Source: Candidatus Limnocylindrales bacterium
GTDB lineage: Bacteria > Chloroflexota > Limnocylindria > Limnocylindrales > CSP1-4
Reading direction: 5' to 3'
Assembly: GCA_035688935.1 (NCBI GenBank)
Contig: DASSMI010000035.1
Coordinates: forward strand, 1-43,278
DNA: 43,278 nt
Part shown: positions 1 through 43,278 of the stretch, piece by piece
How positions within the stretch are numbered: the stretch's first letter is position 1
How the letters are laid out: every line of letters begins with the position of its first letter
Notes under the pieces: model-generated
What the model was told of the DNA's origin: nothing
Database searches by the model: none
The model's input: only the letters and a program-made list of their open reading frames with translations
Position numbers and translations under genes: made by a program

Positions 1-936
1 GTTCGTCAGGAAGTTCCGGACGACCTGCTCCAGGTACGTCGTCTCGGCCTCGATCAACGGCAGGTTGGGCGAGATCCGGGCGACGAGCTCGCGGTCCGGA
101 TGACGCAGTCGCTCGGCGTCGACGATGTGGCTCACCAGCCGGCCGACGCTGATCGGCTCCGATTCGACCGCCACCCGCCCGCCCTCGGCCCGGGACAGGA
201 CGAGGAGGTCCTCGACGAGGCGGTACAGGCGGTCCGACTCGGCCTCGATGTCGGCGATCGCCTCGCGCCGAGCGTCCGGCGCGAGCCCGTCGCCGCGCTG
301 GCGAAGGACGCGGGCGAGGCCGTAGATCGTCGTGATCGGCGTTCGCAGCTCGTGGCTGATCACACCGATGAACGCCTCGCGGAGCGCGGTGGCTCGCGCC
401 GACTCCGCGTGGTGCGCCGCCAGCTCGAGGTGCCCGCCGAGCACCGCGACGACGCCCTCCAGGAGCTCCACATCGTCCTCGCCGAACGCATGCACCTCGG
501 GCGAATCGACCTCGAGGAGTCCGATCGCCTCCTGGGCCCGGACGATCGGGACGGCGAGCCACGACTGGATGACCTTCGCGGCGCGAGCGCCCCGGATCCG
601 GTCACCGCTGGTCCGCAGGTCGCCCGTCAGGAACGGGCGGCGGCTTTCGATGACACCCCAGCTCCGGCTGGGACCGCGGGCGAGGCGCTGGCCGAGCGCC
701 TCGTCGGCGAAGGGTCCGACCGCCGCCCGGACCACGAGCTCCTCGCCCTCGACGAGCGCGATCGAGCCGCCGGTGAGGCGGACGACGCTCCGCAACCGGG
801 CGAGCGCGGTCTGGAGGATGTGATCGAGGTCGAGCTCGCCGGACGCGGCGGCGGCGATCTCGATGATCAGCCGCGACGTCGCCTCCGAGCGATCGGCCTG
901 GGCGGAAACGTCACGCTCGCGATCGACCGCGTCCAC
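1..936 (-). CDS. Sensor histidine kinase (GAF + HisKA, beginning of HATPase_c); 3' end lies outside the window
   Basis: Absent from the ORF track because it has no stop in the window. Hand translation of the minus strand in the frame of nt 936 gives ...SRLIIEIAAAASGELDLDHILQTALARLRSVVRLTGGSIALVEG... (GAF-like). This is followed by the H-box FIGVISHELRTPITTIYG (His codon 354-352) and ...PLIEAETTYLEQVVRNFLTN at the window edge. Start set to GTG 936-934, the first start codon after the in-frame TGA at 972-970. There is no clear SD, so the start is uncertain. Confidence 0.8.
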   Translation of the reverse strand, partial: MDAVDRERDVSAQADRSEATSRLIIEIAAAASGELDLDHILQTALARLRSVVRLTGGSIALVEGEELVVRAAVGPFADEALGQRLARGPSRSWGVIESRRPFLTGDLRTSGDRIRGARAAKVIQSWLAVPIVRAQEAIGLLEVDSPEVHAFGEDDVELLEGVVAVLGGHLELAAHHAESARATALREAFIGVISHELRTPITTIYGLARVLRQRGDGLAPDARREAIADIEAESDRLYRLVEDLLVLSRAEGGRVAVESEPISVGRLVSHIVDAERLRHPDRELVARISPNLPLIEAETTYLEQVVRNFLTN

Positions 937-969
937 GAGCGGATCGTAGCGCGGTCGTCGTCGCGCGCT

Positions 970-1797
970 TCAGGACGCCGTCGTGCCGGCGCGGGCCGGT
1001 CGGAGCACGAACACGTCGAGCGGGTCGTGGCGCCCCGCGATCTCGACGCGGCGCCGTTCGTCGACGCTCGATGGCCACACGTCGACGGAGGCGAGCACCT
1101 CGCCCGGCCCGGCCAGCGCGCCGAGCCGCGCCGCGACGTTGACGGGATCGCCGAGCGCCGAGAAGTCGAGCCGGTCGCCCGACCCGATGACGCCCACGAA
1201 CGCGGTCCCGCGGTGGACGCCCGCACCGACCCGGACGCCGGACGCCGGCAGCGACGATCGCTCGACCGCGCCGACGAGCGCGACGGCCGCTTCGACGGCG
1301 CGTTCGGCGTGTCGCTCGCCCGCGATCACGGGGATGAACAGGGCCATCACGCCGTCGCCGAGGTACTTGTCGACCGAGCCGCCGTTGTCCTCGATCGCCT
1401 TCGCCGCCAGCAGGTAGAACGCCTGGAGGGCCTCCCGGAACGCGCCCGGCCCGATCGTCTCGGCGATCCCCGTGGAACCGCGGATGTCGGCGAAGACGAT
1501 CGAGACGTCGATCTCCGCGCCGCCCGGGTGATCGGCGAGGTGGCGGAAGCACATCCCGCACATCGCAGGATTCGCCGTCGAGCGTCCGTGCTGGAAGAGC
1601 CGCGTCGCCACGCCGCCGATGCCCTCGAACGGCGCCGCGCAGACCTTGCATCGCGGCCCGTGGGGAACGTGGCGCCACATCCGCCGCATGGAGGCGATGG
1701 AGTGATCGTCGCCGATGAGGCGCGCCCGCCAGGTGTCGGTCTCGGCGGTCCGCTCGACCGGCGCCCAGCCGGACGAGGGTCCTTCGTCCTCGGCCAT
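970..1797 (-). CDS. Class III adenylate/guanylate cyclase with N-terminal CxxC...CxxC zinc-ribbon-like segment
   Basis: 275-aa ORF. The N-terminal part carries CKVC...CGMC. The cyclase homology domain follows: VSIVFADIRGST...DKYLGDGVMALF...VRVGAGVHRGTAFVGVIGS...DFSALGDPVNVAARL. Confidence 0.85.
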   Translation of the reverse strand: MAEDEGPSSGWAPVERTAETDTWRARLIGDDHSIASMRRMWRHVPHGPRCKVCAAPFEGIGGVATRLFQHGRSTANPAMCGMCFRHLADHPGGAEIDVSIVFADIRGSTGIAETIGPGAFREALQAFYLLAAKAIEDNGGSVDKYLGDGVMALFIPVIAGERHAERAVEAAVALVGAVERSSLPASGVRVGAGVHRGTAFVGVIGSGDRLDFSALGDPVNVAARLGALAGPGEVLASVDVWPSSVDERRRVEIAGRHDPLDVFVLRPARAGTTAS

Positions 1798-1851
1798 CGC
1801 GGTCAGGCTACTGCAGGGCCCATCCCCCGCACATGACGTCCGTGGGACGGC

Positions 1852-3207
1852 TCAGAGACGGAGGAGGAGCTTGGCGATCTCGAAGTAGATGATCAGGCCC
1901 GTCCCGTCGACGAGGGTCGTGATCAGCGGCGCGGAGACGACCGCCGGATCGATCCGCAGCCGGCGCAGAACGAGCGGCAGGACGGCGGCGACGATCGCGG
2001 ACCAGACGCAGATCGCCAGGATCGTCACCCCGACGACGAGCGGGACGTTCGATGGGACGCCGAGCAGCTCCGCCCGACCGATCGCGACGACGGCCATGAC
2101 GACGCCGATGACGAGTCCGACCCGCAGCTCCTTCCAGACGACCCAGCCGACGTCGCGCAACGACACCTCGTTGAGGGCCATGGCGCGGACGATCAGGGTG
2201 ACCGTCTGGCTGCCGATGTTGCCGCCGGTGCCGATGAGGAGGGGAATGAAGAAGCTGAGCGTCACCGCCGCCTCCAGCTCGTCCGAGAACGCGCGCAGGA
2301 CCGAGCCGGTGTAGGCCTCGGCGACGAAGAGGAGGAGCAGCCAGCCCACGCGCTTGCGGACGAGCAACGGGACGCTCGACAGCCGGTACGGGACGTTGAG
2401 TGGCTGCGACCCGCCGAGGCGCTCGATGTCCTCGGTCGCCTCCGCCTCGAGCACGTCCGCGACGTCGTCCTGGGTGATGATCCCCAGGAGGTGGTCGTCG
2501 TCGTCCACGACCGGGATCGCGAGGAGGTTGCGCTCGGTCAGGAGGTTGGCGGCCGTCTCGCGGTCGGCCGACGCCCGGACGCGGACCGTCGTCGGGGCGA
2601 TCAGCTCGGTCACCGGGGTCGCGCCCGGGCTGAGCAACAGCCGGTACAGCGAGAGGACGCCGATGAGGTGCCGCTCGGGGTCGACGACGTAGACGTAGTC
2701 GACCGTCTCGGCCTCGCCGACGAGCCCGCGGATCGCCGCGATCGCGCCATCGGCCGTCGCGTCGGAGGCGACCGCGACGAAGTCCGGCGTCATGATCCCG
2801 CCGGCAGAGTCGGGCTCGAACGCCGACAGCGCCCGGATCTCGGCCGCCTCGTCGGGCGGCATCCGGACGAGGATCTGGCTGACCTCGGGCTCGGTCAGCT
2901 CCTCGACAACGTCCGCGGCATCGTCCGGGTCCATGCCGGCGAGCAGGGTCGCGGCCTCCTGCCGGCTCAGCGTTCGGAGGATCGCCGCCGCCTCGTGCGG
3001 GTCGAGCTCCTCGAGGAGCTCGGGGACCTCCTCGTCCGGCAGCCACTGGAGGAGGACGGCGACCTCGCTCGGGTCGAGCCGCGGGACGAGAGCGGCCCAC
3101 TCGGACGGCCCGACCCGCTCGGCGAGACCGGCGACGCCGTCCTGCTCACGCTCGCGGATGAGCTCCTGGATCTCCTCGAGGAGGGCGTCGGTCGCGACGG
3201 ACGGCAT
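1852..3207 (-). CDS. mgtE: Magnesium transporter MgtE
   Basis: 451-aa ORF with the MgtE N-domain (acidic helical repeats LDPSEVAVLLQWLPDEE...). A CBS pair follows (IMTPDFVAVASDAT..., LLAIPVVDDDDHLLGIITQDDV). The C-terminal MgtE membrane domain carries IPLLIGTGGNIGSQ and ITTLVDGTGLIIYF. Confidence 0.93.
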   Translation of the reverse strand: MPSVATDALLEEIQELIREREQDGVAGLAERVGPSEWAALVPRLDPSEVAVLLQWLPDEEVPELLEELDPHEAAAILRTLSRQEAATLLAGMDPDDAADVVEELTEPEVSQILVRMPPDEAAEIRALSAFEPDSAGGIMTPDFVAVASDATADGAIAAIRGLVGEAETVDYVYVVDPERHLIGVLSLYRLLLSPGATPVTELIAPTTVRVRASADRETAANLLTERNLLAIPVVDDDDHLLGIITQDDVADVLEAEATEDIERLGGSQPLNVPYRLSSVPLLVRKRVGWLLLLFVAEAYTGSVLRAFSDELEAAVTLSFFIPLLIGTGGNIGSQTVTLIVRAMALNEVSLRDVGWVVWKELRVGLVIGVVMAVVAIGRAELLGVPSNVPLVVGVTILAICVWSAIVAAVLPLVLRRLRIDPAVVSAPLITTLVDGTGLIIYFEIAKLLLRL

Positions 3208-3260
3208 GGCACGGCTCCGGACGGTGATGTGGAGCGCCTGGGCGGACGCCTGGGAGCGGC

Positions 3261-3300
3261 CGGTACGACGGATGCCCGCGGTCGCGGCGGCATCGTACCG
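3261..3300 (-). terminator. Imperfect GC-rich hairpin in the 136-nt tadG-mgtE spacer (possible U-tract-less terminator or 5'-leader structure)
   Basis: CGGTACGA(cgga)TGCC - 12-nt loop - GGCA TCGTACCG, giving 8 + 4 bp with a 4-nt bulge. There is no T-run on either strand. Function is not established. Confidence 0.25.
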
Positions 3301-3343
3301 CCCGCCGGATCGCGACGCCCCGCCCGTCGACGGCGCGCGCGGC

Positions 3344-4777
3344 CTACTTGATCAGCCCGTAGTCCGGCGGCTTGGCGAACTTCTGGTTGTTGTAGAAGAA
3401 GTGGAAGCTCGAGTTGCCCTGGATCTGCAGGTCCCAGCAGATGAACTGCAGCGTGAGGTCCGTGCCGCCGCCCGAGCCGCCCGAGCCGCCGGTCATGTAG
3501 ACGAGGGCGCCCGGCGCGTACACGGTGCCGCTGATGTTCACGTTGCCGCCGCCGCTGAGGTTGACCTGCGGCTGTGCGTACGTGCTCGACACCGTCGGCG
3601 ACACGCTCTGCCAGAGCAGGAGGTTGTCGTAGTCCGGGAAGTTGAGGCCCGTTCCGTCGTAGGAGTGGTTGTACGGCCGGAGCTTCAACGTCGCGCCGGC
3701 GCCGACGGTGACCTGGCCCATCGCGCCCGAGCCGCTCGCGGTGCCCGTGTTGTAGAAGAGGATGCCGCAGGTCGCTTCGGGGCAGTCCGTCGCCCAGTTC
3801 GCGTCGGTCGTCGAGGTCACCCCGGACGCGACGGAGTAGACGGCGTTCTGCGCGCCGATGTCGAACCCGCCGCCCTGCATGACGTAGATGCCCGGGCGGA
3901 GGTAGGCCTTCACGCTGTTCTTCAGCTGGATTCCGCCCTGGTAGATCCCCGGATCCAGGACCTGGTCGGCGCCGCCGAACACCTGGCGCGTCGTCGCGCG
4001 GACCGGCAGGCTCGACGGCATCGGCGTGAGGCCCGCCAGCGGATCCTTGACGTAGGGCTGGCCGGTCAGCGGGGTCGGCGAGATCGTGAGCGCCGCCGGC
4101 GCATACCCGCCGACGATCTTGAACGTGGCGCCGTTGTTCAGCGTGATCGACGCCGAGTTGCCGTTCGTCGCGAGGCCGCCGCCGTTCGCCGCGGTGCACG
4201 ACGAGTCGATCATCACGGAGCCCTCGAGGATGATCGTCGGGCCGCCCGAGATCAGGCCCGCGGGGCAGCCTCGGCGGCCGTTCGGCCAGCTCGTGTTGCC
4301 GTTGTCCAGGAGGAGGACCGAGTACGGCGGCGGAAGGACGGGCCCGTTCACGGCCTGGCTCGTCGTCCTGACGTCGAACCCGCGGATCCCGACCGCGCCG
4401 CCGAAGAAGGACGGCGAGTGCCCGGCGACGTCGACCTGGACGACGTAGTTGTTCCAGCCGTCCGGGCACGAGACCGTGATCGCGCTCGCCGGCGTCCCCG
4501 GGATCGCCGCCTGGACGGCCGCGATCGCGGCCGCGCTGACCGCGGCACGCGGGCTTCCCGGGGGCGGCCCGGCGGTGGCCGAGCAGCCCTTGAGGCTCTG
4601 GACCAGGTTCGCGGCCTGGAGCGCGGCGGTGTCCGATGCGTTCTGCTGGACCCGCCGCTGGACGAGCGCCTGGGCGCCGTCGAACAGGAGCGAGGCCATC
4701 GCGAAGATCGCGGCAAGCGACAGGACGAACAGGACGATGATCTGGCCACGCTCGGCGCGGCGCGTCGAGACGCCCAT
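3344..4777 (-). CDS. tadG: TadG-like pseudopilin / Flp-pilus assembly protein
   Basis: 477-aa ORF. The N-terminus RGQIIVLFVLSLAAIFAMASLLFDGAQALVQRRVQQNASDTAAL is the TadE/G-type N-terminal helix. The remainder is Gly/Thr/Asn-rich and beta-rich. ATG 4777-4775 shares one nt with the stop of the upstream tadE-like gene (TGATG). Confidence 0.75.
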   Translation of the reverse strand: MGVSTRRAERGQIIVLFVLSLAAIFAMASLLFDGAQALVQRRVQQNASDTAALQAANLVQSLKGCSATAGPPPGSPRAAVSAAAIAAVQAAIPGTPASAITVSCPDGWNNYVVQVDVAGHSPSFFGGAVGIRGFDVRTTSQAVNGPVLPPPYSVLLLDNGNTSWPNGRRGCPAGLISGGPTIILEGSVMIDSSCTAANGGGLATNGNSASITLNNGATFKIVGGYAPAALTISPTPLTGQPYVKDPLAGLTPMPSSLPVRATTRQVFGGADQVLDPGIYQGGIQLKNSVKAYLRPGIYVMQGGGFDIGAQNAVYSVASGVTSTTDANWATDCPEATCGILFYNTGTASGSGAMGQVTVGAGATLKLRPYNHSYDGTGLNFPDYDNLLLWQSVSPTVSSTYAQPQVNLSGGGNVNISGTVYAPGALVYMTGGSGGSGGGTDLTLQFICWDLQIQGNSSFHFFYNNQKFAKPPDYGLIK

Positions 4778-5277
4778 CAGTGGTTCACCACCATCGTGGT
4801 CGTCGTACTGATCCCGAAGCCGCCCAGGCCGAGGATCGACGACGTGAAGAGGTTGATCCGGCTAGTGACGCCGATCGTGATCGGCGTGCCGCGGGCGTTC
4901 GTGGCCCCGGTCGTGTCGGTGTCGCCGCTGCAGCCGGCGCCGTAGCAGACCGTGACCGCCAGGCTCGTGCCGCCGGCCGCAGCCGCGGCCGTGACCGCAT
5001 CCCGGATGGACTGCTTCGACGGCGACGGATAGGGGCAGTCGGTCGAGACCGCGGGGATGTTGGCCGTGTCCGCGGGCGGCCCCACGGGGCACGCCGTCGT
5101 CGCCGACCCGCCATGGACGATCGCGTAGCGACCGGCTTCGCGGGCCGCGGAGGCGAGGCTGTTCTGGGCCCAGATCGCCCGGCCCACGTCGATGACCGCC
5201 ATCAGCATGACGAGGAAGACGGGGAGGACGAGCGAGAACTCGACCAGCGCCTGGCCGCGCGTTCGACGACGTCGCAT
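4777..5277 (-). CDS. tadE: TadE-like protein
   Basis: 166-aa ORF. MRRRRTRGQALVEFSLVLPVFLVMLMAVIDVGRAIW is the canonical TadE N-terminal motif. Confidence 0.8.
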   Translation of the reverse strand: MRRRRTRGQALVEFSLVLPVFLVMLMAVIDVGRAIWAQNSLASAAREAGRYAIVHGGSATTACPVGPPADTANIPAVSTDCPYPSPSKQSIRDAVTAAAAAGGTSLAVTVCYGAGCSGDTDTTGATNARGTPITIGVTSRINLFTSSILGLGGFGISTTTTMVVNH

Positions 5278-5278
5278 C

Positions 5279-5758
5279 TCAGCGGCCCTGGATGATCGAG
5301 TAGGTCTGGGTCGACGACAGCGCCCACGCCCCGTTCTGGGTGAACAGCGGGTAACCGAAGAACGTCCGGAAGGGCAGGGTCGCGGTGACGGTCACCGTGG
5401 CGATCGGGTTCGCCGCCGAGGCGCCGGTCGCGGTGGTGCTCAGGCTGAAGCTCGAGACGCTCACGGCCGGGCTCGAGCAGCTCGTCGGGTTGCCCGGGGG
5501 CGCGGCAAAGCCCGGGAGCGTCGCCGTCTGAGCGCAGATGATGCTCTTCGCGCTCGTCAGCGCCCCCGTCGAGGTCGTGTCCTTGGTCGCGGCGTACTCG
5601 GCCGCGTCGCGGGTCGCTCCCTCGAGCGTGATCCAGCCCTGGTAGAGGCGCGCGATGTCGACCGCGGCGCCCACCATCGTGAGCAGGATCGGCAGGATCA
5701 GCGCGAACTCGACGAGCGATTGGCCCAGGGAGCGTGGGCTGCGGCGAGGGCGGGACAC
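5279..5758 (-). CDS. tadE: TadE-like protein (second copy)
   Basis: C-terminal 159 codons of track ORF 5279..6022: VSRPRRSPRSLGQSLVEFALILPILLTMVGAAVDIARLY. Start chosen as GTG 5758-5756, preceded by GGAGG with a 4-nt spacer. This gives the same N-terminal spacing as the neighbouring TadE. ATG 5800 is an in-frame alternative without an SD. Confidence 0.75.
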   Translation of the reverse strand: MSRPRRSPRSLGQSLVEFALILPILLTMVGAAVDIARLYQGWITLEGATRDAAEYAATKDTTSTGALTSAKSIICAQTATLPGFAAPPGNPTSCSSPAVSVSSFSLSTTATGASAANPIATVTVTATLPFRTFFGYPLFTQNGAWALSSTQTYSIIQGR

Positions 5759-5901
5759 GGTGCCTCCGGTGGGGTCAGGTGATGCCGTCAACGCTCGCAT
5801 CGCGTGGTGCCGGGACGTCGCCACCCGGAAGTCCCCGGGGTCGTGGTACGGAGGTCCGGCGCGTCGGCGCACCGGGTCGGTCCCGCGCGTCGAACCGCCG
5901 G

Positions 5902-6405
5902 TCAGCGGCCCTCGTCGACGGGCGTCGATCGGCCTCGGGCCGCGTCCGTCTCGGTCATCGAGACATCGAGCCAGCCCTTCGCGCCGACGAGCGTCACGCC
6001 GAGCCCGGCGATCAGGAGCCACGGCCCGAGCGTGAGGCCGAGGGCCACCCCGCCGAGGCCGATCGCGATCGCGACCGGGGTCCAGCCCGGCGCCGGCAGG
6101 GGCTCGACATCCCGGACGGCCGCGCGGGCGTCGATCTGCGCCGTCGTCGCGGTCGGCGTTCGCGGGGCGTGCCGTCCCCGGCGTGACCCGAGGACGATCG
6201 CGATCGTCGCGACCGCGGACGCGATCCCGAACGCCTCCAGCATCACCGACCCCGCGGCCTCGTACGTGAGGAACCAGTAGCCGGCGCCGACCAGGATCCC
6301 GAACGCGGCCATCCGGCCGAACACCTGGGCCTCGTAGGGCACGCCCAGGCCTCGCCGGCCGCCCGTCTCGGCGGTGTCGCTGCGCTCGTGCGGCGCCTCG
6401 GTCAC
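5902..6405 (-). CDS. Putative cytochrome c oxidase subunit IV (actinobacterial CtaF-like small membrane subunit)
   Basis: Last 167 codons of track ORF 5902..7986. GTG 6405-6403 overlaps the ctaD stop (GTGA). There are four predicted hydrophobic helices ([68 protein letters not shown]). Position and architecture resemble CtaF, but sequence similarity was not verified. Confidence 0.55.
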
Positions 6406-8048
6406 CGTGACGCCTCCGGATCGTCGTCGGGGATCACGCCCATCGCGTCGAGGACCGGGCGGGCGCTCCGGATCGGCGGCAGATCGTGGAAGTTGCCCGG
6501 CTCCGGCGGCGACGTGGCCCACCACTCGAGCGTACCGCCGCCCCACGGGTTCGGCGGCTGGTCGGGCACTCGGCGGAGGGCCGCGGCGACCGCCACGAGG
6601 AACGGGATCGTCCCGAGACCGAGGAGGACCGCGCCCACGGTCGACGCGATGTTGAGATCGGTCCAGCCCGCGGCCGACGAGTAGTCGGCGATGCGCCGCG
6701 GCATCCCGAGCAGCCCCAGCTGGTACTGGGGCAGGAACGTCAGCGTGAACCCGACGACCCACAGGGCGAAGTGGACCCGGCCCAGGCCCTCCGACAGCCG
6801 CCGCCCGGTCATCTTGGGGAACCAGTAGTACATCCCCGCGAAGATCGCGAAGACCGACCCGCCGATGAGCGTGTTGTGGAAGTGGGCCACGACGAAGTAC
6901 GTGTCCTGGAGCTGGTAGTCGAGCGGCGGCGACGCGACGATGATCCCGGTGATCCCGCCGAGCAGGAACAGGTAGAGGAAGCCGATCGCCCACAGCATCG
7001 GCGTCTCGAACGTGAGGTGGCCGCGCCACATCGTCCCGATCCAGTTGAAGAACTTCACCCCCGTCGGCACGGCGATCGCGAACGAGGCGATCGAGAAGAA
7101 CGGATTGCTCACCGCACCGGTCGTGAACATGTGGTGGGCCCAGACCGACATCGAGAGGCTCGCGATCGCGATCGTCGCGAAGACGAACGCGCTGTAGCCG
7201 AAGACCGGCTTCCGGCTGAAGACCGAGACGATCTCGGTGATCACCCCGAAGAACGGCAGGATCAGGATGTAGACCTCGGGGTGGCCGAAGAACCAGAAGA
7301 GGTGCTGCCAGAGGATCGCCGAGCCGCCCATCTGGGGCTCGAAGATGGCGCCGCCGAGGTGGCGGTCGATGAAGAGCATCGCGAGGGCTGCCGTCAGGGG
7401 CGGGAACGCGAACAGGATCAGCAGGCCCGTCACGAGGATGTTCCACGTGAAGATCGGCATCCGGAACAGCGTCATTCCAGGCGCCCGCTTGCCGTAGACG
7501 GTCGCCACGAAGTTGATCGCGCCGAGCACGGTCGAGATGCCGGTCAGGAGCAGGCCGACGATCCACAGGTCGACGCCGACGCCGGGCTCGTACGTCGGCC
7601 CGCTCAGCGGCGCGTAGCCGGTCCAGCCGATCGCCGCAGGCCCACCGCCCACGAGGAAGCTGCTCATCACGATGAGCGCGCCGGTCAGGAACACCCAGAA
7701 CGACAGGGCGTTGAGCCGCGGGAAGGCCATGTCGTCGGCGCCGATCTGGAGCGGCATGATCACGTTCCCGAGACCCACGGCCATCGGCGTGCCGAAGAGC
7801 AGCAGCATGATCGTGCCGTGCATCGTGAACAGCTGGTCGTAGCCCTGCTCGCCGACGATCTGGAGCCCTGGGGCCGCGAGCTCGGTCCGCATGACCTCGG
7901 CCATGAGGCCGCCGACGAGGAAGAACGCGAACGCCGAGGTGACGTACAGGATCCCGATGCGCTTGTGATCCACCGTCGTCAGCCACCCGGTCAGGCCGGG
8001 CAGCTCGAGCGGGTGATGGACGGCGACCGGGGTCGTTCGCGTCGTCAT
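6402..8048 (-). CDS. ctaD: Cytochrome c oxidase (aa3-type) subunit I
   Basis: 548 aa from [12 protein letters not shown]... Heme-copper oxidase motifs are present: [41 protein letters not shown] 8048-8046 overlaps the ctaC stop (ATGA). The longer track ORF (to 8762) is an Arg-rich artefact. Confidence 0.95.
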
Positions 8049-8830
8049 GGCGCGGCGCTCGACGCCGCGGAGCTCGACGGGGCGGAGCTCGCCGCGGCCG
8101 AGCCCTTCGGCTGGCTCGCGACCCACGCGTCGAACTCGGCCCGGGAAACGGCCCGCACGCTCAGCAGCATCCGGTCGTGGAACACGCCGCAGAACTCCGC
8201 GCACTGGCCGCGATACGTGGCGGCTTCGCGGATCGTGACGTCGAACGCGTTGACCTGGCCGGGGATCGCGTCGCGCTTGAACAGGAACTGCGGCACGTAG
8301 AAGGAGTGGGCCACGTCGGCGGAGGTCAGGACGATGTGGATCGGCTCGCCGACCGGCACGACCATCTCGGCCGGCGTGTCCGGGCCACCCTCGACGGTCA
8401 CGCCGAGCTCGGGGTAGACGAAGCGCCACTGCCAGCGGTACGCGGTGACCTCGACGGTGACGCCGCCGGCGCCGCGCGCGTCGATCCGTCCGAGCGCCCC
8501 GAGCGTCAGCCAGAACAGGACCGCGACGATCGCGATCGGGATGAGCGTCCAGGCGATCTCCAGTCGCGTGGAGCCGTGGAGCTGCGGCGGCTGCGGGGCG
8601 GCGCCGTCGGGGCCCGCCACGGCGGACCGGCGACCGTATCGGACGATCGACACGGTGATCAGGAGCCAGACCGCTCCGCCGACCACCGCGGCGGCGATGA
8701 GGAACTGCGCCCACAGGTCGCGAACCGCGACGGCCTGGTCCGTCACGGGCGCGGGCATGCACCCGGCCGCGGCGAGGCCGAGGGCTGCGGTGGTCGCGAC
8801 GAGACCGGTTCGACGGCCGTGACGGATCAC
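8045..8830 (-). CDS. ctaC: Cytochrome c oxidase subunit II (CuA), lipoprotein-type signal
   Basis: 261 aa from [24 protein letters not shown] (lipobox LAAAGC). There are two TM helices. CuA ligands are HSFYVP...[15 protein letters not shown] 8830-8828 overlaps the qcrB stop (GTGA). Confidence 0.92.
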
Positions 8831-10212
8831 GGGCGTCCGCCGTCGGAGCTCGCGTCGAGCGCCTGGAGCGGCGTCCGGTCGCGGATCTCGCGCGCCGCCC
8901 GGTCGCGGCAGAGCCGGTACGTCAGGAGCCCGGCAAGGACCGGCACGACGACGACGAGGATCCGGGTCGCGGACGTCAGCTCCTCGAGTCCGACGTGGAG
9001 GAACACCGCGAGGACGTCGTTCCCGCCGGAGACCGTGAGGATGATCAGCATCACGAGCACGCCCACGCCGATCGCGGTCCGGACCGGCGCCTGCCACGGG
9101 TACTGCAGGAGCTGGTGCTCGCGGTCGTCGCGGCTGAACCGCGCCTCGACGAAGGGCCACAGCGCGAAGCCGGTGAAGACGATCCCCGGCAGGACGATCG
9201 CGGGCAGCACGAGGCTGGGCACCGTGATGCCGAGGATCGTGGGCTCCCAGTTGGGCCCCATCCGCAGGGCGCCCTCGAGCCAGCCCAGGTACCAGTCGGG
9301 CTGCGCCGGCGAGCTGACGAGGTACGGCTCGTACGGTCCGTAGACCCAGACGGGGTTGATCTGGACGAGACCGCCGAGGACCGCGAGGACCGCCGCGGTC
9401 AGGAAGAACAGCCCCAGCGAGCGGAACACCTGTCCGGGCCAGAAGTGCCGCCCGACGACGTTCGTCTCGAGCGCCTCGGTGCCTTCGGTGCGGCCCGGGT
9501 ACTGGGTGTGCTTCTGGAACCACAGGATCAGGAGGTGGGTCGAGACCGCGCCGATGATCAGGGCCTGGATCAGGAAGATGTGGAAGACGTACAGCCGTCC
9601 GATCACCTCGACCGGCGGGAACTCACCGCCGAAGATCAGGTAGGCGAGCCACGGTCCGACGAACGGGATCGCCGACGCGACCGAGGCCGTGATCCGGAGG
9701 CCCGTCCCGGACAGGAGGTCGTCCGGCAGCGAGTAGCCGGTGAGGCCCGCGGCGAGCGCGAGGATCAGCAGTCCCACGCCCACGAGCCAGTTGATCTCGC
9801 GCGGCCGACGGAAGGCGCCCGTGAAGAAGATCCGGCAGGCATGCACGACGATCGCCGCGACGAACACCACCGCGGCCCAGTGGTGGATCTGGCGCATGAG
9901 CAGCCCGGCCCGGACCTCGAGCGACAGCCGCATGACCGAATCGAACGCCGCCGAGACCTCGGCGCCGGCGAGCGGCCGGTACGGCCCGTCGTAGGTCACC
10001 GGCCGGGTGTCGGCGGCGAAGAAGAACGTCAGGAACACCCCGGTCAGGACGAGGACGACGTAGCAGAACAGCGCGATCTCGCCGAGCAGGAACGACCAGT
10101 GGTCGGGGAAGACCTTGCGCAGGACCGTCCGCGCGACCCGGGCGAACCCGGTCCGCTCGTCGAGCCAGCCCACGAGGCGATCGAGCTCGGTCGGGCGCTC
10201 GGCCGCGGTCAC
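8827..10212 (-). CDS. qcrB: Cytochrome bc1 complex cytochrome b subunit
   Basis: 461 aa from [22 protein letters not shown]... Cytochrome b features are present: [53 protein letters not shown] 10212-10210 overlaps the qcrA stop (GTGA). Confidence 0.93.
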
Positions 10213-11081
10213 GGGGCGCTCCCGGGCGCGACCGTGCGATCGCCCTGGTGGATGTTCCAGATCGACGGGCCGACGGCCTCGGGGAAGTCGTCGATCGCGG
10301 TGAACGTCCCGTCGGCCTCGAGCCGGATCGGGAGCTGGGGGAGGGGACGGGCGGCCGGGCCGAACACGGGGACCGCCCCGGTCAGCACGTCGAACGTCGA
10401 CTGGTGGCACGGACAGATGAGCTTCCGCTCGGACGCCCGGTACAGCCCCACCGGACAGCCGGCGTGGGTGCAGATCTTCGAGTAGACGACGTAGCCGTTC
10501 GGCGCCCATGCCGCCCGCGACGGGTCCAGCCTGAGGAGCTCGGGCGGGACGCGGATGAGCAGCGCCTGGCTGTCCGCCGAGCCGACCGCGCCGTCCGGGA
10601 AGACCGTCACGAGGCTGTCCACGGCCAGATCGTCGGCGTGGACCGGCTGCCCGGTGAGGCCGACGAGCCGGCGCCCGGGTCGCCACGAGGTGCTGAACTG
10701 TTCCGCGCCGGGCGCCGGTCCGAGGGACAGGACCGGGATCGCCAGCGCCGCGCCGAGCCCCGCGAAGGCGGCGACCAGCATCCCGACGAGGAGCTTCCGG
10801 CGGCTGAACCCCGCCTCCTCGGTCAGGGCCGCCTGGAAGTCGGCCGTCTCGGCGGCCGTCGACGTCGCCGGATGACGTTCCTCGACGACGATCGGCGTGT
10901 TCATCAGCTCCTGGGCCCACAGGACGATCCCGATCCCGAGGCTGCCCAAGGCGATGCCGAGGACGATGCCCTCGATCTGGGGCTGGCCGCCGAGGACGTA
11001 GACCGCGAGCAGCACGAGGCCGGCGAGGGCCGTGACGCCGAACAGCCCCGCGACGACCCACTCGGTCCGGGAGCGCGTCAT
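10209..11081 (-). CDS. qcrA: Cytochrome bc1 complex Rieske iron-sulfur subunit (three N-terminal TM helices)
   Basis: 290-aa ORF. Rieske boxes CTHAGCPVGLY and CPCHQSTFD are present. The N-terminal triple-TM anchor is typical of actinobacterial QcrA. Confidence 0.93.
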   Translation of the reverse strand: MTRSRTEWVVAGLFGVTALAGLVLLAVYVLGGQPQIEGIVLGIALGSLGIGIVLWAQELMNTPIVVEERHPATSTAAETADFQAALTEEAGFSRRKLLVGMLVAAFAGLGAALAIPVLSLGPAPGAEQFSTSWRPGRRLVGLTGQPVHADDLAVDSLVTVFPDGAVGSADSQALLIRVPPELLRLDPSRAAWAPNGYVVYSKICTHAGCPVGLYRASERKLICPCHQSTFDVLTGAVPVFGPAARPLPQLPIRLEADGTFTAIDDFPEAVGPSIWNIHQGDRTVAPGSAP

Positions 11082-11105
11082 CGGTGGACCTTCATCGGCG
11101 CCGAC

Positions 11106-11864
11106 TCATCGATGCCGCCGCCGCTCGATCCAGCGGGTGATCCCCAGGAGCGCGACGAGATACACGATCCAGCCGACATAGCCCTCGGCGACGGGTCCCA
11201 CGCCGCCCACGGTCGCGCCGCCGGGCGCCGCCTCGTCCCGGAGGAACTGGACGTAGGCCGCGATCTGGCTGAGGTTCGCATCGCTCACCTGGCGCTCGTC
11301 GAAGGGCGGCATCGCGCCCGGTCCGATCCGGATCGCCTCGCCGACCTGGGTCGGAGCCGTCCCGAGCAAGGGTGGCGCGATCGCGCCACCGCCGACCGCG
11401 TCACCGCTGCCGCCGGCACCGTGACACGCCGCACACGTCGCGACGTAGGTTGCCCGCCCCGCGGCGATGTCCGTCCCGTCGGTGATCTGGACCGGTGGGA
11501 TGGACGGCCCGTTCCCGAAGCTCGCGACGTACCCGACGAGCGCCTGGATCGCGGGCTCGTCGAACGCCGGCCGGCCCCGCCGGACCGGCTGCTGCGGCTC
11601 GGGGAGCGGCATCCGTCCCGTTCGGAGCATGAAGTCGACGGACGCCGCGCCCGCGTTCGTGAGGGCCGGCCCGTTCGCCGTTCCCGCTCCGCCCACGCCG
11701 TGACAGGCGGCGCAGTTGGCGGTGTAGAGCGTCGCTCCATCGGCGCCGGTGACCTGGTTCCCCGCCGCGGCGACGTCGCGTGGCGGTGGCGTCGGGACGC
11801 TCGGCGCGGCGAGCGGTCCCGCGATCGCCGCCCAGCCGAGGACGACGATCGCGCCGAGTCCCAC
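11106..11864 (-). CDS. qcrC: Cytochrome bc1 complex diheme cytochrome c subunit
   Basis: 252-aa ORF with a GTG start. It carries two CAACHG heme-c motifs, each followed by a distal Met region, and a C-terminal TM anchor (WIVYLVALLGITRWI). Confidence 0.9.
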   Translation of the reverse strand: MGLGAIVVLGWAAIAGPLAAPSVPTPPPRDVAAAGNQVTGADGATLYTANCAACHGVGGAGTANGPALTNAGAASVDFMLRTGRMPLPEPQQPVRRGRPAFDEPAIQALVGYVASFGNGPSIPPVQITDGTDIAAGRATYVATCAACHGAGGSGDAVGGGAIAPPLLGTAPTQVGEAIRIGPGAMPPFDERQVSDANLSQIAAYVQFLRDEAAPGGATVGGVGPVAEGYVGWIVYLVALLGITRWIERRRHR

Positions 11865-12010
11865 GAGGCCTCCGACGGCGTGGCGATCCAGCTCCGGCTC
11901 CCGAGCGTGCTCCTCCGGCCGGCGCGGGCCTCCAGACCGAGCGCGTCGGCGTGGGTCTATCCTCTCCCGGCGGCGGGCCGTTGGGAACCCCCCGGAACCG
12001 GAGACGCCAT

Positions 12011-12406
12011 GTGACAGCGGCGCATCAAACCGTCGCGTGGCTTGCCGTCGCGATCTCCGCGGCAGTGCTCGGCGCCGCCGTCTGGTCGGCCGTCGCGGGA
12101 CGCCGATCCGGCGGCAGCATGGACCATCGCTTCGCCGTCGATCGGGCGGTCATCGCCGCCGAGGGCGTGATCGCCGTCGCGGCGCTGATCGGCCTCGCGA
12201 TCGTCGCGGGCGGGAGCCGGCCCGCGGACGCGCTGCATCTGTTGTACGGTGTCCTCGCCGTCGTCGCGCTGCCCCTGGGCTGGCTCATCGGCGGTCGCGC
12301 TACCCCGGGCGCCGTCACGCCCCCGCGCCTCCGTCGCGACACCTGGATCGGGGTGGCCGCGGCGATCCTCCTGGCGATCGAGCTCCGCCTGTTCCTCACC
12401 GGCTGA
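12011..12406 (+). CDS. Hypothetical small integral membrane protein (about 4 TM)
   Basis: In-frame tail of track ORF 11780..12406. GTG 12011 is preceded by GGAG 7 nt upstream. The product is 131 aa, hydrophobic, with high GC3. No recognisable domain. Confidence 0.5.
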   Translation: MTAAHQTVAWLAVAISAAVLGAAVWSAVAGRRSGGSMDHRFAVDRAVIAAEGVIAVAALIGLAIVAGGSRPADALHLLYGVLAVVALPLGWLIGGRATPGAVTPPRLRRDTWIGVAAAILLAIELRLFLTG

Positions 12407-12461
12407 CGTCGCCGCCGACCCCCCGGCGACCGGTGCCATCCGCGCCCCGCTCGAACGTACT

Positions 12462-12480
12462 GGGCGGCCGCGGGCCGCCC
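12462..12480 (+). terminator. Short perfect GC hairpin downstream of the membrane-protein gene
   Basis: GGGCGGCC-gcg-GGCCGCCC, an 8-bp perfect stem with a 3-nt loop, lies 55 nt after the stop at 12406. There is no U-tract. Confidence 0.3.
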
Positions 12481-12568
12481 GAACACGATCGGGCTATGGA
12501 TCGGAACCGGCGGACGCCGGATCGTCGGAGGGACCAGACCGACCCCCGCGACCTGGAGCTCTCGAACC

Positions 12569-14344
12569 GTGCCTGCCGGTGTTCCGCCGCCCCGTCACGC
12601 CCTCCGTCACGCACGGCGCGCGACGCGCCGTTTCCTCGCCCTCGTCCTCGCCGCCACGGCCGTCGCCGTCGCCGCGCCGCCCGGCGCCGTCGCGTCAGGC
12701 ACGCCCGTGGCTCGGAGCCCGTCGACGCCGTCGGTCGACGCCACGACCTCGACCGTCGAGGGGATCGACGTCAGCCACTGGCAGGGCGCGATCGACTGGG
12801 CGAAGGTCGCCGGCGCGGGCAAGCATTTCGCGATCATCAAGGCGACCGACAGCGACGACTTCTTCGACGATCGTTACGTGTTCAACCACACGAACGCGAA
12901 GGCGAACGGCCTGTGGACCGGCGCGTACCACTTCGCACGGCCCGACTCGAGCGCGGGCGACGCTGTGGGCGAGGCCGATTGGTTCGTCTCCCACATCGGC
13001 CTGACGGCCGGCGATCTCGTGCCGGCGCTCGATCTCGAGCAGAGCGGCGGCCTGTCGGTCAGCTCGCTCCAGACGTGGGTGAAGACGTTCCTGGACCGCG
13101 TGACGAGCCGGACCGGTGTCCGGCCGATGATCTACACGAGCCCGAACTTCTGGAAGAACGCCATGGGTGACAGCCGGGCGCTCGCCGACGCCGGTTACAA
13201 GATCCTGTGGGTCGCCCACTGGGGCGTGTCGTCGCCGACCGTTCCAGCCCAGAACTGGGGCGGCCACGGCTGGACGTTCTGGCAGTACACGAGCGACGGC
13301 TCCGTCCCTGGAATCTCGACCCGCGTGGATCTCGACCGCTACAACGGGACGGACTTCTCGCGCGTCGCGTACTCGACGTTCAAGCTGACCGCGTCGGTCC
13401 CGGCGAGCGCCACGAAGCAGGGCGGCACCTCGGCCGCGACGGTCGGCATCGTCCGGACGAACTTCGATTCCGACGTCGCGCTCGACATCGCCGGTCTTCC
13501 GGCCGGGGCGACCGCGACGTTCGACGCGAATCCCGCCGGCGGGGACGCCGCAGGCCTCACGGTCACGACGGATCCGGATCCTGCCGCGACGCCCGTCGGC
13601 ACCTATCCGCTGACGATCACCGGCCAGGCGAACGGCCTGACGCGGATCCTGAAGATGAGCCTCGTCGTCACCGATGGCCTCCCGCCGACGGTCAGCGTCC
13701 CGTCGACGCGGCTCTGGTCGGGGCGGACGCTCGGGACGACGACCGTGCCGGTCCGCGTCCTGTGGTCGGCGACCGACCCGAGCGGCCTCGCGTCCACCGC
13801 GCTCCAGAAGAGCTCGAACGACGGGGCATGGACGACGGTGGGCCTCGCGTCGGCGACCGCGCAGGCCGCTGACAGCTCGATCCCGATCGGGGGGACGGGC
13901 CGCCAGCGGGTCCGAGCCACGGACCGCCGGACGAACACGAGCGACTGGGTCCCGGGCGGTCTCGTCCGGGCGTCGGTCTACCAGCAGTCGTCGTCGGCGG
14001 TCACCTGGACCGGGACGTGGCACACGACCGGCTGGAGCAGCGCGTCCGGCGGCTCGGTCCGCTACGCGACGAGCCGGGGCGCGTCGGCGACGTTCTCGTT
14101 CACTGGCTCCAGCGTGGCGTGGGTCGCGGCGAAGGGCTCCACGCGCGGCTCGGTCTGGGTCTACGTCGACGGGGCGTACGCCGGATCGGTGAGCCTCTAC
14201 GCGGCGACGGGCCAGTCGCGGGCGATGGTCTTCGCGCGGAACTGGTCGACCGTCGGGTCGCACACGCTGAAGATCGTCGTGGCCGGGACGGCCGGCCACG
14301 CGCGCGTCGACGTCGACGCCTTCGCTCGCCTGACGATCGGCTGA
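12569..14344 (+). CDS. Secreted glycoside hydrolase family 25 muramidase (lysozyme) with C-terminal Ig-like and carbohydrate-binding-like domains
   Basis: 591-aa ORF. The signal region has TRRFLALVLAATAVAVAAPPGAVA (Tat-like RR motif). The GH25 core is GIDVSHWQGAIDWAKV...FAIIKATD...AYHFARP...DLE...WFWQYT. About 330 further residues follow, ending in a ...VWVYVDGAYAGSVSLY...HTLKIVV... jelly-roll-like module. Confidence 0.88.
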   Translation: MPAGVPPPRHALRHARRATRRFLALVLAATAVAVAAPPGAVASGTPVARSPSTPSVDATTSTVEGIDVSHWQGAIDWAKVAGAGKHFAIIKATDSDDFFDDRYVFNHTNAKANGLWTGAYHFARPDSSAGDAVGEADWFVSHIGLTAGDLVPALDLEQSGGLSVSSLQTWVKTFLDRVTSRTGVRPMIYTSPNFWKNAMGDSRALADAGYKILWVAHWGVSSPTVPAQNWGGHGWTFWQYTSDGSVPGISTRVDLDRYNGTDFSRVAYSTFKLTASVPASATKQGGTSAATVGIVRTNFDSDVALDIAGLPAGATATFDANPAGGDAAGLTVTTDPDPAATPVGTYPLTITGQANGLTRILKMSLVVTDGLPPTVSVPSTRLWSGRTLGTTTVPVRVLWSATDPSGLASTALQKSSNDGAWTTVGLASATAQAADSSIPIGGTGRQRVRATDRRTNTSDWVPGGLVRASVYQQSSSAVTWTGTWHTTGWSSASGGSVRYATSRGASATFSFTGSSVAWVAAKGSTRGSVWVYVDGAYAGSVSLYAATGQSRAMVFARNWSTVGSHTLKIVVAGTAGHARVDVDAFARLTIG

Positions 14345-14399
14345 CGCTTCGCTCGGCTCGGGGCGGCCGGCTCGGGCACGGCCGGCCCGTGCCGTGTCG

Positions 14400-14858
14400 C
14401 TAGCGGGGCTTGCCCTCGCGAAGCGCCGCGATCGATTTCGCGAGGCGCCGGGCGCGGGTCTCCTCGCTCTTCGCCCCCTCGAGCAGGGTGACGTGATAGC
14501 CCTTGTTGCTCGGTGACAGCGCCTCGAACGTGCGACGCGCCGCCGGCTCGGCGTCCAGGGCGGCGGCGAAGTCCGCCGGGAGGGCGACCTCGCGCGGAGC
14601 GTCGTCGATCTCGAGCTCGATGTCGTGCGTCTCGCCGCCGGCGACGCCCGCGCCCGCTCGATTCTCGGCGCTCACGCCGATGAGGTAGCGCCCACCCATC
14701 GGCGCGACGGTGCTCCGGTACGTGTAGCCGTTGATCGTCACCCGGACCGGCGGACGCTTGCCCTTGCCGAGCGCCAGGACCGTCTCCTCGGGCACCTCGA
14801 AGCCCACGGCCGTCTTGCCGGTCGTCTCGAGCAGGGCGCGGATCCGGTGAGGGGGCAT
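14400..14858 (-). CDS. DUF1905 / YdeI-OmpD-associated family protein
   Basis: 152 aa from MPPHRIRALLETTGKTAVGFEVPEE...VRVTINGYTYRSTVAPMGGRYLIGV...YHVTLLEGAKSEETRARRL. GGAGG lies 5 nt upstream of ATG 14858, which shares one nt with the cupin stop. Confidence 0.78.
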   Translation of the reverse strand: MPPHRIRALLETTGKTAVGFEVPEETVLALGKGKRPPVRVTINGYTYRSTVAPMGGRYLIGVSAENRAGAGVAGGETHDIELEIDDAPREVALPADFAAALDAEPAARRTFEALSPSNKGYHVTLLEGAKSEETRARRLAKSIAALREGKPR

Positions 14859-15382
14859 CAGGTCCTCCGCTGAGTCGGTCGCTCGCCGTCGGGGAGCCAG
14901 ACGTTGTCGTGGCGGAGATAGAACTCGTCGATCACCGCCTGATCGGTGGGCCGGCCGGATCGTCCCCACTCCGCGAGTCCCTCGAAGTAGCCCTCCCGTG
15001 GCGCGCCCGGCGCGAAGTGGAGGAGCATCGAGGCCGGCGCACCGGACTCGTTCCGGAAGCCGTGGATCCCGCCGATCGGGACATGGACGAAATCGCCGGG
15101 CCGGCAGGCGCGCCACTCGCGGCCGTCGTAGATCCGGATCTCGCCGGTCAGGACGTAGAACGACTCGGTGATCGTCCGGTGGAAGTGCGGGCCGGGCCCG
15201 CTCCGCTCGGGGCCCATCAGCCAGCGGTACAGCCCGTACGTCCCGCCGGTGGTCGCACCCGTCGCGAGGTAGTGCGCGGCGTTGCCGTTCGCGTAGGTGA
15301 GCTCGGGTGGCGCATCGGCCGCGCGGAACGTGGCTGAAGCCTCACCGGTCGAGCCGTGGTAGACCGGCTCGGGATAGCTCAT
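14858..15382 (-). CDS. Cupin domain protein
   Basis: 174 aa from MSYPEPVYHG... The cupin motifs are GPGPHFHRTITESFYVLTGE...GDFVHVPIGGIHGFRN. GGAGGG lies upstream of ATG 15382. Confidence 0.8.
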   Translation of the reverse strand: MSYPEPVYHGSTGEASATFRAADAPPELTYANGNAAHYLATGATTGGTYGLYRWLMGPERSGPGPHFHRTITESFYVLTGEIRIYDGREWRACRPGDFVHVPIGGIHGFRNESGAPASMLLHFAPGAPREGYFEGLAEWGRSGRPTDQAVIDEFYLRHDNVWLPDGERPTQRRT

Positions 15383-15475
15383 CGGGCCCTCCGGTGGCGT
15401 GTCATCGGCGTCGCCCGATGAGTTTGCCGGACCGGCGCCGTCAACGGGTCGAACACCTGCACGAGGTTCGTCGTC

Positions 15476-15838
15476 TTGGCACGCCCAGGTCGCATCCGCT
15501 TGCCGGCGACGCTCGACCGCGCCGAGGTGCCGGTCGTCGTCAGCGCCTCGATCGCTGCCGCGCGCGGAGCTGCGTCCGTGTCGTGCGATGCCGGCGCCGT
15601 CGCGCCCGCCGCGCTCCCGGCCGTCGATGCGATCGCCCGGATCGCCCTCGCGCTCCGTCGTGACCGGCGGTCGTTCCGCCTCGAGCACGCCAGCCCCGAG
15701 CTCCTCCAGCTCCTGGACCTGTGCGGCCTCACCGGCTCCGTCGCGAGGCCGGGTGACGACGCCACGACCCCTAGGCGTCGAGGTGCGGCGGCAGCCCGAA
15801 GAGCGGGAAGAAGCGCTCGGTGTCGAGGAAGAAGGTGA
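15476..15838 (+). CDS. Putative STAS-domain protein (anti-sigma-factor-antagonist-like)
   Basis: 120-aa ORF with a TTG start. The pattern ...LDRAEVPVVVSASIAAARGAASVSCDAGAVAPAALPAVDAIARIALALRRDRRSFRLEHASPELLQLLDLCGL matches short actinobacterial STAS proteins. GC3 is high for about 95 codons. The last 68 nt overlap the convergent sigma-factor gene. Start and stop are uncertain. Confidence 0.5.
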   Translation: MARPGRIRLPATLDRAEVPVVVSASIAAARGAASVSCDAGAVAPAALPAVDAIARIALALRRDRRSFRLEHASPELLQLLDLCGLTGSVARPGDDATTPRRRGAAAARRAGRSARCRGRR

Positions 15839-16802
15839 TCCCGGCGATCCGCCGCCCGTCCGGCTCGAGCTCGAGGACCTGGATCGACCACGGCGCGAGG
15901 CCGCCATGCTCCGGGTCCGGCTTGTACTGGGCGAAGCCCGGCGAACCGTTGACGTTGATCGGCAGCAGCCGTGAGCCGCGGCAGCCGCCACCCGGGCCCA
16001 GGCACCAGGCGACGATGTCCCGGTGGGTCTGGAGCCAGATCTCGTACGGCGGCATCGACCAGCGGGCGTCCTCGTTGAGGATCCTCGTCAACGCCTCCAT
16101 GTCGTACTGCTCGAAGGCCGCGACGTAGCGGGCGAGGAGCGCCCGATGCTCGTCGTCGAGCTCGGCCGGCGTGGGGTCGGCCACGACGAGGTGCTTGTCC
16201 GACAGCGTCGCGCGTGCCCGCTGCAGCGCGCTGTTCACCGACGCGGTCGACGTCTCGAGCAGCTCGGCGACTTCCTCGGCTCGCCAGCGGAGGACCTCGC
16301 GCAGGATGAGCACCGCGCGCTGCTTCGGCGGGAGGTGCTGGAGGGCCGCGACGAAGGCCAGGCGGATCGACTCGCGGGCCACGGCCACATCGGCCGGGTC
16401 ACCGCCGGCGGGCAGCGCCCGGTCATCGGGAACGGGCTCGACCCAGGCGGCCTCGGGAAGCGGCGTCCCGAGGGCGCTGTCGGCGGTCAAGGCCGGGTTC
16501 AGGTCGATCGGCCGCGCCCGGCGCTGAGTCGCGCCCTTCATGTCCAGGCAGACGTTCGTCGCGATCTTGTACAGCCACGACCGGAACGAGGATCGACCCT
16601 CGAATCGGTCGACGCTCCGCCAGGCACGCAGGAACGTCTCCTGGACGGCGTCCTCGGCCTCGAACGCCGAACCGAGGATCCGGTAGCAGTAGCCGGTGAG
16701 CTCGGTCCGGTGGGCTTCGAGCCTCGCGTCGAGGTCGCTGGCGGTGGGGATGTCGGGCGCTCCAGCGCCGGTCGTCGGGAGGTCGACGGTCGCTTCGGTC
16801 AT
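15771..16802 (-). CDS. ECF-type sigma-70 factor with C-terminal SnoaL/NTF2-like extension
   Basis: 343-aa ORF. Region 2 is EDAVQETFLRAWRSVDRFEGRSSFRSWLYKIATNVCLD. Region 4 is LPPKQRAVLILREVLRWRAEEVAELLETSTASVNSALQRAR. About 130 further residues follow (ARYVAAFEQYDMEALTRILNEDARW...). Confidence 0.9.
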   Translation of the reverse strand: MTEATVDLPTTGAGAPDIPTASDLDARLEAHRTELTGYCYRILGSAFEAEDAVQETFLRAWRSVDRFEGRSSFRSWLYKIATNVCLDMKGATQRRARPIDLNPALTADSALGTPLPEAAWVEPVPDDRALPAGGDPADVAVARESIRLAFVAALQHLPPKQRAVLILREVLRWRAEEVAELLETSTASVNSALQRARATLSDKHLVVADPTPAELDDEHRALLARYVAAFEQYDMEALTRILNEDARWSMPPYEIWLQTHRDIVAWCLGPGGGCRGSRLLPINVNGSPGFAQYKPDPEHGGLAPWSIQVLELEPDGRRIAGITFFLDTERFFPLFGLPPHLDA

Positions 16803-16928
16803 CGGGGCATCCTACCCGCCACCGCCGCCGGAAGCCGTCATGAACCGATGAGTTCCCGTCACATCCGTCGTCTCGTAGGTGACACTGGACCGACGGACGA
16901 TGCCCAGTCCCATCCCAGGAGGCACCCT

Positions 16929-18314
16929 GTGACCCCCACCGCCAACGCCAGCCCGGTTCTGGACGCGGTCCGAGCCGCCGCCACCACCGTCATCGGTCCC
17001 GAGGACCCCGAGTACGACCTGGCTCGGCGCGTCATGTACGACGACGACGCCCACCCGCTCGCGATCGCCCGTCCGGCCGACGCCGCCGAGGTCGCGCGCG
17101 TCGTCGACGTCGCCCGCGAGACCGGATCCGAGCTGGCCGTCCGGAGTGGCGGCCACTCCGGCGCGGGCCACGGCACGAGCGACGGGGGGATCGTCCTCGA
17201 CCTGGCGGCGCTGAAGGGTCTCGATCTCGACGTCGCGGGCCGCACCCTGTGGGCCGGCACCGGTCTCACGGCCGGCGAGGTCGGGACGGCGCTCGCCGAG
17301 CACGGCCTCGTCGTCGGCTTCGGCGACACGGCGAGCGTCGGGATCGGCGGGATCACGAGTGGCGGCGGGATCGGCTACCTCGTCCGCAAGCTCGGGCTGA
17401 CGATCGACAACGTCCTGGCGGCCGAGATCGTGACCGCCGACGGAGCGGTCCGGATCGTCGACGACGAGCACGAGCCCGATCTCTTCTGGGCCGTCCGAGG
17501 CGGAGCCGGCAACGTCGGGGTCGTGACGCGGTTCCAGTACCGGCTGAGCGAGCTCCCGGCGCTGGTCGGCGGGATGCTGATCCTTCCGGCGACTCCCGAG
17601 GCCGTGGCGGGCTTCCTCGCGGCCGCGGCCGCGGCACCCGACGAGCTTTCGACGATCGCGAACGTCATGCCCTGCCCGCCGATGCCGTTCGTCCCGGCCG
17701 AGCGCCACGGCGAGCTCGTGATCTTCGGGATGCTCGCCTACGCGGGCACGCCCGACGCGGCCGAGCCGGTCCTCGCCCCATTCCGAGCGCTGGCCGAGCC
17801 GATCTCGGACATGATCCGTCCGATCTCGTACATGGAGCTCTTCCCGCCCGAGGATCCGGACTACCACCCGATCGCCGCAGCGCGGACGATGTTCCTGGAC
17901 CGCGTGGACCGGGACGTGGCGGCGAAGATCGTCGCGACGCTGACCGAGCACGCCCGCACGTCGAATGCGCAGATGGTCGTCACCCAGCTCCGGGTGCTCG
18001 GCGGGGCGATGGCGCGGGTGCCCGCCGAGGCGACCGCGTTCGCGCACCGCTCGAGCCGGATCATGGCCAGCCTCGCGGCGCTCGTCCCGACCCGTGAGGA
18101 CCTGCCGGCCCACCAGGCGTGGGTCGACGGCTACGCGGCCGCGCTCCAGCAGAGCGACCGGGGACGGTACGTGAACTTCCTCATGGACGAGGGTCCCGAG
18201 GCGGTCGCCGCCGCATTCCCGGGCGAGACGGGTCGGCGGCTCGCCGACATCAAGCGCCGCTACGACCCGGCGAACCTGTTCCGGCGCAACCAGAACGTCG
18301 CGCCGGCGAGCTGA
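16929..18314 (+). CDS. FAD-binding (PCMH-type) oxidase with BBE-like C-terminus
   Basis: 461 aa from GTG 16929, with AGGAGG 6 nt upstream. Motifs are LAVRSGGHSGAGH, VGIGGITSGGGIGYLVRKLGLT, and the C-terminal YVNFL...IKRRYDPANLFRRNQNV. The upstream part of track ORF 16023..18314 is antisense to the sigma gene and was rejected. Confidence 0.9.
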   Translation: MTPTANASPVLDAVRAAATTVIGPEDPEYDLARRVMYDDDAHPLAIARPADAAEVARVVDVARETGSELAVRSGGHSGAGHGTSDGGIVLDLAALKGLDLDVAGRTLWAGTGLTAGEVGTALAEHGLVVGFGDTASVGIGGITSGGGIGYLVRKLGLTIDNVLAAEIVTADGAVRIVDDEHEPDLFWAVRGGAGNVGVVTRFQYRLSELPALVGGMLILPATPEAVAGFLAAAAAAPDELSTIANVMPCPPMPFVPAERHGELVIFGMLAYAGTPDAAEPVLAPFRALAEPISDMIRPISYMELFPPEDPDYHPIAAARTMFLDRVDRDVAAKIVATLTEHARTSNAQMVVTQLRVLGGAMARVPAEATAFAHRSSRIMASLAALVPTREDLPAHQAWVDGYAAALQQSDRGRYVNFLMDEGPEAVAAAFPGETGRRLADIKRRYDPANLFRRNQNVAPAS

Positions 18315-18500
18315 GCGCCGCCCCGCCAGCGTCGGACCGAGCCCGGAAGCGCAATCAGGCTCGACGCATCCGAGCGGCCGTCGGGCCCTTCGGCACGCCG
18401 CGGCCGGTTCCTTCGGCCGTATCGGGGAGCCGGCGCGGCTGCGACGCTGGACGGGCAAGCGCGATCGCGATGCGCGGTCGCGCGCGAAAGGAGCCCGAGG

Positions 18501-18902
18501 ATGAAGAAGATCCTCCTGGCGTTCGATGGCGGCGAGCCCGCCCATCGCGCCCTCGATCTGACCGTCGATCTCGCCCGCCAGTTCGGCGCCGGGGTGACGG
18601 TCGTCAGCGTCACCCCGGTCCATCCGGGCCGCGTGCCCGTGGATCCGTGGGACGACCGCCCCGTCCATCTGCAGGAGCTGGCCGAGGCGCAGCAGCTTCT
18701 GCGTCAGCGCGGCATCGAGCCGCACCTCCTCGCGCCGACCGGCGAGCCGGCTCCGACGATCGAGCGGATCGCCACCGAGGGCGAGTTCGACGCGGTCATC
18801 CTCGGTTCGCGCGGCCTCGGCGCGATCTCACGCTTTCTGCAGGGCAGCGTGTCCGAGCACGTCGCAGCTCACGGCGAGAGCACGGTCATCGTCGCTCGCT
18901 GA
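18501..18902 (+). CDS. Universal stress protein (single USP domain)
   Basis: 133-aa ORF: MKKILLAFDGGEPAHRAL...AVILGSRGLGAISRFLQGSVSEHVAAH. AAAGGAG lies upstream of the ATG. Confidence 0.9.
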   Translation: MKKILLAFDGGEPAHRALDLTVDLARQFGAGVTVVSVTPVHPGRVPVDPWDDRPVHLQELAEAQQLLRQRGIEPHLLAPTGEPAPTIERIATEGEFDAVILGSRGLGAISRFLQGSVSEHVAAHGESTVIVAR

Positions 18903-18916
18903 GGGAGGCGATCCCC

Positions 18917-18946
18917 GAAGGACCCGCCCGGTCGGGCGGGCCCTTC
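18917..18946. terminator. Bidirectional terminator-like hairpin between the convergent USP genes
   Basis: GAAGGACCCGCCC-ggtc-GGGCGGGCCCTTC pairs 12 of 13 bp with a 4-nt loop. It lies 15 nt after the stop at 18902 and 53 nt after the stop at 18999. Confidence 0.45.
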
Positions 18947-18998
18947 GATTCCCGGGCCGGGTCGGCGGCGAACCCCAGGTTGCCGGCCGGCGCCCGGG

Positions 18999-19973
18999 TC
19001 AGTGCGTTGCCAGCGAATGGATCGCGGCGCTCGCGGGGTTCGCGGCGACGCGCGGCCGTCCGACCGGTTCGGCGTGACGGCGGACGATCAGGACCGACGA
19101 GACGGCGTTGTCGAGCACGTCCCGGGCGACGCTGCCGAGGACGACCCGGGTGATCCCGGTCCGACCGTGGGACCCGAGGATCACGAGATCGGCGCCCCAG
19201 TCCCGGGCGAAGGCCGTGATCGCGGCGGCCGCCGGCCCGCTGAGAACCTGGGCCCGGGCAGCCAGACCCGCGGCGGACAGGCGGTCGGCCGCGACGTTCG
19301 CGATCCGCTCGTGCTCCGCGCGGTCGGCGGCGTCGGTCTGGACATCCTCGAGCGCATCCGGTGGGATGCCCGGGATCATCTCGCTCGGCCAGGGGCTCGG
19401 ATGGTCGGCCGCGACGCTCGCGACGCGGATCTCGGTGGTCGCGAGGAAGGGCCATCGGGCGATGGTCGCGATGGCCTCGTCCGCGATCTCGGACCCATCC
19501 GTGGCGACGACGACCCGCTCCAGCCGGTCGCCCCGAGCGACGAGGACCGGGACGGGAGACCGATCGACCAGGGCGCTGGAGATCGAGCCGAGCACGATCC
19601 GCCGGAGGCCGCCGAGGTGGCGCGACCCGGTGACGACGAGGTCCGGCCGGTCGCGCTCGATTCGATCGACGAGGACGTAGCGCGCCTCGCCGCGCAGGAC
19701 GACGGTGAGGGCGTCGAGCCCGTGAGCGCGGAGGCGCTCGGCGACCTCGTCGAGCGCCGCCTTCGCCGCGAGCACCCGGGCGAGGTCATCCTCGGCCGCG
19801 ATCGTGGCGGCGGCCGACGGGGTGGGCCATGGGCCGACCGGAAGCTCGGCCAGCTCGGGCTCGATGACGGTCACGAGCTCGATCGACGAGCCGACCGGCC
19901 ATGCCGCCCGCTCGACCAACCGCGCCGCGACCGCGGCGCCCTCGGATGCATCGTAGGCAAGCAGGATTCGCAT
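18999..19973 (-). CDS. Tandem universal stress protein (two USP domains)
   Basis: 324 aa from MRILLAYDASEGAAVA... It has two ATP-loop-like segments, VVTGSRHLGGLRRIVLGSISSALV and LVILGSHGRTGITRVVLGSVARDVL. GAGGAGG lies upstream of ATG 19973. Confidence 0.88.
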   Translation of the reverse strand: MRILLAYDASEGAAVAARLVERAAWPVGSSIELVTVIEPELAELPVGPWPTPSAAATIAAEDDLARVLAAKAALDEVAERLRAHGLDALTVVLRGEARYVLVDRIERDRPDLVVTGSRHLGGLRRIVLGSISSALVDRSPVPVLVARGDRLERVVVATDGSEIADEAIATIARWPFLATTEIRVASVAADHPSPWPSEMIPGIPPDALEDVQTDAADRAEHERIANVAADRLSAAGLAARAQVLSGPAAAAITAFARDWGADLVILGSHGRTGITRVVLGSVARDVLDNAVSSVLIVRRHAEPVGRPRVAANPASAAIHSLATH

Positions 19974-19998
19974 CAGGACACCTCCTCGCTCGACGATC

Positions 19999-20796
19999 TC
20001 AGGACCGCCCCGCCGGGACCACTGCCGAACGGCCCTCCGCACGGGGCCGTGTGTCGCAACGTCGGCCGGTACCGTCCGGCTCGGCGCGTTCGTCCGTCCC
20101 GCCACGGGTCGGCCGGAGCCGGTCGCCGGCCGCCCATGCGTCCGGATGCTCGGCCTCGAGCCGCACCGCCTCGCCGCGGACGAGGCAGGCGAGGTCCTGG
20201 TACACCGAGCGGATGGCCGGCGTCGTCCGGAGCTGCTCGCGGGCGTCCCGGAGGAACGCCGCGTAGCGCGCCAGCGGCTCGGCCGCGGCGAGCTCGGCCT
20301 CGAAGCCGCGCCGGAGGTCGACGGCGAGCCGCAACCGGCCGAACCAGGCGCCGATCGCTTCGGCGCCCTCGTCGACGCCCTGGGAGTGGCCGCCGCGGCG
20401 GACGATCGGCGCCGGCGAGACGAACCGGACGACGACTGCGTCGCCGACCCGGTCGGCCTCGACCCGGCCACCGAAGGTCAGGTACTCGTTCGTGGCGCCG
20501 AGGCGATCGACGATCCGGATCAGCCCCCACGAGAACGCTTCGGCGAGGGGCGGGCTCGAGTCGCGCGGAAAAGTCCGGCGGCGCCCGTGTCCGTCGGCGG
20601 TGATCCAGTACGTGACCGCCTCGGGATCGAAGTGGCGGAACGTCGGTCGATCGCGGATCGCGACGAGGAGGAGTCCCGGGCCGGGACGGTCGGGAAGGTC
20701 CGCGACCGCCAGGAAGCCGAGCCTCGAGAGGCGATCGGCGGCGACGCCCGGCGTGATCCGGCCGGGAGCGTCCCGGAACGCGATCCTCGGCGGCAC
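19999..20796 (-). CDS. Hypothetical protein (no recognisable domain)
   Basis: 265-aa ORF with balanced composition (W, F, Y, D, E present), co-directional and tightly spaced between the hemerythrin and tandem-USP genes. The C-terminal 40 aa are low complexity, so the true stop and function are uncertain. Confidence 0.5.
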   Translation of the reverse strand: MPPRIAFRDAPGRITPGVAADRLSRLGFLAVADLPDRPGPGLLLVAIRDRPTFRHFDPEAVTYWITADGHGRRRTFPRDSSPPLAEAFSWGLIRIVDRLGATNEYLTFGGRVEADRVGDAVVVRFVSPAPIVRRGGHSQGVDEGAEAIGAWFGRLRLAVDLRRGFEAELAAAEPLARYAAFLRDAREQLRTTPAIRSVYQDLACLVRGEAVRLEAEHPDAWAAGDRLRPTRGGTDERAEPDGTGRRCDTRPRAEGRSAVVPAGRS

Positions 20797-20800
20797 GGCG

Positions 20801-21265
20801 TCAGTCCGATCGGCTCGCGGCCGGCTCGTCGAGGATCGGCAGGAGGAACCGTTCCTCCCGCTCGATGTGGGCGCGGAGGAGCGCCTCCAGCCCGAAGAGG
20901 TGACAGCGGAGCTCGTCGTGCTCGAGAGCCGGAACCTGACGGAGCGACGCTCGATCGGTCCGGATCCGCTCGGTCAGGGACCGGATCTGCTGGTGGTCGA
21001 ACCGCGCCGGCCGGGTCGCCCACGGCGTCCCGACTCGTGCGTCGATCTCGGGGTACAGCCAGCGGTCCTCCCAGACGAGGTGTGGCTCGAGCATCTCATC
21101 GAGCCAGTGGAGGACATCGAGGACGTGGATCGACAGCTCGGGCGCAGCGTCGAAGCCGATCCCGCAGGCGACGTCGTGGATCCGGTTCAGGCCGCGGATC
21201 AGGTCCCGGTGCTCGTGGTCGGCGAACACGCGGGCGGGCTGCAGCTCGTTCATCTGGGTCGTCAT
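20801..21265 (-). CDS. Hemerythrin (HHE cation-binding) domain protein
   Basis: 154-aa ORF. His/Glu ligand spacing is typical of hemerythrin-like domains: FADHEHRDLIRGL..., HVLDVLHWLDEMLEPH...WEDRWLYPEID, LLRAHIEREERFLLP. GGGAG lies 7 nt upstream of the ATG. Confidence 0.85.
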   Translation of the reverse strand: MTTQMNELQPARVFADHEHRDLIRGLNRIHDVACGIGFDAAPELSIHVLDVLHWLDEMLEPHLVWEDRWLYPEIDARVGTPWATRPARFDHQQIRSLTERIRTDRASLRQVPALEHDELRCHLFGLEALLRAHIEREERFLLPILDEPAASRSD

Positions 21266-21283
21266 CGGACCACTCCCGGTTCA

Positions 21284-21303
21284 GCCGGCCGCCGGCGGCC
21301 GGC
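21284..21303. repeat. Perfect 20-bp GC palindrome GCCGGCCGCCGGCGGCCGGC just upstream of the hemerythrin RBS
   Basis: The sequence equals its own reverse complement. It lies 6 nt from the GGGAG SD-like motif of the hemerythrin gene and 108 nt downstream of the preceding gene's stop. It could be an operator, an RNA hairpin or a terminator. Function is unknown. Confidence 0.6.
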
Positions 21304-21411
21304 GCCTGCTGTGACGATCCGCTGCAGCAGCCCCAGCGACCAGAGCCAGACGTCACGCGGCGACGGCCCTCATGGCCCCTGCCGGGGACGGGCGTCAGGA
21401 TCGGGCTGCCG

Positions 21412-22182
21412 TCAGATCGTCTCGTTGGCGATCCGGACCTGGCGGCCGGTCCAGCTGATAAGACGTCGGAGCTGGTCCCGGTCGAGCCGATCGCAGGCGA
21501 ACGCCCAGTGGATCGACACGACGTCGCCGGGCGCCACATCGCGGACGAACCCGACGCCGTCGCGCCACGCCTCGACGCGTTCCGGGCGCGGCGGTCCGAG
21601 GTGGAGCCGGCCGCCGGAGAGGAGGAGGGGAACGGCGTCGACGACGAGGGACGACCCGTCGCGCTCGAGGACGCGACCCCACCGGATCCGGCAGGCGTCC
21701 ATCACCTCCAGCGCGCGGTCGACGGCGCCCGACCGCATCAGCCCGATCCGAGGGAAGACGTCGAGGACATGGAATGCGTGGACGGGCGCCGCCCCCGCCT
21801 CGGGCTTTCCGGCCAGCCAGCGCCAGCCATCGGGCCGCAGCCGGGGCCGGAACCGATGGGTCAGGGAAGCGCGGAGCGCGTCGGGGGTCACCCGATCCAG
21901 GAGCGAGCTGCCCAGCCAGTACGCCTCGACGACCCGGCGGTCGAGCGGATCGCCGATCCCGTTCGAGCGAGCGATGAGCTCGAGGTACGGCCATGCGCCC
22001 TCGAACCCGGCCGCCAGCGCTCGCAGTGCCGGATCGCCGGTGCCGCTGGTCGCCTCGCCGAGCAGCTCGGCGGCGGCATCGGGGCCGCAATATCCGAGCT
22101 GGTTCGGCGGGAAGGCGTACCGCGCGAACAGGACCGGGCCCGACACCGGCAATGCGGCCGTTGCCCGGGCGGCCTCAGCCAT
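21412..22182 (-). CDS. Conserved-looking uncharacterised protein with HypC/HupF-like C-terminal segment
   Basis: 256 aa from MAEAARATAALPVSGPVLFARYAFPPNQLGYCGPD... ATG 22182 overlaps the EamA stop by 8 nt (ATGGCTGA). The C-terminal segment CRIRWGRVLERDGSSLVVDA...APGDVVSIHWAFACDRLD parallels the neighbouring HypC (MCIGYPGRVIDLDATGATVV...VGDWVTVAAGAIVARLE). Confidence 0.65.
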   Translation of the reverse strand: MAEAARATAALPVSGPVLFARYAFPPNQLGYCGPDAAAELLGEATSGTGDPALRALAAGFEGAWPYLELIARSNGIGDPLDRRVVEAYWLGSSLLDRVTPDALRASLTHRFRPRLRPDGWRWLAGKPEAGAAPVHAFHVLDVFPRIGLMRSGAVDRALEVMDACRIRWGRVLERDGSSLVVDAVPLLLSGGRLHLGPPRPERVEAWRDGVGFVRDVAPGDVVSIHWAFACDRLDRDQLRRLISWTGRQVRIANETI

Positions 22183-23158
22183 CGGATGGCTCAGGGGCGA
22201 GCCGGCGAGCGGTCGCCGATGCGACGCCTCGAGCCGCGGCTCGGGCCCACCCGACGACGAGCACGGATGCAGCCACGATCGCGCCGAACCCGACGAGCGC
22301 GGACCCACTGGGAGCCGTCCCGCTCGTCGCCGCAGACAGGCCGCCCGTCACGACCGCGCCCAGCACCAGGACGCTCGTCACGACCGTCGCCGGCGCGCGG
22401 CGCAGCGCGGCGAACCAGGTTGCGACGTAGCCGGCCAGGATCGCCCCGGTGAGGGCGACCCATGCCCAGCCGGCGGGCGTGACGGCGGCCACTCCGGTGG
22501 CACGTCCGGTGACGACGAGGAACCCGGCGAGCAGGACGACCCCGAGACCCATGCGGAGCGTCGCGAGGACGCCCGTCGGAGTCGTGCCGAGGAGGCGCCG
22601 GACGAGGACGGTCTCGATCGCCCAGAGGAGCGTGGCCGCGAGGATCATCGTCTCGCCCGGACCCCAGACGATCCCCCGCGGCGGGAGGACCAGCGCCTGG
22701 CCGAGGAGCAGACCGGCAAGGCCGACGACCAGGGCGATCCCCGCTCGCTCGCCGAGGACGGGGAGGGCGAGCAGGGCCACCCATAGGACGAGGGTCTTGT
22801 GGATGACGGCGGCGCTCGGCGCGCTCGCCGCGGCCAGGCCGGTGAAGAACAGCACGAACGGCACGCTCCCGCCGACCACACCCACGGCGAGGATCGCGGG
22901 CCAGCGGGCGGCCGGGATCGCGCGGATGCCCGTCATGCCGCGCGGCCCGAGAAGGCCGAGGAGCACGACGGCCGCGACGGCGTTCTTCAGGGTCGTGTAC
23001 ACGGCGGGATCGGGGACCTGGCGCACGGCGAATGCGTTCAGGTAGACCGCGACGCCGCTGACGAGCGCGGCACCGATCGCGAGAGCGATCCCGGCATCGA
23101 GGCTGTCGGGCAGCCAGGGCGGCGACGGTCGGCGAGGAACGACGATCTGGGGGCGCAT
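22175..23158 (-). CDS. EamA/DMT-superfamily permease (about 10 TM)
   Basis: 327 aa from MRPQIVVPRR... It has two repeated 5-TM EamA-like halves and is highly hydrophobic. ATG 23158 shares one nt with the hypC stop (TGATG). Confidence 0.82.
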   Translation of the reverse strand: MRPQIVVPRRPSPPWLPDSLDAGIALAIGAALVSGVAVYLNAFAVRQVPDPAVYTTLKNAVAAVVLLGLLGPRGMTGIRAIPAARWPAILAVGVVGGSVPFVLFFTGLAAASAPSAAVIHKTLVLWVALLALPVLGERAGIALVVGLAGLLLGQALVLPPRGIVWGPGETMILAATLLWAIETVLVRRLLGTTPTGVLATLRMGLGVVLLAGFLVVTGRATGVAAVTPAGWAWVALTGAILAGYVATWFAALRRAPATVVTSVLVLGAVVTGGLSAATSGTAPSGSALVGFGAIVAASVLVVGWARAAARGVASATARRLAPEPSDG

Positions 23159-23433
23159 CAGGGTCTCCTTGGATGAGCGAAGGGCGTTGGTTCCGTGCGT
23201 CTCGTCCCGGCGGCCGCGGCGCGCCGCTCGGCGGCTCGCAGGCGGCGCCGGATCCAGGCGGCATCGGCGGGTTCGAGTCGGGCGACGATCGCACCGGCCG
23301 CGACCGTGACCCAGTCGCCGACCCGGACGTCGGGGACGACGACGGTCGATGCCCGCCGCGTGCGGCCCTCGGTGACGACGGTCGCTCCGGTCGCGTCCAG
23401 GTCGATGACCCGGCCCGGGTACCCGATGCACAT
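23158..23433 (-). CDS. hypC: [NiFe]-hydrogenase assembly chaperone HypC/HupF family
   Basis: 91-aa ORF beginning MCIGYPGRV (canonical N-terminal Cys motif), followed by ...VGDWVTVAAGAIV. Confidence 0.85.
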   Translation of the reverse strand: MCIGYPGRVIDLDATGATVVTEGRTRRASTVVVPDVRVGDWVTVAAGAIVARLEPADAAWIRRRLRAAERRAAAAGTRRTEPTPFAHPRRP

Positions 23434-23436
23434 CGG

Positions 23437-23976
23437 TCAGGTCCGAAGCCGAGCCACGGCGTCGCGAACGGCGTTGACCATCCGCGGGACGGCCCGGGCC
23501 ACGGAAGGGCTGAGGCCCGCGCCGAGCGTGAAGCGGACGCCGCCCACGGCGATGATCCGGCCCTCGAGCGGGCGACCGCGGATCATGTCGGCGACGCCGA
23601 TCACCTCGCGGAACTCGAGGGCATGCGACGACCTGGGCCGGAGCCGGTCCTCGCGTCCGATCATCCCGGTGAGCGGCAGCTCGACGATGTGGCCGCCGCG
23701 CACGCCCGTCGCGGCGTCGACGACGATCACCGCGCCGCCCGGCGGGACGTCGAGCAGGTGATCGACCTCGAGCTGACCGACGACGCGGATCCGGGCACCG
23801 GCCGGCAGCGACCGCTCCAATGCCTCCGCGACGACCAGCCCGACCGCATCGTCGCCGCGGTCCGGCGATCCGCAGGCGAAGATCTCCACCCCGATCGGTC
23901 GTGCTCCGGCGAGACCTTGCCCGGACCGGGAACGGGTGACGTGGGGATCGACGGGGGCACGGGCGACGGGCGTCAT
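23437..23976 (-). CDS. Hydrogenase maturation endopeptidase (HybD/HyaD/FrhD-like)
   Basis: 179 aa from MTPVARAP... Motifs are CGSPDRGDDAVG, AVIVVDAA and SSHALEF. ATG 23976 shares one nt with the large-subunit stop. A later start is possible. Confidence 0.8.
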   Translation of the reverse strand: MTPVARAPVDPHVTRSRSGQGLAGARPIGVEIFACGSPDRGDDAVGLVVAEALERSLPAGARIRVVGQLEVDHLLDVPPGGAVIVVDAATGVRGGHIVELPLTGMIGREDRLRPRSSHALEFREVIGVADMIRGRPLEGRIIAVGGVRFTLGAGLSPSVARAVPRMVNAVRDAVARLRT

Positions 23977-25349
23977 CAGGACACCTCCTCCAGCGTGAGA
24001 TCGAGGAAGTGGGTGGCACAGCTGATGCACGGGTCGTAGCTGCGGATCAGCTGCTCGAGCCGGAGAACCGCCTCGGCGCGCGGCAGGCCGAGCACGGATG
24101 GAGCGAACGCGGCCAGGTCGGCTTCGATCGCCGCCTGGTTCTGGCTCGTGGGCGGCACGATCCGCGCGCTCGCGACGAGTCCTCGGTCGTCGAGCTCGTA
24201 GGCGTGGAAGATCAGGCCGCGTGGCGCCTCCGTCGCCCAGGCTGCGGTCGCCGGGCCGGCGGACCACGGCACGCGGGCGTCCGCGGCGGGTGCCCAGGTC
24301 TCGACGAGGTCGATCGCCTCGGCCACGGCGTCGACGATCTCGATCGCCCGGGCGACGACGCTCCGATAGGGGTTGGTCGCGATCTCCGTCGCGAGGCCGG
24401 TCCGCGTCAGCGCCGCCGCGGCCAGCGGATGGAGCCGGTCGCCGGCGAGCGCCAGCCGGCTCGAGGGACCCAGCAGGTAGGCCCGGCCATCGAGGTCGCG
24501 CGCCTGGAGCGCATGGGACCACGGCACCTGGGTCTCGGCGAAGGCCGAGGTCCACGCGGTCGGCGGAATGTCGAGCCCGGCCGTCGACACGATCCGGCCC
24601 TCGTTCATGGGGTACTCGGTCGGATGCCGGAGCGCCACGAGCGGCCCGGATCGGGTGAACGCCGGCGTCGGCAGATCGGCGACGAGATCGACGGTCCGCT
24701 CGGCGATCCGGAGGGCCGTCTCGAGCGGCTCGCGGAGGGCCCGGATCTCCGATCGTCGGAACGTCCGGGAGAAGCCACCGACGCGGACCGAGACCGGATG
24801 GATCGCCCGGCCACCGATGACCTCGACGATCCGGTTGCCCGTCTTCTTCAGCGCGAGCCCGGCTTCCACGGCGTCGCGCCGGTCGCGGGCGAGCTCGAGG
24901 GCGCTCGGGTAGCCCAGGAAGTCGGGGAGGTGCAGCAGGTAGACGTGGAGCGCGTGGCTCTCGATCCACTCGCCGCAGTACAGCAGACGTCGGAGGGCGC
25001 GGACGGCGGGATCGATCGTGATCCCGAGCCCCGCCTCGAAGGCGTGGACCGCGGTCACCTGGTAGGCGACCGGGCAGATGCCGCAGATCCTCGCGACGAT
25101 GTCGACCACCTCGTCGGGCCGGCGTCCGACCACGAGCTGCTCGAAGTACCGAGGCGCCTCGAAGATCTGGAGGTGGGCCTCTTCGACCTGTCCGTCACGA
25201 ACGCGCAGACGGAGGGATCCCTCGCCCTCGACCCGCGTCAGTCCCGCCACGTCGACCGTCAGGTCGCCGGGCGCCGAGCCGCCGAGCCCGGAGCCGCCGA
25301 GCCCCGAGCCGCCGAGCCCCGAGCCGCCGGTTCCGTCGAGGTCATGCAT
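23976..25349 (-). CDS. [NiFe]-hydrogenase large (alpha) subunit, group 3 (3b-like)
   Basis: 457 aa from MHDLDG... The N-terminal Ni-Fe ligands are RICGICPVAY and the C-terminal ligands are DPCISCATH. A 10-aa tail (FLDLTLEEVS) follows, suitable for endopeptidase cleavage. ATG 25349 overlaps the small-subunit stop by 8 nt (ATGCATGA). Confidence 0.93.
   Translation of the reverse strand: MHDLDGTGGSGLGGSGLGGSGLGGSAPGDLTVDVAGLTRVEGEGSLRLRVRDGQVEEAHLQIFEAPRYFEQLVVGRRPDEVVDIVARICGICPVAYQVTAVHAFEAGLGITIDPAVRALRRLLYCGEWIESHALHVYLLHLPDFLGYPSALELARDRRDAVEAGLALKKTGNRIVEVIGGRAIHPVSVRVGGFSRTFRRSEIRALREPLETALRIAERTVDLVADLPTPAFTRSGPLVALRHPTEYPMNEGRIVSTAGLDIPPTAWTSAFAETQVPWSHALQARDLDGRAYLLGPSSRLALAGDRLHPLAAAALTRTGLATEIATNPYRSVVARAIEIVDAVAEAIDLVETWAPAADARVPWSAGPATAAWATEAPRGLIFHAYELDDRGLVASARIVPPTSQNQAAIEADLAAFAPSVLGLPRAEAVLRLEQLIRSYDPCISCATHFLDLTLEEVS
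25275..25328 (-). repeat. 15-nt tandem repeat (about 3.6 copies) encoding (GGSGL)n at the N-terminus of the hydrogenase large subunit
   Basis: The minus strand reads ggcggctcggggctc twice, then ggcggctccgggctc, then ggcggctcg. This translates to GGSGLGGSGLGGSGLGGS (residues 8-25). Confidence 0.9.
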
Positions 25350-26202
25350 CGGTCGAGCCCTCGCCCGCCACCGGCGCGCCCGGAGGACCGCCGTAGGTGT
25401 CGATCGCCGCCCGGAACGGTGCCGACCAGGCCGTGAACCCGGCGAACAGTCGGGCGACGTCGGCCGGGGAGCCGCGCTCGAACCAGGCCGCGAGCGACGC
25501 GGCATTCGCCGATTCGCGCGGGCCGAAGCAGCCGTAGCAGCCGCGGCCGTACGCCGGACAGATCGCGCCGCAGCCCGTCCGCGTCACCGGGCCGAGACAC
25601 GGGATGGACCCGGCCACCGTGACGCAGACGACGCCGCGCCGCTTGCACTCGAGGCAGACGGCCTCGTCGGGCAGCTGCGGGCGCCGACCGGTGAGCAGCG
25701 CGGTGAGGAGCTCCCGGAGCTGGTCCGGCGCGATGGGGCAGCCACGCAGCTCGCCATCGACGGCCACGAAGTCGGAGACGGGCCGCGCCTGCGCCAGCGA
25801 CTCGATGAACGCCGGCCGCGGGTAGACCGCGGCCCGGATCTCGTCGTGGTCGCGCCAGTTCCGGAGCGCCTGGATCCCGCCCGCGGTCGCGCACGCCCCG
25901 ATCGTGATCAGGCGGTGGGAGACGGCGCGCAGACGGAGGAGCTCCTCGACCTGGTCCGGCGTGCTGACCGACCCTTCGACGAGCAGGACGTCGAACGGAC
26001 CGGCCGATCGACGCGACGTCGCCTCGGCGAACTCGACGATGTCGACCCGATCGGCGATCGCGAGCAGCTCGTCCTCCAGATCGAGGAGCGTCAGCTGGCA
26101 GCCGTCGCACGACGCGAGCTTCACGACGCCGATCCGCGGCCTCGTGGGCACCGCGGATCGCGGACGCGGGGTTCGGACGACGGTCGCGGACGCCGTCATC
26201 AC
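25342..26202 (-). CDS. [NiFe]-hydrogenase small (delta) subunit, group 3 type, no Tat signal
   Basis: 286-aa ORF. Motifs are KLASCDGCQLTLLD, GACATAGGIQ, CLECKRRGVVC and GCGAICPAYGRGCYGC. The start is GTG 26202 or ATG 26199 (GTGATG), and either overlaps the stop of the upstream gene. Confidence 0.9.
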   Translation of the reverse strand: MMTASATVVRTPRPRSAVPTRPRIGVVKLASCDGCQLTLLDLEDELLAIADRVDIVEFAEATSRRSAGPFDVLLVEGSVSTPDQVEELLRLRAVSHRLITIGACATAGGIQALRNWRDHDEIRAAVYPRPAFIESLAQARPVSDFVAVDGELRGCPIAPDQLRELLTALLTGRRPQLPDEAVCLECKRRGVVCVTVAGSIPCLGPVTRTGCGAICPAYGRGCYGCFGPRESANAASLAAWFERGSPADVARLFAGFTAWSAPFRAAIDTYGGPPGAPVAGEGSTDA

Positions 26203-28175
26203 AACCCCTCCACCATGAACGCGTCGCCCAGCTCGGCCAGGGAGAAGACCGGCCCGTCACGACAGACGAAGAAGGGACCGAGCTGGCAGTGGCCACACGT
26301 GCCGACCCCGCAGGCCATGTTCCTCTCGAGGGTCACCCACGTCCGATCCCGCGCGACGCCCAGGCGCTCCAGCGCGGCGGCCGTCGCTCGCATCATCCGC
26401 TCCGGGCCGCAGACGAACGCCGTCACCCGGCTGCCGTCCCACGCCGCCTGATCGAAGAGCTGGGTGACCACGCCGATCCGCCCGAGCCAGTCGCCGCCGG
26501 CGCGATCCACGATCTCGGCGATCTCCAGGTCGGCCCGACCGCCGAGCGCCGACAGCTCGTCGACGAAGAGCCGGTCGGCGGGGCTCCGCGCTCCCAGGTA
26601 CAGCCGCACGGCGCCGAACCGCGGTCGCTCGGCGAGGATCGAATCGAGGACCGGCCGGAGCGGCGCGAGACCGATCCCGCCCGCGACGATCACGACGTCG
26701 CGACCGCGCGCGGTCGAGATCGGCCAGCCGCGGCCGAGCGGGCCCCGGACGGCGACCTCGGTGCCGAGCGGGAGGTCGATCAGGCGAGCCGTCGCGGGGC
26801 CCGCCGCGCGGATCGTGAGCTCGAGGCCGTCGGGCCGGATCCGCGAGATGGAGATGGGCGGAGCCGCGAAGGCCGGCTGCTCGACGAGGACGAACTGGCC
26901 GGGCGCCGCGGCGAGGATCGCCGGGTCGGTGATCGCGAGGCCGATCGTCGCCGTGTCCGCCGTTTCGCGCGCGAACGAGCGGATCCGGGCGATCGCTCGC
27001 ACCGGGGGCGGCGTGGTCCCGATCTCGGGCGCCCGCCCCGACCCGGGCGACGCGGGCCACGGCGGTGGTCCGCTGGGCAGCCCGATCGGGGCGACCGCCG
27101 CGAGCTCCTCCCGCACGTCGATCGCGACCGGGCACCACGCGATGCAGCGCCCGCATCCCACGCAGCCGCTCATCCCGAACTGGTCCCACCAGGTCGCGAA
27201 CTTGTGCGTCATCCATTGCCGGTAGCGGTCGGCGACCGCGGGCCGGAAGCTCGCGTCGCCGGCGACGCGGGCGAATCCCGAGCTGAAGCAGCTGTCCCAC
27301 CGCCGCTCGGTCGTTCCCTCGATCCCGTCGAGGTCCGAGGCCACCGCCACGCTCGTGCAGAAGCAGGTTGGGCAGACGAGCGTGCAGTTGGCGCAGGCGA
27401 GGCAGCGGTCCGCGATCGCCGCCCAGCGCGGCGAGTCGAGGGCGTTCCGGAGCCGGTCGGGCAGGCCCTCGGCCGCGACCGGATCACCGATCGCCTCACG
27501 GACGGCGCGGACCTGGGCGGCCGCCGCAGCCGTCTCGGCCTCGGTCGCCGGACGAAGGTCCAGCGCCTCGACGATCGAGGCACCGGCCGCGCTGCCCGAC
27601 CGGACGAGGAACCCACCGGCGATCTCGGCCATCGCGATGTCGGCGCCGTCGCTGACCTCCGGACCGGCCTCCATCGACGTGCAGAAGCAGGTGTCCGTGG
27701 CCCGCGCGCATTCGACCGCGACGATCAGGCTCGCGGCGCGGCGGGCGACGTGGTCGGCATCGCCCAACGGTCCCGCCCGCATGACGCGCTCCTGGATCCG
27801 CAGCGCCGCGATCTCGCAGGCACGGACGCCGACGAACGCGAGGCGGGGCGGGGACCCGGCGGCCGCTTCGACGCGAAGCGAGTCGTCCTCGCGCCGGAAC
27901 CGCGCCCCCGGCACGGCCGGTGGGTGGGTGAACCGCTTCCAGGCGGTCACGCCGAGGCCATAGTCGAATGCCCGCGCCGGATCGCCATCACCGAGTCGAA
28001 CGCGGCCGGGCGCGGATTCGACCACGCGGCCCCACGGCAGATCCGCCGCTCCGTCGAGCTCCTCGTAGACGATCGCACCGTCACCAACGGTCGGGCCGAT
28101 GATCCGTCGCCCGTCTGCGGCGAGCGCGTCGAAGAGCGTGTCGAGCTCCGCGACGGGCAGGAAGCGATCGGTCAT
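26199..28175 (-). CDS. Fused hydrogenase beta-gamma subunit (AsrA-like 4Fe-4S domain + AsrB/FNR-like FAD/NAD(P)/2Fe-2S domain)
   Basis: 658 aa from MTDRFLPVAELD... The N-terminal half has CLACANCTLVCPTCFC and CVGCGRCIAWCP. A Pro-rich linker follows (GLPSGPPPWPASPGSGRAPEIGTTPPP). The C-terminal half has PPISISR, VIVAGGIGLAPL and CGVGTCGHCQLGPFFVCRDGPVF. ATG 28175 overlaps the stop of the cNMP gene (ATGA). Confidence 0.88.
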   Translation of the reverse strand: MTDRFLPVAELDTLFDALAADGRRIIGPTVGDGAIVYEELDGAADLPWGRVVESAPGRVRLGDGDPARAFDYGLGVTAWKRFTHPPAVPGARFRREDDSLRVEAAAGSPPRLAFVGVRACEIAALRIQERVMRAGPLGDADHVARRAASLIVAVECARATDTCFCTSMEAGPEVSDGADIAMAEIAGGFLVRSGSAAGASIVEALDLRPATEAETAAAAAQVRAVREAIGDPVAAEGLPDRLRNALDSPRWAAIADRCLACANCTLVCPTCFCTSVAVASDLDGIEGTTERRWDSCFSSGFARVAGDASFRPAVADRYRQWMTHKFATWWDQFGMSGCVGCGRCIAWCPVAIDVREELAAVAPIGLPSGPPPWPASPGSGRAPEIGTTPPPVRAIARIRSFARETADTATIGLAITDPAILAAAPGQFVLVEQPAFAAPPISISRIRPDGLELTIRAAGPATARLIDLPLGTEVAVRGPLGRGWPISTARGRDVVIVAGGIGLAPLRPVLDSILAERPRFGAVRLYLGARSPADRLFVDELSALGGRADLEIAEIVDRAGGDWLGRIGVVTQLFDQAAWDGSRVTAFVCGPERMMRATAAALERLGVARDRTWVTLERNMACGVGTCGHCQLGPFFVCRDGPVFSLAELGDAFMVEGL

Positions 28176-28651
28176 CGGCGGGACTCCGCTCCGCTGCCGT
28201 ACAGGTCGAGGAGCTGGAGGCGCGTCGTGGCGAGTCGCCGCGCGACGCAGGCCAGCAGCTGGCGATAGACCGCCGCGGCGAGCTCGGGGTCGGCTTCGAG
28301 CGCCGCGCACAGGCCGAACGCCTCGAACAGGATCGCCCGGCATGGGGTGGCGGCGACGCACGTGGAGCTGGCGGGCGTCCCGGGAAGGGCTGCCGACCAA
28401 CCGAAGACGTCGCCGCGATCGATCGTCAGGATCGTCCTGGGGTGGCTCGGCGGGATGCCCAGTCGCAGCGCGACTCGGCCGTCGAGGACGATTCCCATCG
28501 CCTCGCACGGCTGCCCCTCGCGGATCACGACGGTCCCTTCCCGGAGCTGGACGACGGTGCCGACCGCCGCCAGCCGGGCGCGAGCGGTGACGGGGAGGTT
28601 CGCGCCGAACCAGGTCTCGCCGAGCAGCGACGTCAGCGTCGAGGTCTCCAT
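28172..28651 (-). CDS. Stand-alone cyclic-nucleotide-binding (CAP effector-type) domain protein, no HTH
   Basis: 159 aa from METSTLTSLLGETWFG... The beta-roll pattern is VQLREGTVVIREGQPCEAMGIVLDGRVAL...ILTIDRGDVFGWSAAL...ATTRLQLLDLY. It is the first gene of the hydrogenase string. Confidence 0.8.
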   Translation of the reverse strand: METSTLTSLLGETWFGANLPVTARARLAAVGTVVQLREGTVVIREGQPCEAMGIVLDGRVALRLGIPPSHPRTILTIDRGDVFGWSAALPGTPASSTCVAATPCRAILFEAFGLCAALEADPELAAAVYRQLLACVARRLATTRLQLLDLYGSGAESRR

Positions 28652-28694
28652 GGGCCCAGCGTCGGGAGGGCACGGGGGGTCGAACAAGGGCCCA

Positions 28695-28736
28695 CCGTCC
28701 CGGCACGACGGGCCATCCGGCCCTCCGCCGGGACGG
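28695..28736. promoter_or_regulatory. 9-bp inverted repeat CCGTCCCGG-N24-CCGGGACGG in the divergent hydrogenase/PFOR spacer
   Basis: The arms at 28695-28703 and 28728-28736 are exact reverse complements. The repeat sits inside the 108-nt spacer 28652-28759, 24 nt upstream of the PFOR ATG. Two GGGCCC hexamers lie at 28652 and 28688. Function is inferred only. Confidence 0.35.
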
Positions 28737-28759
28737 CCTTTCGTCGCCACCATCGGAGC

Positions 28760-30736
28760 ATGTCGAGCCACCGCCCCACCGACATCCCGCCATTCCCCGG
28801 GCTGCCGTCGATCGTCGACGGGTCCGAGGCGATCGCGTCCGTCGAGACGCGGATCTCGGAGGTCGCCTGCGCGTACCCGATCACGCCCTCCACGACGATG
28901 GCCGCGGTGTTCCAGGCGGCCGTCGCGGATGGTCGAACGAACCTGTGGGGGACGCCCCTGAGATTCGTCGAGCTCGAATCCGAGCATTCGTCGGCGTCGT
29001 CGGCGGAGGGCGTCGCACTCTCCGGCGGGCGCGTCACGAACTTCACCGCCGGCCAGGGCCTCGTCCTGATGAAGGAAGTCCTGTTCGTCATCTCCGGCAA
29101 GCGGCTGCCGGCGGTCTTCCATGTCGGCGCTCGCGCGATGACGAGCCAGGCGCTGAACATCCACGCGGGCCACGACGACGTCATGGCCGTCGCCGACACC
29201 GGATGGGGGATGCTCTTCGCGCGGAACGCCCAGGAGGCGGCCGACCTCACGGCGATCGCGCGCCGGACGGCCGAGGCGACGGAGGTGCCGTTCCTCGTCA
29301 TCCAGGACGGCTTCCTCACGACCCACACCCTCGAATCGATGCGCCTTCCCGAGGACGAGCTGCTGCGCGCGTTCGTCGGCGATCCGCGCGAGCGGATCCG
29401 GGCCTGGTTCGACACCGACGCGCCGCTGATGACCGGCGTCGTCCAGAACCAGGACAGCTACATGAAGGGGCGCATCGGCCAGCGCGCCTTCTACGACCGG
29501 CTACCGGCCGAGCTCGGCGAGTCGTTCGCGGAGTGGTCGCGGCTGACCGGCCGGCGCTACGGCGGTGTCGACGCCTACCGGACGGACGACGCATCCGAGA
29601 TCGTCGTGGCCATGGGCACGATCGCCGACACCGCCGTCGGCGTGGTCGACCACCTGCGGGCCGCCGGGCGGCCCGTCGGGTGCGTCGCGGTCACGAGCTT
29701 CCGGCCGTTCCCGACGGAGGACGTGTGGCGCGCCGTTCGGGCGGCCCGCGCGGTCGCCGTGATCGAGCGGACGGACGAGCCGGCGGCCGCCGACAACCCG
29801 CTGACCCGCGAGGTGAAGGCCGCCTGCTACGACCACGCGGCGGAAGGCGTCCTCGCGCCGCGCATCCGGTCGGTGTCGGCCGGGCTCGGCTCGCGTGATG
29901 TCGCCGCCGGCGATGTCCTGGCCGTCTTCGACTGGCTTGCCGACCATCACTCTGCGGCCGATCGCCGCCACGCCGTGGTCGGGATCCGCCATCCGCTCGC
30001 GCTCGAGTCGCGTCCGCTCGACCTCCGTCCGGCGAGCGCGTTCAGCCTCCGCGGCCACTCGATCGGCGGGTTCGGCTCGGTGACGACGAACAAGCTGGTC
30101 GCGTCCGTCGTCGGCGGGCTGTTCGGCCTCGAGGTCCAGGCGTATCCGCGCTACGGATCCGAGAAGAAGGGCCTGCCCACCACCTACTACCTCACCGTTG
30201 CGGCCGAGCGGATCCGCCAGCACGGCGAGCTGGATCACGTCGACTTCGTGGCACTCCATGACGTCGCGGCGTTCCGTCAGGGCGACCCGCTCCGCGGCCT
30301 CGTCGACGGCGGGACGGTCTTCGTCGCATCGGCCGAGACCGAGCCGGAGTCGATCTGGCGATCGATCCCGAGCGACGCGCGAGGCGAGATCCTCCGCCGC
30401 GGCATCCGGTTGGCGGCTCTCGACCCGGCCGAGCTGGCACGGACGCGGGCCCCGCGCCCGGACCTCGTCGCGCGGATGCAGGGCGTCGCGCTCCTCGGCG
30501 TGTTCCTCCGGCTGACCCCGTTCGCCGGGCGCGCCGGCCTCGACCGCGACGAGCTGCTGGCGGCCGTCCGGCCGCACCTCGAGCGCTTCTTCGGCAAGCG
30601 CGGCCGGCGCGTCGTCGACGCGAACCTCGACCTCGTCCGAGCCGCCTGGGACGAGGTCGTCGACGTCAGCGCCGCCATCTCGGCCCTCGTTCCTGCTCCG
30701 GCACACCAGCTGATCGTCGTGGAGGCAGCCCGATGA
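28760..30736 (+). CDS. Pyruvate:ferredoxin/flavodoxin oxidoreductase, N-terminal part (NifJ-type domains I-III, alpha+gamma equivalent)
   Basis: 658 aa from MSSHRPTDIPPFPGLPSIVDGSEAIASVE... Motifs are ACAYPITPSTTMAAVF and ELESEHSSASSAEGVALSGGRVTNFTAGQGL. The gamma-like part has SLRGHSIGGFGSVTTNKL...YGSEKKGLPTTYYL. Confidence 0.9.
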   Translation: MSSHRPTDIPPFPGLPSIVDGSEAIASVETRISEVACAYPITPSTTMAAVFQAAVADGRTNLWGTPLRFVELESEHSSASSAEGVALSGGRVTNFTAGQGLVLMKEVLFVISGKRLPAVFHVGARAMTSQALNIHAGHDDVMAVADTGWGMLFARNAQEAADLTAIARRTAEATEVPFLVIQDGFLTTHTLESMRLPEDELLRAFVGDPRERIRAWFDTDAPLMTGVVQNQDSYMKGRIGQRAFYDRLPAELGESFAEWSRLTGRRYGGVDAYRTDDASEIVVAMGTIADTAVGVVDHLRAAGRPVGCVAVTSFRPFPTEDVWRAVRAARAVAVIERTDEPAAADNPLTREVKAACYDHAAEGVLAPRIRSVSAGLGSRDVAAGDVLAVFDWLADHHSAADRRHAVVGIRHPLALESRPLDLRPASAFSLRGHSIGGFGSVTTNKLVASVVGGLFGLEVQAYPRYGSEKKGLPTTYYLTVAAERIRQHGELDHVDFVALHDVAAFRQGDPLRGLVDGGTVFVASAETEPESIWRSIPSDARGEILRRGIRLAALDPAELARTRAPRPDLVARMQGVALLGVFLRLTPFAGRAGLDRDELLAAVRPHLERFFGKRGRRVVDANLDLVRAAWDEVVDVSAAISALVPAPAHQLIVVEAAR

Positions 30737-31152
30737 ACGCCGTCCTCGAACCGCGGACCGTGGGGGAGCTGATGACCCGCGATCCGATCCTCGCCCACCT
30801 GGACATGGCCCTGTCCGATGCCGCCGACCTCATGGACTTCTACCGGGTGACGGGGCTCCCGGTCGTCGACTCGAGCGGCGCGCTGTGCGGGGTCATCAGC
30901 CAGACCGACCTCCTCCATGCCCGGACCACCGAGGCGCTCTGGGCCGCCTGGCCGGGACTCGCCGTGCGCCATCTCATGACGTCTCCGGCGGTCACCGTGA
31001 CGGCCGGTACGTCGGTCGACGAAGCGGCGGCGTTGATGGAGCGTCTCCGGATCCATCGGGTGGTCGTCACCGACATCTCGGGCGAGGTCACGATCGGCAT
31101 CCTCGCCGTCGCGGATCTCGTCCGGGCGATGGCCGAGCGAGGCCCGGCGTGA
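30733..31152 (+). CDS. Stand-alone CBS-pair protein
   Basis: 139-aa ORF with two CBS motifs (VGELMTRDPILAHLDMALSDAADLM...GLPVVDSSGALCGVISQTDLL and VRHLMTSPAVTVTAGTSVDEAAALM...HRVVVTDISGEVTIGILAVADLV). ATGA overlaps the upstream gene and GTGA overlaps the downstream gene. Confidence 0.88.
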   Translation: MNAVLEPRTVGELMTRDPILAHLDMALSDAADLMDFYRVTGLPVVDSSGALCGVISQTDLLHARTTEALWAAWPGLAVRHLMTSPAVTVTAGTSVDEAAALMERLRIHRVVVTDISGEVTIGILAVADLVRAMAERGPA

Positions 31153-32834
31153 CCGAGCTCGGGCGGCACGACCTGGCGGCCCCGATCCTGAAGGAGCCGG
31201 GCGAGCCCAAGGAGATCCACGAGACGCGGTTCGCGCCGGCCTCGACCGTCCTCGACGTCCATGCCTACGTCGACGACTTCAACAGCTCGATCGTCGACGC
31301 CTATCGACGCGGCGTGGCCGATCGCGACCTGCCGGCCGACAGCGGCGTCGCCAGGAGCGTCGTCCCGCCGGGCACGGCGGCGATCCGCGACTTCAGCGGC
31401 CTCGCGCCGCGCATCCCGGAGCTCGTCCTCGACGCGTGCGTCGGCTGCATGTCGTGTGTCAACGCCTGTCCCGACAGCGCGATCCTCGGGATCGCCCAGC
31501 CGGCGTCCGTCCTCGATCCGGCGATCGACGCATTCGCCTCGGCCGAGTCCGACCCGGCCCGCGCGACGGCGGCCGGCCGGTCCCACTTCACGAGGACGAC
31601 GAAGTACGCCGACGTGCCCGCGAAGCGCGGCCTCGAGCCCGCCCAGTTCGGGATCTTCGTGGACCCGGTCCATTGCAAGGGCTGCGCCGAGTGCGTCGAG
31701 GTCTGTCACGCGCTCGGCTACGACGCGCTCCGGATGATCGACAAGCAGCCGCTCGAGCCGAGCGGGGAGGGGACCGTGGAGCGGTACCTCCGCGACATGC
31801 GGCTCTTCCGATCGCTCCCGCCCACGCCGCCGGAGTACCGCAACGAGAAGGCGCTCGCGGACCTGATGCTCGGCGAGCACGCGTTCGGCTACACGGGTGG
31901 CGCCGGCTCGTGCTCCGGCTGCGGCGAGGCCACGGCGATCCGGATGCTCGTCGCCGCGACTCGCGGGACGAGCGGCCCGGATTCGATGGCGATCGTCGCC
32001 GCGACGGGCTGCAACACCGTGTTCGGGAGCACGTATCCGTTCAATCCCTACCTCGTCCCGTGGACGAACTCGCTGTTCGAGAACGCGCCCGCCGTGGCGC
32101 TCGGGATCCGGACGCGCTGGGAGCAGGCCGGCCATCCCGAGCGGCGCCTGTGGGTGCTCGGCGGCGACGGCGCGATGTACGACATCGGCTTCCAGTCGCT
32201 GTCGCGCCTCGTCGCGTCCGGGGCCGACGTCAAGGTCCTGGTCCTCGACACGCAGGTCTACTCGAACACGGGCGGGCAGGCGTCCACGGCGTCGTTCGGC
32301 GGCCAGGTGACGAAGCTGTCGGCCTACGGTCACGACCTCCACGGCCGGCCCGAGCCGCGCAAGGAGCTGGGCCGCATCCTCGTCGCCCACGGCAATGCCT
32401 ACGTCGCCCAGACGACGCCGGCCCATGTCAACCACTTCTACCGCTCGATCCTGGAGGCGAACGCCTACCCGGGTCCGGCCGTCGTGATCGCCTACTCCGC
32501 CTGCATGCCCGAGCACGGGATCGCCGACGACGCCGCGACCCGCGAGGCGAAGCTGGCCGTGGACACCCGGGCATTCCCGCTCTTCACGTACGACCCGCGC
32601 CGGGGCGACACGATCGCCGAGCGGCTGTCTCTCCAGGGCAACCCGGCCCTCCGCGCCGACTGGGCCGCCGAGCCCGACGGGACAACGATCGACTTCCTCG
32701 CATTCGCCCGCGCCGAGGGCCGGTTCGCGCCGCACTTCGGCGCCGACGGGACGCCTTCGGCCGAGATCCTCGCCACACGGGACGACCGGCTGGCGAACTG
32801 GCGGACCCTCCAGGAGCTGGCTGGGCTGCGCTGA
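31149..32834 (+). CDS. Pyruvate:ferredoxin/flavodoxin oxidoreductase, C-terminal part (2x[4Fe-4S] ferredoxin domain + TPP-binding domain, delta+beta equivalent)
   Basis: 561 aa from GTG 31149. Motifs are CVGCMSCVNACPDSAI, CKGCAECVEVCHALGY, GAGSCSGCGEAT and the TPP motif GGDGAMYDIGFQSLSRLVASGADVKVLVLDTQVYSNTGGQ. Confidence 0.9.
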   Translation: MTELGRHDLAAPILKEPGEPKEIHETRFAPASTVLDVHAYVDDFNSSIVDAYRRGVADRDLPADSGVARSVVPPGTAAIRDFSGLAPRIPELVLDACVGCMSCVNACPDSAILGIAQPASVLDPAIDAFASAESDPARATAAGRSHFTRTTKYADVPAKRGLEPAQFGIFVDPVHCKGCAECVEVCHALGYDALRMIDKQPLEPSGEGTVERYLRDMRLFRSLPPTPPEYRNEKALADLMLGEHAFGYTGGAGSCSGCGEATAIRMLVAATRGTSGPDSMAIVAATGCNTVFGSTYPFNPYLVPWTNSLFENAPAVALGIRTRWEQAGHPERRLWVLGGDGAMYDIGFQSLSRLVASGADVKVLVLDTQVYSNTGGQASTASFGGQVTKLSAYGHDLHGRPEPRKELGRILVAHGNAYVAQTTPAHVNHFYRSILEANAYPGPAVVIAYSACMPEHGIADDAATREAKLAVDTRAFPLFTYDPRRGDTIAERLSLQGNPALRADWAAEPDGTTIDFLAFARAEGRFAPHFGADGTPSAEILATRDDRLANWRTLQELAGLR

Positions 32835-32852
32835 GCCAGCGATCGCCGGTCC

Positions 32853-32874
32853 GATCGGGCCGAGTCGCCCGATC
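32853..32874 (+). terminator. Hairpin after the PFOR operon
   Basis: GATCGGGC-cgagtc-GCCCGATC is an 8-bp perfect stem that begins 19 nt after the stop at 32834 and is followed by CCTTGA. Confidence 0.4.
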
Positions 32875-32972
32875 CCTTGAGGCCCGACGGCTCTGGCGGG
32901 GCGCTCGGTCGGACCCGACACTCGAGACCGGTGGGCGCCCGGAGCGGCGTCCACGCGAAAGGAGGCAGATCG

Positions 32973-33284
32973 ATGGATCTTGCCATCAGCATCGGGATCG
33001 GAGGCTGGATCCTGCTCATCGCGGCCGCGCTGATCGTCGGCGTCGCCATGCAGTTCCTCGGACGGGGCTCGACCTACGGCTTCGCGATCGACGCGTTCGC
33101 CGTCGCGCTCGGGGCCCTCTTCGCCAGCGAGATCGTGGTTGCCTGGCGAACAGTCGAGCCGGTCTGGGATGGCCTGGCGCTCGTTCCGGCAGTGCTCGGC
33201 GGCCTTGCCGTCGGCGCCGTCGTGGACCTGCTGACCCGCTATCTGATCGGTGGGCAATCGGCCGGGCGGCCGATGTCGGCGTGA
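32973..33284 (+). CDS. Small membrane protein, GlsB/YeaQ/YmgE (transglycosylase-associated) family-like
   Basis: 103 aa from ATG 32973, with AAAGGAGG 7 nt upstream: MDLAISIGIGGWILLIAAALIVGVAMQFLGRG... It has 3-4 Gly-rich TM helices. Confidence 0.6.
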   Translation: MDLAISIGIGGWILLIAAALIVGVAMQFLGRGSTYGFAIDAFAVALGALFASEIVVAWRTVEPVWDGLALVPAVLGGLAVGAVVDLLTRYLIGGQSAGRPMSA

Positions 33285-33311
33285 TCGGGACCACACCCCG
33301 CGCGTCGACCA

Positions 33312-33345
33312 GGGAGGGCGACGGCCGAGAGGCCGCCGCCCTCCC
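33312..33345 (+). terminator. Strong GC hairpin with GAGA tetraloop between glsB-like and flavodoxin-like genes
   Basis: GGGAGGGCGACGGCC-gaga-GGCCGCCGCCCTCCC pairs 14 of 15 bp. It begins 28 nt after the stop at 33284 and ends 4 nt before the GGAGGAGG SD of the next gene. There is no U-tract. Confidence 0.45.
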
Positions 33346-33363
33346 GTCATGGAGGAGGCTCGG

Positions 33364-33897
33364 ATGAGAGCAGTCGTCGTCTTCGAATCGATCTGGGGCA
33401 ACACCGCGGCCATCGCCGAGGCGATCGCCGAAGGGCTCGGCGGGGACGCCCGGGCGCTTCCGACGGACGAGGCGACCCGCGAGGTGGTCGGCGCGGCCGA
33501 TCTCGTGGTCGCCGGCGCACCGGTCATGGCCTTCCGCCTGCCGACCGACGGCATGCGAAGCCGGCTCCTCGCGGGCCACGATGACGCCCCGCGTCCGGCG
33601 GACACCTCCCACCCATCGATGCGCTCGTGGCTGGAGAACGTGCCGGTCAGCCAGGCCTGGATGGCGGCATTCGAGACGCGCCTGCATTGGTCGCCGGGTG
33701 GCTCGACCGGCACGATCGAGCGGATCCTGGGACGGGCCGGGTTCCGGCGGGTCGGCCGCGCCGCCAAGTTCTTCGTGACCGGGACGTACGGCCCGCTCAA
33801 GGACGGCGAGCTCGAGCGGGCTCGCGCGTGGGGTCGCGAGCTGGCCGCTGCCGCCGGGGTCGGCGCCCGAGGGCGCGAGGTCGCCGCGGCCCGCTAG
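33364..33897 (+). CDS. Flavodoxin-like fold protein
   Basis: 177 aa from MRAVVVFESIWGNTAAIAEAIAEGL... The phosphate-loop-like SxWGNT is followed by ADLVVAGAPV. GGAGGAGG lies upstream of ATG 33364. Confidence 0.72.
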   Translation: MRAVVVFESIWGNTAAIAEAIAEGLGGDARALPTDEATREVVGAADLVVAGAPVMAFRLPTDGMRSRLLAGHDDAPRPADTSHPSMRSWLENVPVSQAWMAAFETRLHWSPGGSTGTIERILGRAGFRRVGRAAKFFVTGTYGPLKDGELERARAWGRELAAAAGVGARGREVAAAR

Positions 33898-34031
33898 GCG
33901 CCGCCAGGGTCGGCCGCCAGCCGGCGCCCCGGCCCGTGGGGCCTCGGTCCTGGCCGAACGGGCGGATCGGCCCGTCCATCTGGGGCCGATGTCCCTGTCC
34001 CCATCTCCGTCCGCGGCGATACGGTGAGCCC

Positions 34032-34541
34032 ATGGAACCGATCCGCATCCGGCCGATCCGGCCCACCGACGCCGCGGGCCTCGAGGCGTTCTACCGCGAG
34101 CTGGGCGACGAGAGCCGGCGCCTCCGGTTCTTCGGCGTCACCGCCGGCCTGAGCGGCACCCAATCGACGAGGTTCTGCTCGACCGATCATGCTCATCGCG
34201 AAGGGTTCGTCGCGACGATCCGGGAACCAGGCAGGCCGCACGGCGAGCGGATCGTGGGCCACGTCTGCCTCGAACCGGCAGGTCCCGGCCGAGCGGAGGT
34301 GGCGATCGCGGTGTCCGATGCGGTCCAGCGCCAGGGGATCGGGACCAGCCTGATGCGCGCCGCGATCGGCTGGGCGCGACGACACCGGATCTCGACGCTC
34401 AGCGCAACGATGCTCCCGACGAACCCGGCGATCCACGGACTCCTCCGCTCGCTCGGCTTGCCGGCGCGGAGCCGTCCGACCGAGCTCGGCACGATCGCCC
34501 TCGATCTCGCGGTCGATCCCGGGCCGGCGCTGGCCGCATGA
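34032..34541 (+). CDS. GNAT family N-acetyltransferase (resembles the GNAT domain of Pat-type protein lysine acetyltransferases)
   Basis: 169 aa from MEPIRIRPIRPTDAAGLEAFYRELGDESRRLRFFG... The acetyl-CoA loop is VSDAVQRQGIGTSLMRAAIGWA. Confidence 0.82.
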   Translation: MEPIRIRPIRPTDAAGLEAFYRELGDESRRLRFFGVTAGLSGTQSTRFCSTDHAHREGFVATIREPGRPHGERIVGHVCLEPAGPGRAEVAIAVSDAVQRQGIGTSLMRAAIGWARRHRISTLSATMLPTNPAIHGLLRSLGLPARSRPTELGTIALDLAVDPGPALAA

Positions 34542-34554
34542 TCGCGATCCGAAC

Positions 34555-35826
34555 GTGAAGGTCGTCACGGCCGCGGAAGCGGTCGCCGGCATCGGGTCCG
34601 GCCAGCGTGTGTACCTGCAATGTGCCGCCGCGACGCCCGAGGTGCTCCTCGATGCGCTGGTCGCGCGGGCGCCCGAGCTCCGGGACGTGGAGGTGGTCCA
34701 TCTCCACATCGAGGGTCCCGGTCCGCACCTCGCACCGGAGATGGCGGGCCACTTCCGGCATCGCGCGCTGTTCATCGGTCCGAACGCGCGCCAGGCCGTC
34801 AACGAGGGTCGCGCCGACTTCGTGCCCATCTTCCTGTCCGACGTGCCGCGGCTGTTCGACTCGGGCGCCCTGCCGCTGGATGCGGTCTTCGTGAACGTGA
34901 CGCCGCCCGACGAGCATGGCTTCTGCTCGCTCGGGACGTCGGTCGAGGCGATGCACGCGGCGATCCGGTCGGCGCGAACCGTGATCGCCCAGCTGAACCG
35001 GGCGATGCCGCGGACGCTCGGTGACAGCTTCATCCACGTCTCCCAGATCGATCTCGGCGTCGAGGTCGACCAGCCGCCGTACGAGCACGAGATCGGACCG
35101 ATCGGACCCGTGGAGCGCCGGATCGGCGAGCATGTGGCCGCGCTCGTCCCCGACGGGGCGACGATCCAGCTCGGGATCGGCGGGATCCCGGCGGCCACCG
35201 CGCTGTTCCTCCGTGACAAGCGTGATCTCGGCATCCATACCGAGATGTTCACGGACAGCGTCGTCGACCTCGTGGAGGCGGGCGCCGTCACCGGCGCCCG
35301 GAAGGATCGCAACCGCGGCAAGATCGTCACCGCGTTCGTCCTCGGCAGCCGCCGCCTCTACCGCTTCATCCACGACAACCCGATGATCGAGATGCGGCCG
35401 GTCGACTTCACGAACGACACCCACGTGATCCGGTCCTTCTCGAGGATGCGGGCGATCAACTCGGCGATCGAGGTCGACCTGACCGGCCAGGTGGTGGCCG
35501 ACTCGATCGGTCATCGGATGTACAGCGGCGTGGGCGGCCAGATGGACTTCGTCCGTGGTGCCGCGCTCGCCGAGGACGGCCGGGCGATCATCGCCCTCCC
35601 CAGCACGGCAGGCGACGGCGGGATCAGCCGGATCGTGCCCGCGCTCCGTGAGGGCGCCGGCGTGGTCACGACCCGCGCGCACGTGCGCACGGTGGTCACC
35701 GAATGGGGCGTCGCGGAGCTCTTCGGACGGAGCCTCCGCGAACGGGCGAAGGCCCTGATCGCGATCGCCCATCCCGACCATCGCGACGCGCTCCTCGCCG
35801 CGGCCCGCAGCCTCCACGAGATCTAG
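34555..35826 (+). CDS. Acetyl-CoA hydrolase/transferase family enzyme (4-hydroxybutyrate / succinate:acetate CoA-transferase-like)
   Basis: 423-aa ORF with a GTG start. Motifs are AAEAVAGIGSGQRVYLQCAAATPEVLLDAL, FIGPNARQAVNEGRADFVPIFLSDVP, GIGGIPAA, EMFTD and SGVGGQMDFVRGA. Confidence 0.9.
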   Translation: MKVVTAAEAVAGIGSGQRVYLQCAAATPEVLLDALVARAPELRDVEVVHLHIEGPGPHLAPEMAGHFRHRALFIGPNARQAVNEGRADFVPIFLSDVPRLFDSGALPLDAVFVNVTPPDEHGFCSLGTSVEAMHAAIRSARTVIAQLNRAMPRTLGDSFIHVSQIDLGVEVDQPPYEHEIGPIGPVERRIGEHVAALVPDGATIQLGIGGIPAATALFLRDKRDLGIHTEMFTDSVVDLVEAGAVTGARKDRNRGKIVTAFVLGSRRLYRFIHDNPMIEMRPVDFTNDTHVIRSFSRMRAINSAIEVDLTGQVVADSIGHRMYSGVGGQMDFVRGAALAEDGRAIIALPSTAGDGGISRIVPALREGAGVVTTRAHVRTVVTEWGVAELFGRSLRERAKALIAIAHPDHRDALLAAARSLHEI

Positions 35827-35946
35827 GCCCGACGGTCGAATCCCGGACGGTCACGGGCCGTTCGTCATCCCCCTTCCTGCCGGACGGGTCTGGGTCCGTC
35901 GGAGGCCGGGTGGTGTGATGGGCGTGTCACCGAACGGAGGTGCCTG

Positions 35947-36111
35947 TTGCTGACCCGTCGCGGCGTCCGCGGGACGCCGGGGATCCCGGTCGTGTTCGCG
36001 ATCGGGCTCGCGATCGCCGCCGCGGCCGTCGCATGGGGCCGGCCCACGTTCGCCGCCTGGCGTCGCCTCCGGCCGCGCACGGTCGACCTCCGCCGGCCGA
36101 TCCACAGATGA
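35947..36111 (+). CDS. Possible 54-aa single-TM protein upstream of the CBS-BON gene
   Basis: Below the ORF-track size cutoff. TTG 35947 is preceded by GGAGG with a 6-nt spacer. It translates to LTRRGVRGTPGIPVVFAIGLAIAAAAVAWGRPTFAAWRRLRPRTVDLRRPIHR with high GC3. The stop lies 9 nt before the next ATG. Unverified. Confidence 0.3.
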   Translation: MLTRRGVRGTPGIPVVFAIGLAIAAAAVAWGRPTFAAWRRLRPRTVDLRRPIHR

Positions 36112-36120
36112 GGTGATCCG

Positions 36121-36828
36121 ATGCTCACGATCCGTGACGTGATGACCGAATCGGTCATCACCGTCGAACCGGCGACGCCGCTGAAGGACGTCGCCCAGCT
36201 CCTCGTCGACCGGAGGATCAGCGGGCTCCCGGTCGTGGATGCCGAGGGCTCGGTCCTCGGCATCGTCTCCGAGGCCGACCTCCTGCTCAAGGAGCAGGGT
36301 GCCGAGTCGGTCGGGCGGCGGCGCTTCGCCTGGCTGCTCGGCGACGACGCGGCCACTCGCTCGCGGCGCGCGAAGCTGGCCGCGACGACGGCCGGCGCGG
36401 CGATGACCGCTCCGGCCGTCACCGTCAGCCCCGCCACCGCGCTGGCGGCTGCCGCGGAGCTGATGACGACGTACGGCGTCAATCGCCTGCCGGTCGTCGA
36501 GGACGGCCGACTCGTGGGCATCGTCACGCGCGCAGACCTCGTCCGTGCGTTCGTGCGGTCCGACGAGGAGCTCACCGCCACGATCCGCGACGAGATCCTG
36601 CGGCGGGTCCTGTGGCTCGATCCGGCCGCCTTCCGCATCGACGTGCACGACGGCGTCGTGACGATCCGCGGACACGCCGAGCGCCGCTCCACATCGCTCG
36701 CGGTGGAGGCGGCCATCGCGATGGTCCCCGGCGTGGTCGGCGTGGACGCCGAGATCCCGTACTCACTCGACGATCGGACCCTCGAGCCCGCCTCCCTCGA
36801 CCCGGTGTTCCCGTTCGGACCGCGCTGA
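36121..36828 (+). CDS. CBS-pair + BON domain protein
   Basis: 235-aa ORF with two CBS motifs (IRDVMTESVITVEP...GLPVVDAEGSVLGIVSEADLL and AGAAMTAPAVTVSP...RLPVVEDGRLVGIVTRADLV). A BON-like segment follows: RIDVHDGVVTIRGHAERRSTSLAVEAAIAMVPGVVGVDAEI. Confidence 0.88.
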   Translation: MLTIRDVMTESVITVEPATPLKDVAQLLVDRRISGLPVVDAEGSVLGIVSEADLLLKEQGAESVGRRRFAWLLGDDAATRSRRAKLAATTAGAAMTAPAVTVSPATALAAAAELMTTYGVNRLPVVEDGRLVGIVTRADLVRAFVRSDEELTATIRDEILRRVLWLDPAAFRIDVHDGVVTIRGHAERRSTSLAVEAAIAMVPGVVGVDAEIPYSLDDRTLEPASLDPVFPFGPR

Positions 36829-36856
36829 CGGCCCGCGTCCCGCAAAGGAGATCCAG

Positions 36857-37273
36857 ATGACCAAGCCAGCGATCGCCAGGCTCTTCTTCGGCAGCCTGGT
36901 CGCGATCATCGCCGGCGTCCTCGTCCTCTGCCTCGCCGCGGTCTGGGCCTTCGGGTCCGGCCTGGTCGAGCTGGACGGCTCCGGCGTCCGCCTGCACGGG
37001 GAGGGTCTCGTCGGAGATCCGGCCGTGCTCGTCCTCGCCCTCGTGGTCGGGGCCGTCGCCATGCTCGGCGGCGCGATCGGCCAGTTCGTCGCATGGATCG
37101 GGGCGCTGGTCAACACGTCCCACCTCGACGACAAGATGTGGTTCGTCCTGCTCCTCGTCCTCGGCCTCCTCAGCTTCGGCTTCGTGGCCATGCTCGTGTA
37201 CGTCCTGGCCGGGCCTGACGGGCTCGAGGTCGAGCGACGACGCATCGCCGGCCCCGTGGGCGGGGCGGCCTAG
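36857..37273 (+). CDS. Hypothetical integral membrane protein (3-4 TM)
   Basis: 138-aa ORF with AAAGGAG upstream of the ATG. The helices are hydrophobic (LFFGSLVAIIAGVLVLCLAAVWAF, VLVLALVVGAVAMLGGAIGQFVAWIGAL, WFVLLLVLGLLSFGFVAMLVYVLA). Confidence 0.6.
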   Translation: MTKPAIARLFFGSLVAIIAGVLVLCLAAVWAFGSGLVELDGSGVRLHGEGLVGDPAVLVLALVVGAVAMLGGAIGQFVAWIGALVNTSHLDDKMWFVLLLVLGLLSFGFVAMLVYVLAGPDGLEVERRRIAGPVGGAA

Positions 37274-37281
37274 GGGCCGGT

Positions 37282-38298
37282 GTGGGAGTCGCGGGCGGCG
37301 GCCGGCGGACGCGGCGACGAGCGACGATCTCGTGGCTCGTCGCGCTCGCCGTTGCCGGCTGCACGTTCGCGACCCCACCCAGCCCGGCCCCCGCCGACGG
37401 CGCGGCGTCGTCCGTGCCGTCGGCCTCCGCGTCGGTGACGGCGCGGCCGTCCGCCTCGCCCGACGCCAGCGGCGCGAGCGCCTCCCCGAGCGCGACCGCC
37501 GTCGTCCCGACGCCCGGCCCCACGATCGTCCCCACGCCGACGCCGACGCCGAGGCCCACTCCGCGGCCGACACCCCGACCGACTCCAGCGCCCACGCCGC
37601 GACCGACGCCGAGACCCACCCCGAGACCCACCCCGAGACCCACCCCGACGCCCCCGCCGGCGAGCGTCCTGGTCCGCCACGGCTCTCGTTCCGGGAACGA
37701 CATCGCCCTGACCTTCGACATGGGCGGCCGCGTCGGTGACGCTCTCGCGATCGTCGACTGGCTCGTCGCCCACGACGTCCATGCCTCGATCTTCATGACG
37801 GGGGCGATGGCGGACAACCCGAACACCGATGCGGGCCGCAGGGTGCTCGCGATCGTCGACGCGCACCCGGGGCTCCTGACGCTGGGCAACCATTCGTACA
37901 CGCATCGCGACTTCCGGACGCTGACCGCGGCCCAGATCCGTGACGAGCTCCGGAGCACGGAGACGGCGCTCGCTGCCCGATGCGACCAGGATCCGCGCCC
38001 GTTCTTCCGGCCGCCGAGCGGCGGGTACGACGATCGCGTGCTTGCGGCGGTGGGTGCGGCCGGCTACCGGTTCACCATCACCTGGGACGTCGACACGATC
38101 GACTGGCGCCCGGTGAACAACGATCCACCCGGCCCCACGGCGGACGACATCGTCGCCAAGGTGCTGGCGAACGCGCGGGGCGGCTCGATCGTCCTCATGC
38201 ATCTCGGCGGGTACCACACGTTCGAGGCGCTGCCGCGGGTCGTCGAGGGCCTCCGCGACCGTGGCTTCGACCTCGTCAGCCTGGACGAACTGCTGTGA
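37282..38298 (+). CDS. Polysaccharide deacetylase (CE4/NodB) lipoprotein with long Pro/Thr linker
   Basis: 338-aa ORF with lipobox LAVAGC. The NodB motifs are IALTFDMGG (variant of TFDDG), LGNHSYTHRDF, FFRPPSGGY and IVLMH. Confidence 0.88.
   Translation: MGVAGGGRRTRRRATISWLVALAVAGCTFATPPSPAPADGAASSVPSASASVTARPSASPDASGASASPSATAVVPTPGPTIVPTPTPTPRPTPRPTPRPTPAPTPRPTPRPTPRPTPRPTPTPPPASVLVRHGSRSGNDIALTFDMGGRVGDALAIVDWLVAHDVHASIFMTGAMADNPNTDAGRRVLAIVDAHPGLLTLGNHSYTHRDFRTLTAAQIRDELRSTETALAARCDQDPRPFFRPPSGGYDDRVLAAVGAAGYRFTITWDVDTIDWRPVNNDPPGPTADDIVAKVLANARGGSIVLMHLGGYHTFEALPRVVEGLRDRGFDLVSLDELL
37531..37659 (+). repeat. Coding Pro/Thr/Arg repeat (PTPR)n, including 3 exact 12-nt units ccgagacccacc at 37609-37644
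   Basis: Encodes PTPTPTPRPTPRPTPRPTPAPTPRPTPRPTPRPTPRPTPTPPP (residues 84-126 of the deacetylase). Confidence 0.9.
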
Positions 38299-38426
38299 CC
38301 GGGCCCTGGCCCGCCGGCCATCTCGTCGCCCACGAGATCGTCCGGTGTGGCGTCCTGATCGGCCTGGCCGTTGCCGTCGTCCTGCTCGCGCTCCCGATCT
38401 GCCTGGAACTCGCCGCGGGAACGTGA
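38295..38426 (+). CDS. Possible 43-aa single-TM peptide translationally coupled to the deacetylase gene
   Basis: GTG 38295 overlaps the deacetylase stop (GTGA). It translates to TGPWPAGHLVAHEIVRCGVLIGLAVAVVLLALPICLELAAGT with high GC3. Unverified. Confidence 0.25.
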   Translation: MTGPWPAGHLVAHEIVRCGVLIGLAVAVVLLALPICLELAAGT

Positions 38427-38575
38427 CCTCGGTCATCGCGCATCGGGCGCTCCGGCACTCATCCGGACGTGCGCATGGATCGATGCTCGGGGCATGGACC
38501 AGACCGTCCCGCGAGGACGCGTCTGAGTGGGGAGGACAGGCCATGACGGATTCGTCGATCGCCACGCGCCGACGA

Positions 38576-38650
38576 TGGCTGGCGAGGAAGGATTCGAACC
38601 TTCGATCTCCTGATCCAGAGTCAGGCGCCTTACCGCTTGGCCACTCGCCA
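38576..38650 (-). tRNA. tRNA-Gln (anticodon CTG), CCA encoded
   Basis: The minus strand reads TGGCGAG TG GCCA AGCGGTA AGGC G CCTGA CTCTGGA TCAGG AGATC GAAGG TTCGAAT CCTTC CTCGCCA G CCA. It has a full cloverleaf, U1-A72, G73, T33 and anticodon CTG. Confidence 0.93.
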
Positions 38651-38665
38651 GTGGTCGAAGCCCCC

Positions 38666-39145
38666 GTGCGGGCTCGACCCTCCGAGTCTAGCGCCGGCCG
38701 GCCGTCCACCCCGCGGATCCCGGCGTCGCACCGCGACCTCGTCGAGTGCCCGCCGGTCGCCGCACTGACGACCATCGGCGCCGATGGCTACCCGCAGACG
38801 TCGGTCGTGTGGTGCGACGCGGAAGACGACATCGTGCGGATCAACACGATGCGCGGGTTCGCGAAGGAGCGGAACCTCCGGCGAGATCCACGGGTGACGC
38901 TCCTCTGCTACGACCCGCGGCGGCCGCTCCGCTCGCTCGAGATCCGGGGCACGGTGGTCGAGATGACGGAGCGCGCAGCCGGGGCGCACCTCGACGCGCT
39001 CGCCTCGAAGTATGCCGGCCGCCCGATCCGCTACTTCGGCGACTGCATCCCCGCCCGCTTCGCCGAGACCGAGACGCCGATCCTCTGCCGGATCCGGCCC
39101 GACCGTGTCGTGGTCCTCGATGCCGAGCGGGGTACGGCGCGATGA
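38666..39145 (+). CDS. PPOX-class (pyridoxamine 5'-phosphate oxidase fold) probable F420-dependent enzyme, copy 1
   Basis: 159 aa from GTG 38666 (GTG 38651 is an alternative): ...IPASHRDLVECPPVAALTTIGADGYPQTSVVWCDAEDDIVRINTMRGFAKERNLRRDPRVTLL...LEIRGTVVEMTE. The track ORF's upstream part is antisense to the tRNA and was rejected. Confidence 0.8.
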   Translation: MRARPSESSAGRPSTPRIPASHRDLVECPPVAALTTIGADGYPQTSVVWCDAEDDIVRINTMRGFAKERNLRRDPRVTLLCYDPRRPLRSLEIRGTVVEMTERAAGAHLDALASKYAGRPIRYFGDCIPARFAETETPILCRIRPDRVVVLDAERGTAR

Positions 39146-39588
39146 GCACCGTCGCTGCGCCGACGACCACGCCGGCCATCCCCGACTCGCACCGCGACCT
39201 CCTCACGCGACCGGTCTGCGGGGTCCTCACGACGATGGGCCCCGACGGCGTGCCGCAATCGAGCCTCGTCTGGGTCGATCTCGACGGTGACTGCCCGCTC
39301 GTGAACACGACGCTCGAGCGGCAGAAGGGCCGCAACCTCCTGCGGAATGCCAAGGTGAGCCTGCTCGTCGTCGATCCCGAGAACACCGCGCGGTATCTCC
39401 AGGTCCGCGGCGACGCCGAGCTCGTGACGCGAGGGGCCGAGGCGCACGTCGATCGGCTCACCCGCCGGTACACCGCTCACTCCCGCTTCTACGGTCACGT
39501 CCACCCCATCGAGCAACGGGCCCGTGAGACCCGGGTGATCGTCCGGATCCAGCCGCGGCGGGTGACGCTCGACGCCATCCACGCCTGA
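39142..39588 (+). CDS. PPOX-class probable F420-dependent enzyme, copy 2 (paralogue of the preceding gene)
   Basis: 148 aa from ATG 39142, which overlaps the preceding stop (ATGA): MSTVAAPTTTPAIPDSHRDLLTRPVCGVLTTMGPDGVPQSSLVWVDLDGDCPLVNTTLERQKGRNLLRNAKVSLLVVDPENTARYLQVRGDAEL. Confidence 0.85.
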   Translation: MSTVAAPTTTPAIPDSHRDLLTRPVCGVLTTMGPDGVPQSSLVWVDLDGDCPLVNTTLERQKGRNLLRNAKVSLLVVDPENTARYLQVRGDAELVTRGAEAHVDRLTRRYTAHSRFYGHVHPIEQRARETRVIVRIQPRRVTLDAIHA

Positions 39589-39614
39589 CCGCGCGACCGG
39601 GCGGCGCCCCAGGG

Positions 39615-39643
39615 TTGGTCGACGGGAGCGCGGGCGGTAGAAT
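39615..39643 (+). promoter_or_regulatory. Sigma-70-type promoter candidate for tRNA-Gln/glnS
   Basis: TTGGTC (39615-39620), a 17-nt spacer, then TAGAAT (39638-39643). The mature tRNA 5' end lies 13 nt downstream of the -10 hexamer. Confidence 0.55.
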
Positions 39644-39655
39644 GCGCGCGGCCGC

Positions 39656-39730
39656 TGGCGCGTGGCTCAACGGTAGAGCACCTGACTCTGGATCAGGGGG
39701 TTCCAGGTTCGAATCCTGGCGCGCCAGCCA
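39656..39730 (+). tRNA. tRNA-Gln (anticodon CTG), CCA encoded, second and divergent copy
   Basis: TGGCGCG TG GCTC AACGGTA GAGC A CCTGA CTCTGGA TCAGG GGGTT CCAGG TTCGAAT CCTGG CGCGCCA G CCA. It has a full cloverleaf, U1-A72 and G73. It ends 27 nt before the glnS ATG. Confidence 0.93.
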
Positions 39731-39757
39731 ACTCCCCTCGAGTGTGGTGCGCCCCCG

Positions 39758-41449
39758 ATGCCCGATCCCACCTTCCCCGCCGGCGCCGAGCCCGAGCGTC
39801 GCGACTTCCTCCGCGAGATCGTCGCGGCGGACCTCGCCGCGGGCCGGGTCGCCGCCCCGGTCACCCGCTTCCCGCCCGAGCCGAACGGCTACCTCCACAT
39901 CGGCCACGCGAAGTCGATCTGCCTGAACTTCGGGATCGCGGCGGAGTTCGGCGGGCACTGCAACCTCCGGTTCGACGACACGAACCCGGAGAAGGAGGAA
40001 CAGGAGTACCTCGAGGCGATCGAGGCCGACGTGCGCTGGCTCGGCTTCGACTGGGGCGACAACCTCTTCCATGCCTCGGACTACTTCGAGCAGCTCTACG
40101 ACTGGGCGCTCGTCCTGATCGACCGCGGTCTCGCGTTCGTCGACGACCAGTCGGCGGACGAGATCCGCGAGACGCGCGGCACGCTGACCGCGCCCGGCAC
40201 GAACTCGCCGTGGCGCGGCCGCTCGGTCGCGGAGAACCGCGACCTGTTCGAGCGGATGCGGGCGGGCGAGTTCCCGAACGGCGCCCGGGTCCTCCGGGCG
40301 AAGATCGACATGAGCTCGCCGAACCCGAACCTGCGCGACCCCGTCCTGTACCGGATCGTCCACGCGCGCCATCCGCGGACCGGCGACGACTGGTGCATCT
40401 ACCCGACCTACGACTTCGCCCACGGCCAGTCCGATGCGATCGAGGGCGTCACGCATTCGCTGTGCACGCTCGAATTCGACGTCCATCGCCCGCTCTACGA
40501 CTGGCTGATCGAGCACCTGCCGGTGCCGCACGTGCCGCACCAGTACGAGTTCGCCCGACTGAACCTCACCCACACGGTGCTGTCGAAGCGGGTCCTGAAG
40601 CGGCTCGTCGACGAAGGCCATGTCCGTGGCTGGGACGATCCGCGGATGCCCACGATCAGCGGCCTGCGCCGGCGCGGCGTGCCGGCCGAGGGCATCCGCG
40701 ACTTCGCGGCGATGATCGGCGTCGCCCGGACCGACTCGACGATCGAGATCGGCCAGTTCGAGTACGCCGTCCGGGCCGTCCTGAACCGCATCGCCCAGCG
40801 GCGGTTCGGCGTCCTCGACCCGCTCCGCGTCGTCATCACGAACTGGCCGATCGACGCGATCGAGCAGATGGACGTCGTGAACAACCCCGAGGACCCGACG
40901 GCCGGGACCCGCGCGGTCGCCTTCGGGCGCGAGCTCTTCATCGAGCGTGACGACTTCGCCGAGGACCCGCCGCCGAAGTTCTTCCGGCTCGCGCCCGGCC
41001 GCGAGGTCCGCCTGCGGAACGCGTATTTCGTGACGTGCGAGGAGGTCGTCAAGGACGGCGCCGGCCGGATCGTGGAGCTGCGCTGCACCTACGACCCGGC
41101 CACCCGGGGCGGTGATGCGCCCGATGGCCGCCGGCCCAAGGCGACGCTCCACTGGGTATCGGCCGCGGATGCCGTCCCCGCCGAGGTCCGTCTGTACGAC
41201 CACCTCTTCAGCCGACCGGACCCTGGCGCGGACGGCGACCTCTTCGCCGACCTGAACCCGGCGTCGGAGAGGATCGTCCGGGGCGCGATGCTCGAGCCGT
41301 CGCTCGCCGGCGCCCAACCCGGCGAGACCGTCCAGTTCGAACGACTCGGCTACTTCACGCCGGATCCGGACTCGCGGCCGGACGCGCTCGTCTTCAATCG
41401 GACGTTGACGCTCAAGGATACGTGGGCGAAGGTCCAGGGACGAAGCTGA
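39758..41449 (+). CDS. glnS: Glutaminyl-tRNA synthetase
   Basis: 563-aa ORF. Motifs are [17 protein letters not shown] (HIGH), [41 protein letters not shown] and LTHTVLSKR (the KMSKS-equivalent of GlnRS). A C-terminal beta-barrel anticodon-binding region follows. Confidence 0.95.
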
Positions 41450-41509
41450 TTCCCAACTGAGACACGAGAGCGGTCGTCGCCGCGCCTGGGTCTGTTACCC
41501 TCCGCCGTC

Positions 41510-43096
41510 GTGAGCCATCCGCCCGAGGGTGGTGCGGTCGTCACGCCGCGCCGGTGGAGCCGTCACCTCCACGCGTTCCTCGATTCGCTGTTCCCCGGTC
41601 TCGGCCACCTCGTGGCCGGACGGCGTCGCCGCGCGGCGCTCTTCGGGCTCCCGACGATCGGGTTCTTCCTGATCCTGGTGCTCGGGCTCGTTCTCGTCCC
41701 GACCGCGACGCTGATCGGCGTGGTCGTGGATCCGGCGACCGTGGTCGTCCTGTTCGGGCTCCAGGCGTTGCTGCTCGTCTGGCGAGCGGCGGCGGTTGGG
41801 TCGAGCCTCACGAACGGGCGGTTCCCGCGGTTGGGCCGTCGCGATGCCGTCCCGATCGCCCTCATCGCCATCGTCCTGATCGTCCCCCACGTCTACGGCG
41901 GCGTCCTGACGGAGGCCGCTCGCGAGTCGGCGGACGAGGTCTTCGACCCGACGACGGCGGGCGCGTGGCAACCGCCGGGTGGCGGGGCGACGCCCGAGCC
42001 GGATCCGTCGATCGCGCTTCCGTCCGGCCCGCTGCCGAGCGACTCACCCGAGCCGTCGGCGACGCCGCACGAACCCCGCCAGAACGTGCTCCTGATCGGG
42101 GTCGACTCGGGGATCGGCCGGAACACGTTCCTGACCGACACGATGATCATCGTCTCGCTCGACCCGGTCACCGAGACGGTGTCGATGGTCTCGATCCCGC
42201 GCGACATGGTGGACGTGCCGCTGCCTGACGGGCGCACGTTCAGCGGCAAGATCAACGGCCTGGTCTCGTTCGCCCGGCATCACCAGGGGACGTTCCCGGG
42301 CTCCAACGGTCAGGGCTACGACGTCCTCATGGGCGCCCTCGGCACGCTGACCGGCCTGAAGATCGATCACTACGCCCAGGTCGACCTGGGCGGGTTCGTG
42401 CGGGTCATCGACACGCTCGGCGGGATCGACGTGAACGTCGAGGACTCGTTCTGCGACCCCACCTACGACGAGTACGGCTTCACCCACGGCTTCGGGATCA
42501 CGGCCGGTCGCCACCACCTGAATGGCTACCAGGCGCTCGCCTACGCGCGGGTCCGGAAGGCGTCCGGCGAGAGCGACTTCACCCGCGCGGCACGGCAGCA
42601 GGAGATCCTCTCCGGGATCCGTGACCGCGTGAAGGCCGGCGGCTTCCTCAACGACCCGATCGGCCTCGTGCAGGCGCTCGGCAAGACCGTCTCGACGAAC
42701 ATCCCGCGCTCCATGGTCGCCCCGCTCGCGGACGTCGCGACGCGGGTGGGCCGCAAGCAGACCTACCGGGCGGTGATCACCCACCCGCTCGTGAGCTCGG
42801 GCTACGACAGCCGCGGCTCGATCCAGATCCCGAACGTGGCCGGCATCCGGAAGCTGGTTCGCGTCCTCTTCCCGGTCGACGGCTCGCGGCCGCCGGCCAA
42901 GTACCTCGCGTCGACCGGGTCGGGCAAGGCGAGCGGCTCCGGCGTCTCGCAGTGCGGCCCGGTCGCGACGCCGCGACCGACCGCGACGCCGAAGCCCACC
43001 CCCAGGCCCACGCCGAAGCCCAGCGCGACGCCGTCCCCGTCGCCCGAGCCGACGCCGTCCCCGGAGCCGTCGGTCGAGGCCAGCCCCTCGACCTAG
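41510..43096 (+). CDS. LCP (LytR-CpsA-Psr) family cell-envelope phosphotransferase with N-terminal TM region and C-terminal Pro/Thr-rich tail
   Basis: 528-aa ORF with a GTG start. It has 3-4 N-terminal TM helices. The LCP core is NVLLIGVDSG...TDTMIIVSLDP...VSIPRDMVDVPL...LNGYQALAYARVRK...DFTRAARQQ. The tail is PRPTATPKPTPRPTPKPSATPSPSPEPTPSPEPS. Confidence 0.9.
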   Translation: MSHPPEGGAVVTPRRWSRHLHAFLDSLFPGLGHLVAGRRRRAALFGLPTIGFFLILVLGLVLVPTATLIGVVVDPATVVVLFGLQALLLVWRAAAVGSSLTNGRFPRLGRRDAVPIALIAIVLIVPHVYGGVLTEAARESADEVFDPTTAGAWQPPGGGATPEPDPSIALPSGPLPSDSPEPSATPHEPRQNVLLIGVDSGIGRNTFLTDTMIIVSLDPVTETVSMVSIPRDMVDVPLPDGRTFSGKINGLVSFARHHQGTFPGSNGQGYDVLMGALGTLTGLKIDHYAQVDLGGFVRVIDTLGGIDVNVEDSFCDPTYDEYGFTHGFGITAGRHHLNGYQALAYARVRKASGESDFTRAARQQEILSGIRDRVKAGGFLNDPIGLVQALGKTVSTNIPRSMVAPLADVATRVGRKQTYRAVITHPLVSSGYDSRGSIQIPNVAGIRKLVRVLFPVDGSRPPAKYLASTGSGKASGSGVSQCGPVATPRPTATPKPTPRPTPKPSATPSPSPEPTPSPEPSVEASPST

Positions 43097-43278
43097 GCCG
43101 GCTTCTTCCCGGCCGGCGGCGGATTCTTCGCGTTCGCCGGCGGCGGCGCCTTCGCCTCGCCGGGTGGCGGCGCCTTCAGACCGCCGGGTGGCGGCGCCTT
43201 CACCTCGCCGGCCGGCGGATTCGCCGGACCTCCGTCAGGCGCTGTCTCGGGCCCGCCGTCGGGAGCGCCGTCGGGCGG
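43093..43278 (-). CDS. 3' end of a convergent gene encoding a Pro/Ala/Lys-rich C-terminus (5' part outside the window)
   Basis: Hand translation of the minus strand is open across the whole interval: PPDGAPDGGPETAPDGGPANPPAGEVKAPPPGGLKAPPPGEAKAPPPANAKNPPPAGKKPA*. Its TAG (43095-43093) interlocks with the LCP TAG in the palindrome CCTAGG. A 24-nt direct repeat occurs at 43158 and 43182. The plus frame is also open with high GC3, so strand assignment is tentative. Confidence 0.35.
   Translation of the reverse strand, partial: PPDGAPDGGPETAPDGGPANPPAGEVKAPPPGGLKAPPPGEAKAPPPANAKNPPPAGKKPA

Follow-up and report, generated by a model that had tools for sequence, protein, structure and literature searches.

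In hydrogenosomes, a ferredoxin-fed [FeFe]-hydrogenase is combined with an Ach1/ASCT-type transferase. Pyruvate:ferredoxin oxidoreductase (PFOR) reduces ferredoxin or flavodoxin. A different type of hydrogenase, group 3b, has been described as NADP-coupled and bidirectional (PMC7325909), and Hyh of M. smegmatis is a fermentative, DosR-activated member of this group (bioRxiv 10.1101/2023.09.11.557286). The window analysed here (the whole stretch of 43,278 nucleotides) contains an island whose make-up recalls the mycobacterial DosR regulon: at its centre is a group 3b [NiFe]-hydrogenase, to which a probably dedicated pyruvate oxidoreductase partner is added. Its source contig belongs to Limnocylindria (Chloroflexota). 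The first-pass annotation had wrongly assigned it to an actinobacterium; for both CtaD and the hydrogenase large subunit, the nearest named relatives come from Candidatus Limnocylindrales/Chloroflexota. The bacterium is an oxygen-respiring one from soil, and the aerobic supercomplex operon reported from the same window was recovered as qcrC-qcrA-qcrB-ctaC-ctaD-ctaF (5902-11864).

Gene content of the two divergent strings

Gene calls based on third-position GC and on Pfam, NCBIfam and PDB searches reproduced the gene content named previously. Two gene strings diverge from a 108-nt spacer (28652-28759), the limits of which proved exact (minus-strand ATG at 28651, plus-strand ATG at 28760). The minus string, of 11 genes, consists of a group 3b [NiFe]-hydrogenase operon and stress genes, and the plus string, of eight genes, contains PFOR:

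28172-28651, minus: stand-alone cyclic-nucleotide-binding protein, first gene of the hydrogenase operon (Pfam cNMP_binding, 3.5e-13)
26199-28193, minus: diaphorase subunit, fused HydB (Fe-S) and HydG (FAD/NAD(P)-binding, 2Fe-2S) (Pfam Fer4_22, NAD_binding_1, DHODB_Fe-S_bind)
25342-26202, minus: hydrogenase small (delta) subunit (Pfam Oxidored_q6; NCBIfam best matches ShyD/HydD)
23976-25349, minus: [NiFe]-hydrogenase large subunit, group 3b (NCBIfam best matches ShyA/HydA, sulfhydrogenase alpha)
23437-23889, minus: hydrogenase maturation endopeptidase (protease) (NCBIfam TIGR00072, 73.6 bits, cut-off 47.45)
23158-23433, minus: HypC hydrogenase maturation chaperone (Pfam HupF_HypC, 1.4e-15)
22175-23158, minus: EamA-family membrane transporter (Pfam EamA, two stretches, 2.5e-23)
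21412-22308, minus: DUF6390 protein (Pfam DUF6390, 2.6e-84), true start probably near 22171
20801-21265, minus: hemerythrin-domain protein (Pfam Hemerythrin, 2.7e-13)
19999-20796, minus: unknown protein, conserved hemerythrin partner, paired in relatives
18999-19901, minus: tandem universal stress protein (USP), last gene of the minus string (Pfam Usp, two stretches, 1.9e-40)
18501-18902, plus: single-domain universal stress protein, USPa (Pfam Usp, 4.6e-26), counted in neither string
28760-30736, plus: split PFOR, N-terminal half, domains I, II and III (Pfam POR_N, PFOR_II, POR)
30733-31152, plus: CBS-pair protein between the PFOR halves (Pfam CBS twice, 2e-27)
31149-32834, plus: split PFOR, C-terminal half, two [4Fe-4S] ferredoxin domain and TPP-binding domain (Pfam Fer4 families, TPP_enzyme_C)
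32877-33284, plus: small membrane protein, three hydrophobic segments, probable start 32973
33364-33897, plus: flavodoxin-fold protein (Pfam Flavodoxin_1, 23.1 bits, under cut-off)
33936-34541, plus: Pat-like GNAT acetyltransferase (Pfam Acetyltransf_1), probable start 34032
34555-35826, plus: CoA-transferase, 4-hydroxybutyrate CoA-transferase / butyryl-CoA:acetate type (Pfam AcetylCoA_hydro, AcetylCoA_hyd_C)
36121-36828, plus: CBS-BON protein (Pfam CBS twice, BON)

All four hydrogenase subunit domains listed in the first-pass annotation are present; with beta and gamma fused, they occupy only three genes. Residues 118-370 of the fused protein match HydB/ShyB and residues 428-653 match HydG/ShyC (NCBIfam), and a fusion of this kind (~660 aa) also occurs in related loci L082 and L084-L087. 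Each domain is closest to Pyrococcus/Thermococcus sulfhydrogenases in NCBIfam and PDB, which bears out the proposed group 3b class. For the large subunit, the best PDB match was sulfhydrogenase 1 alpha (3.4e-63, versus 4e-43 for a group 3c enzyme), and the motifs carrying the Ni-Fe cysteines, RxCGxC and DPCxxC...H, were invariant in the alignment. Scores against the NCBIfam sulfhydrogenase equivalog were far under the cut-off (255 bits vs 700). In the cyclic-nucleotide-binding protein no HTH domain was detected by Pfam; its gene also heads the operon in 15 of the 25 Chloroflexota loci, as well as in L082-L087. The operon position of EamA is likewise kept in relatives, in most of which DUF6390 follows it 3' of the hydrogenase genes. 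DUF6390, one of the "unknown proteins" of the initial reading, also occurs close to group 3b hydrogenases of Thermoplasmata loci (L045, L064). The protein at 19999-20796 matched nothing in Pfam or NCBIfam, and its homologues are paired with hemerythrin in L003, L010, L082-L084, L086, L097, L140 and L143.

PFOR is present in an unusual split form, with the CBS-pair protein encoded between its halves. The N half (best PDB match D. africanus PFOR, 4.6e-83) keeps Thr31, Arg114, Leu121 and Ile123, while the C half (PDB match PFOR, 1e-44) keeps Asn996, the GDG motif and the proximal-cluster cysteines, so that the identification as PFOR is upheld by conserved pyruvate- and cluster-binding residues. 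Of 55 related loci, 46 retain this arrangement of three genes, CBS lying between the halves in 37/42 close and 9/13 more distant ones.

As for the remaining plus-string genes, the "GlsB-like" label of the small membrane protein found no support, as it has no Pfam family match and just the three hydrophobic segments. The flavodoxin-like carrier holds as a fold: AlphaFold2 gave a pLDDT of 91.7, the best Foldseek matches were flavodoxins and flavodoxin domains of flavodiiron proteins, and an SxWGNT motif is invariant. It is not a conserved neighbour, however, being found near the cluster only in L011 and L099. The GNAT was rightly called Pat-like (best PDB match the GNAT domain of Streptomyces lividans Pat, 8.5e-13). 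The CoA-transferase scored under the cut-off of NCBIfam TIGR03948, and its best PDB matches were 4-hydroxybutyrate CoA-transferases (2.4e-157). A hydrogenosomal acetate:succinate type was rejected, since succinyl-CoA:acetate transferases matched at just ~1e-12. With 4-hydroxybutyrate as the substrate of its nearest solved relatives, acetate as a product and an ATP gain are both putative. In the cluster, neither a ferredoxin:NADP reductase gene nor a conserved gene for ferredoxin was seen. "Hydrogenosome-like" was an overstatement: PFOR, a hydrogenase and a CoA-transferase are indeed present, but the hydrogenase is an NADP-type [NiFe] enzyme and the transferase is of the 4-hydroxybutyrate type, and the analogy is loose because group 3b enzymes are NADP-linked.

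Palindromic boxes and a candidate regulator

Two occurrences of a 14-bp palindrome, GGGCCGWWCGGCCC, lie in the divergent spacer; its layout resembles that of the mycobacterial DosR box, but it departs from the consensus of that box at four symmetric positions. Exact and near matches are the following:

28688-28701, divergent spacer: DosR-box-like palindrome GGGCCCACCGTCCC, exact match
28710-28723, divergent spacer: DosR-box-like palindrome GGGCCATCCGGCCC, exact match
18383-18396, upstream of USPa: near-match box
21365-21378, upstream of the hemerythrin gene: near-match box
32857-32870, by the small membrane protein gene: near-match box
33781-33794 and 33960-33973, upstream of the probable GNAT start: boxes

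Four exact matches are present in the window, where 1.35 are expected, and two of them are inside the spacer; the six PWM matches in the window all fall within 28688-33973. The spacer boxes are centred 22 nt apart, each 43.5 nt from the nearer ATG, and the same 22-nt pair precedes PFOR in L090 and L128. Clade-wide, boxes are enriched ~25-fold upstream of PFOR genes, with centres mostly at -45 to -66 relative to the PFOR start. Their density per kb is 2.08 upstream of PFOR_N and 1.28 upstream of cNMP, against a background of 0.084, and zero upstream of the operon-internal hydD, hydA, eamA and DUF6390. The window itself contains no DevS/DevR genes; in relatives, DevS/DevR-like sensor-regulator genes adjoin the cluster, a kinase being found in 10 loci and a NarL-type response regulator in 22. 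The GAF domain of the kinase matches M. tuberculosis DevS (9.3e-36) and DosT (3e-34), and the top match of the adjacent regulator is DevR (6.4e-46). The shared boxes and these neighbours are in-silico signs of the co-regulation suggested earlier.

Taken together, the locus is probably a low-oxygen or redox-stress survival island of an aerobic member of Limnocylindria, a DosR-type module by which pyruvate electrons are disposed of as H2. According to this model, a drop in O2 would cause a DevS/DevR-like haem-GAF kinase and its NarL-type regulator, presumably encoded off this contig though beside the cluster in relatives, to act on GGGCC-N4-GGCCC palindromes, both those of the spacer and those preceding the GNAT/CoA-transferase genes, switching on both strings. 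Split PFOR would convert pyruvate to acetyl-CoA and CO2 without making NADH, its CBS-pair partner being a probable adenylate- or energy-sensing subunit. The low-potential electrons could reach the group 3b hydrogenase through ferredoxin/flavodoxin and NADPH, or directly through the iron-sulfur/flavin subunit HydBG, and leave the cell as H2, while the CoA-transferase would recycle CoA from acetyl-CoA. The USPs, hemerythrin, CBS-BON and cyclic-nucleotide-binding proteins may tune the module to energy charge, O2 and cyclic nucleotide. Against H2 disposal stands the NADP coupling of group 3b hydrogenases, whereas PFOR reduces ferredoxin or flavodoxin.

Linkage in relatives: coupling or shared regulation

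The linkage of hydrogenase, PFOR, CoA-transferase, USP and CBS genes recurs in relatives, and because it does so in many related loci with different arrangements, adjacency goes beyond chance. The earlier observation is confirmed and its interpretation partly supported. CoA-transferase homologues (68-83% identity) lie beside hydrogenase or PFOR in 26 loci, and tandem USP homologues are near split PFOR genes in many. USPa homologues (55-75% identity) adjoin the cNMP-hydrogenase operon, mostly divergently, in L004, L006 and L082-L086, and CBS-BON homologues are close to the cluster in L004, L006, L081, L085 and L128.

It is possible, though rather unlikely, that these genes merely share one low-oxygen regulator, the hydrogenase reoxidising NAD(P)H that arises in catabolism at large, in line with a proposal made for mycobacterial Hyh, and PFOR independently replacing pyruvate dehydrogenase with unrelated acceptors. 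The NADP coupling of group 3b (PMC7325909) and a cluster with no conserved gene for ferredoxin or FNR would fit such an arrangement, as would the variable placement of split PFOR, which is divergent from the hydrogenase operon in the window, L085 and L122, convergent in L003 and L139, and located after DUF6390 in L127, L146 and L147. Linkage is frequent, not universal: PFOR is found in 8/32 hydrogenase-centred loci of the clade (25%), thus missing from 24, and hydrogenase-operon genes in 8/18 PFOR-centred loci with long flanks (44%). In L084 and L086 a GltD/SudA-like gene, not PFOR, follows the operon, while L090, L105 and L130 have the order kinase-regulator-CoA-transferase-PFOR, and their available sequence showed no hydrogenase structural genes. 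Shared regulation accounts less well for the seven loci (L007, L010, L100, L109, L110, L124, L128) in which split PFOR directly follows the protease on the same strand, in L100 and L128 between protease and EamA/DUF6390, or for the second, non-orthologous full-length PFOR (~30% identity) convergent with the operon in L081-L083. PFOR within the operon, and two PFOR types each beside it, are patterns met more typically among functional partners than among genes that are only co-regulated.

Direction of electron flow

PFOR and CoA-transferases are reversible enzymes. H2 uptake might conversely power pyruvate synthesis by PFOR from acetyl-CoA and CO2, acetate being activated by the CoA-transferase, in a microoxic, H2-supported assimilation for which the bidirectionality of group 3b (PMC7325909) would also allow. 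We consider this improbable: unless electrons are bifurcated, the path from H2 via NADPH to ferredoxin runs uphill, and a module for bifurcation was not seen; as neighbours, USPs, hemerythrin, CBS proteins and DevS/DevR-like regulators fit a dormancy or hypoxia regulon; and the sole physiological precedent for group 3b in an aerobe is H2 evolution (bioRxiv 10.1101/2023.09.11.557286). NADPH-driven reduction of elemental sulfur or polysulfide as the main role, with unrelated neighbours, is hardly credible despite the Pyrococcus/Thermococcus sulfhydrogenases being the closest characterised enzymes, given the low equivalog score, a cluster devoid of sulfur-metabolism genes and the recurrent PFOR, CoA-transferase and regulator context that it leaves unaccounted for.

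If the locus is indeed a DosR-type module for disposal of pyruvate electrons as H2, it would provide an oxygen-respiring bacterium with a built-in means to survive without oxygen.

Gene content and host lineage

The window is an entire contig of 43,278 bp with ~73% G+C. Plain ORF lists are useless at such base composition, and genes were therefore called by third-position GC; their identities were taken from Pfam, NCBIfam and PDB searches. The gene content described in the first-pass annotation was confirmed, including the 108-nt spacer from which two gene strings diverge, with ATG codons at 28651 (minus strand) and 28760 (plus strand). The aerobic respiratory operon reported from the same window was found as well. 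The genes concerned are the following:

28172-28651, minus strand: stand-alone cyclic-nucleotide-binding (cNMP) protein, first gene leftward from the spacer
26199-28193, minus strand: fused HydB-type Fe-S and HydG-type FAD/NAD(P) subunit (HydBG)
25342-26202, minus strand: hydrogenase small subunit (HydD)
23976-25349, minus strand: hydrogenase large subunit (HydA)
23437-23889, minus strand: maturation endopeptidase
23158-23433, minus strand: HypC
22175-23158, minus strand: EamA transporter
21412-22308, minus strand: DUF6390 protein
20801-21265, minus strand: hemerythrin
19999-20796, minus strand: protein without family match
18999-19901, minus strand: tandem USP
18501-18902, plus strand: single-domain USP
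28760-30736, plus strand: PFOR domains I-II-III (PFOR-N)
30733-31152, plus strand: CBS-pair protein
31149-32834, plus strand: PFOR ferredoxin and TPP domains (PFOR-C)
32877-33284, plus strand: small membrane protein
33364-33897, plus strand: flavodoxin-fold protein
33936-34541, plus strand: GNAT
34555-35826, plus strand: acetyl-CoA hydrolase/transferase-family enzyme (CoA-transferase)
36121-36828, plus strand: CBS-BON protein
5902-11864, minus strand: respiratory string qcrC-qcrA-qcrB-ctaC-ctaD-ctaF

The label 'GlsB-like', previously given to the small membrane protein, found no support, as there was no Pfam match even at E 0.1. The GNAT proved to be Pat-like as proposed, its best match being the GNAT domain of Streptomyces lividans Pat (8.5e-13).

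Several further genes surround the two strings. An FAD_binding_4/BBE oxidase (16929-18314, plus strand) lies immediately upstream of the single USP, and a 33%-identical homologue is located between a DevR-like regulator and the CoA-transferase in one locus from a relative (L090, 4630-5997). Two neighbouring PNPOx_N-family flavin-binding proteins are encoded just 3' of the plus string (38483-39588, plus strand); the FAD-sequestering protein of the Mycobacterium smegmatis DosR regulon is presumably also of PNPOx type. That protein is among the most induced of its regulon (bioRxiv 10.1101/2023.09.11.557286). At one contig end (1-3207, minus strand), a GAF-HisKA kinase cut by the contig boundary is accompanied by a CBS-containing MgtE transporter and by an adenylate/guanylate cyclase (970-1797), a possible source of the ligand of the cNMP-binding protein heading the hydrogenase operon. 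Tad/TadE pilus-assembly genes adjoin the cytochrome oxidase string, and these and a 591-aa GH25 lysozyme-family protein occupy the regions 3344-5872 (minus strand) and 12569-14344 (plus strand).

As for the host, it had been taken for an actinobacterium, an origin suggested by Pfam matches to QcrA_N and CtaF. This was ruled out by the relatives of CtaD and of the hydrogenase. Every named match among the best 120 for the housekeeping-like CtaD (68-82% identity) belonged to Limnocylindrales or Chloroflexota, the nearest named relatives of the hydrogenase large subunit were Candidatus Limnocylindrales, and the best 25 genome loci for the hydrogenase were all from Chloroflexota or Limnocylindria MAGs. 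The actinobacteria-like traits (QcrA_N domain, dihaem QcrC and CtaF subunit IV) are nevertheless real and lie in one Limnocylindria string; evidently they occur in this lineage too, and they are probably what misled the first-pass annotation. In three other loci (L005, L013, L015), ctaC/ctaD homologues were also seen within ~1-2 kb of the group 3b hydrogenase operon, on its downstream side. Limnocylindria, formerly Ellin6529, are reported to be abundant soil and freshwater bacteria, few of which are in culture.

Hydrogenase, split PFOR and accompanying proteins

In keeping with the group 3b assignment proposed earlier, all four hydrogenase subunit domains had their best NCBIfam matches in Pyrococcus/Thermococcus sulfhydrogenases. 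Among PDB entries, the large subunit matched sulfhydrogenase alpha best (3.4e-63), followed by Mvh (3c, 4.3e-43), NAD-reducing (3d, 1.7e-41) and Frh (3a, ~1e-36 or weaker) enzymes, with groups 1 and 2 no better than ~1e-24. The NCBIfam scores followed the same direction (ShyA 255 and HydA 224 bits; VhuA 141 and FrhA 139 bits), and the small subunit matched ShyD/HydD best. Both nickel-iron ligand motifs of the large subunit, N-terminal RxCGxC (R87, C89, G90, C92) and C-terminal DPCxxCxxH (D439, P440, C441, C444, H447), were invariant in a 16-sequence alignment. Best-match scores, which lie far under the NCBIfam equivalog cut-offs of the sulfhydrogenases, and motifs together support a group 3b enzyme. 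The large subunit has 457 aa, 16 more than its 441-aa relatives, the extra residues being near the N-terminus.

Of characterised and solved enzymes, SHI and SHII of Pyrococcus furiosus/Thermococcus (HydBGDA, ShyBCDA) are the closest to all four domains. These share the alpha/beta/gamma/delta module logic and the NAD(P)-binding flavin subunit, but they come from hyperthermophilic archaea and have beta and gamma as separate subunits, whereas the gene at 26199-28193 encodes one fused protein (HydB/ShyB over residues 118-370, HydG/ShyC over 428-653). The SHI/SHII operons are not known to contain a PFOR.

EamA and DUF6390 come after HypC in nearly all relatives (21412-23158 in the window). Two archaeal (Thermoplasmata) loci likewise encode DUF6390 homologues (35-37% identity), ~2 kb 3' of their group 3b hydrogenases (L045, 13568-14290; L064, 13472-14179), and DUF6390 may, judging from these neighbourhoods, be a hydrogenase-associated protein. 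It had no sequence relative in PDB, and its single-sequence AlphaFold2 model was unusable (pLDDT 48). Hemerythrin and a ~230-265-aa protein without family match travel as a pair (19999-21265 in the window; L003, L010, L082, L083, L084, L086, L097, L140, L143).

The two PFOR genes align to the PFORs of Desulfovibrio africanus and Moorella thermoacetica (4.6e-83 and 1e-44) and contain POR_N, PFOR_II, POR, Fer4-family and TPP_enzyme_C domains; EKR (domain IV) gave no Pfam match. The ferredoxin domain carries two [4Fe-4S] motifs of the CxxCxxCxxxCP type, and the proximal-cluster cysteines (CSGCGE / ATGC / AC) align to those of D. africanus PFOR. In HMMER alignments read by eye, Thr31, Arg114, Leu121, Ile123, Asn996 and the GDG motif are kept; Thr31, Arg114, Ile123 and Asn996 are pyruvate-site residues of the D. 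africanus enzyme. The domain order, I-II-III then V-VI, is that of single-chain NifJ-type PFORs such as the two named. Unlike these, the window's enzyme is encoded by two genes, which divide it behind domain III and flank a CBS-pair gene, and it has an insertion in the ferredoxin domain. The halves scored 374 and 207 bits against the equivalog TIGR02176 (cut-off 911 bits), and since these scores are below cut-off and the enzyme is divergent and encoded by two genes, we filed it as a PFOR-like split variant and not as an equivalog. The nearest fused PFORs in a library of 1.84 billion proteins were 46-48% identical.

In 46 of 55 loci, namely 37/42 close and 9/13 more distant ones (window 30733-31152, L085 and L088-L167), the CBS gene was located between the two parts of PFOR; these loci include a more distant clade (~55% identity) without a hydrogenase nearby. 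PFOR-N/CBS/PFOR-C looks, from gene order, like a general three-part form of PFOR. As its gene is kept between the halves, the CBS-pair protein is probably a subunit or regulator of the split PFOR; its PDB matches were generic CBS only, so no specific partner can be named from them.

The CoA-transferase matched 4-hydroxybutyrate CoA-transferases in PDB at 2.4e-157, and Ach1 and succinyl-CoA:acetate CoA-transferases at 1.8e-12 to 7e-23. By these scores it is assigned to the 4-hydroxybutyrate CoA-transferase / butyryl-CoA:acetate branch, and identity with the hydrogenosomal, Ach1-like ASCT (~1e-12) was ruled out. As for the neighbouring flavodoxin-like carrier suggested previously, the fold stands and the conserved neighbourhood does not. 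AlphaFold2 predicts a flavodoxin fold with confidence (pLDDT 91.7), Foldseek matches are flavodoxins and flavodoxin domains of FprA/flavodiiron proteins (E ~1e-8), and an N-terminal phosphate-binding loop, S-x-W-G-N-T, is invariant; the Pfam score of 23.1 is just under the cut-off of 25. FMN binding and a carrier role are putative. Homologues occur near the cluster in only two loci (L011 and L099), and the protein was rejected as a conserved cluster part.

Gene neighbourhoods and palindromic boxes in relatives

We mapped the window proteins by tblastn onto 80 hydrogenase-centred genome loci, 7 contigs with closer homologues and 80 metagenome loci around split PFOR genes. The core order cNMP-HydBG-HydD-HydA-protease-HypC-EamA-DUF6390, often followed by hemerythrin and its partner, is kept across the Limnocylindria-like clade. 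The physical linkage of PFOR to the hydrogenase, noted in the first-pass annotation, recurs in related genomes in varied layouts, with split PFORs 65-82% identical to the window's. The split PFOR lies directly 3' of the protease on the same strand in seven loci (L007, L010, L100, L109, L110, L124, L128); in L100 and L128 EamA/DUF6390 come downstream of it, so that the PFOR is inside the operon, and in L097 HypC-EamA-DUF6390 lie directly 3' of it. It follows DUF6390 in L127, L146 and L147, is divergent from the operon, as in the window, in L085 and L122, and convergent with it in L003 and L139. Three loci (L081-L083) with hydrogenases 78-79% identical to the window's instead harbour a full-length, non-orthologous PFOR (~30% identity, 1201-1216 aa), convergent with the operon.

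PFOR was present in 8 and CoA-transferase in 11 of the 32 hydrogenase-centred loci of the window's clade; the corresponding numbers for the 55 loci of other phyla were 3 and 2. Among PFOR-centred loci of at least 65% identity, hydrogenase-operon genes were found in 15 of 63 and the CoA-transferase in 15 of 63; of the 18 with long flanks, 8 had hydrogenase-operon genes. Neither was found in the 17 loci of ~55% identity. By a rough estimate, a gene at 1-2 copies per few-Mb genome would be expected by chance in ~1% of 20-kb stretches.

Some neighbourhoods deserve separate mention. The full-length PFOR is followed by a dihydroorotate-dehydrogenase-like (DHO_dh-like) gene (L081, 16076-20715; L082, 15069-19723; L083, 13918-18584); L028, L029 and L048 are listed under the same observation. 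The hydrogenase's HydG portion is similar to PyrK, the partner of DHO_dh-family enzymes. In L084 (15343-17292) and L086 (13919-15865), the operon is followed by a 649-aa protein with ferredoxin, Fer4_20 and Pyr_redox_2 domains (GltD/SudA/NfnB-like), which takes the place where other relatives have PFOR and is a candidate NADPH:ferredoxin link. A maturation-protease-like gene (32% identity) lies between CoA-transferase and split PFOR in L090 (7548-8003), L105 (7454-7900) and L130 (5991-6446). No hydrogenase structural genes were detected within the examined sequence of these three loci, and the gene may be left over from a hydrogenase operon that was deleted.

Alignment of the regions upstream of the cNMP gene revealed a 14-bp palindrome with the consensus GGGCCGWWCGGCCC. 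The pattern GGGMCNNNNGKCCC has four matches in the window (1.35 expected), two of them in the 108-nt spacer (28688-28701 and 28710-28723), with centres 22 nt apart and each 43.5 nt from the nearer start codon. A pair with the same spacing is present in L090 and L128. The weight-matrix scan of the window gave six hits (2.6 expected), all between 28688 and 33973, two of which are upstream of the probable GNAT/CoA-transferase start; one-mismatch boxes precede the single USP and the hemerythrin. Within the clade, against a background of 0.084 boxes per kb, the density was 2.08 upstream of PFOR-N (in 29/62 regions, with most centres at -45 to -66 relative to the start), 1.28 upstream of cNMP (an underestimate, as for example the box of L085 was excluded by the estimated start), 0.76 upstream of the CoA-transferase, 0.73 upstream of USP, and 0 upstream of the operon-internal hydD, hydA, eamA and DUF6390. 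The mycobacterial DosR box is TTSGGGACTWWAGTCCCSAA (PMC2275270). Both are 14-bp palindromes of the form GGG-N8-CCC, and four symmetric positions of the box described here differ from TTSGGGACTWWAGTCCCSAA. The box is a candidate DosR-type operator.

Among the loci of relatives, 10 have a GAF-HisKA_3 kinase next to the cluster and 22 a response regulator of the NarL type, usually in the order kinase-regulator-(FAD oxidase)-CoA-transferase-cluster. The top PDB matches of the kinase GAF domain were the M. tuberculosis haem GAF-A domains of DevS (9.3e-36) and DosT (3e-34), and the partner regulator matched DevR/DosR (6.4e-46) ahead of VraR (3.5e-33). Only the pair of the L082 type is DevS/DevR-like; the regulator of L087 turned out to be generic NarL/VraR-like and was rejected. 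The 43-kb window itself contains no DevS/DevR genes.

A probable hypoxia island and its proposed electron path

The physiological precedent is Hyh of M. smegmatis, a fermentative group 3b hydrogenase activated by DosS/T-DosR (bioRxiv 10.1101/2023.09.11.557286). Common to both are the hydrogenase class, a host that lives as an obligate aerobe in soil and has a bc1-aa3 chain, and surrounding USPs and other dormancy-type genes, and the Dos system has a possible counterpart in the DevS-like haem-GAF kinases and DevR-like regulators adjoining the cluster in relatives. The window differs in phylum (Chloroflexota, class Limnocylindria), in the box (GGGCCGWWCGGCCC versus mycobacterial GGGACTWWAGTCCC), in the fusion of HydB and HydG, in the cNMP-binding protein heading the operon and in the physical integration of PFOR and CoA-transferase. 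No such integration is reported for the mycobacterial locus in the Hyh paper, which names pyruvate dehydrogenase (PDH) in the legend of its metabolic scheme and does not mention PFOR (bioRxiv 10.1101/2023.09.11.557286).

The best-supported reading is that the cluster represents a DosR-regulon-like hypoxia island. According to this reading, the group 3b hydrogenase and its dedicated split PFOR would jointly oxidise pyruvate without NADH and dispose of electrons as H2, the CoA-transferase would recycle CoA, and fine adjustment of the response would fall to the USP, CBS, hemerythrin and cNMP proteins. The designation 'hydrogenosome-like' applies to this overall chemistry only: in both systems, pyruvate would yield acetyl-CoA and CO2, electrons would pass to H2, and CoA would be recycled by a member of the acetyl-CoA hydrolase/transferase superfamily. 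In contrast to the hydrogenosomal/clostridial set of PFOR, ferredoxin-fed [FeFe]-hydrogenase and ASCT or phosphotransacetylase-acetate kinase, the window encodes an NADP-type [NiFe] group 3b enzyme and a 4-hydroxybutyrate-branch transferase, its cluster lacks succinyl-CoA synthetase and acetate kinase, and its host respires O2.

The electron path is the weak point of the hypoxia-island reading: PFOR reduces ferredoxin or flavodoxin, group 3b enzymes are described as coupled to NADP (PMC7325909), and the cluster contains neither a conserved carrier nor a ferredoxin:NADP reductase. This speaks for the main rival, namely that the cluster genes share a regulator only, without exchanging electrons. 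On the other hand, two types of PFOR arrived independently beside the operon and PFOR is also found within it, which argues for a functional partnership. Less likely readings are that the hydrogenase runs backwards, taking up H2, or that it serves as a sulfhydrogenase. It is also conceivable, though we consider it improbable, that the split PFOR, its CBS-pair subunit and the fused HydBG-HydD-HydA form one 'pyruvate:proton oxidoreductase', in which the PFOR ferredoxin domain would feed the HydB Fe-S chain directly, without soluble ferredoxin or NADPH, gated by adenylate on the CBS pair and by cyclic nucleotide, under a DosR-type switch outside Actinobacteria. If so, the group 3b hydrogenase would be a ferredoxin-level H2 valve.

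In the literature searched, a limited collection and no proof of novelty, we found no description of a split PFOR with built-in CBS partner or of a DosR-type system in Limnocylindria, and nothing directly relevant to a PFOR-group 3b link, Limnocylindria/Ellin6529 hydrogenase physiology or sulfhydrogenase structures. What appears new here is the occurrence of a Hyh/DosR-type hypoxia module in another phylum, together with its PFOR partner and altered operator. This suggests that the mycobacterial strategy of a DosR-type switch combined with a group 3b hydrogenase as redox valve exists in a second phylum, where the PFOR partner would add a named electron source, pyruvate. With the conserved palindrome, the hypoxia regulon of Limnocylindria could be predicted from genomes and metatranscriptomes. 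The reading bears on how soil aerobes such as Limnocylindria survive waterlogging and anoxic microsites, and a route for PFOR electrons into an enzyme class considered NADP-coupled would bear on estimates of H2 production in oxic soils.

Follow-up and report, generated by a model that had tools for sequence, protein, structure and literature searches.

[NiFe]-hydrogenase maturation is held to require six Hyp proteins, and where the metal and the CO ligand come from is in part still an open question. In a 43,278-nucleotide stretch of DNA from a Candidatus Limnocylindrales bacterium (the window hereafter), the hypC gene of a hydrogenase gene string is followed by genes for a permease and for a protein of 256 residues. 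This raises the question of what these two genes contribute to the hydrogenase, which we addressed by profile, fold and genomic context analyses.

The hydrogenase gene string

The string lies on the minus strand and, from its first gene onwards, comprises the following features.

28172–28651, minus strand: cNMP-binding protein (PF00027, 2.9e-13), first gene of the string
26199–28172, minus strand: fused beta/gamma diaphorase subunit, 4Fe-4S and FAD/NAD-binding (Fer4_22, NAD_binding_1, DHODB_Fe-S_bind)
25342–26202, minus strand: hydrogenase small subunit (PF01058)
23976–25349, minus strand: [NiFe] hydrogenase large subunit, group 3b type (PF00374)
23437–23976 (approximate), minus strand: divergent hydrogenase maturation endopeptidase
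23158–23433, minus strand: HypC, 91 residues, starting MCIGYPGRV (PF01455, 1.4e-15)
22175–23158, minus strand: EamA/DMT permease, 327 residues (PF00892 in two stretches, 2.5e-23)
21412–22182, minus strand: DUF6390 protein, 256 residues plus stop (PF19927, 1.5e-84)
20801–21265, minus strand: hemerythrin-domain protein, downstream of the DUF6390 gene (PF01814)

The large subunit keeps the RICGIC and DPCISCATH motifs and, as read from its sequence, a C-terminal tail of 10 residues. The endopeptidase gave only a weak match to HycI (17.9 bits against a cut-off of 23; E = 0.0028), but the place of its gene and its GSPDRGDD motif are in keeping with the role; the gene stands in the same position in locus L001 and the other loci. 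The cNMP-binding protein is found in the same place in L001 and L002, and the hemerythrin-domain gene is a variable companion, detected by tblastn in only around a quarter of the related loci. The chain from hypC to the 256-residue protein is as the earlier note had described it, and the permease gene is translationally coupled to both of its neighbours: its ATG overlaps the hypC stop codon by a single base (TGATG), and its own stop codon lies in an 8-nt overlap with the ATG of the DUF6390 gene (ATGGCTGA).

A DUF6390 protein with a HypC-type C-terminal domain

The 256-residue protein matched PF19927 (DUF6390) with 283.7 bits against a cut-off of 25, its residues 14–255 covering positions 4–240 of the 244 in the model. 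On this match it is a stand-alone member of a catalogued family of uncharacterised function, which a literature search for 'DUF6390' found mentioned nowhere. The family comprises at least 1263 clusters at 50% identity, and a single short sequence pattern, confirmed by tblastn, retrieved relatives in at least 441 species genomes. An AF2 model of the window protein (pLDDT 94.4, pTM 0.92) predicted two domains.

21691–22182, minus strand: N-terminal all-helical domain, residues 1–164 (helices at 15–164 in the model)
21415–21693, minus strand: C-terminal HypC-type OB barrel and terminal helix, residues 164–256 (Foldseek, PDB profile search and hhalign)

In the C-terminal domain, strands spanning residues 167–233 are followed by a helix at 235–252. 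Its top Foldseek match in the PDB was the HypC protein 2z1c_B (E = 3e-3, probability 1.0, TM 0.67), and a DUF6390 profile run against PDB sequences gave three matches only, all of them HypC proteins. Comparison of the DUF6390 and HypC alignments with hhalign (probability 95.3%, E = 2.4e-8) paired the invariant Cys164 with HypC Cys2 and placed His225, in the segment GDVVSIHW, on the conserved His of the HypC GDxVLVHxG core. The relationship is visible only by profile-profile and fold searches; the protein itself had no match to PF01455 or TIGR00074 at E ≤ 0.01. Judged by model and profiles, these last 90 or so residues are a true HypC-type OB domain and no chance motif, which bears out the HypC-like signature with an internal Cys that the earlier note had read from the sequence, and answers the structure comparison proposed there.

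Like HypC, HybG and HupF (PF01455, TIGR00074; 2z1c, 3vyr, 3d3r), DUF6390 has an OB barrel with a helix after it, a Cys immediately ahead of the first strand, a GDxVxxH motif including its His, and a location in hydrogenase clusters. The Cys of HypC, however, stands at the processed N-terminus, whereas its equivalent in the window protein is internal, at residue 164 of 256. DUF6390 also differs from HypC in the preceding helical domain of 160 residues, with further invariant Cys and His, and in its pairing with transporters and fusion to DNA-binding domains, neither of which is known for HypC.

The N-terminal half, for which no name had been offered from the sequence, had no named or solved relative in Pfam or by Foldseek, the latter giving no credible match in the PDB; this helical domain is new and previously undescribed. 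It carries a PPNxLGYCGP loop and an HxFHV motif at a helix start. Across 76 diverse DUF6390 members P26, C32, G33, F60, C164 and H225 are invariant, and conservation of H135, H138 and C230 is 90% or higher; the window protein has all six of the former and all three of the latter. The conserved Cys and His residues are thus drawn from both domains.

The EamA permease partner

A hydropathy scan of the permease gave around 10 membrane segments which, with the two PF00892 stretches, agrees with the 10-TM EamA/DMT permease first proposed. EamA of E. coli, a carrier of this type, is a cysteine/O-acetylserine exporter. The window permease shares with such carriers the two EamA repeats and the approximately 10 membrane helices; unlike E. 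coli EamA, it belongs to a sub-family linked with both DUF6390 and hydrogenases. In 60 of 75 species loci the gene immediately upstream of DUF6390 is EamA, and in L002 the two genes are still paired although they stand apart from the hydrogenase. They are also found as single proteins in Patescibacteria (10 clusters of fusions, identity down to 41%), with DUF6390 joined to the cytoplasmic end of EamA, and one of these fusions adjoins a minimal hydrogenase.

The permease had no match among the curated NCBIfam equivalogs. Its conserved polar residues are N41, K58, N59, E137, R138, E182 and R202, with no conserved His, Cys or Met. This set looks more like that of an organic-substrate DMT carrier than that of a metal channel, and it makes a metal in bare ionic form no obvious substrate, which bears on the earlier suggestion that the permease might move a metal or a cofactor precursor.

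Association with [NiFe] hydrogenases

Analysis of 80 species loci in several phyla showed that the tie of both genes to hydrogenase, which had been argued from their tight coupling, reaches far beyond the window. HypC is encoded within 1.6 kb of DUF6390 in 62 of these loci, and a [NiFe] large subunit is present in the same locus in 53. Within the genus of the window the proposed test of co-occurrence gave a significant result: DUF6390 is present in all nine genomes that have a large subunit, and both are missing from 14 others (Fisher p = 2.7e-5). The co-occurrence extends over Chloroflexota, Actinomycetota, Dormibacterota, Bacillota and Patescibacteria, and at least three types of hydrogenase have DUF6390 nearby (group 3b, TAT-exported group 1 and 1h-like). 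On plasmids of Mycobacterium intracellulare and Sulfobacillus acidophilus, DUF6390 directly follows hypD or hypE in full hypFCDE clusters. As a unit, the EamA-DUF6390 pair accompanies hydrogenases repeatedly, and does so in several phyla.

In around 22 loci the module is followed by a gene for an ArsR-type regulator. Of the loci with 8 kb or more of sequence upstream, around 15 carry the HypC-EamA-DUF6390 unit and have no large subunit in the locus, and in one genome (G017) hydrogenase and module are on different contigs. An 861-residue gene upstream of such orphan modules encodes a P-type cation ATPase.

Fusions to DNA-binding domains

In other bacteria DUF6390 is fused to five families of helix-turn-helix domain (GntR, PadR, Xre, ArsR and MarR). 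These fusions are recurrent, are no artefacts, and retain the Cys/His set. One ABC operon, lying immediately upstream of a hydrogenase, starts with a PadR-DUF6390 gene; the best match of the operon's binding protein was NikA (149 bits) and that of its first permease a nickel permease (220 bits), both well under the curated cut-offs. A GntR-DUF6390 gene comes after HypC and heads a second ABC importer, again beside a hydrogenase. An assignment of this importer as an iron system was considered and found no support, its best matches being of PhnS2 type and far below the cut-offs.

In E. coli, the repressor NikR responds to nickel and NikABCDE imports the metal. PadR-DUF6390 is alike in combining a putative metal-binding domain with a DNA-binding one, next to a Nik-like ABC operon beside a hydrogenase. 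The folds, however, are unrelated, NikR combining a ribbon-helix-helix domain with an ACT-like one, and the DUF6390 protein of the window has no DNA-binding domain. Judging from these architectures, several regulator families have taken up DUF6390 as the domain with which they sense. The 'second, atypical chaperone' of the earlier note is one option; the fusions and importer operons point at least as strongly to sensing.

A His-less HypC and missing Hyp genes

The HypC of the window retains the N-terminal Met-Cys, but its otherwise conserved His is replaced by Ala (GDWVTVAAGA). It scored 57.6 bits with PF01455 and 44.2 bits with TIGR00074, the latter just below the cut-off of 48. The loss of the His is common to all of the approximately 39 Limnocylindria-type loci with HypC beside the module.

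Pfam scans of the open reading frames and tblastn with HypA/B/D/E/F from two plasmids found none of these five in the window, in line with their reported absence, and the HypD motifs GPGCPVC, GFETT and CGxHxH are likewise absent from it. Regular expressions for HypD motifs over all loci gave only chance CGxHxH matches. We also looked elsewhere in the genomes, as had been suggested for the whole set: HypD was found in none of 41 genomes, among them 25 of the genus (nine with hydrogenase), and HypE and HypF in none of the 11 genomes tested, where only paralogue fragments matched. None of the three lies within 10 kb of the module in 83 loci. In L018 and L011, the conserved genes that come after the module, taken for HypD, HypE or HypF by their size, proved to encode ArsR, DsrE, TusA, SQR-like and MMPL proteins, and a 767-residue Pedococcus gene considered as HypF encodes a glycosyltransferase. 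The chance that genome incompleteness alone would hide one locus in all nine hydrogenase genomes is around 2e-6. A Chloroflexi preprint contained no statement on the maturation genes of Limnocylindria. The genus of the window thus appears to lack HypD, HypE and HypF, three genes thought to be essential.

DUF6390 resembles HypD (PF01924), the Fe-S scaffold partner of HypC, in its gene slot next to HypC and in a conserved Cys that could face a HypC-type Cys. It differs in having no sequence similarity to HypD, no GPGCPVC or GFETT motif and no Fe-S cluster cysteines, and it coexists with a real HypD on the two plasmids. A reading of its N-terminal domain as a shrunken HypD was rejected (hhalign probability 0.07%; no credible match by Foldseek).

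Possible roles of the EamA-DUF6390 pair

We consider it somewhat more probable than not that the pair is a transporter-coupled Cys/His module for ligand sensing or hand-over in [NiFe]-hydrogenase assembly. On this reading DUF6390 is a cytoplasmic two-domain protein in which the helical domain packs against the HypC-derived OB barrel, and we infer that Cys32, His135, Cys164 and His225, possibly with His138 and Cys230, make up a single binding site whose likeliest ligand is a metal ion. The permease may move, in one direction or the other, the species bound by DUF6390, or DUF6390 may gate the permease; DUF6390 could then pass this species towards HypC and the large subunit, or report its level, so that the stand-alone form might act as either chaperone or sensor. 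Nickel or a nickel chelate would be the favoured ligand, with iron as second choice. Sensing a metal for the hydrogenase, or handing it over, is the probable task of the pair.

The same fusions would also suit a purely regulatory protein that senses a non-metal signal, with the stand-alone form gating EamA and handing the hydrogenase nothing. What it senses might be the permease's organic substrate, the redox state, or the unprocessed large subunit docking at the HypC-like face. The five unrelated helix-turn-helix partners, the junction with the cytoplasmic end of EamA, the metabolite-carrier character of the conserved EamA residues and the trailing ArsR-type genes are all consistent with such a sensor. 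We nevertheless regard it as unlikely: two invariant Cys and an invariant His, accompanied by additional His and Cys, are what metal sites typically show, one of the regulated importers best matches nickel systems, and the almost exclusive occurrence of DUF6390 alongside [NiFe] enzymes and HypC directs attention to the metal centre. That the two genes are mere passengers, kept adjacent by chance or co-transfer, is highly improbable; the modules lacking a large subunit and the split contigs of G017 would fit this, but co-occurrence over five phyla and several hydrogenase classes, the significant phyletic match within the genus and the homology of DUF6390 to HypC speak against it.

Neither a sensor nor a nickel role of DUF6390 accounts for the loss of the His in HypC and for the missing HypD, HypE and HypF. 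In a rival reading DUF6390 would be an iron scaffold, a one-chain stand-in for the HypC-HypD site which joins the permease, the protease and the HypC without His in building or carrying the Fe(CN)2CO unit where those three proteins are missing. The searches for HypD, HypE and HypF, together with the small chance of incompleteness, favour this, as does the placement of Cys164 and His225 at the positions of the iron-relevant Cys and His of HypC, next to a HypC that has itself lost the His. Against it, DUF6390 also occurs in full hypFCDE clusters on two plasmids, repeated fusion to DNA-binding domains suits a sensor and not a scaffold, DUF6390 has neither HypD similarity nor an Fe-S cluster motif, no gene of the module is plausible as a cyanide maker, and a separate replicon carrying the missing genes could be systematically lost in MAG binning. 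On this evidence we hold the iron scaffold to be quite unlikely, and prefer the sensing or hand-over module.

Implications

DUF6390 is a widespread and unstudied HypC-derived family, and a concrete, testable new player in hydrogenase maturation. A further-reaching possibility, doubtful at present, is that Limnocylindria build a working NiFe(CN)2CO centre without HypD, HypE or HypF, using a kit of His-less HypC, DUF6390, DMT permease and protease in which DUF6390 would provide the Cys/His iron site that normally belongs to HypC and HypD. Patescibacteria may perhaps do likewise, given their fused EamA-DUF6390 genes beside minimal hydrogenases. If the absence of HypD, HypE and HypF from hydrogenase-bearing Limnocylindria is true, the textbook pathway is not universal, and this would bear on the reading of hydrogen metabolism in soil metagenomes, on the heterologous production of hydrogenases and on how minimal cells assemble the cofactor.

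Organization of the hydrogenase gene string

The hydrogenase genes of the window and their accessories form a single long string on the minus strand (28651-21412), identified by Pfam except for the protease, which has a weak HycI match:

28651-28172, minus: cNMP-binding protein
28172-26199, minus: fused beta/gamma diaphorase subunit
26202-25342, minus: hydrogenase small subunit
25349-23976, minus: [NiFe] large subunit, with RICGIC and DPCISCATH motifs and a 10-residue tail
about 23976-23437, minus: divergent maturation protease
23433-23158, minus: HypC
23158-22175, minus: EamA permease
22182-21412, minus: 256-aa DUF6390 protein

The TGATG and ATGGCTGA overlaps described in the earlier note are both present in the sequence. 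The one-base TGATG stop/start overlap occurs at three successive junctions (28172, 23976 and 23158, minus), where it links the cNMP protein with the diaphorase, the large subunit with the protease and HypC with EamA; 8-nt overlaps are found at two more. The remaining window genes are respiratory, signalling and fermentative; as had been noted, hypA, hypB, hypD, hypE and hypF are absent from the window in Pfam scans and tblastn searches. Close homologues of its genes and the related loci bear Candidatus Limnocylindrales or Chloroflexota labels, which makes membership of that lineage most likely. A hemerythrin and a 265-aa protein without a family match (19999-21265, minus) travel together downstream of DUF6390 in the related loci L001, L006, L007 and L022, with rearranged copies in L031-L036; neither belongs to the core unit.

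DUF6390 contains a HypC-related domain

The 256-aa protein, previously described as unknown, belongs to a catalogued, uncharacterised family: Pfam places it clearly in DUF6390 (283.7 bits), to which no function has been assigned and of which the literature searched makes no mention. A full scan retrieved 1263 family representatives at 50% identity, and a single short pattern, confirmed by tblastn, placed relatives in at least 441 species genomes.

An AlphaFold model built with a 76-sequence alignment was confident (pLDDT 94.4, pTM 0.92) and predicted helices at residues 15-164, a beta barrel at 167-233 and a terminal helix at 235-252. The top structural match in the PDB was the Thermococcus kodakarensis HypC (2z1c_B, probability 1.0, TM 0.67), followed mostly by ribosomal S17-type OB folds, none of them convincing. 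The family profile matched three of all PDB sequences, HypC every time, and hhalign aligned DUF6390 with 20 HypC sequences (95.3%, E 2.4e-8), pairing Cys164 with HypC Cys2 and His225 with the position of the conserved HypC histidine; a HypC model also matches one DUF6390 protein directly (L049). The proposed HypC-like C-terminus is thus supported by structure search, profile search and hhalign, and the N-terminal half that could not be named is modelled as a helical domain with no structural match in the PDB. Diverse members share invariant P26, C32, G33, F60, C164 and H225, while H135, H138 and C230 are conserved in at least 90% of them.

The C-terminal domain of DUF6390 is therefore a relative of HypC, yet the whole protein lies outside the HypC family, since its cysteine is internal to the chain, the curated HypC models do not match it and two thirds of it is unlike HypC. 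No similarity to HypD was found. One DUF6390 protein (L077, about 2472) has YCGSHDH at the invariant Cys32, matching the HypD motif CGxHxH; this single case is probably due to chance.

Association with hydrogenases and a permease

Among 25 genomes of the genus, the large subunit was present in 9 and DUF6390 in 11, with DUF6390 in all nine large-subunit carriers and neither gene in 14 genomes (Fisher p = 2.7e-5). We also surveyed 80 loci at species level, drawn from Chloroflexota, Actinomycetota, Dormibacterota and further groups. Of the 75 loci that extend far enough, 60 have EamA directly upstream of DUF6390; across all 80, HypC is found within 1.6 kb in 62, and 53 include a [NiFe] large subunit. 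Both genes of the suspected pair are thus associated with [NiFe] hydrogenases across loci. The hydrogenase class varies: group 3b accounts for most, the enzyme at L011 is a TAT-exported group 1, the Ca. Dormiibacter locus has a 1h-like cluster and two plasmids of cultured bacteria carry further types. These plasmids, from Mycobacterium intracellulare subsp. chimaera (L084, NZ_CP012886.2; adjoining RuBisCO genes) and Sulfobacillus acidophilus (L085, CP003180.1), each hold an entire hydrogenase and hyp cluster with DUF6390.

At L002 the EamA-DUF6390 pair is intact although 6 kb from the hydrogenase, and in Patescibacteria the two are fused into a single chain, seen in 10 clusters that reach down to 41% identity. 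One such fusion, from Parcubacteria (L094, 10001-11680), is convergent with the genes of a minimal [NiFe] enzyme, one large and one small subunit, with no further Hyp gene within 10 kb. The L002 pairing and the Patescibacteria fusions indicate that EamA and DUF6390 work together as a pair.

Other neighbours recur. About 100 nt downstream of HypC-EamA-DUF6390 at L018 (10884-14031) are an ArsR-type regulator, two DsrE-like proteins, TusA and an SQR-like flavoprotein, a sulfur-trafficking set that is absent from the window and present in about 22 loci (L009, L011, L012, L015, L016, L019, L021, L023-L027, L030-L036 and L038). A P2-type cation ATPase lies directly upstream of 'orphan' HypC-EamA-DUF6390 units at L021 (6051-8633) and six more loci, all of them lacking a hydrogenase within 10 kb.

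Fusions to DNA-binding domains

Longer DUF6390 members carry an N-terminal GntR, PadR, Xre or ArsR domain or a C-terminal MarR domain. GntR fusions form eight clusters, down to 61% identity, and the PadR and MarR clusters have 15 and 17 members, one MarR form occurring in 41 indexed blocks of the contig collection. The fusions are recurrent architectures rather than artefacts. C32, H135, C164 and H225 are kept in every fused form.

At L090 (1852-7641), PadR-DUF6390 is first in an ABC operon directly followed by a 1h-type hydrogenase; the best matches of the binding protein and first permease are NikA and a nickel permease, both below cut-offs. At L086 (7210-11893), GntR-DUF6390 follows HypC and leads another ABC importer operon near a hydrogenase, with no clear substrate from its matches, and at L092 (10001-11236) DUF6390-MarR follows HypC within a hydrogenase cluster resembling that of the M. 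intracellulare plasmid. A domain independently adopted by five regulator families would normally be a ligand-binding sensor, and the genes controlled here are predicted to be importers serving [NiFe] enzymes.

Maturation in the genus and a proposed role for DUF6390

The search for hyp genes elsewhere covered HypD in 41 genomes (the window's own, 24 congeners and 16 from the same order) and HypE and HypF in the 11 genus genomes with DUF6390 or the enzyme. HypD was not found, and HypE and HypF gave paralogue fragments only, in all 11; recovery of these weak matches indicates that the search works in such high-GC genomes. One of the carrier genomes, assembled in 7 contigs, reaches 92% completeness, and the chance of incompleteness alone hiding one locus from all nine genomes with the large subunit is about 2e-6. 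In 83 loci, the 10 kb around DUF6390 contain none of the three genes. The HypC beside the module lacks the conserved histidine in about 39 Limnocylindria-type loci carrying one, including the window (HypC genes of L001-L041 and L058), where Ala, Gly, Ser or Glu replaces it (GDWVTVAAGA in the window HypC; 23158-23433, minus); Actinomycetota and Dormibacterota HypC keep it.

These two features of the lineage keep alive the possibility that DUF6390 participates in a HypDEF-independent maturation route. A plain substitution for HypD is, however, opposed by the position of DUF6390 directly after hypD or hypE in the complete hypFCDE clusters of the M. intracellulare and S. acidophilus plasmids and by its use as a regulator domain; moreover, the genomes are MAGs, in which unbinned replicons could conceal hyp genes.

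As the most likely mechanism, we propose that DUF6390 would bind a ligand at a Cys/His site formed by both domains and that, together with the membrane transporter to which it is coupled, it would provide or meter some species for the metal centre of the hydrogenase. The standalone protein may either pass the ligand on, as a chaperone, or only report it, gating the permease. Dedicated nickel systems are a typical part of hydrogenase clusters; together with the Nik-like operon and the Cys/His chemistry, this leads us to favour nickel, with iron second in view of the HypC ancestry. The earlier note suggested that the permease might move a metal or a cofactor precursor; conserved His, Cys and Met residues are absent from the permease, which disfavours a bare-ion carrier, and its substrate could be a chelate or an organic ligand.

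Overall, the earlier observation stands and its interpretation is borne out in part. The setting in the genus is unusual in joining undetectable HypD, HypE and HypF with a HypC devoid of its histidine, and in our reading the 256-aa protein is a new accessory of [NiFe] hydrogenases, derived from HypC and coupled to a transporter.

What the first reader, a model, noticed from the sequence alone, without database searches (positions are those of the whole stretch)
28760..32834. PFOR split into two genes with a stand-alone CBS-pair ORF translationally coupled between the halves
Gene 1 (658 aa) carries the NifJ-type domains I-III (YPITPST, ELESEHSS..., GFGSVTTNK/YGSEKKG). Gene 2 (561 aa) carries the 2x[4Fe-4S] ferredoxin domain and the TPP domain (GDG-x-N). 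Together they total 1219 aa, which is the size of a single-chain PFOR.

A 139-aa protein consisting only of a CBS pair sits exactly at the break. It is joined by ATGA (30733-30736) and GTGA (31149-31152) start/stop overlaps, which implies co-translation in fixed stoichiometry.

CBS pairs are established adenosyl-ligand (AMP/ATP/SAM) sensors that gate the enzymes or transporters they attach to. I do not know of a described 2-oxoacid:ferredoxin oxidoreductase with a CBS subunit. The arrangement suggests an energy-charge-gated PFOR or a new third subunit.
Basis: partly seen in the sequence, partly recalled or inferred. Interest (0 to 1): 0.72.

Follow-up and report, generated by a model that had tools for sequence, protein, structure and literature searches.

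The report
Split PFOR with built-in CBS module
A pyruvate:ferredoxin oxidoreductase encoded as two genes carries a small CBS "sensor" protein exactly at the break; the trio recurs in many uncultured soil bacteria and is sometimes fused into one protein, which points to an undescribed regulatory part of this central anaerobic enzyme.

Summary
Window 28760-32834 encodes an alpha-gamma half (658 aa, PFOR domains I-III), a 139-aa CBS pair, and a delta-beta half (561 aa, two [4Fe-4S] motifs plus the TPP domain). They are joined by real ATGA and GTGA stop/start overlaps. All cofactor and pyruvate-contact residues of D. africanus PFOR are conserved, so this is not a pseudogene.

The two-gene split is widespread across at least ten phyla. 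Among 80 species-level genomes, a CBS pair sits at the junction in 43:
- 30 of 34 assessable close relatives (Limnocylindria-type Chloroflexota);
- 13 of 44 assessable distant relatives.

In the separate-gene loci the 4-nt overlap with the upstream gene is usually kept.

In Caldilineae and Anaerolineae the CBS pair is fused to the C-terminus of the alpha-gamma chain (5 genomes; 87 of the best 120 database hits). One genome fuses it to delta-beta. This is gene-fusion evidence that the CBS pair belongs to the enzyme.

It is accessory, not obligatory. Four close relatives and most distant clades lack it, and one lineage deleted both PFOR halves but kept the CBS gene.

Ligand and effect are inferred only. 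I found no paper or solved structure describing it. I rate it a new variant of a known kind, interest about 0.6.

The parts
28760..30736 (+). PFOR alpha-gamma half, 658 aa (domains I, II, III in NifJ order)
   Evidence: Pfam POR_N, PFOR_II and POR. Aligns to D. africanus PFOR residues 7-608 at E 5e-83, with the equivalents of T31, R114, L121 and I123 conserved.
30733..31152 (+). Stand-alone CBS pair (Bateman module), 139 aa
   Evidence: Two PF00571 repeats, E 2e-27. Best PDB matches are CBS-only proteins. More than 2000 homologues exist; the best 120 are 66-100% identical and nearly all 139 aa.
31149..32834 (+). PFOR delta-beta half, 561 aa (domain IV-like N-terminus, 2x[4Fe-4S] domain V, TPP domain VI)
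   Evidence: Pfam Fer4 families and TPP_enzyme_C. Alignment to 1B0P residues 633-1134 shows CxxCxxCxxxC twice, CSGCGE, ATGC, SAC and GGDG...DTQVYSNTGGQ conserved.
30733..30736 (+). ATGA stop/start overlap between alpha-gamma and CBS, with GGAGG at 30721-30725
   Evidence: Sequence read. A 4-nt overlap at this junction is available in about 30 of 36 separate-ORF loci.
31149..31152 (+). GTGA stop/start overlap between CBS and delta-beta, with GAGG at 31139-31142
   Evidence: Sequence read. Overlaps of 4 or 8 nt at this junction occur in about 20 of the related loci; the rest are spaced by about 20 nt.
28172..28651 (-). Divergently transcribed cyclic-nucleotide-binding protein (159 aa), first gene of the hydrogenase operon. 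Context, not part of the enzyme.
   Evidence: Coordinates. The orthologue in L087 and L088 carries PF00027 cNMP_binding. My Pfam scan of the window copy gave no hit at E 1e-3.
23976..28175 (-). [NiFe]-hydrogenase genes of sulfhydrogenase (group 3b-like) composition. Fused Fe-S/FAD-NAD subunit 28175-26199, small subunit 26202-25342, large subunit 25349-23976. Context.
   Evidence: Pfam Fer4_22 + NAD_binding_1 + DHODB_Fe-S_bind, Oxidored_q6 and NiFeSe_Hases. Coordinates.
33364..33897 (+). Flavodoxin-like protein, a possible electron acceptor. Context.
   Evidence: Pfam Flavodoxin_1 at E 9e-5, below the gathering score.
34555..35826 (+). Acetyl-CoA hydrolase/transferase, which would consume the PFOR product. 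Context.
   Evidence: Pfam AcetylCoA_hyd_C at 2.5e-66. A homologue lies next to the PFOR genes in 16 of the surveyed loci.

Best explanation
The three genes encode one enzyme: a NifJ-type pyruvate:ferredoxin oxidoreductase broken at the domain III/IV boundary, with a CBS-pair (Bateman) module placed at the break. The module is physically part of the complex, tethered to or docked at the C-terminal end of domain III. It acts as an accessory regulatory unit.

The most likely mechanism is that the module binds an adenosine-phosphate ligand (AMP/ADP/ATP type). This would shift PFOR activity or assembly according to the cell's energy state.

The setting is an aerobe that also carries a cytochrome oxidase. 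In it, the PFOR, a neighbouring NAD(P)-linked [NiFe]-hydrogenase, a flavodoxin-like protein and an acetyl-CoA transferase look like a low-oxygen fermentative module.

Shown here: gene order, coupling, conservation, co-divergence, fusions and an intact active site.
Inferred: physical docking in the non-fused form, ligand identity, direction of regulation, and hypoxic expression.
For: 1. Domains and overlaps are confirmed.

2. The enzyme looks functional. The pyruvate contacts (T31, R114, L121, I123 and N996 equivalents), E817, all 12 Cys ligands of the three clusters and the GDG...N TPP motif are conserved against 1B0P.

3. The CBS pair is found at the junction, not at other positions next to the PFOR genes, in 43 of 80 species-level genomes. 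That is 30 of 34 assessable close relatives and 13 of 44 assessable distant ones from other phyla. The one exception is L064, where a CBS gene lies upstream. All four further CBS homologues I sampled also lie in intact triplets.

4. Gene-fusion evidence. Alpha-gamma-CBS single chains of 779-790 aa occur in L046, L056, L058, L067 and L084. Of the best 120 database hits to such a fusion, 87 carry POR_N + PFOR_II + POR + CBS. L026 has a CBS-delta-beta single chain.

5. CBS identity falls in step with alpha-gamma identity. The CBS tree has the same three groups as the alpha-gamma tree. This indicates long co-inheritance.

6. A 4-nt stop/start overlap into the CBS gene is kept in about 30 of 36 loci.

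7. Across separate and fused forms the CBS module keeps G-x-x-S-x-T-D in repeat 1, the Asp of repeat 2, and an invariant H-R-[LV]-V-V strand. From my own knowledge, these are the ribose-contacting and phosphate-contacting positions of nucleotide-binding CBS pairs such as AMPK gamma.

8. In an AlphaFold2 model of a natural fusion, the CBS part folds as a Bateman module (pLDDT about 80-88). Its best structural matches are AMP/ADP- or SAM-bound CBS pairs. Residues 1 to about 660 match PFOR domains I-III.

9. dN/dS of the CBS gene is about 0.16.
Against: - The CBS gene is dispensable for this enzyme family. Four close relatives (L007, L021, L022, L036) and 31 distant loci lack it. That count includes the single-chain Acidobacteriota forms.
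- In L002-L004 both PFOR halves and the hydrogenase are reduced to remnants, yet the 139-aa CBS gene is intact. Its dN/dS against L001 is 0.16, no higher than between intact loci. The protein may therefore have a role outside PFOR.
- No contact or interface could be computed. The fusion model has a low-confidence linker (residues 649-652) and pTM of only 0.75, which says nothing firm about docking.
- Ligand binding rests on motif conservation alone. In the window's own protein, repeat 2 reads G-I-L-A-V-A-D, with Ala where most relatives have Ser/Thr.
- Hypoxic regulation is inferred from neighbouring genes only.
Confidence: 0.6

Rival explanations
1. The CBS protein is an independent stress or dormancy protein. 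It would be like the CBS-only hypoxia protein Hrp1 of mycobacteria or the CBS-based ribosome hibernation factors of archaea. On this reading it merely shares an operon and regulation with PFOR and does not bind or regulate it.
For: - L002-L004 keep an intact, apparently constrained CBS gene after both PFOR halves and the hydrogenase were deleted.
- Relatives carry a second, divergently transcribed CBS-only paralogue next to the operon.
- The window has a further CBS-BON gene.
- L001 and L002 have a response regulator and three Usp genes nearby.
- Several of the best PDB sequence matches are CBS ribosome-hibernation factors.
Against: - Covalent fusion to the alpha-gamma chain is seen in 87 of the best 120 database hits to a fusion, and in 5 genomes. 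One genome fuses it to delta-beta.
- The position is fixed at the domain III/IV break, and the module co-diverges with the enzyme across phyla.
- The stop/start overlap is conserved.
- A hitchhiking gene would not be expected to hold this exact position across such divergence.
Confidence: 0.15
2. The CBS pair is a structural piece rather than a sensor. It could be a dimerisation clamp or scaffold that stabilises the split complex, or that shields it from oxygen in place of the missing domain VII. No regulatory ligand would be involved.
For: - It sits exactly where the polypeptide is broken.
- CBS pairs commonly dimerise and PFOR is a dimer (general knowledge).
- This family lacks the C-terminal domain VII of D. 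africanus PFOR.
- The host is an aerobe with a cytochrome oxidase gene.
Against: - Twenty-nine split loci work without any CBS, including four close relatives.
- The residues most conserved in the module are the canonical ligand-cleft positions, not an obvious surface patch.
Confidence: 0.15
3. The split is an artefact or a decaying gene: a frameshifted single-chain PFOR with a spurious ORF in between.
For: Single-chain versions of the same family exist in Acidobacteriota. A few loci do show frameshifts (L039, L042).
Against: - Both halves are full length and highly conserved in more than 70 loci across many phyla.
- Catalytic residues are intact.
- The CBS ORF scores 2e-27 against Pfam and has thousands of homologues.
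- Third-position GC is 0.86-0.87 in the coding frames.
Confidence: 0.01

Closest known systems
Single-chain homodimeric PFOR (NifJ type; D. africanus 1B0P, M. thermoacetica 6CIN)
   Same: - Same domain order I-II-III-(IV)-V-VI.
- Same TPP site, the same three [4Fe-4S] clusters and the same pyruvate-contact residues.
- These are the best sequence and fold matches.
   Different: - Only about 28-35% identical, and below the TIGR02176 cut-off (374 and 207 bits against 911).
- The chain is broken at the III/IV boundary.
- No domain VII.
- A CBS pair is inserted at the break; none of the solved PFORs has one.
Four-subunit archaeal/bacterial PFOR (PorABCD; M. acetivorans 9BT4)
   Same: A multi-subunit OFOR whose alpha, beta, gamma and delta parts each match a segment of the two halves here.
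   Different: Here alpha+gamma and delta+beta are each fused, giving two genes rather than four. The N-terminal stretch of the delta-beta half aligns to Da PFOR from residue 633, which is the domain IV region. No CBS subunit is known in PorABCD.
CBS-pair regulated enzymes and partners (IMPDH, CBS-pyrophosphatase, AMPK gamma, plant CBSX-thioredoxin, AcuB)
   Same: - A roughly 130-aa Bateman module is either inserted into or supplied alongside a catalytic protein.
- The canonical ribose-Asp and basic phosphate-contact positions are conserved.
- The closest structural matches include AMP/ADP-bound AcuB and AMP-bound CBSX2.
   Different: The partner is an Fe-S/TPP 2-oxoacid oxidoreductase, for which no CBS regulation is described. 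The ligand and the effect are unknown here.
CBS-only stress proteins (M. tuberculosis Hrp1/Rv2626c; archaeal CBS ribosome-hibernation factors Hib, Sri, AHA)
   Same: Small CBS-only proteins linked to hypoxia or dormancy. Some of the archaeal factors are among the PDB sequence hits.
   Different: Those proteins are not tied to an OFOR gene pair and are not fused to one. I did not recognise an Hrp1 entry among the 50 PDB hits at E<=1e-3 (my recall of its PDB codes is from memory).

Membership tests
2-oxoacid:ferredoxin oxidoreductase superfamily, pyruvate-type (PFOR) | Domains I (POR_N), II (PFOR_II) and III (POR/gamma) are present | tested here: met
   Pfam hits at 7e-58, 2e-17 and 1e-25. Alignment to 1B0P residues 7-608.
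2-oxoacid:ferredoxin oxidoreductase superfamily, pyruvate-type (PFOR) | TPP-binding domain VI with the GDG...N Mg/TPP motif, the activating Glu, and four Cys for the proximal [4Fe-4S] cluster | tested here: met
   GGDGAMYDIG...DTQVYSNTGGQ, CSGCGE, ATGC and SAC align to Da PFOR C812, C815, E817, C840, C1071 and the GDG region.
2-oxoacid:ferredoxin oxidoreductase superfamily, pyruvate-type (PFOR) | Ferredoxin-like domain V with two CxxCxxCxxxC motifs | tested here: met
   CVGCMSCVNACP and CKGCAECVEVCH align to the two Da PFOR motifs. Fer4 families found by Pfam.
2-oxoacid:ferredoxin oxidoreductase superfamily, pyruvate-type (PFOR) | Pyruvate-contact residues (Da T31, R114, N996; hydrophobic L121 and I123) | tested here: met
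   T42, R125, L132 and I134 in the alpha-gamma half, and the Asn of YSNTGGQ in the delta-beta half, align to them. The residue roles are from my knowledge of the Da PFOR structures.
2-oxoacid:ferredoxin oxidoreductase superfamily, pyruvate-type (PFOR) | Pyruvate- and CoA-dependent reduction of ferredoxin or flavodoxin | not testable with these tools
   Needs an enzyme assay.
NifJ equivalog (TIGR02176, single-chain PFOR) | One polypeptide of about 1170-1230 aa scoring above the curated cut-off | tested here: not met
   Two genes, scoring 374 and 207 bits against a cut-off of 911.
Four-subunit PorABCD | Separate alpha, beta, gamma and delta genes | tested here: not met
   Alpha+gamma lie in one ORF and delta+beta in another.
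Two-subunit Sulfolobus/Halobacterium-type OFOR | Subunit a has gamma before alpha (III-I-II), and there is no ferredoxin domain | tested here: not met
   The order here is I-II-III and domain V is present. Matches to TIGR03710 and the archaeal models are weak.
CBS pair (Bateman module) | Two tandem PF00571 repeats forming one module | tested here: met
   Two stretches, E 2e-27. The fusion model's CBS part superposes on solved CBS pairs with TM 0.74-0.88 normalised to the target.
CBS pair (Bateman module) | Ligand-cleft residues: G-h-h-S/T-x-S/T-D in each repeat and basic phosphate contacts | tested here: met
   GVISQTD in repeat 1, GILAVAD in repeat 2 (Asp kept, Ser/Thr lost in the window copy), and an invariant HR before the LVV strand. 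The role of these positions is from general knowledge.
CBS pair (Bateman module) | Binds an adenosyl ligand and changes the partner's activity | not testable with these tools
   Needs binding and activity assays.
Hrp1 (Rv2626c)-type hypoxia CBS protein | Close sequence relationship to Hrp1 | tested here: inconclusive
   I recognised no Hrp1 entry among the 50 PDB hits at E<=1e-3. No direct comparison was made.

The most novel reading that the evidence does not exclude
This would be the first 2-oxoacid:ferredoxin oxidoreductase with a dedicated allosteric sensor. An adenylate-binding CBS module at the domain III/IV junction would switch PFOR on or off with energy charge. That would gate fermentative acetate and H2 production when abundant, otherwise aerobic soil Chloroflexota (and members of several other phyla) run out of oxygen.
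Probability: 0.3. Interest if true: 0.75.

Novelty: new variant of a known kind. Interest (0 to 1): 0.6.

Why it matters
PFOR links glycolysis to low-potential electron carriers, hydrogen production and CO2 fixation. As far as I know, and as far as the searchable literature shows, no OFOR has a dedicated small-molecule sensor domain.

A CBS-gated PFOR would add post-translational control to an enzyme usually thought to be controlled by expression and oxygen damage. It occurs in lineages that are common in soils and sediments and are otherwise aerobic, where survival through anoxic spells is poorly understood.

Nature has also supplied ready-made comparison sets. The same enzyme family exists with a separate CBS, with a fused CBS, with no CBS, and as a single chain. 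That makes the question directly testable by biochemistry.

Tried and rejected
- **Pseudogene or frameshift reading.** Rejected. Both halves are intact in more than 70 loci and the catalytic residues are conserved.
- **A solved OFOR with a CBS chain.** I looked for one. The PDB entries hit by the CBS protein share no entry with those hit by either PFOR half. The multi-chain CBS entries (9e6q, 9zni and others) turned out to be archaeal ribosome hibernation factors.
- **Literature.** Six full-text searches looked for an OFOR/PFOR with a CBS module or this split: CBS + PFOR/ferredoxin oxidoreductase/oxoacid, Bateman + ferredoxin oxidoreductase, OFOR domain arrangement, and Limnocylindria + pyruvate + hydrogenase. 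None found a description. The two recurrent hits were read and are irrelevant.
- **Search of 1.84 billion representatives with the CBS protein.** The close family collapses into a few 50% clusters. Beyond those, generic CBS proteins dominate. No full alpha-gamma-CBS-delta-beta chain was seen, and the search was uninformative about fusions.
- **AlphaFold2 of a natural fusion.** The parts fold, but the tool returns no contacts or PAE. Docking of the CBS pair on the enzyme could not be judged. pTM 0.75 is inconclusive.
- **Gaps without a CBS hit.** L063 holds unrelated small ORFs. In L050 the delta-beta gene is not adjacent. Neither shows an alternative sensor domain at the junction.
- **Neighbour-gene survey.** Only the acetyl-CoA transferase recurs often (16 loci). 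The hydrogenase is adjacent in 4-5 loci. The 'CBS_BON' hits at about 30% identity are cross-hits to the junction CBS and were ignored.

Full report
**1. The observation**

The window is about 72% G+C. On the + strand there are three consecutive ORFs with high third-position GC:
- 28760-30736, 658 aa;
- 30733-31152, 139 aa;
- 31149-32834, 561 aa.

Reading the junctions confirms an ATGA overlap at 30733-30736 and a GTGA overlap at 31149-31152. GGAGG and GAGG lie 6-7 nt upstream of the two internal starts.

Pfam assigns the following:
- first protein: POR_N, PFOR_II and POR;
- second protein: two CBS repeats;
- third protein: 4Fe-4S dicluster families plus TPP_enzyme_C.

NCBIfam's best model for both large proteins is the single-chain PFOR equivalog TIGR02176. 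Both score far below its cut-off (374 and 207 bits against 911).

**2. Is the enzyme intact?**

Alignment to D. africanus PFOR (1B0P) covers residues 7-608 with the first protein and 633-1134 with the third. The break therefore falls at the domain III/IV boundary.

Conserved features:
- the residues that contact pyruvate in Da PFOR (equivalents of T31, R114, L121, I123 and N996);
- the TPP-activating Glu in CSGCGE;
- the four Cys of the proximal cluster;
- both CxxCxxCxxxC motifs;
- the GDG...N motif.

The residue roles are from my knowledge of the published structures. The C-terminal domain VII of the Desulfovibrio enzyme is absent. This looks like a working PFOR-like OFOR, probably using pyruvate.

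**3. How common are the split and the CBS?**

I aligned 15 alpha-gamma homologues and scanned one genome per GTDB species. I then located the three proteins in the 80 returned loci by tblastn, an ORF check and a CBS profile.

The two-gene split itself is widespread. It occurs in Chloroflexota, Acidobacteriota, Planctomycetota, Verrucomicrobiota, Binatia, Rokubacteria, Methylomirabilis, Latescibacterota, Tectomicrobia and Poseidoniales archaea.

A CBS pair lies at the junction in 43 of the 80 loci:
- 35 as a separate ORF (one of these is a partial remnant, L057, and one is a messy assembly, L039);
- one at a contig end (L041);
- one frameshifted (L042);
- five fused to alpha-gamma;
- one fused to delta-beta.

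Thirty-five loci have none:
- 29 split loci;
- five single-chain alpha-gamma-delta-beta proteins of about 1165 aa in Acidobacteriota;
- one with unrelated genes inserted between the halves (L063).

Two loci cannot be judged.

In the clade nearest the window (66-77% identity; titled Limnocylindria, Limnocylindrales or Chloroflexia MAGs), 30 loci have the CBS and four lack it (L007, L021, L022, L036). On a neighbour-joining tree those four are scattered, as expected for losses.

Sampling from the CBS side gives the same picture. The 139-aa protein has more than 2000 homologues, and the best 120 are 66-100% identical. Five of the six I looked up lie in an intact triplet.

**4. Evidence that the CBS pair belongs to the enzyme**

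- **Fusions.** In L046, L056, L058, L067 and L084 (Caldilineae, Anaerolineae and other Chloroflexota) the alpha-gamma ORF runs straight into the CBS pair, giving 779-790 aa proteins. A database search with one of them returned 87 proteins among the best 120 that carry POR_N + PFOR_II + POR + CBS, down to 60% identity. Their sources name them only generically. L026 has the opposite fusion, CBS-delta-beta. That is a single case and could be a sequencing error.
- **Fixed position.** The module is at the III/IV break in every case but one. In L064 a CBS gene lies upstream of alpha-gamma instead.
- **Co-divergence.** CBS identity to the query falls from 65% to about 30% as alpha-gamma identity falls from 77% to 55%. 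The CBS tree reproduces the three groups of the alpha-gamma tree.
- **Coupling.** A 4-nt stop/start overlap into the CBS gene is available in about 30 of 36 separate-ORF loci. An overlap of 4 or 8 nt into delta-beta is available in about 20.
- **Constraint.** dN/dS is about 0.16.

**5. What the module may sense**

I aligned 41 junction CBS sequences, separate and fused. The best-conserved positions are:
- V-V-D...G...G-x-x-S-x-T-D in repeat 1;
- G-x-x-S-x-x-D-L in repeat 2;
- an invariant H-R followed by [LV]-V-V.

From general knowledge of CBS pairs, the Asp after the S/T motif binds the ribose hydroxyls. The HR pair corresponds to the phosphate-binding His-Arg of AMPK gamma. I could not display that alignment with the tools, so this point is recalled, not tested.

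In the window's own protein repeat 2 reads GILAVAD. The Asp is kept and the Ser/Thr positions are lost.

An AlphaFold2 model of a natural fusion (mean pLDDT 79, pTM 0.75) folds the CBS part well (blocks at about 80-88). The linker at residues 649-652 has low confidence. In Foldseek, residues 1 to about 660 match PFOR domains I-III (6CIN, 1B0P). The CBS part matches stand-alone CBS pairs, including AcuB with AMP/ADP, CBSX2 with AMP, and MJ0100 with SAM/MTA. No PDB entry covers both parts.

An adenosine-phosphate ligand is therefore the best guess. It remains an inference.

**6. Context**

The PFOR operon is transcribed divergently from a second operon. That operon starts with a cyclic-nucleotide-binding protein (28651-28172). 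Three hydrogenase genes follow: a fused Fe-S/FAD-NAD subunit, a small subunit and a large subunit of a [NiFe]-hydrogenase. The composition is that of a sulfhydrogenase (PF00027 in the orthologues).

Downstream lie a small membrane protein, a weak flavodoxin match and an acetyl-CoA hydrolase/transferase. The transferase sits next to the PFOR genes in 16 surveyed loci.

Elsewhere in the window are a hemerythrin, DUF6390, a CBS-BON protein, a GAF-histidine kinase fragment, an adenylate cyclase, MgtE, cytochrome oxidase subunit I and a Rieske protein. Relatives also have a response regulator, three Usp genes, acetate kinase and phosphoketolase nearby.

The host therefore looks like an aerobe with a fermentative, low-oxygen gene island. 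That reading rests on gene content only.

**7. Evidence against an obligatory subunit**

The CBS gene is missing from four close relatives and from most distant split PFORs.

In L002-L004 (three samples of one study) the alpha-gamma gene is cut down to a 55-aa ORF that still ends in the ATGA overlap. The delta-beta gene is a frameshifted 116-aa remnant. The hydrogenase operon is reduced to a chimeric ORF. The CBS gene, however, is a full 139 aa with all conserved motifs. Its dN/dS against the intact locus L001 is 0.16, the same as between intact loci. The time since the deletions is unknown.

An intact-triplet population (L088) co-exists in the same sample.

This keeps alive the rival that the protein also, or instead, acts elsewhere. 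Such a role would resemble CBS-only dormancy proteins. Several PDB sequence hits are archaeal ribosome-hibernation factors.

**8. Comparison with what is known**

The enzyme works like, and by its residues belongs to, the PFOR branch of the OFOR superfamily. It fits none of the curated architectures:
- single-chain NifJ;
- four-subunit PorABCD;
- two-subunit Sulfolobus type.

The module is a bona fide CBS pair.

Six full-text searches and two papers read found no report of an OFOR with a CBS module. A recent PFOR paper summarises the known domain sets as I, II, III and VI, with V and IV variable, and no sensor domain (PMC8091585). The fusion proteins are in public databases but are named only 'CBS domain-containing protein' or '2-oxoacid:acceptor oxidoreductase family protein'.

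**9. Verdict**

The CBS pair is very likely an accessory, enzyme-attached module of a widespread split PFOR family (confidence about 0.6). That it senses adenylates and gates activity is plausible but untested (about 0.3).
- Novelty: a new variant of a known kind.
- Interest: 0.6.

Noticed in passing
L002, L003, L004 (about 6350-8780 in each); compare L001 6031-10036: A related population has three separate deletions. They reduce the hydrogenase operon, the alpha-gamma gene (to a 55-aa ORF that still ends in ATGA) and the delta-beta gene (a frameshifted 116-aa remnant) to stubs. The 139-aa CBS gene between them stays intact, with dN/dS 0.16 against L001. An intact-triplet relative (L088) occurs in the same sample.
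   Followed up: partly
L001 5397-5987(-), L002 7240-7680(-), L085 1396-1806(-), L086 1426-1836(-), L087 1393-1803(-), L088 1392-1802(-): Close relatives carry a second CBS-only gene (136-196 aa, about 40% identical to the junction CBS). It is transcribed divergently just upstream of alpha-gamma. The window lacks it: only 108 bp separate the cNMP-binding gene from alpha-gamma. On the CBS tree it nests within the Limnocylindria-type junction CBS group, so it looks like a duplicate.
   Followed up: partly
L060, L066, L070, L076, L082: In Acidobacteriota the same PFOR family is a single chain of about 1165 aa (alpha-gamma-delta-beta, no CBS). The family therefore shows every state: single chain, split, split + CBS, alpha-gamma-CBS fusion, and CBS-delta-beta fusion.
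   Followed up: partly
L064 5119-5511: One locus has a CBS-pair gene immediately upstream of alpha-gamma rather than between the halves. It has a weaker profile score (58 bits).
   Followed up: no
L063 8989-10404: Unrelated small ORFs are inserted between the two PFOR halves. They include a lipoprotein-like ORF and a 159-aa ORF that may be a toxin-antitoxin component; I judged this by eye and did not scan it.
   Followed up: no
L039 7001-14624: The PFOR-CBS locus appears twice in inverted orientation with many frameshifts. This looks like an assembly problem or a decaying duplicate.
   Followed up: no
window 36112-36828 (+): A CBS-pair + BON domain protein lies 300 bp downstream of the CoA-transferase gene. 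The same architecture occurs near the locus in L002-L004. Together with MgtE (1852-3351), this gives the window three CBS-containing genes.
   Followed up: no
window 1-1851 (-): A GAF + HisKA sensor kinase fragment (cut by the window end) and an adenylate/guanylate cyclase gene. With the cNMP-binding protein at 28172-28651, they hint at cyclic-nucleotide control of the hydrogenase/PFOR region.
   Followed up: no
window 28172-28175 (-): The cNMP-binding gene and the first hydrogenase gene also overlap by ATGA. Stop/start overlaps are therefore common in this genome and are not in themselves special to the PFOR triplet.
   Followed up: partly
window 32973-33284 (+); L001 10653-10967; L002 9396-9710: A conserved small membrane protein of about 104 aa (three or four predicted hydrophobic stretches, no Pfam hit) follows delta-beta in the window and its close relatives. 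It survives in the PFOR-deleted lineage.
   Followed up: no

Follow-up and report, generated by a model that had tools for sequence, protein, structure and literature searches.

Among the closest described counterparts of the glnS locus analysed here are those of Deinococcus radiodurans and Thermus thermophilus, where, as in our host, a bacterial GlnRS exists alongside a GatCAB that is required to make Asn-tRNA. These two organisms have an AsnRS, whereas none was found in any of the 43 genomes of the host genus. Their GatCAB is considered to be confined to Asn; in the host genus, in contrast, the existence of glnS-negative congeners indicates that Gln-tRNA can be produced by this very set of GluRS and GatCAB. 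The Deinococcus-type GlnRS furthermore carries a YqeY tail, which is absent from the host enzyme. An anticodon loop of the type C32-A38/G37 is common to the host tRNA-Gln(CUG) and to T. thermophilus tRNA-Gln (PMC3927822). In the portion of the literature available to us, we found no dedicated tRNA gene beside glnS described for either organism.

A division of Glx tRNAs between two enzymes has been described for Helicobacter pylori and Acidithiobacillus ferrooxidans, which use GluRS1 and GluRS2. The host may partition its tRNAs in a similar way, but its second enzyme is a true GlnRS and not a GluRS2. The length of the D stem, 3 versus 4 bp, has been proposed as the feature dividing the substrates of GluRS1 and GluRS2 (PMC2777447, citing Salazar et al. 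2003). In H. pylori, however, the D stem was not a major identity element, and its effects are system specific (PMC2777447).

Dasgupta and Basu 2014 described that GlnRS is both transferred between bacteria and lost; their survey contained one GlnRS from Chloroflexi (Anaerolinea) and considered that lone GlnRS copies may be non-functional (PMC3927822). In contrast, the host glnS is under purifying selection, occurs family-wide and is accompanied by its own tRNA isodecoder; in the sections consulted, the survey did not describe a GlnRS-tRNA pairing of this kind. Another survey from 2014 stated that bacteria encoding the direct as well as the indirect route to Gln-tRNA were not known (PMC4206432). 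Literature on synthetases of Limnocylindria was not found.

Adjacent synthetase and tRNA genes that are gained and lost together are known from transferable modules such as pylS-pylT, where pylT has to be orthogonal, as it reads a stop codon. In the host, too, a synthetase gene adjoins its tRNA gene, and both are kept or lost jointly. Unlike pylT, the linked tRNA reads the ordinary codon CAG, which is already read by a native tRNA; the two genes are a candidate pair, which need not be orthogonal.

Organization of the glnS locus

The host is a soil bacterium of the Chloroflexota, class Limnocylindria, and not a member of the Actinomycetota as a preliminary description of the sequence had assumed. 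The window, which is the whole stretch of 43,278 nucleotides that was analysed, belongs to a metagenome-assembled genome with a completeness of 72%, so that a further gene or tRNA may be missing from the assembly. It contains two tRNA-Gln(CUG) genes on opposite strands, which ARAGORN located at 38576-38650 (-), the distal copy of the native or core type, and at 39656-39730 (+), the isodecoder linked to glnS. Their scores of 70.1 and 69.9 bits against Rfam RF00005 are far above the gathering score of 29 bits. Between them lie two ORFs for PPOX-class F420-dependent oxidoreductases (TIGR03618, PF01243), as had been recognized before. Paralogue 1 (38663-39145, +; TIGR03618 90.8 bits) starts with GTG at 38651 or 38663, and its stop is overlapped by the start of paralogue 2 (39142-39588, +; 108 bits) in the sequence ATGA, as read from the sequence. 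Paralogue 1 is cargo and lies outside the Gln system; none of the relatives' loci examined had a homologue at the same site. Also outside the Gln system is the LCP-family (LytR-CpsA-Psr) gene at 41510-43096 (+; TIGR00350, PF03816), which served as flank marker for synteny. No integrase or transposase was found among the window ORFs between 34.5 and 43.1 kb.

The gene glnS (39758-41449, +) is intact and encodes a canonical glutamine--tRNA ligase of 563 aa, in agreement with the preliminary description. The protein matches TIGR00440 with 700.3 bits (cut-off 425.8 bits) over model positions 3-524 of 524, and its translation contains the class I signature motifs HIGH and VLSKR, the latter KMSKS-like, as well as LRFDDTNP. 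The best NCBIfam model is NF011291, the Deinococcus-type GlnRS/YqeY fusion, of which only positions 11-559 of 769 are matched; the protein ends at 563 aa without a C-terminal YqeY domain.

Upstream of the linked tRNA, at a distance of 12 nt, lies a promoter-like element (39615-39643, +) consisting of TTGGTC, 17 nt and TAGAAT. Most relatives have TAGAAT, or a hexamer differing from it by a single base, as -10 box at the same distance. A consensus promoter scan made no call at this site, since the -35 hexamer matches at only 3/6 positions. The spacer that separates the linked tRNA from the start codon of glnS (39731-39757, +) measures 27 nt, exactly as first counted; in it, a short hairpin (ACUC...GAGU) precedes GUGGUGCG. 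The spacer, hairpin included, is conserved among relatives having the tRNA 5' of glnS, and a terminator-like site was not found between the two genes. One contig from an RNA library spans the tRNA exactly and continues into the spacer of a relative, a weak hint at a common transcript. Metatranscriptome contigs were dropped as proof of co-transcription, since most of them represent conserved GlnRS motifs from many organisms; their uncovered parts are uninformative. We infer that glnS and the adjacent tRNA form one unit of expression as well as of inheritance. In the proposed mechanism, the conserved TAGAAT-box promoter would drive the linked tRNA, transcription would be carried through the terminator-free spacer into glnS, and RNase P together with 3' processing would free the tRNA and leave the glnS mRNA.

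Comparison of the two tRNA-Gln(CUG)

The number of differences between the two tRNAs, earlier estimated by hand at about 15, is exactly 15 of 75 positions. All are coupled, comprising seven pairs (6:67, 12:23, 13:22, 15:48, 26:44, 49:65 and 50:64) plus nucleotide 46. The D arms are those quoted before, GCCAAGCGGTAAGGC in the distal and GCTCAACGGTAGAGC in the linked tRNA. The distal tRNA has a 3-bp D stem with A13.A22, together with G15:C48, G26.A44 and A46, whereas the linked tRNA has a 4-bp D stem with C13-G22, together with A15:U48, A26.G44 and G46. In contrast, the anticodon arms are identical, six of the seven acceptor pairs are common to both tRNAs, and both carry the E. coli GlnRS identity set, that is U1-A72, G2-C71, G3-C70, G10, G73 and the anticodon YUG; all but G10 and the anticodon had been listed in the preliminary description. 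As far as sequence can tell, the tertiary core of the linked tRNA (13:22:46, 15:48, 26:44, 12:23) has been rebuilt, while the E. coli identity elements for GlnRS were left untouched. Three of these elements, G2-C71, G3-C70 and G10, are conserved among genomes that encode a GlnRS (PMC3927822). The anticodon loop of both tRNAs has C32, G37 and A38 instead of the E. coli-type U32, A37 and U38; this loop type has been reported to be functional with GlnRS in T. thermophilus (PMC3927822). The 4-bp D stem of the linked tRNA resembles that of tRNA-Glu, which may make it a good and not a poor substrate of GluRS.

That the distal copy is native, as had been supposed, agrees with its distribution. Its D-arm type was found in genomes with and without glnS, 32 of the 43 in the genus, and throughout the class in families f1, f2, f3 and f4. 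The suspected foreign origin of the linked copy was not borne out. Its acceptor stem is of the Limnocylindrales type, being that of the native tRNA in a sister family, its anticodon arm is that of the native copy, and the tRNA-Gln adjoining the nearest outgroup GlnRS does not resemble it. These comparisons show the linked tRNA, at the level of sequence, to be an isodecoder derived from the native tRNA-Gln(CUG) inside the lineage of the Limnocylindrales. It is identical at 75/75 positions in genera g1, g3, g5, g8, g10 and g22 and in g38 of family f4. Over the same cross-genus span glnS has a dS of 0.43-0.81 and a dN/dS of 0.13-0.31 versus relatives; the latter indicates purifying selection and thus a gene in use, and no more than that. 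Broken copies of glnS occur in long-read MAGs, where they may be true pseudogenes or products of homopolymer errors.

Distribution and history of the glnS-tRNA unit

Within the genus, glnS is present in eight of 43 genomes, within the family in 49 of 82 sampled, and in two sister families in none; GlnRS is a minority trait of the phylum (52/301 sampled genomes). All eight glnS-positive genomes of the genus contain the 24-mer of the linked tRNA in an intact gene, while among the 35 glnS-negative ones only 5' fragments of 42-46 nt were found, in three genomes. In the class sample, a fixed draw of 251 genomes (57 glnS-positive, 194 glnS-negative), the 24-mer occurred in 25 genomes, all glnS-positive (25/25), and in 0/194 glnS-negative ones. 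A second linked variant, with U13, was found in 23 genomes, again all with glnS. Together, the variants C13-G22 and U13-A22 account for 49/57 glnS-positive genomes, counts that ignore kinship and treat genomes that are not phylogenetically independent alike. The distance between tRNA and glnS is usually 50-110 nt in relatives, and the two are kept together even when 1.7 to 35 kb apart (G204, G150, G187, G227). Co-occurrence of the linked tRNA and glnS could reflect physical linkage alone.

The preliminary description had proposed a laterally acquired cassette of glnS and its tRNA. The two genes indeed behave as one unit, but there is no sign of recent import. Neither composition nor phylogeny, both of which had been suggested as indicators of transfer, set glnS apart: GC (0.70-0.71) and GC3 (0.94) are like those of the neighbours, and the AU test does not reject monophyly of the genus (p-AU 0.43). 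Moreover, the ranking of GlnRS identities among congeners parallels that of GluRS. Considering the native-like composition, the parallel rankings, the AU test and the tRNA remnants, an old presence with repeated loss fits better. The distribution shows that the unit is spread through this family of soil Chloroflexota; we infer from it an old unit that underwent many losses.

In the assemblies of G015 and G049, the distal tRNA and the LCP gene are joined by a segment that lacks glnS, and no remnants of the gene were found in these empty sites. The LCP gene flanks the variable segment in these two genomes as well as in G054 and L032; the cargo of the segment differs between species, and the cassette has the opposite orientation in G054 and L032. 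Integration into the tRNA by an integrase was rejected: although the three 5' halves (L111-L113) stop at about one point, the end of the anticodon stem, no integrase, transposase or repeats were found beside them. Also rejected was a deletion of glnS through recombination between the two tRNAs, as glnS-negative genomes contained no clean chimera of linked 5' and distal 3' parts in place of glnS. One decayed chimera of the linked and distal tRNAs was observed in G013.

In the GlnRS tree with SH-aLRT support, a genus of family f4 falls inside the diversity of f1 and genus g1 is split, and the GlnRS clade of Limnocylindria is nested in a starred clade holding Actinomycetota sequences. The tree was dropped as proof of transfer, since AU tests reject neither monophyly of g1 (p 0.43) nor f1 without g38 (p 0.45). 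The f4 genus, g38, has the identical linked tRNA beside glnS, whereas its native tRNA-Gln has another acceptor stem. On the grounds of this distribution and the identical tRNA, and not of the GlnRS tree, the unit has probably passed into a single genus of a second family.

The indirect route

All three genes for GatCAB were found in the genome: gatA (570 bits) at 6898-8301 and gatC at 8372-8647 of contig C47, and gatB (528 bits) at 4584-6011 of contig C232. This agrees with the earlier suggestion that the native tRNA serves transamidation, but GatCAB alone is no evidence for transamidation to Gln, because AsnRS was not found in the 43 genus genomes. One GluRS is present; among solved structures, the non-discriminating 2CFO is closest to it. 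Where 2CFO has Gly365/366, the host enzyme has Arg, at the position which we take to be Arg358 of the discriminating T. thermophilus enzyme. Across 31 genus genomes, some glnS-positive and others glnS-negative, the anticodon-domain motif including this Arg does not vary, so that the signature was discarded as an uninformative marker of discrimination. The Arg/Gly rule has also been reported not to be universal (PMC3927822). Since 35 of the 43 congeners lack glnS and have the same GluRS motif and native tRNAs, that GluRS would have to accept tRNA-Gln.

A third tRNA-Gln gene, tRNA-Gln(UUG) on contig C91, departs from the E. coli identity set in having C3-G70 and has a D arm like that of tRNA-Glu; such a tRNA is present in 28/43 genus genomes. 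G3-C70 was found in the tRNA-Gln(UUG) of 10/22 glnS-positive and 0/27 glnS-negative genomes examined, and is restricted to genera with glnS in most or all sampled genomes. The determinants for GatCAB, U1-A72 and a D loop with no extra base (PMC2811023), occur in each of the three tRNA-Gln genes; in the tRNA-Glu genes, the first pair is G1-C72 and the D loops are longer.

Evaluation of alternative explanations

On balance, we favour an expressed and inherited glnS-tRNA unit, old and repeatedly lost, that coexists with a retained indirect route, a reading in which we place somewhat better than even confidence. Both routes to Gln-tRNA probably coexist in the host. GlnRS would serve the linked tRNA and probably the native CUG tRNA as well, while a non-discriminating GluRS with GatCAB would serve tRNA-Gln(UUG) and could serve the native CUG tRNA. 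The dispensability and frequent loss of glnS in the genus would then follow from the redundancy of the two routes. We regard it as unlikely that GlnRS has simply replaced the indirect route, making all Gln-tRNA, with a discriminating GluRS, a GatCAB used for Asn-tRNA only and the second tRNA(CUG) as an extra copy for the dominant CAG. Such a replacement would accord with GatCAB being needed regardless where AsnRS was not found, with the Arg of the discriminating type in GluRS, with the GlnRS identity set on both CUG tRNAs and with the preference for CAG over CAA (62 vs 4 codons in six window genes), and GlnRS with GatCAB and without AsnRS is common (98/547 genera; PMC4206432). Against it speak the many congeners without glnS that share the GluRS motif and the native tRNAs, the tRNA-Gln(UUG) without G3-C70 and with the D stem of tRNA-Glu, the limitation of G3-C70 in this tRNA to genera with glnS in most or all sampled genomes, and the repeated loss of glnS with a visibly unchanged GluRS, which points to redundancy. 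Least probable, and by our estimate very unlikely, is a recent lateral import that placed a foreign glnS with its foreign cognate tRNA newly beside the native tRNA. The patchy presence in the genus, the species-specific cargo and the inverted cassette, the position of the GlnRS clade together with Actinomycetota sequences and the situation in g38 would suit an import. These points are opposed by the composition of glnS, by the lack of an integrase or transposase nearby, by the parallel rankings of GlnRS and GluRS, by the AU test on the genus, by the 5' tRNA remnants in three glnS-negative congeners and by the features that the linked tRNA shares with native tRNAs of the host and of the sister family.

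A further question is whether the linked tRNA is functionally tied to GlnRS. It is conceivable, as a tentative proposal, that two insulated channels exist for one codon, one consisting of GlnRS and a core-remodelled tRNA(CUG) not used by GluRS/GatCAB and the other of the indirect route and the native tRNAs. Alternatively, the linked tRNA may be an ordinary duplicate that is chargeable by both routes and co-occurs with glnS through single deletions, which we consider rather doubtful. The usual closeness of tRNA and glnS, the fragments in glnS-negative genomes, cut within the tRNA as expected of a deletion, and the occurrence in both tRNAs of U1-A72 and of a D loop lacking the additional base that causes rejection by GatCAB (PMC2811023) are compatible with a mere duplicate. 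However, retention of the tRNA at separations of 1.7 to 35 kb, two core variants that are each exclusive to glnS-positive genomes and perfect conservation across genera argue against it. In addition, the changes are concentrated in the core contacted by GluRS and the GatB tail, while the contacts of GlnRS are untouched (PMC2777447; PMC2811023).

Implications

Why GlnRS displaced the indirect route in some bacteria, and not in most, is an old question. The congeners studied here differ only in the glnS-tRNA unit, with GluRS, GatCAB and the native tRNAs common to all, and sister genera with glnS in most or all sampled genomes show a compensated switch to G3-C70 in tRNA-Gln(UUG). The family thus offers a natural series of stages, from acquisition through coexistence to loss or commitment, and the host looks like a bacterium midway between the direct and the indirect way to Gln-tRNA. 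The glnS-tRNA unit is in addition a candidate for a natural pair of synthetase and tRNA with its specificity in the tRNA core. If the two channels for CAG are truly insulated, the unit would amount to a self-contained natural pair, which genomes can gain or drop. The host would then be a living intermediate in the transition from transamidation to GlnRS, in which commitment would consist in the later switch of tRNA-Gln(UUG) from C3-G70 to G3-C70.

Results

The glnS locus of the window

The window encodes, as the preliminary description proposed, a canonical GlnRS (39758-41449, +; 563 aa; motifs HIGH, VLSKR and LRFDDTNP). In a profile search with this reading frame, TIGR00440 (glnS) was matched over its whole length with 700 bits (cut-off 425.8). 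The top-scoring model was the Deinococcus-type GlnRS NF011291, aligned only to positions 11-559 of 769, so the enzyme has no YqeY tail. Both tRNA-Gln(CUG) genes were recovered by ARAGORN and by the Rfam tRNA model (gathering score 29) in the arrangement first described. The linked tRNA (39656-39730, +; 69.9 bits) ends 27 nt before the ATG of glnS; the distal tRNA (38576-38650, -; 70.1 bits) lies on the opposite strand, and between the two is a pair of PPOX-class F420 oxidoreductase genes with reading frames overlapping by ATGA. ARAGORN alone called a doubtful 94-nt tRNA-Arg(CCG) at 26597-26690 (-), which had no Rfam tRNA match at the gathering score.

The usual layout in the window's family, f1, is tRNA, glnS and tRNA on one strand with a divergent LCP gene (G054, L032, G253, G086). 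Relative to this, the segment of linked tRNA and glnS is inverted in the window and the PPOX pair is located between the tRNAs. The segment from the native (distal-type) tRNA-Gln to the LCP gene (38651-41509 in the window) carries different cargo in each species compared (loci L114 of G015, L115 of G049 and L117 of G054): the PPOX pair with the tRNA-glnS unit, the unit alone in opposite orientation, or unrelated genes. This segment, adjoining a tRNA gene, is a hot spot of rearrangement.

The genome (G000) is a MAG of 2.89 Mb in 324 contigs, with 72% GC and 72% completeness. It had been taken for actinobacterial. This premise was wrong, since the named records with the nearest GlnRS loci (76-88% identity) carry the titles Chloroflexota, 'Candidatus Limnocylindrales' or 'uncultured Chloroflexia', and NCBI places Limnocylindrales in Chloroflexota. 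In addition, G289, a genome assigned to the window's family, matches OY970218.1 without a difference across 7,665 bases; this 3.6-Mb chromosome was deposited as an uncultured Chloroflexia bacterium. The stretch is also present in soil and rhizosphere metagenomes of several studies.

Two forms of tRNA-Gln(CUG)

The estimate of about 15 mostly compensatory differences proved accurate: of the 75 positions, exactly 15 differ between the two tRNAs, and all 15 are accounted for by seven coupled pairs and nucleotide 46 (standard numbering), which stacks on 13:22. Distal versus linked, these are 6:67 (A-U, C-G), 12:23 (C-G, U-A), 13:22 (A.A, C-G), 15:48 (G:C, A:U), 26:44 (G.A, A.G), 49:65 (G-C, C-G), 50:64 (A-U, C-G) and 46 (A, G). 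U1-A72, G2-C71, G3-C70 and G73, already noted as shared, are indeed the same position by position, as are G10, the entire anticodon arm and the T loop.

A D arm of the distal type (GGCCAAGCGGTAAGGC or a near variant) was found in 32 of the 43 genomes of the window's genus, g1, irrespective of glnS, and throughout the class (f1, 58/82; f2, 12/12; f3, 47/61; f4, 80/94). Judged by this distribution, the distal tRNA is the native type, and the idea of a native tRNA-Gln coexisting with the unit holds. The second half of that proposal, a foreign linked tRNA, does not: six of seven acceptor pairs and the anticodon arm are common to linked and native tRNA, and the linked acceptor stem and A26 are those of the native tRNA of the sister family f2, whereas the linked tRNA bears little resemblance to the tRNA-Gln that adjoins the closest outgroup GlnRS (L042). 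These comparisons argue for an origin of the linked tRNA inside the lineage rather than arrival with a foreign glnS.

Using a specific 24-mer (at most 2 mismatches), we found the linked type in 11 of 43 g1 genomes, namely all eight glnS-positive ones and the glnS-negative G042, G005 and G012. The latter three retain only a 42-46-nt 5' half, which in all three breaks off where the anticodon stem ends (L111 of G042:C253, about 8035-8080; L112 of G005:C5, about 8271-8314; L113 of G012:C6, 8039-8082). These halves sit amid ordinary metabolic genes, with no integrase beside them and no homology of the flanks to glnS loci, and appear to be left over from an earlier presence of the linked tRNA. In a fixed class draw of 251 genomes, each at least 80% complete, the linked type occurred in 25 genomes, all glnS-positive (19 of f1, 6 of genus g38 in f4), and in 0 of 194 glnS-negative ones. 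A U13 variant (GGCCTAACGGTA[A/T]GGC) stands beside glnS in g4, g6 and g7; all of its 23 genomes are glnS-positive. Both pyrimidine-13 variants together occur in 49/57 glnS-positive versus 0/194 glnS-negative genomes. Linked tRNA and glnS are thus co-inherited as a unit. The linked tRNA is under strong constraint: its full 75 nt are identical across g1, g3, g5, g8, g10, g22 and g38, with a glnS dS of 0.43-0.81 between genomes sharing it.

In some loci the place that the linked tRNA has in other genomes, about 75 nt upstream of glnS, is taken by a different tRNA-Gln-like element (L151 of G227, 4507-4580, -; L153 of G150, 5168-5239, +; L033, 2227-2299, +). Its anticodon is CUG, position 33 is G, the D loop lacks the usual GG, and A3 and G3 variants occur; called by ARAGORN and below the Rfam tRNA threshold, it may represent a tRNA in decay or a glnS leader with the shape of a tRNA. 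The detached linked tRNA of G150 is followed, about 270 nt downstream, by a c-di-GMP-II riboswitch (RF03169, 63 bits; L153 1278-1363, +). In G013, an ARAGORN tRNA-Pro(CGG) (L023 15631-15705, -) reads as a decayed chimera with a 6:67 mismatch; its 3' half is exactly the native type and its 5' half resembles the linked tRNA-Gln, which hints at recombination between the two tRNA-Gln genes.

Distribution and history of glnS

Instead of being conserved vertically throughout the lineage, glnS is patchy. It is present in 8/43 genomes of g1 (1/5 of those at least 90% complete), 49/82 of f1, 0/12 of f2, 0/61 of f3 and 7/94 of f4, every one of these in g38. Within f1, some genera have it in most or all sampled genomes (g4, 8/8; g6, 9/10; g10, 3/3; g17, 4/4), and in a phylum sample (52/301) it goes by family (f11, 20/20; most families, 0). 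Unpublished glnS-negative genomes add to denominators only: G010 in g1, and G120, G148, G173, G183, G207, G263, G283, G288 and G292 in the class draw. Since G015 and G049 have the segment from native tRNA to LCP gene assembled, with other genes inside and no trace of glnS, the absence is more than an assembly effect. Frame-shifted or TGA-broken glnS copies were seen in few-contig, probably long-read MAGs (G017:C2:440-2000, G116:C1:754126-755702, G268:C1:50066-50875, G277:C21:138998-140572, G209:C5:64425-65099). Sequencing error is as likely here as true decay, because the neighbouring tRNA of G017 has an extra homopolymer A.

Limnocylindria GlnRS form one group (SH-aLRT 92), and the starred clade (99) that encloses it also contains sequences from MAGs of Actinomycetota (Gaiellaceae, 'Coriobacteriia', BM5); Alphaproteobacteria are the next branch outside. 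The GlnRS of linked-type holders fall within one starred sub-clade (95), with the U13-type enzymes branching below. The tree puts g38 inside f1 and divides g1, but AU tests gave no rejection of either a monophyletic g1 (p 0.43) or an f1 without g38 (p 0.45). Identity to the window's GlnRS ranks the congeners (G014 > G048, G017 > G013 > G054) in parallel to GluRS; glnS matches its neighbours in GC (0.70-0.71) and GC3 (0.94), and its dN/dS is 0.13-0.31. On these grounds we read glnS as probably gained long ago, at or near the base of f1, followed by vertical descent, many losses and occasional transfer. The lateral acquisition first proposed is not supported as a recent event in this genome; the GC, ranking and AU results better fit an old acquisition in the window's lineage. 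The native tRNA-Gln of g38 differs in its acceptor stem (UGGGGCG), while the glnS-adjacent tRNA is of the f1 linked type; as glnS is confined to g38 within f4, this suggests that the pair was transferred from f1 to g38.

A GlnRS labelled Thermoleophilia (Actinomycetota) also falls within the Limnocylindria clade (L046, JAXGZO010000001.1; glnS 3001-4644). The tRNA-Gln(CUG) downstream (4714-4789) has the acceptor stem and anticodon arm of the Limnocylindria native type; either the pair was transferred across phyla or the bin is mislabelled.

The indirect route

A search of the whole genome identified gatC and gatA (C47), gatB (C232) and a single true GluRS (C38, 456 bits). No AsnRS was detected in G000 or any of the 43 g1 genomes, so GatCAB is required for Asn and, taken by itself, is uninformative on Gln. 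Among solved GluRS structures, the closest is 2CFO, the non-discriminating enzyme of T. elongatus. An Arg in the motif QERLPTL aligns with its Gly365 (Gly366 in protein numbering), which we take to be the counterpart of T. thermophilus Arg358. The motif is the same in 31 g1 GluRS, glnS-positive and glnS-negative alike. The GluRS residue rule is reported as not valid in every phylum (PMC3927822). This type of GluRS probably accepts tRNA-Gln, because 35 congeners lack GlnRS. A GluQRS-like paralogue of 342 aa (G000:C292:16506-17276; L009 1309-2337), recurrent in several congeners, scores 207-210 bits, under the curated GluQRS cut-offs.

The tRNA-Gln(UUG) (C91) has a D stem of the tRNA-Glu type (G10-C25, U11-A24, C12-G23, U13.G22) without the extra D-loop bases of tRNA-Glu, and U1-A72, but C3-G70. 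It was found in 28 of 43 g1 genomes, glnS-positive and glnS-negative. Position 3 follows glnS, with G3 in 10/22 glnS-positive and 0/27 glnS-negative genomes, counted as genomes and not as independent events. G3 occurs in seven genomes of g4, G121 (g10), G080 (g7) and G241 (g17), with C70 confirmed in G095 and G063; C3 occurs in the 27 glnS-negative genomes and in glnS-positive genomes of g1, g6, g3 and g38. This pattern fits a GlnRS that would need G3-C70 and a UUG tRNA in G000 that would still depend on GluRS and GatCAB.

Expression signals

A promoter-like sequence (TTGGTC, 17 nt, TAGAAT) ends 12 nt upstream of the linked tRNA, and the -10 box or a one-base variant is kept in position in most relatives. 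Directly after the tRNA 3' end, the spacer (39731-39757) forms a hairpin, ACUCC...GGAGU followed by GUGGUGCG, which is conserved wherever the tRNA precedes glnS (L023, L024, L117, L161, L162, L165, L166). It possibly serves as a processing site or masks a GGAG ribosome-binding site. No terminator-like site was found between linked tRNA and glnS. A soil RNA-library contig matches 39656-39735 without mismatch and then enters a relative's spacer, and another spans the distal tRNA; being contigs only, with possible DNA carry-over, they are weak evidence.

Discussion

The combination of GlnRS and GatCAB is already known, and it has been reported that GlnRS is patchy, transferred between bacteria and lost (PMC3927822). 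The main rival to two coexisting routes is ordinary replacement by GlnRS with GatCAB retained for Asn, a combination that is common (98 of 547 genera, PMC4206432). However, replacement is at odds with the glnS-negative congeners and with tRNA-Gln(UUG). Species carrying the unit and species lacking it share the native tRNAs, GluRS and GatCAB. As of 2014, the two Gln routes were not known to be encoded together in any bacterium (PMC4206432). Our literature search found no published description of a glnS-linked, core-remodelled tRNA-Gln isodecoder or of congeners that differ in having or lacking such a unit, and both are apparently new.

The remodelled core may shield the linked tRNA from GluRS and GatCAB. 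In bacteria, the features that GatCAB recognises are U1-A72 and the D loop (PMC2811023); a role of D-stem length as a GluRS discriminator has been both proposed and disputed (PMC2777447). For two coexisting routes, we suggest that linked tRNA and glnS would be transcribed together, and that the linked tRNA would be a substrate of GlnRS, as the native CUG tRNA probably is too. The tRNA-Gln(UUG) would still be supplied by the indirect route. The frequent loss of glnS would then be explained by the redundancy of the two routes.
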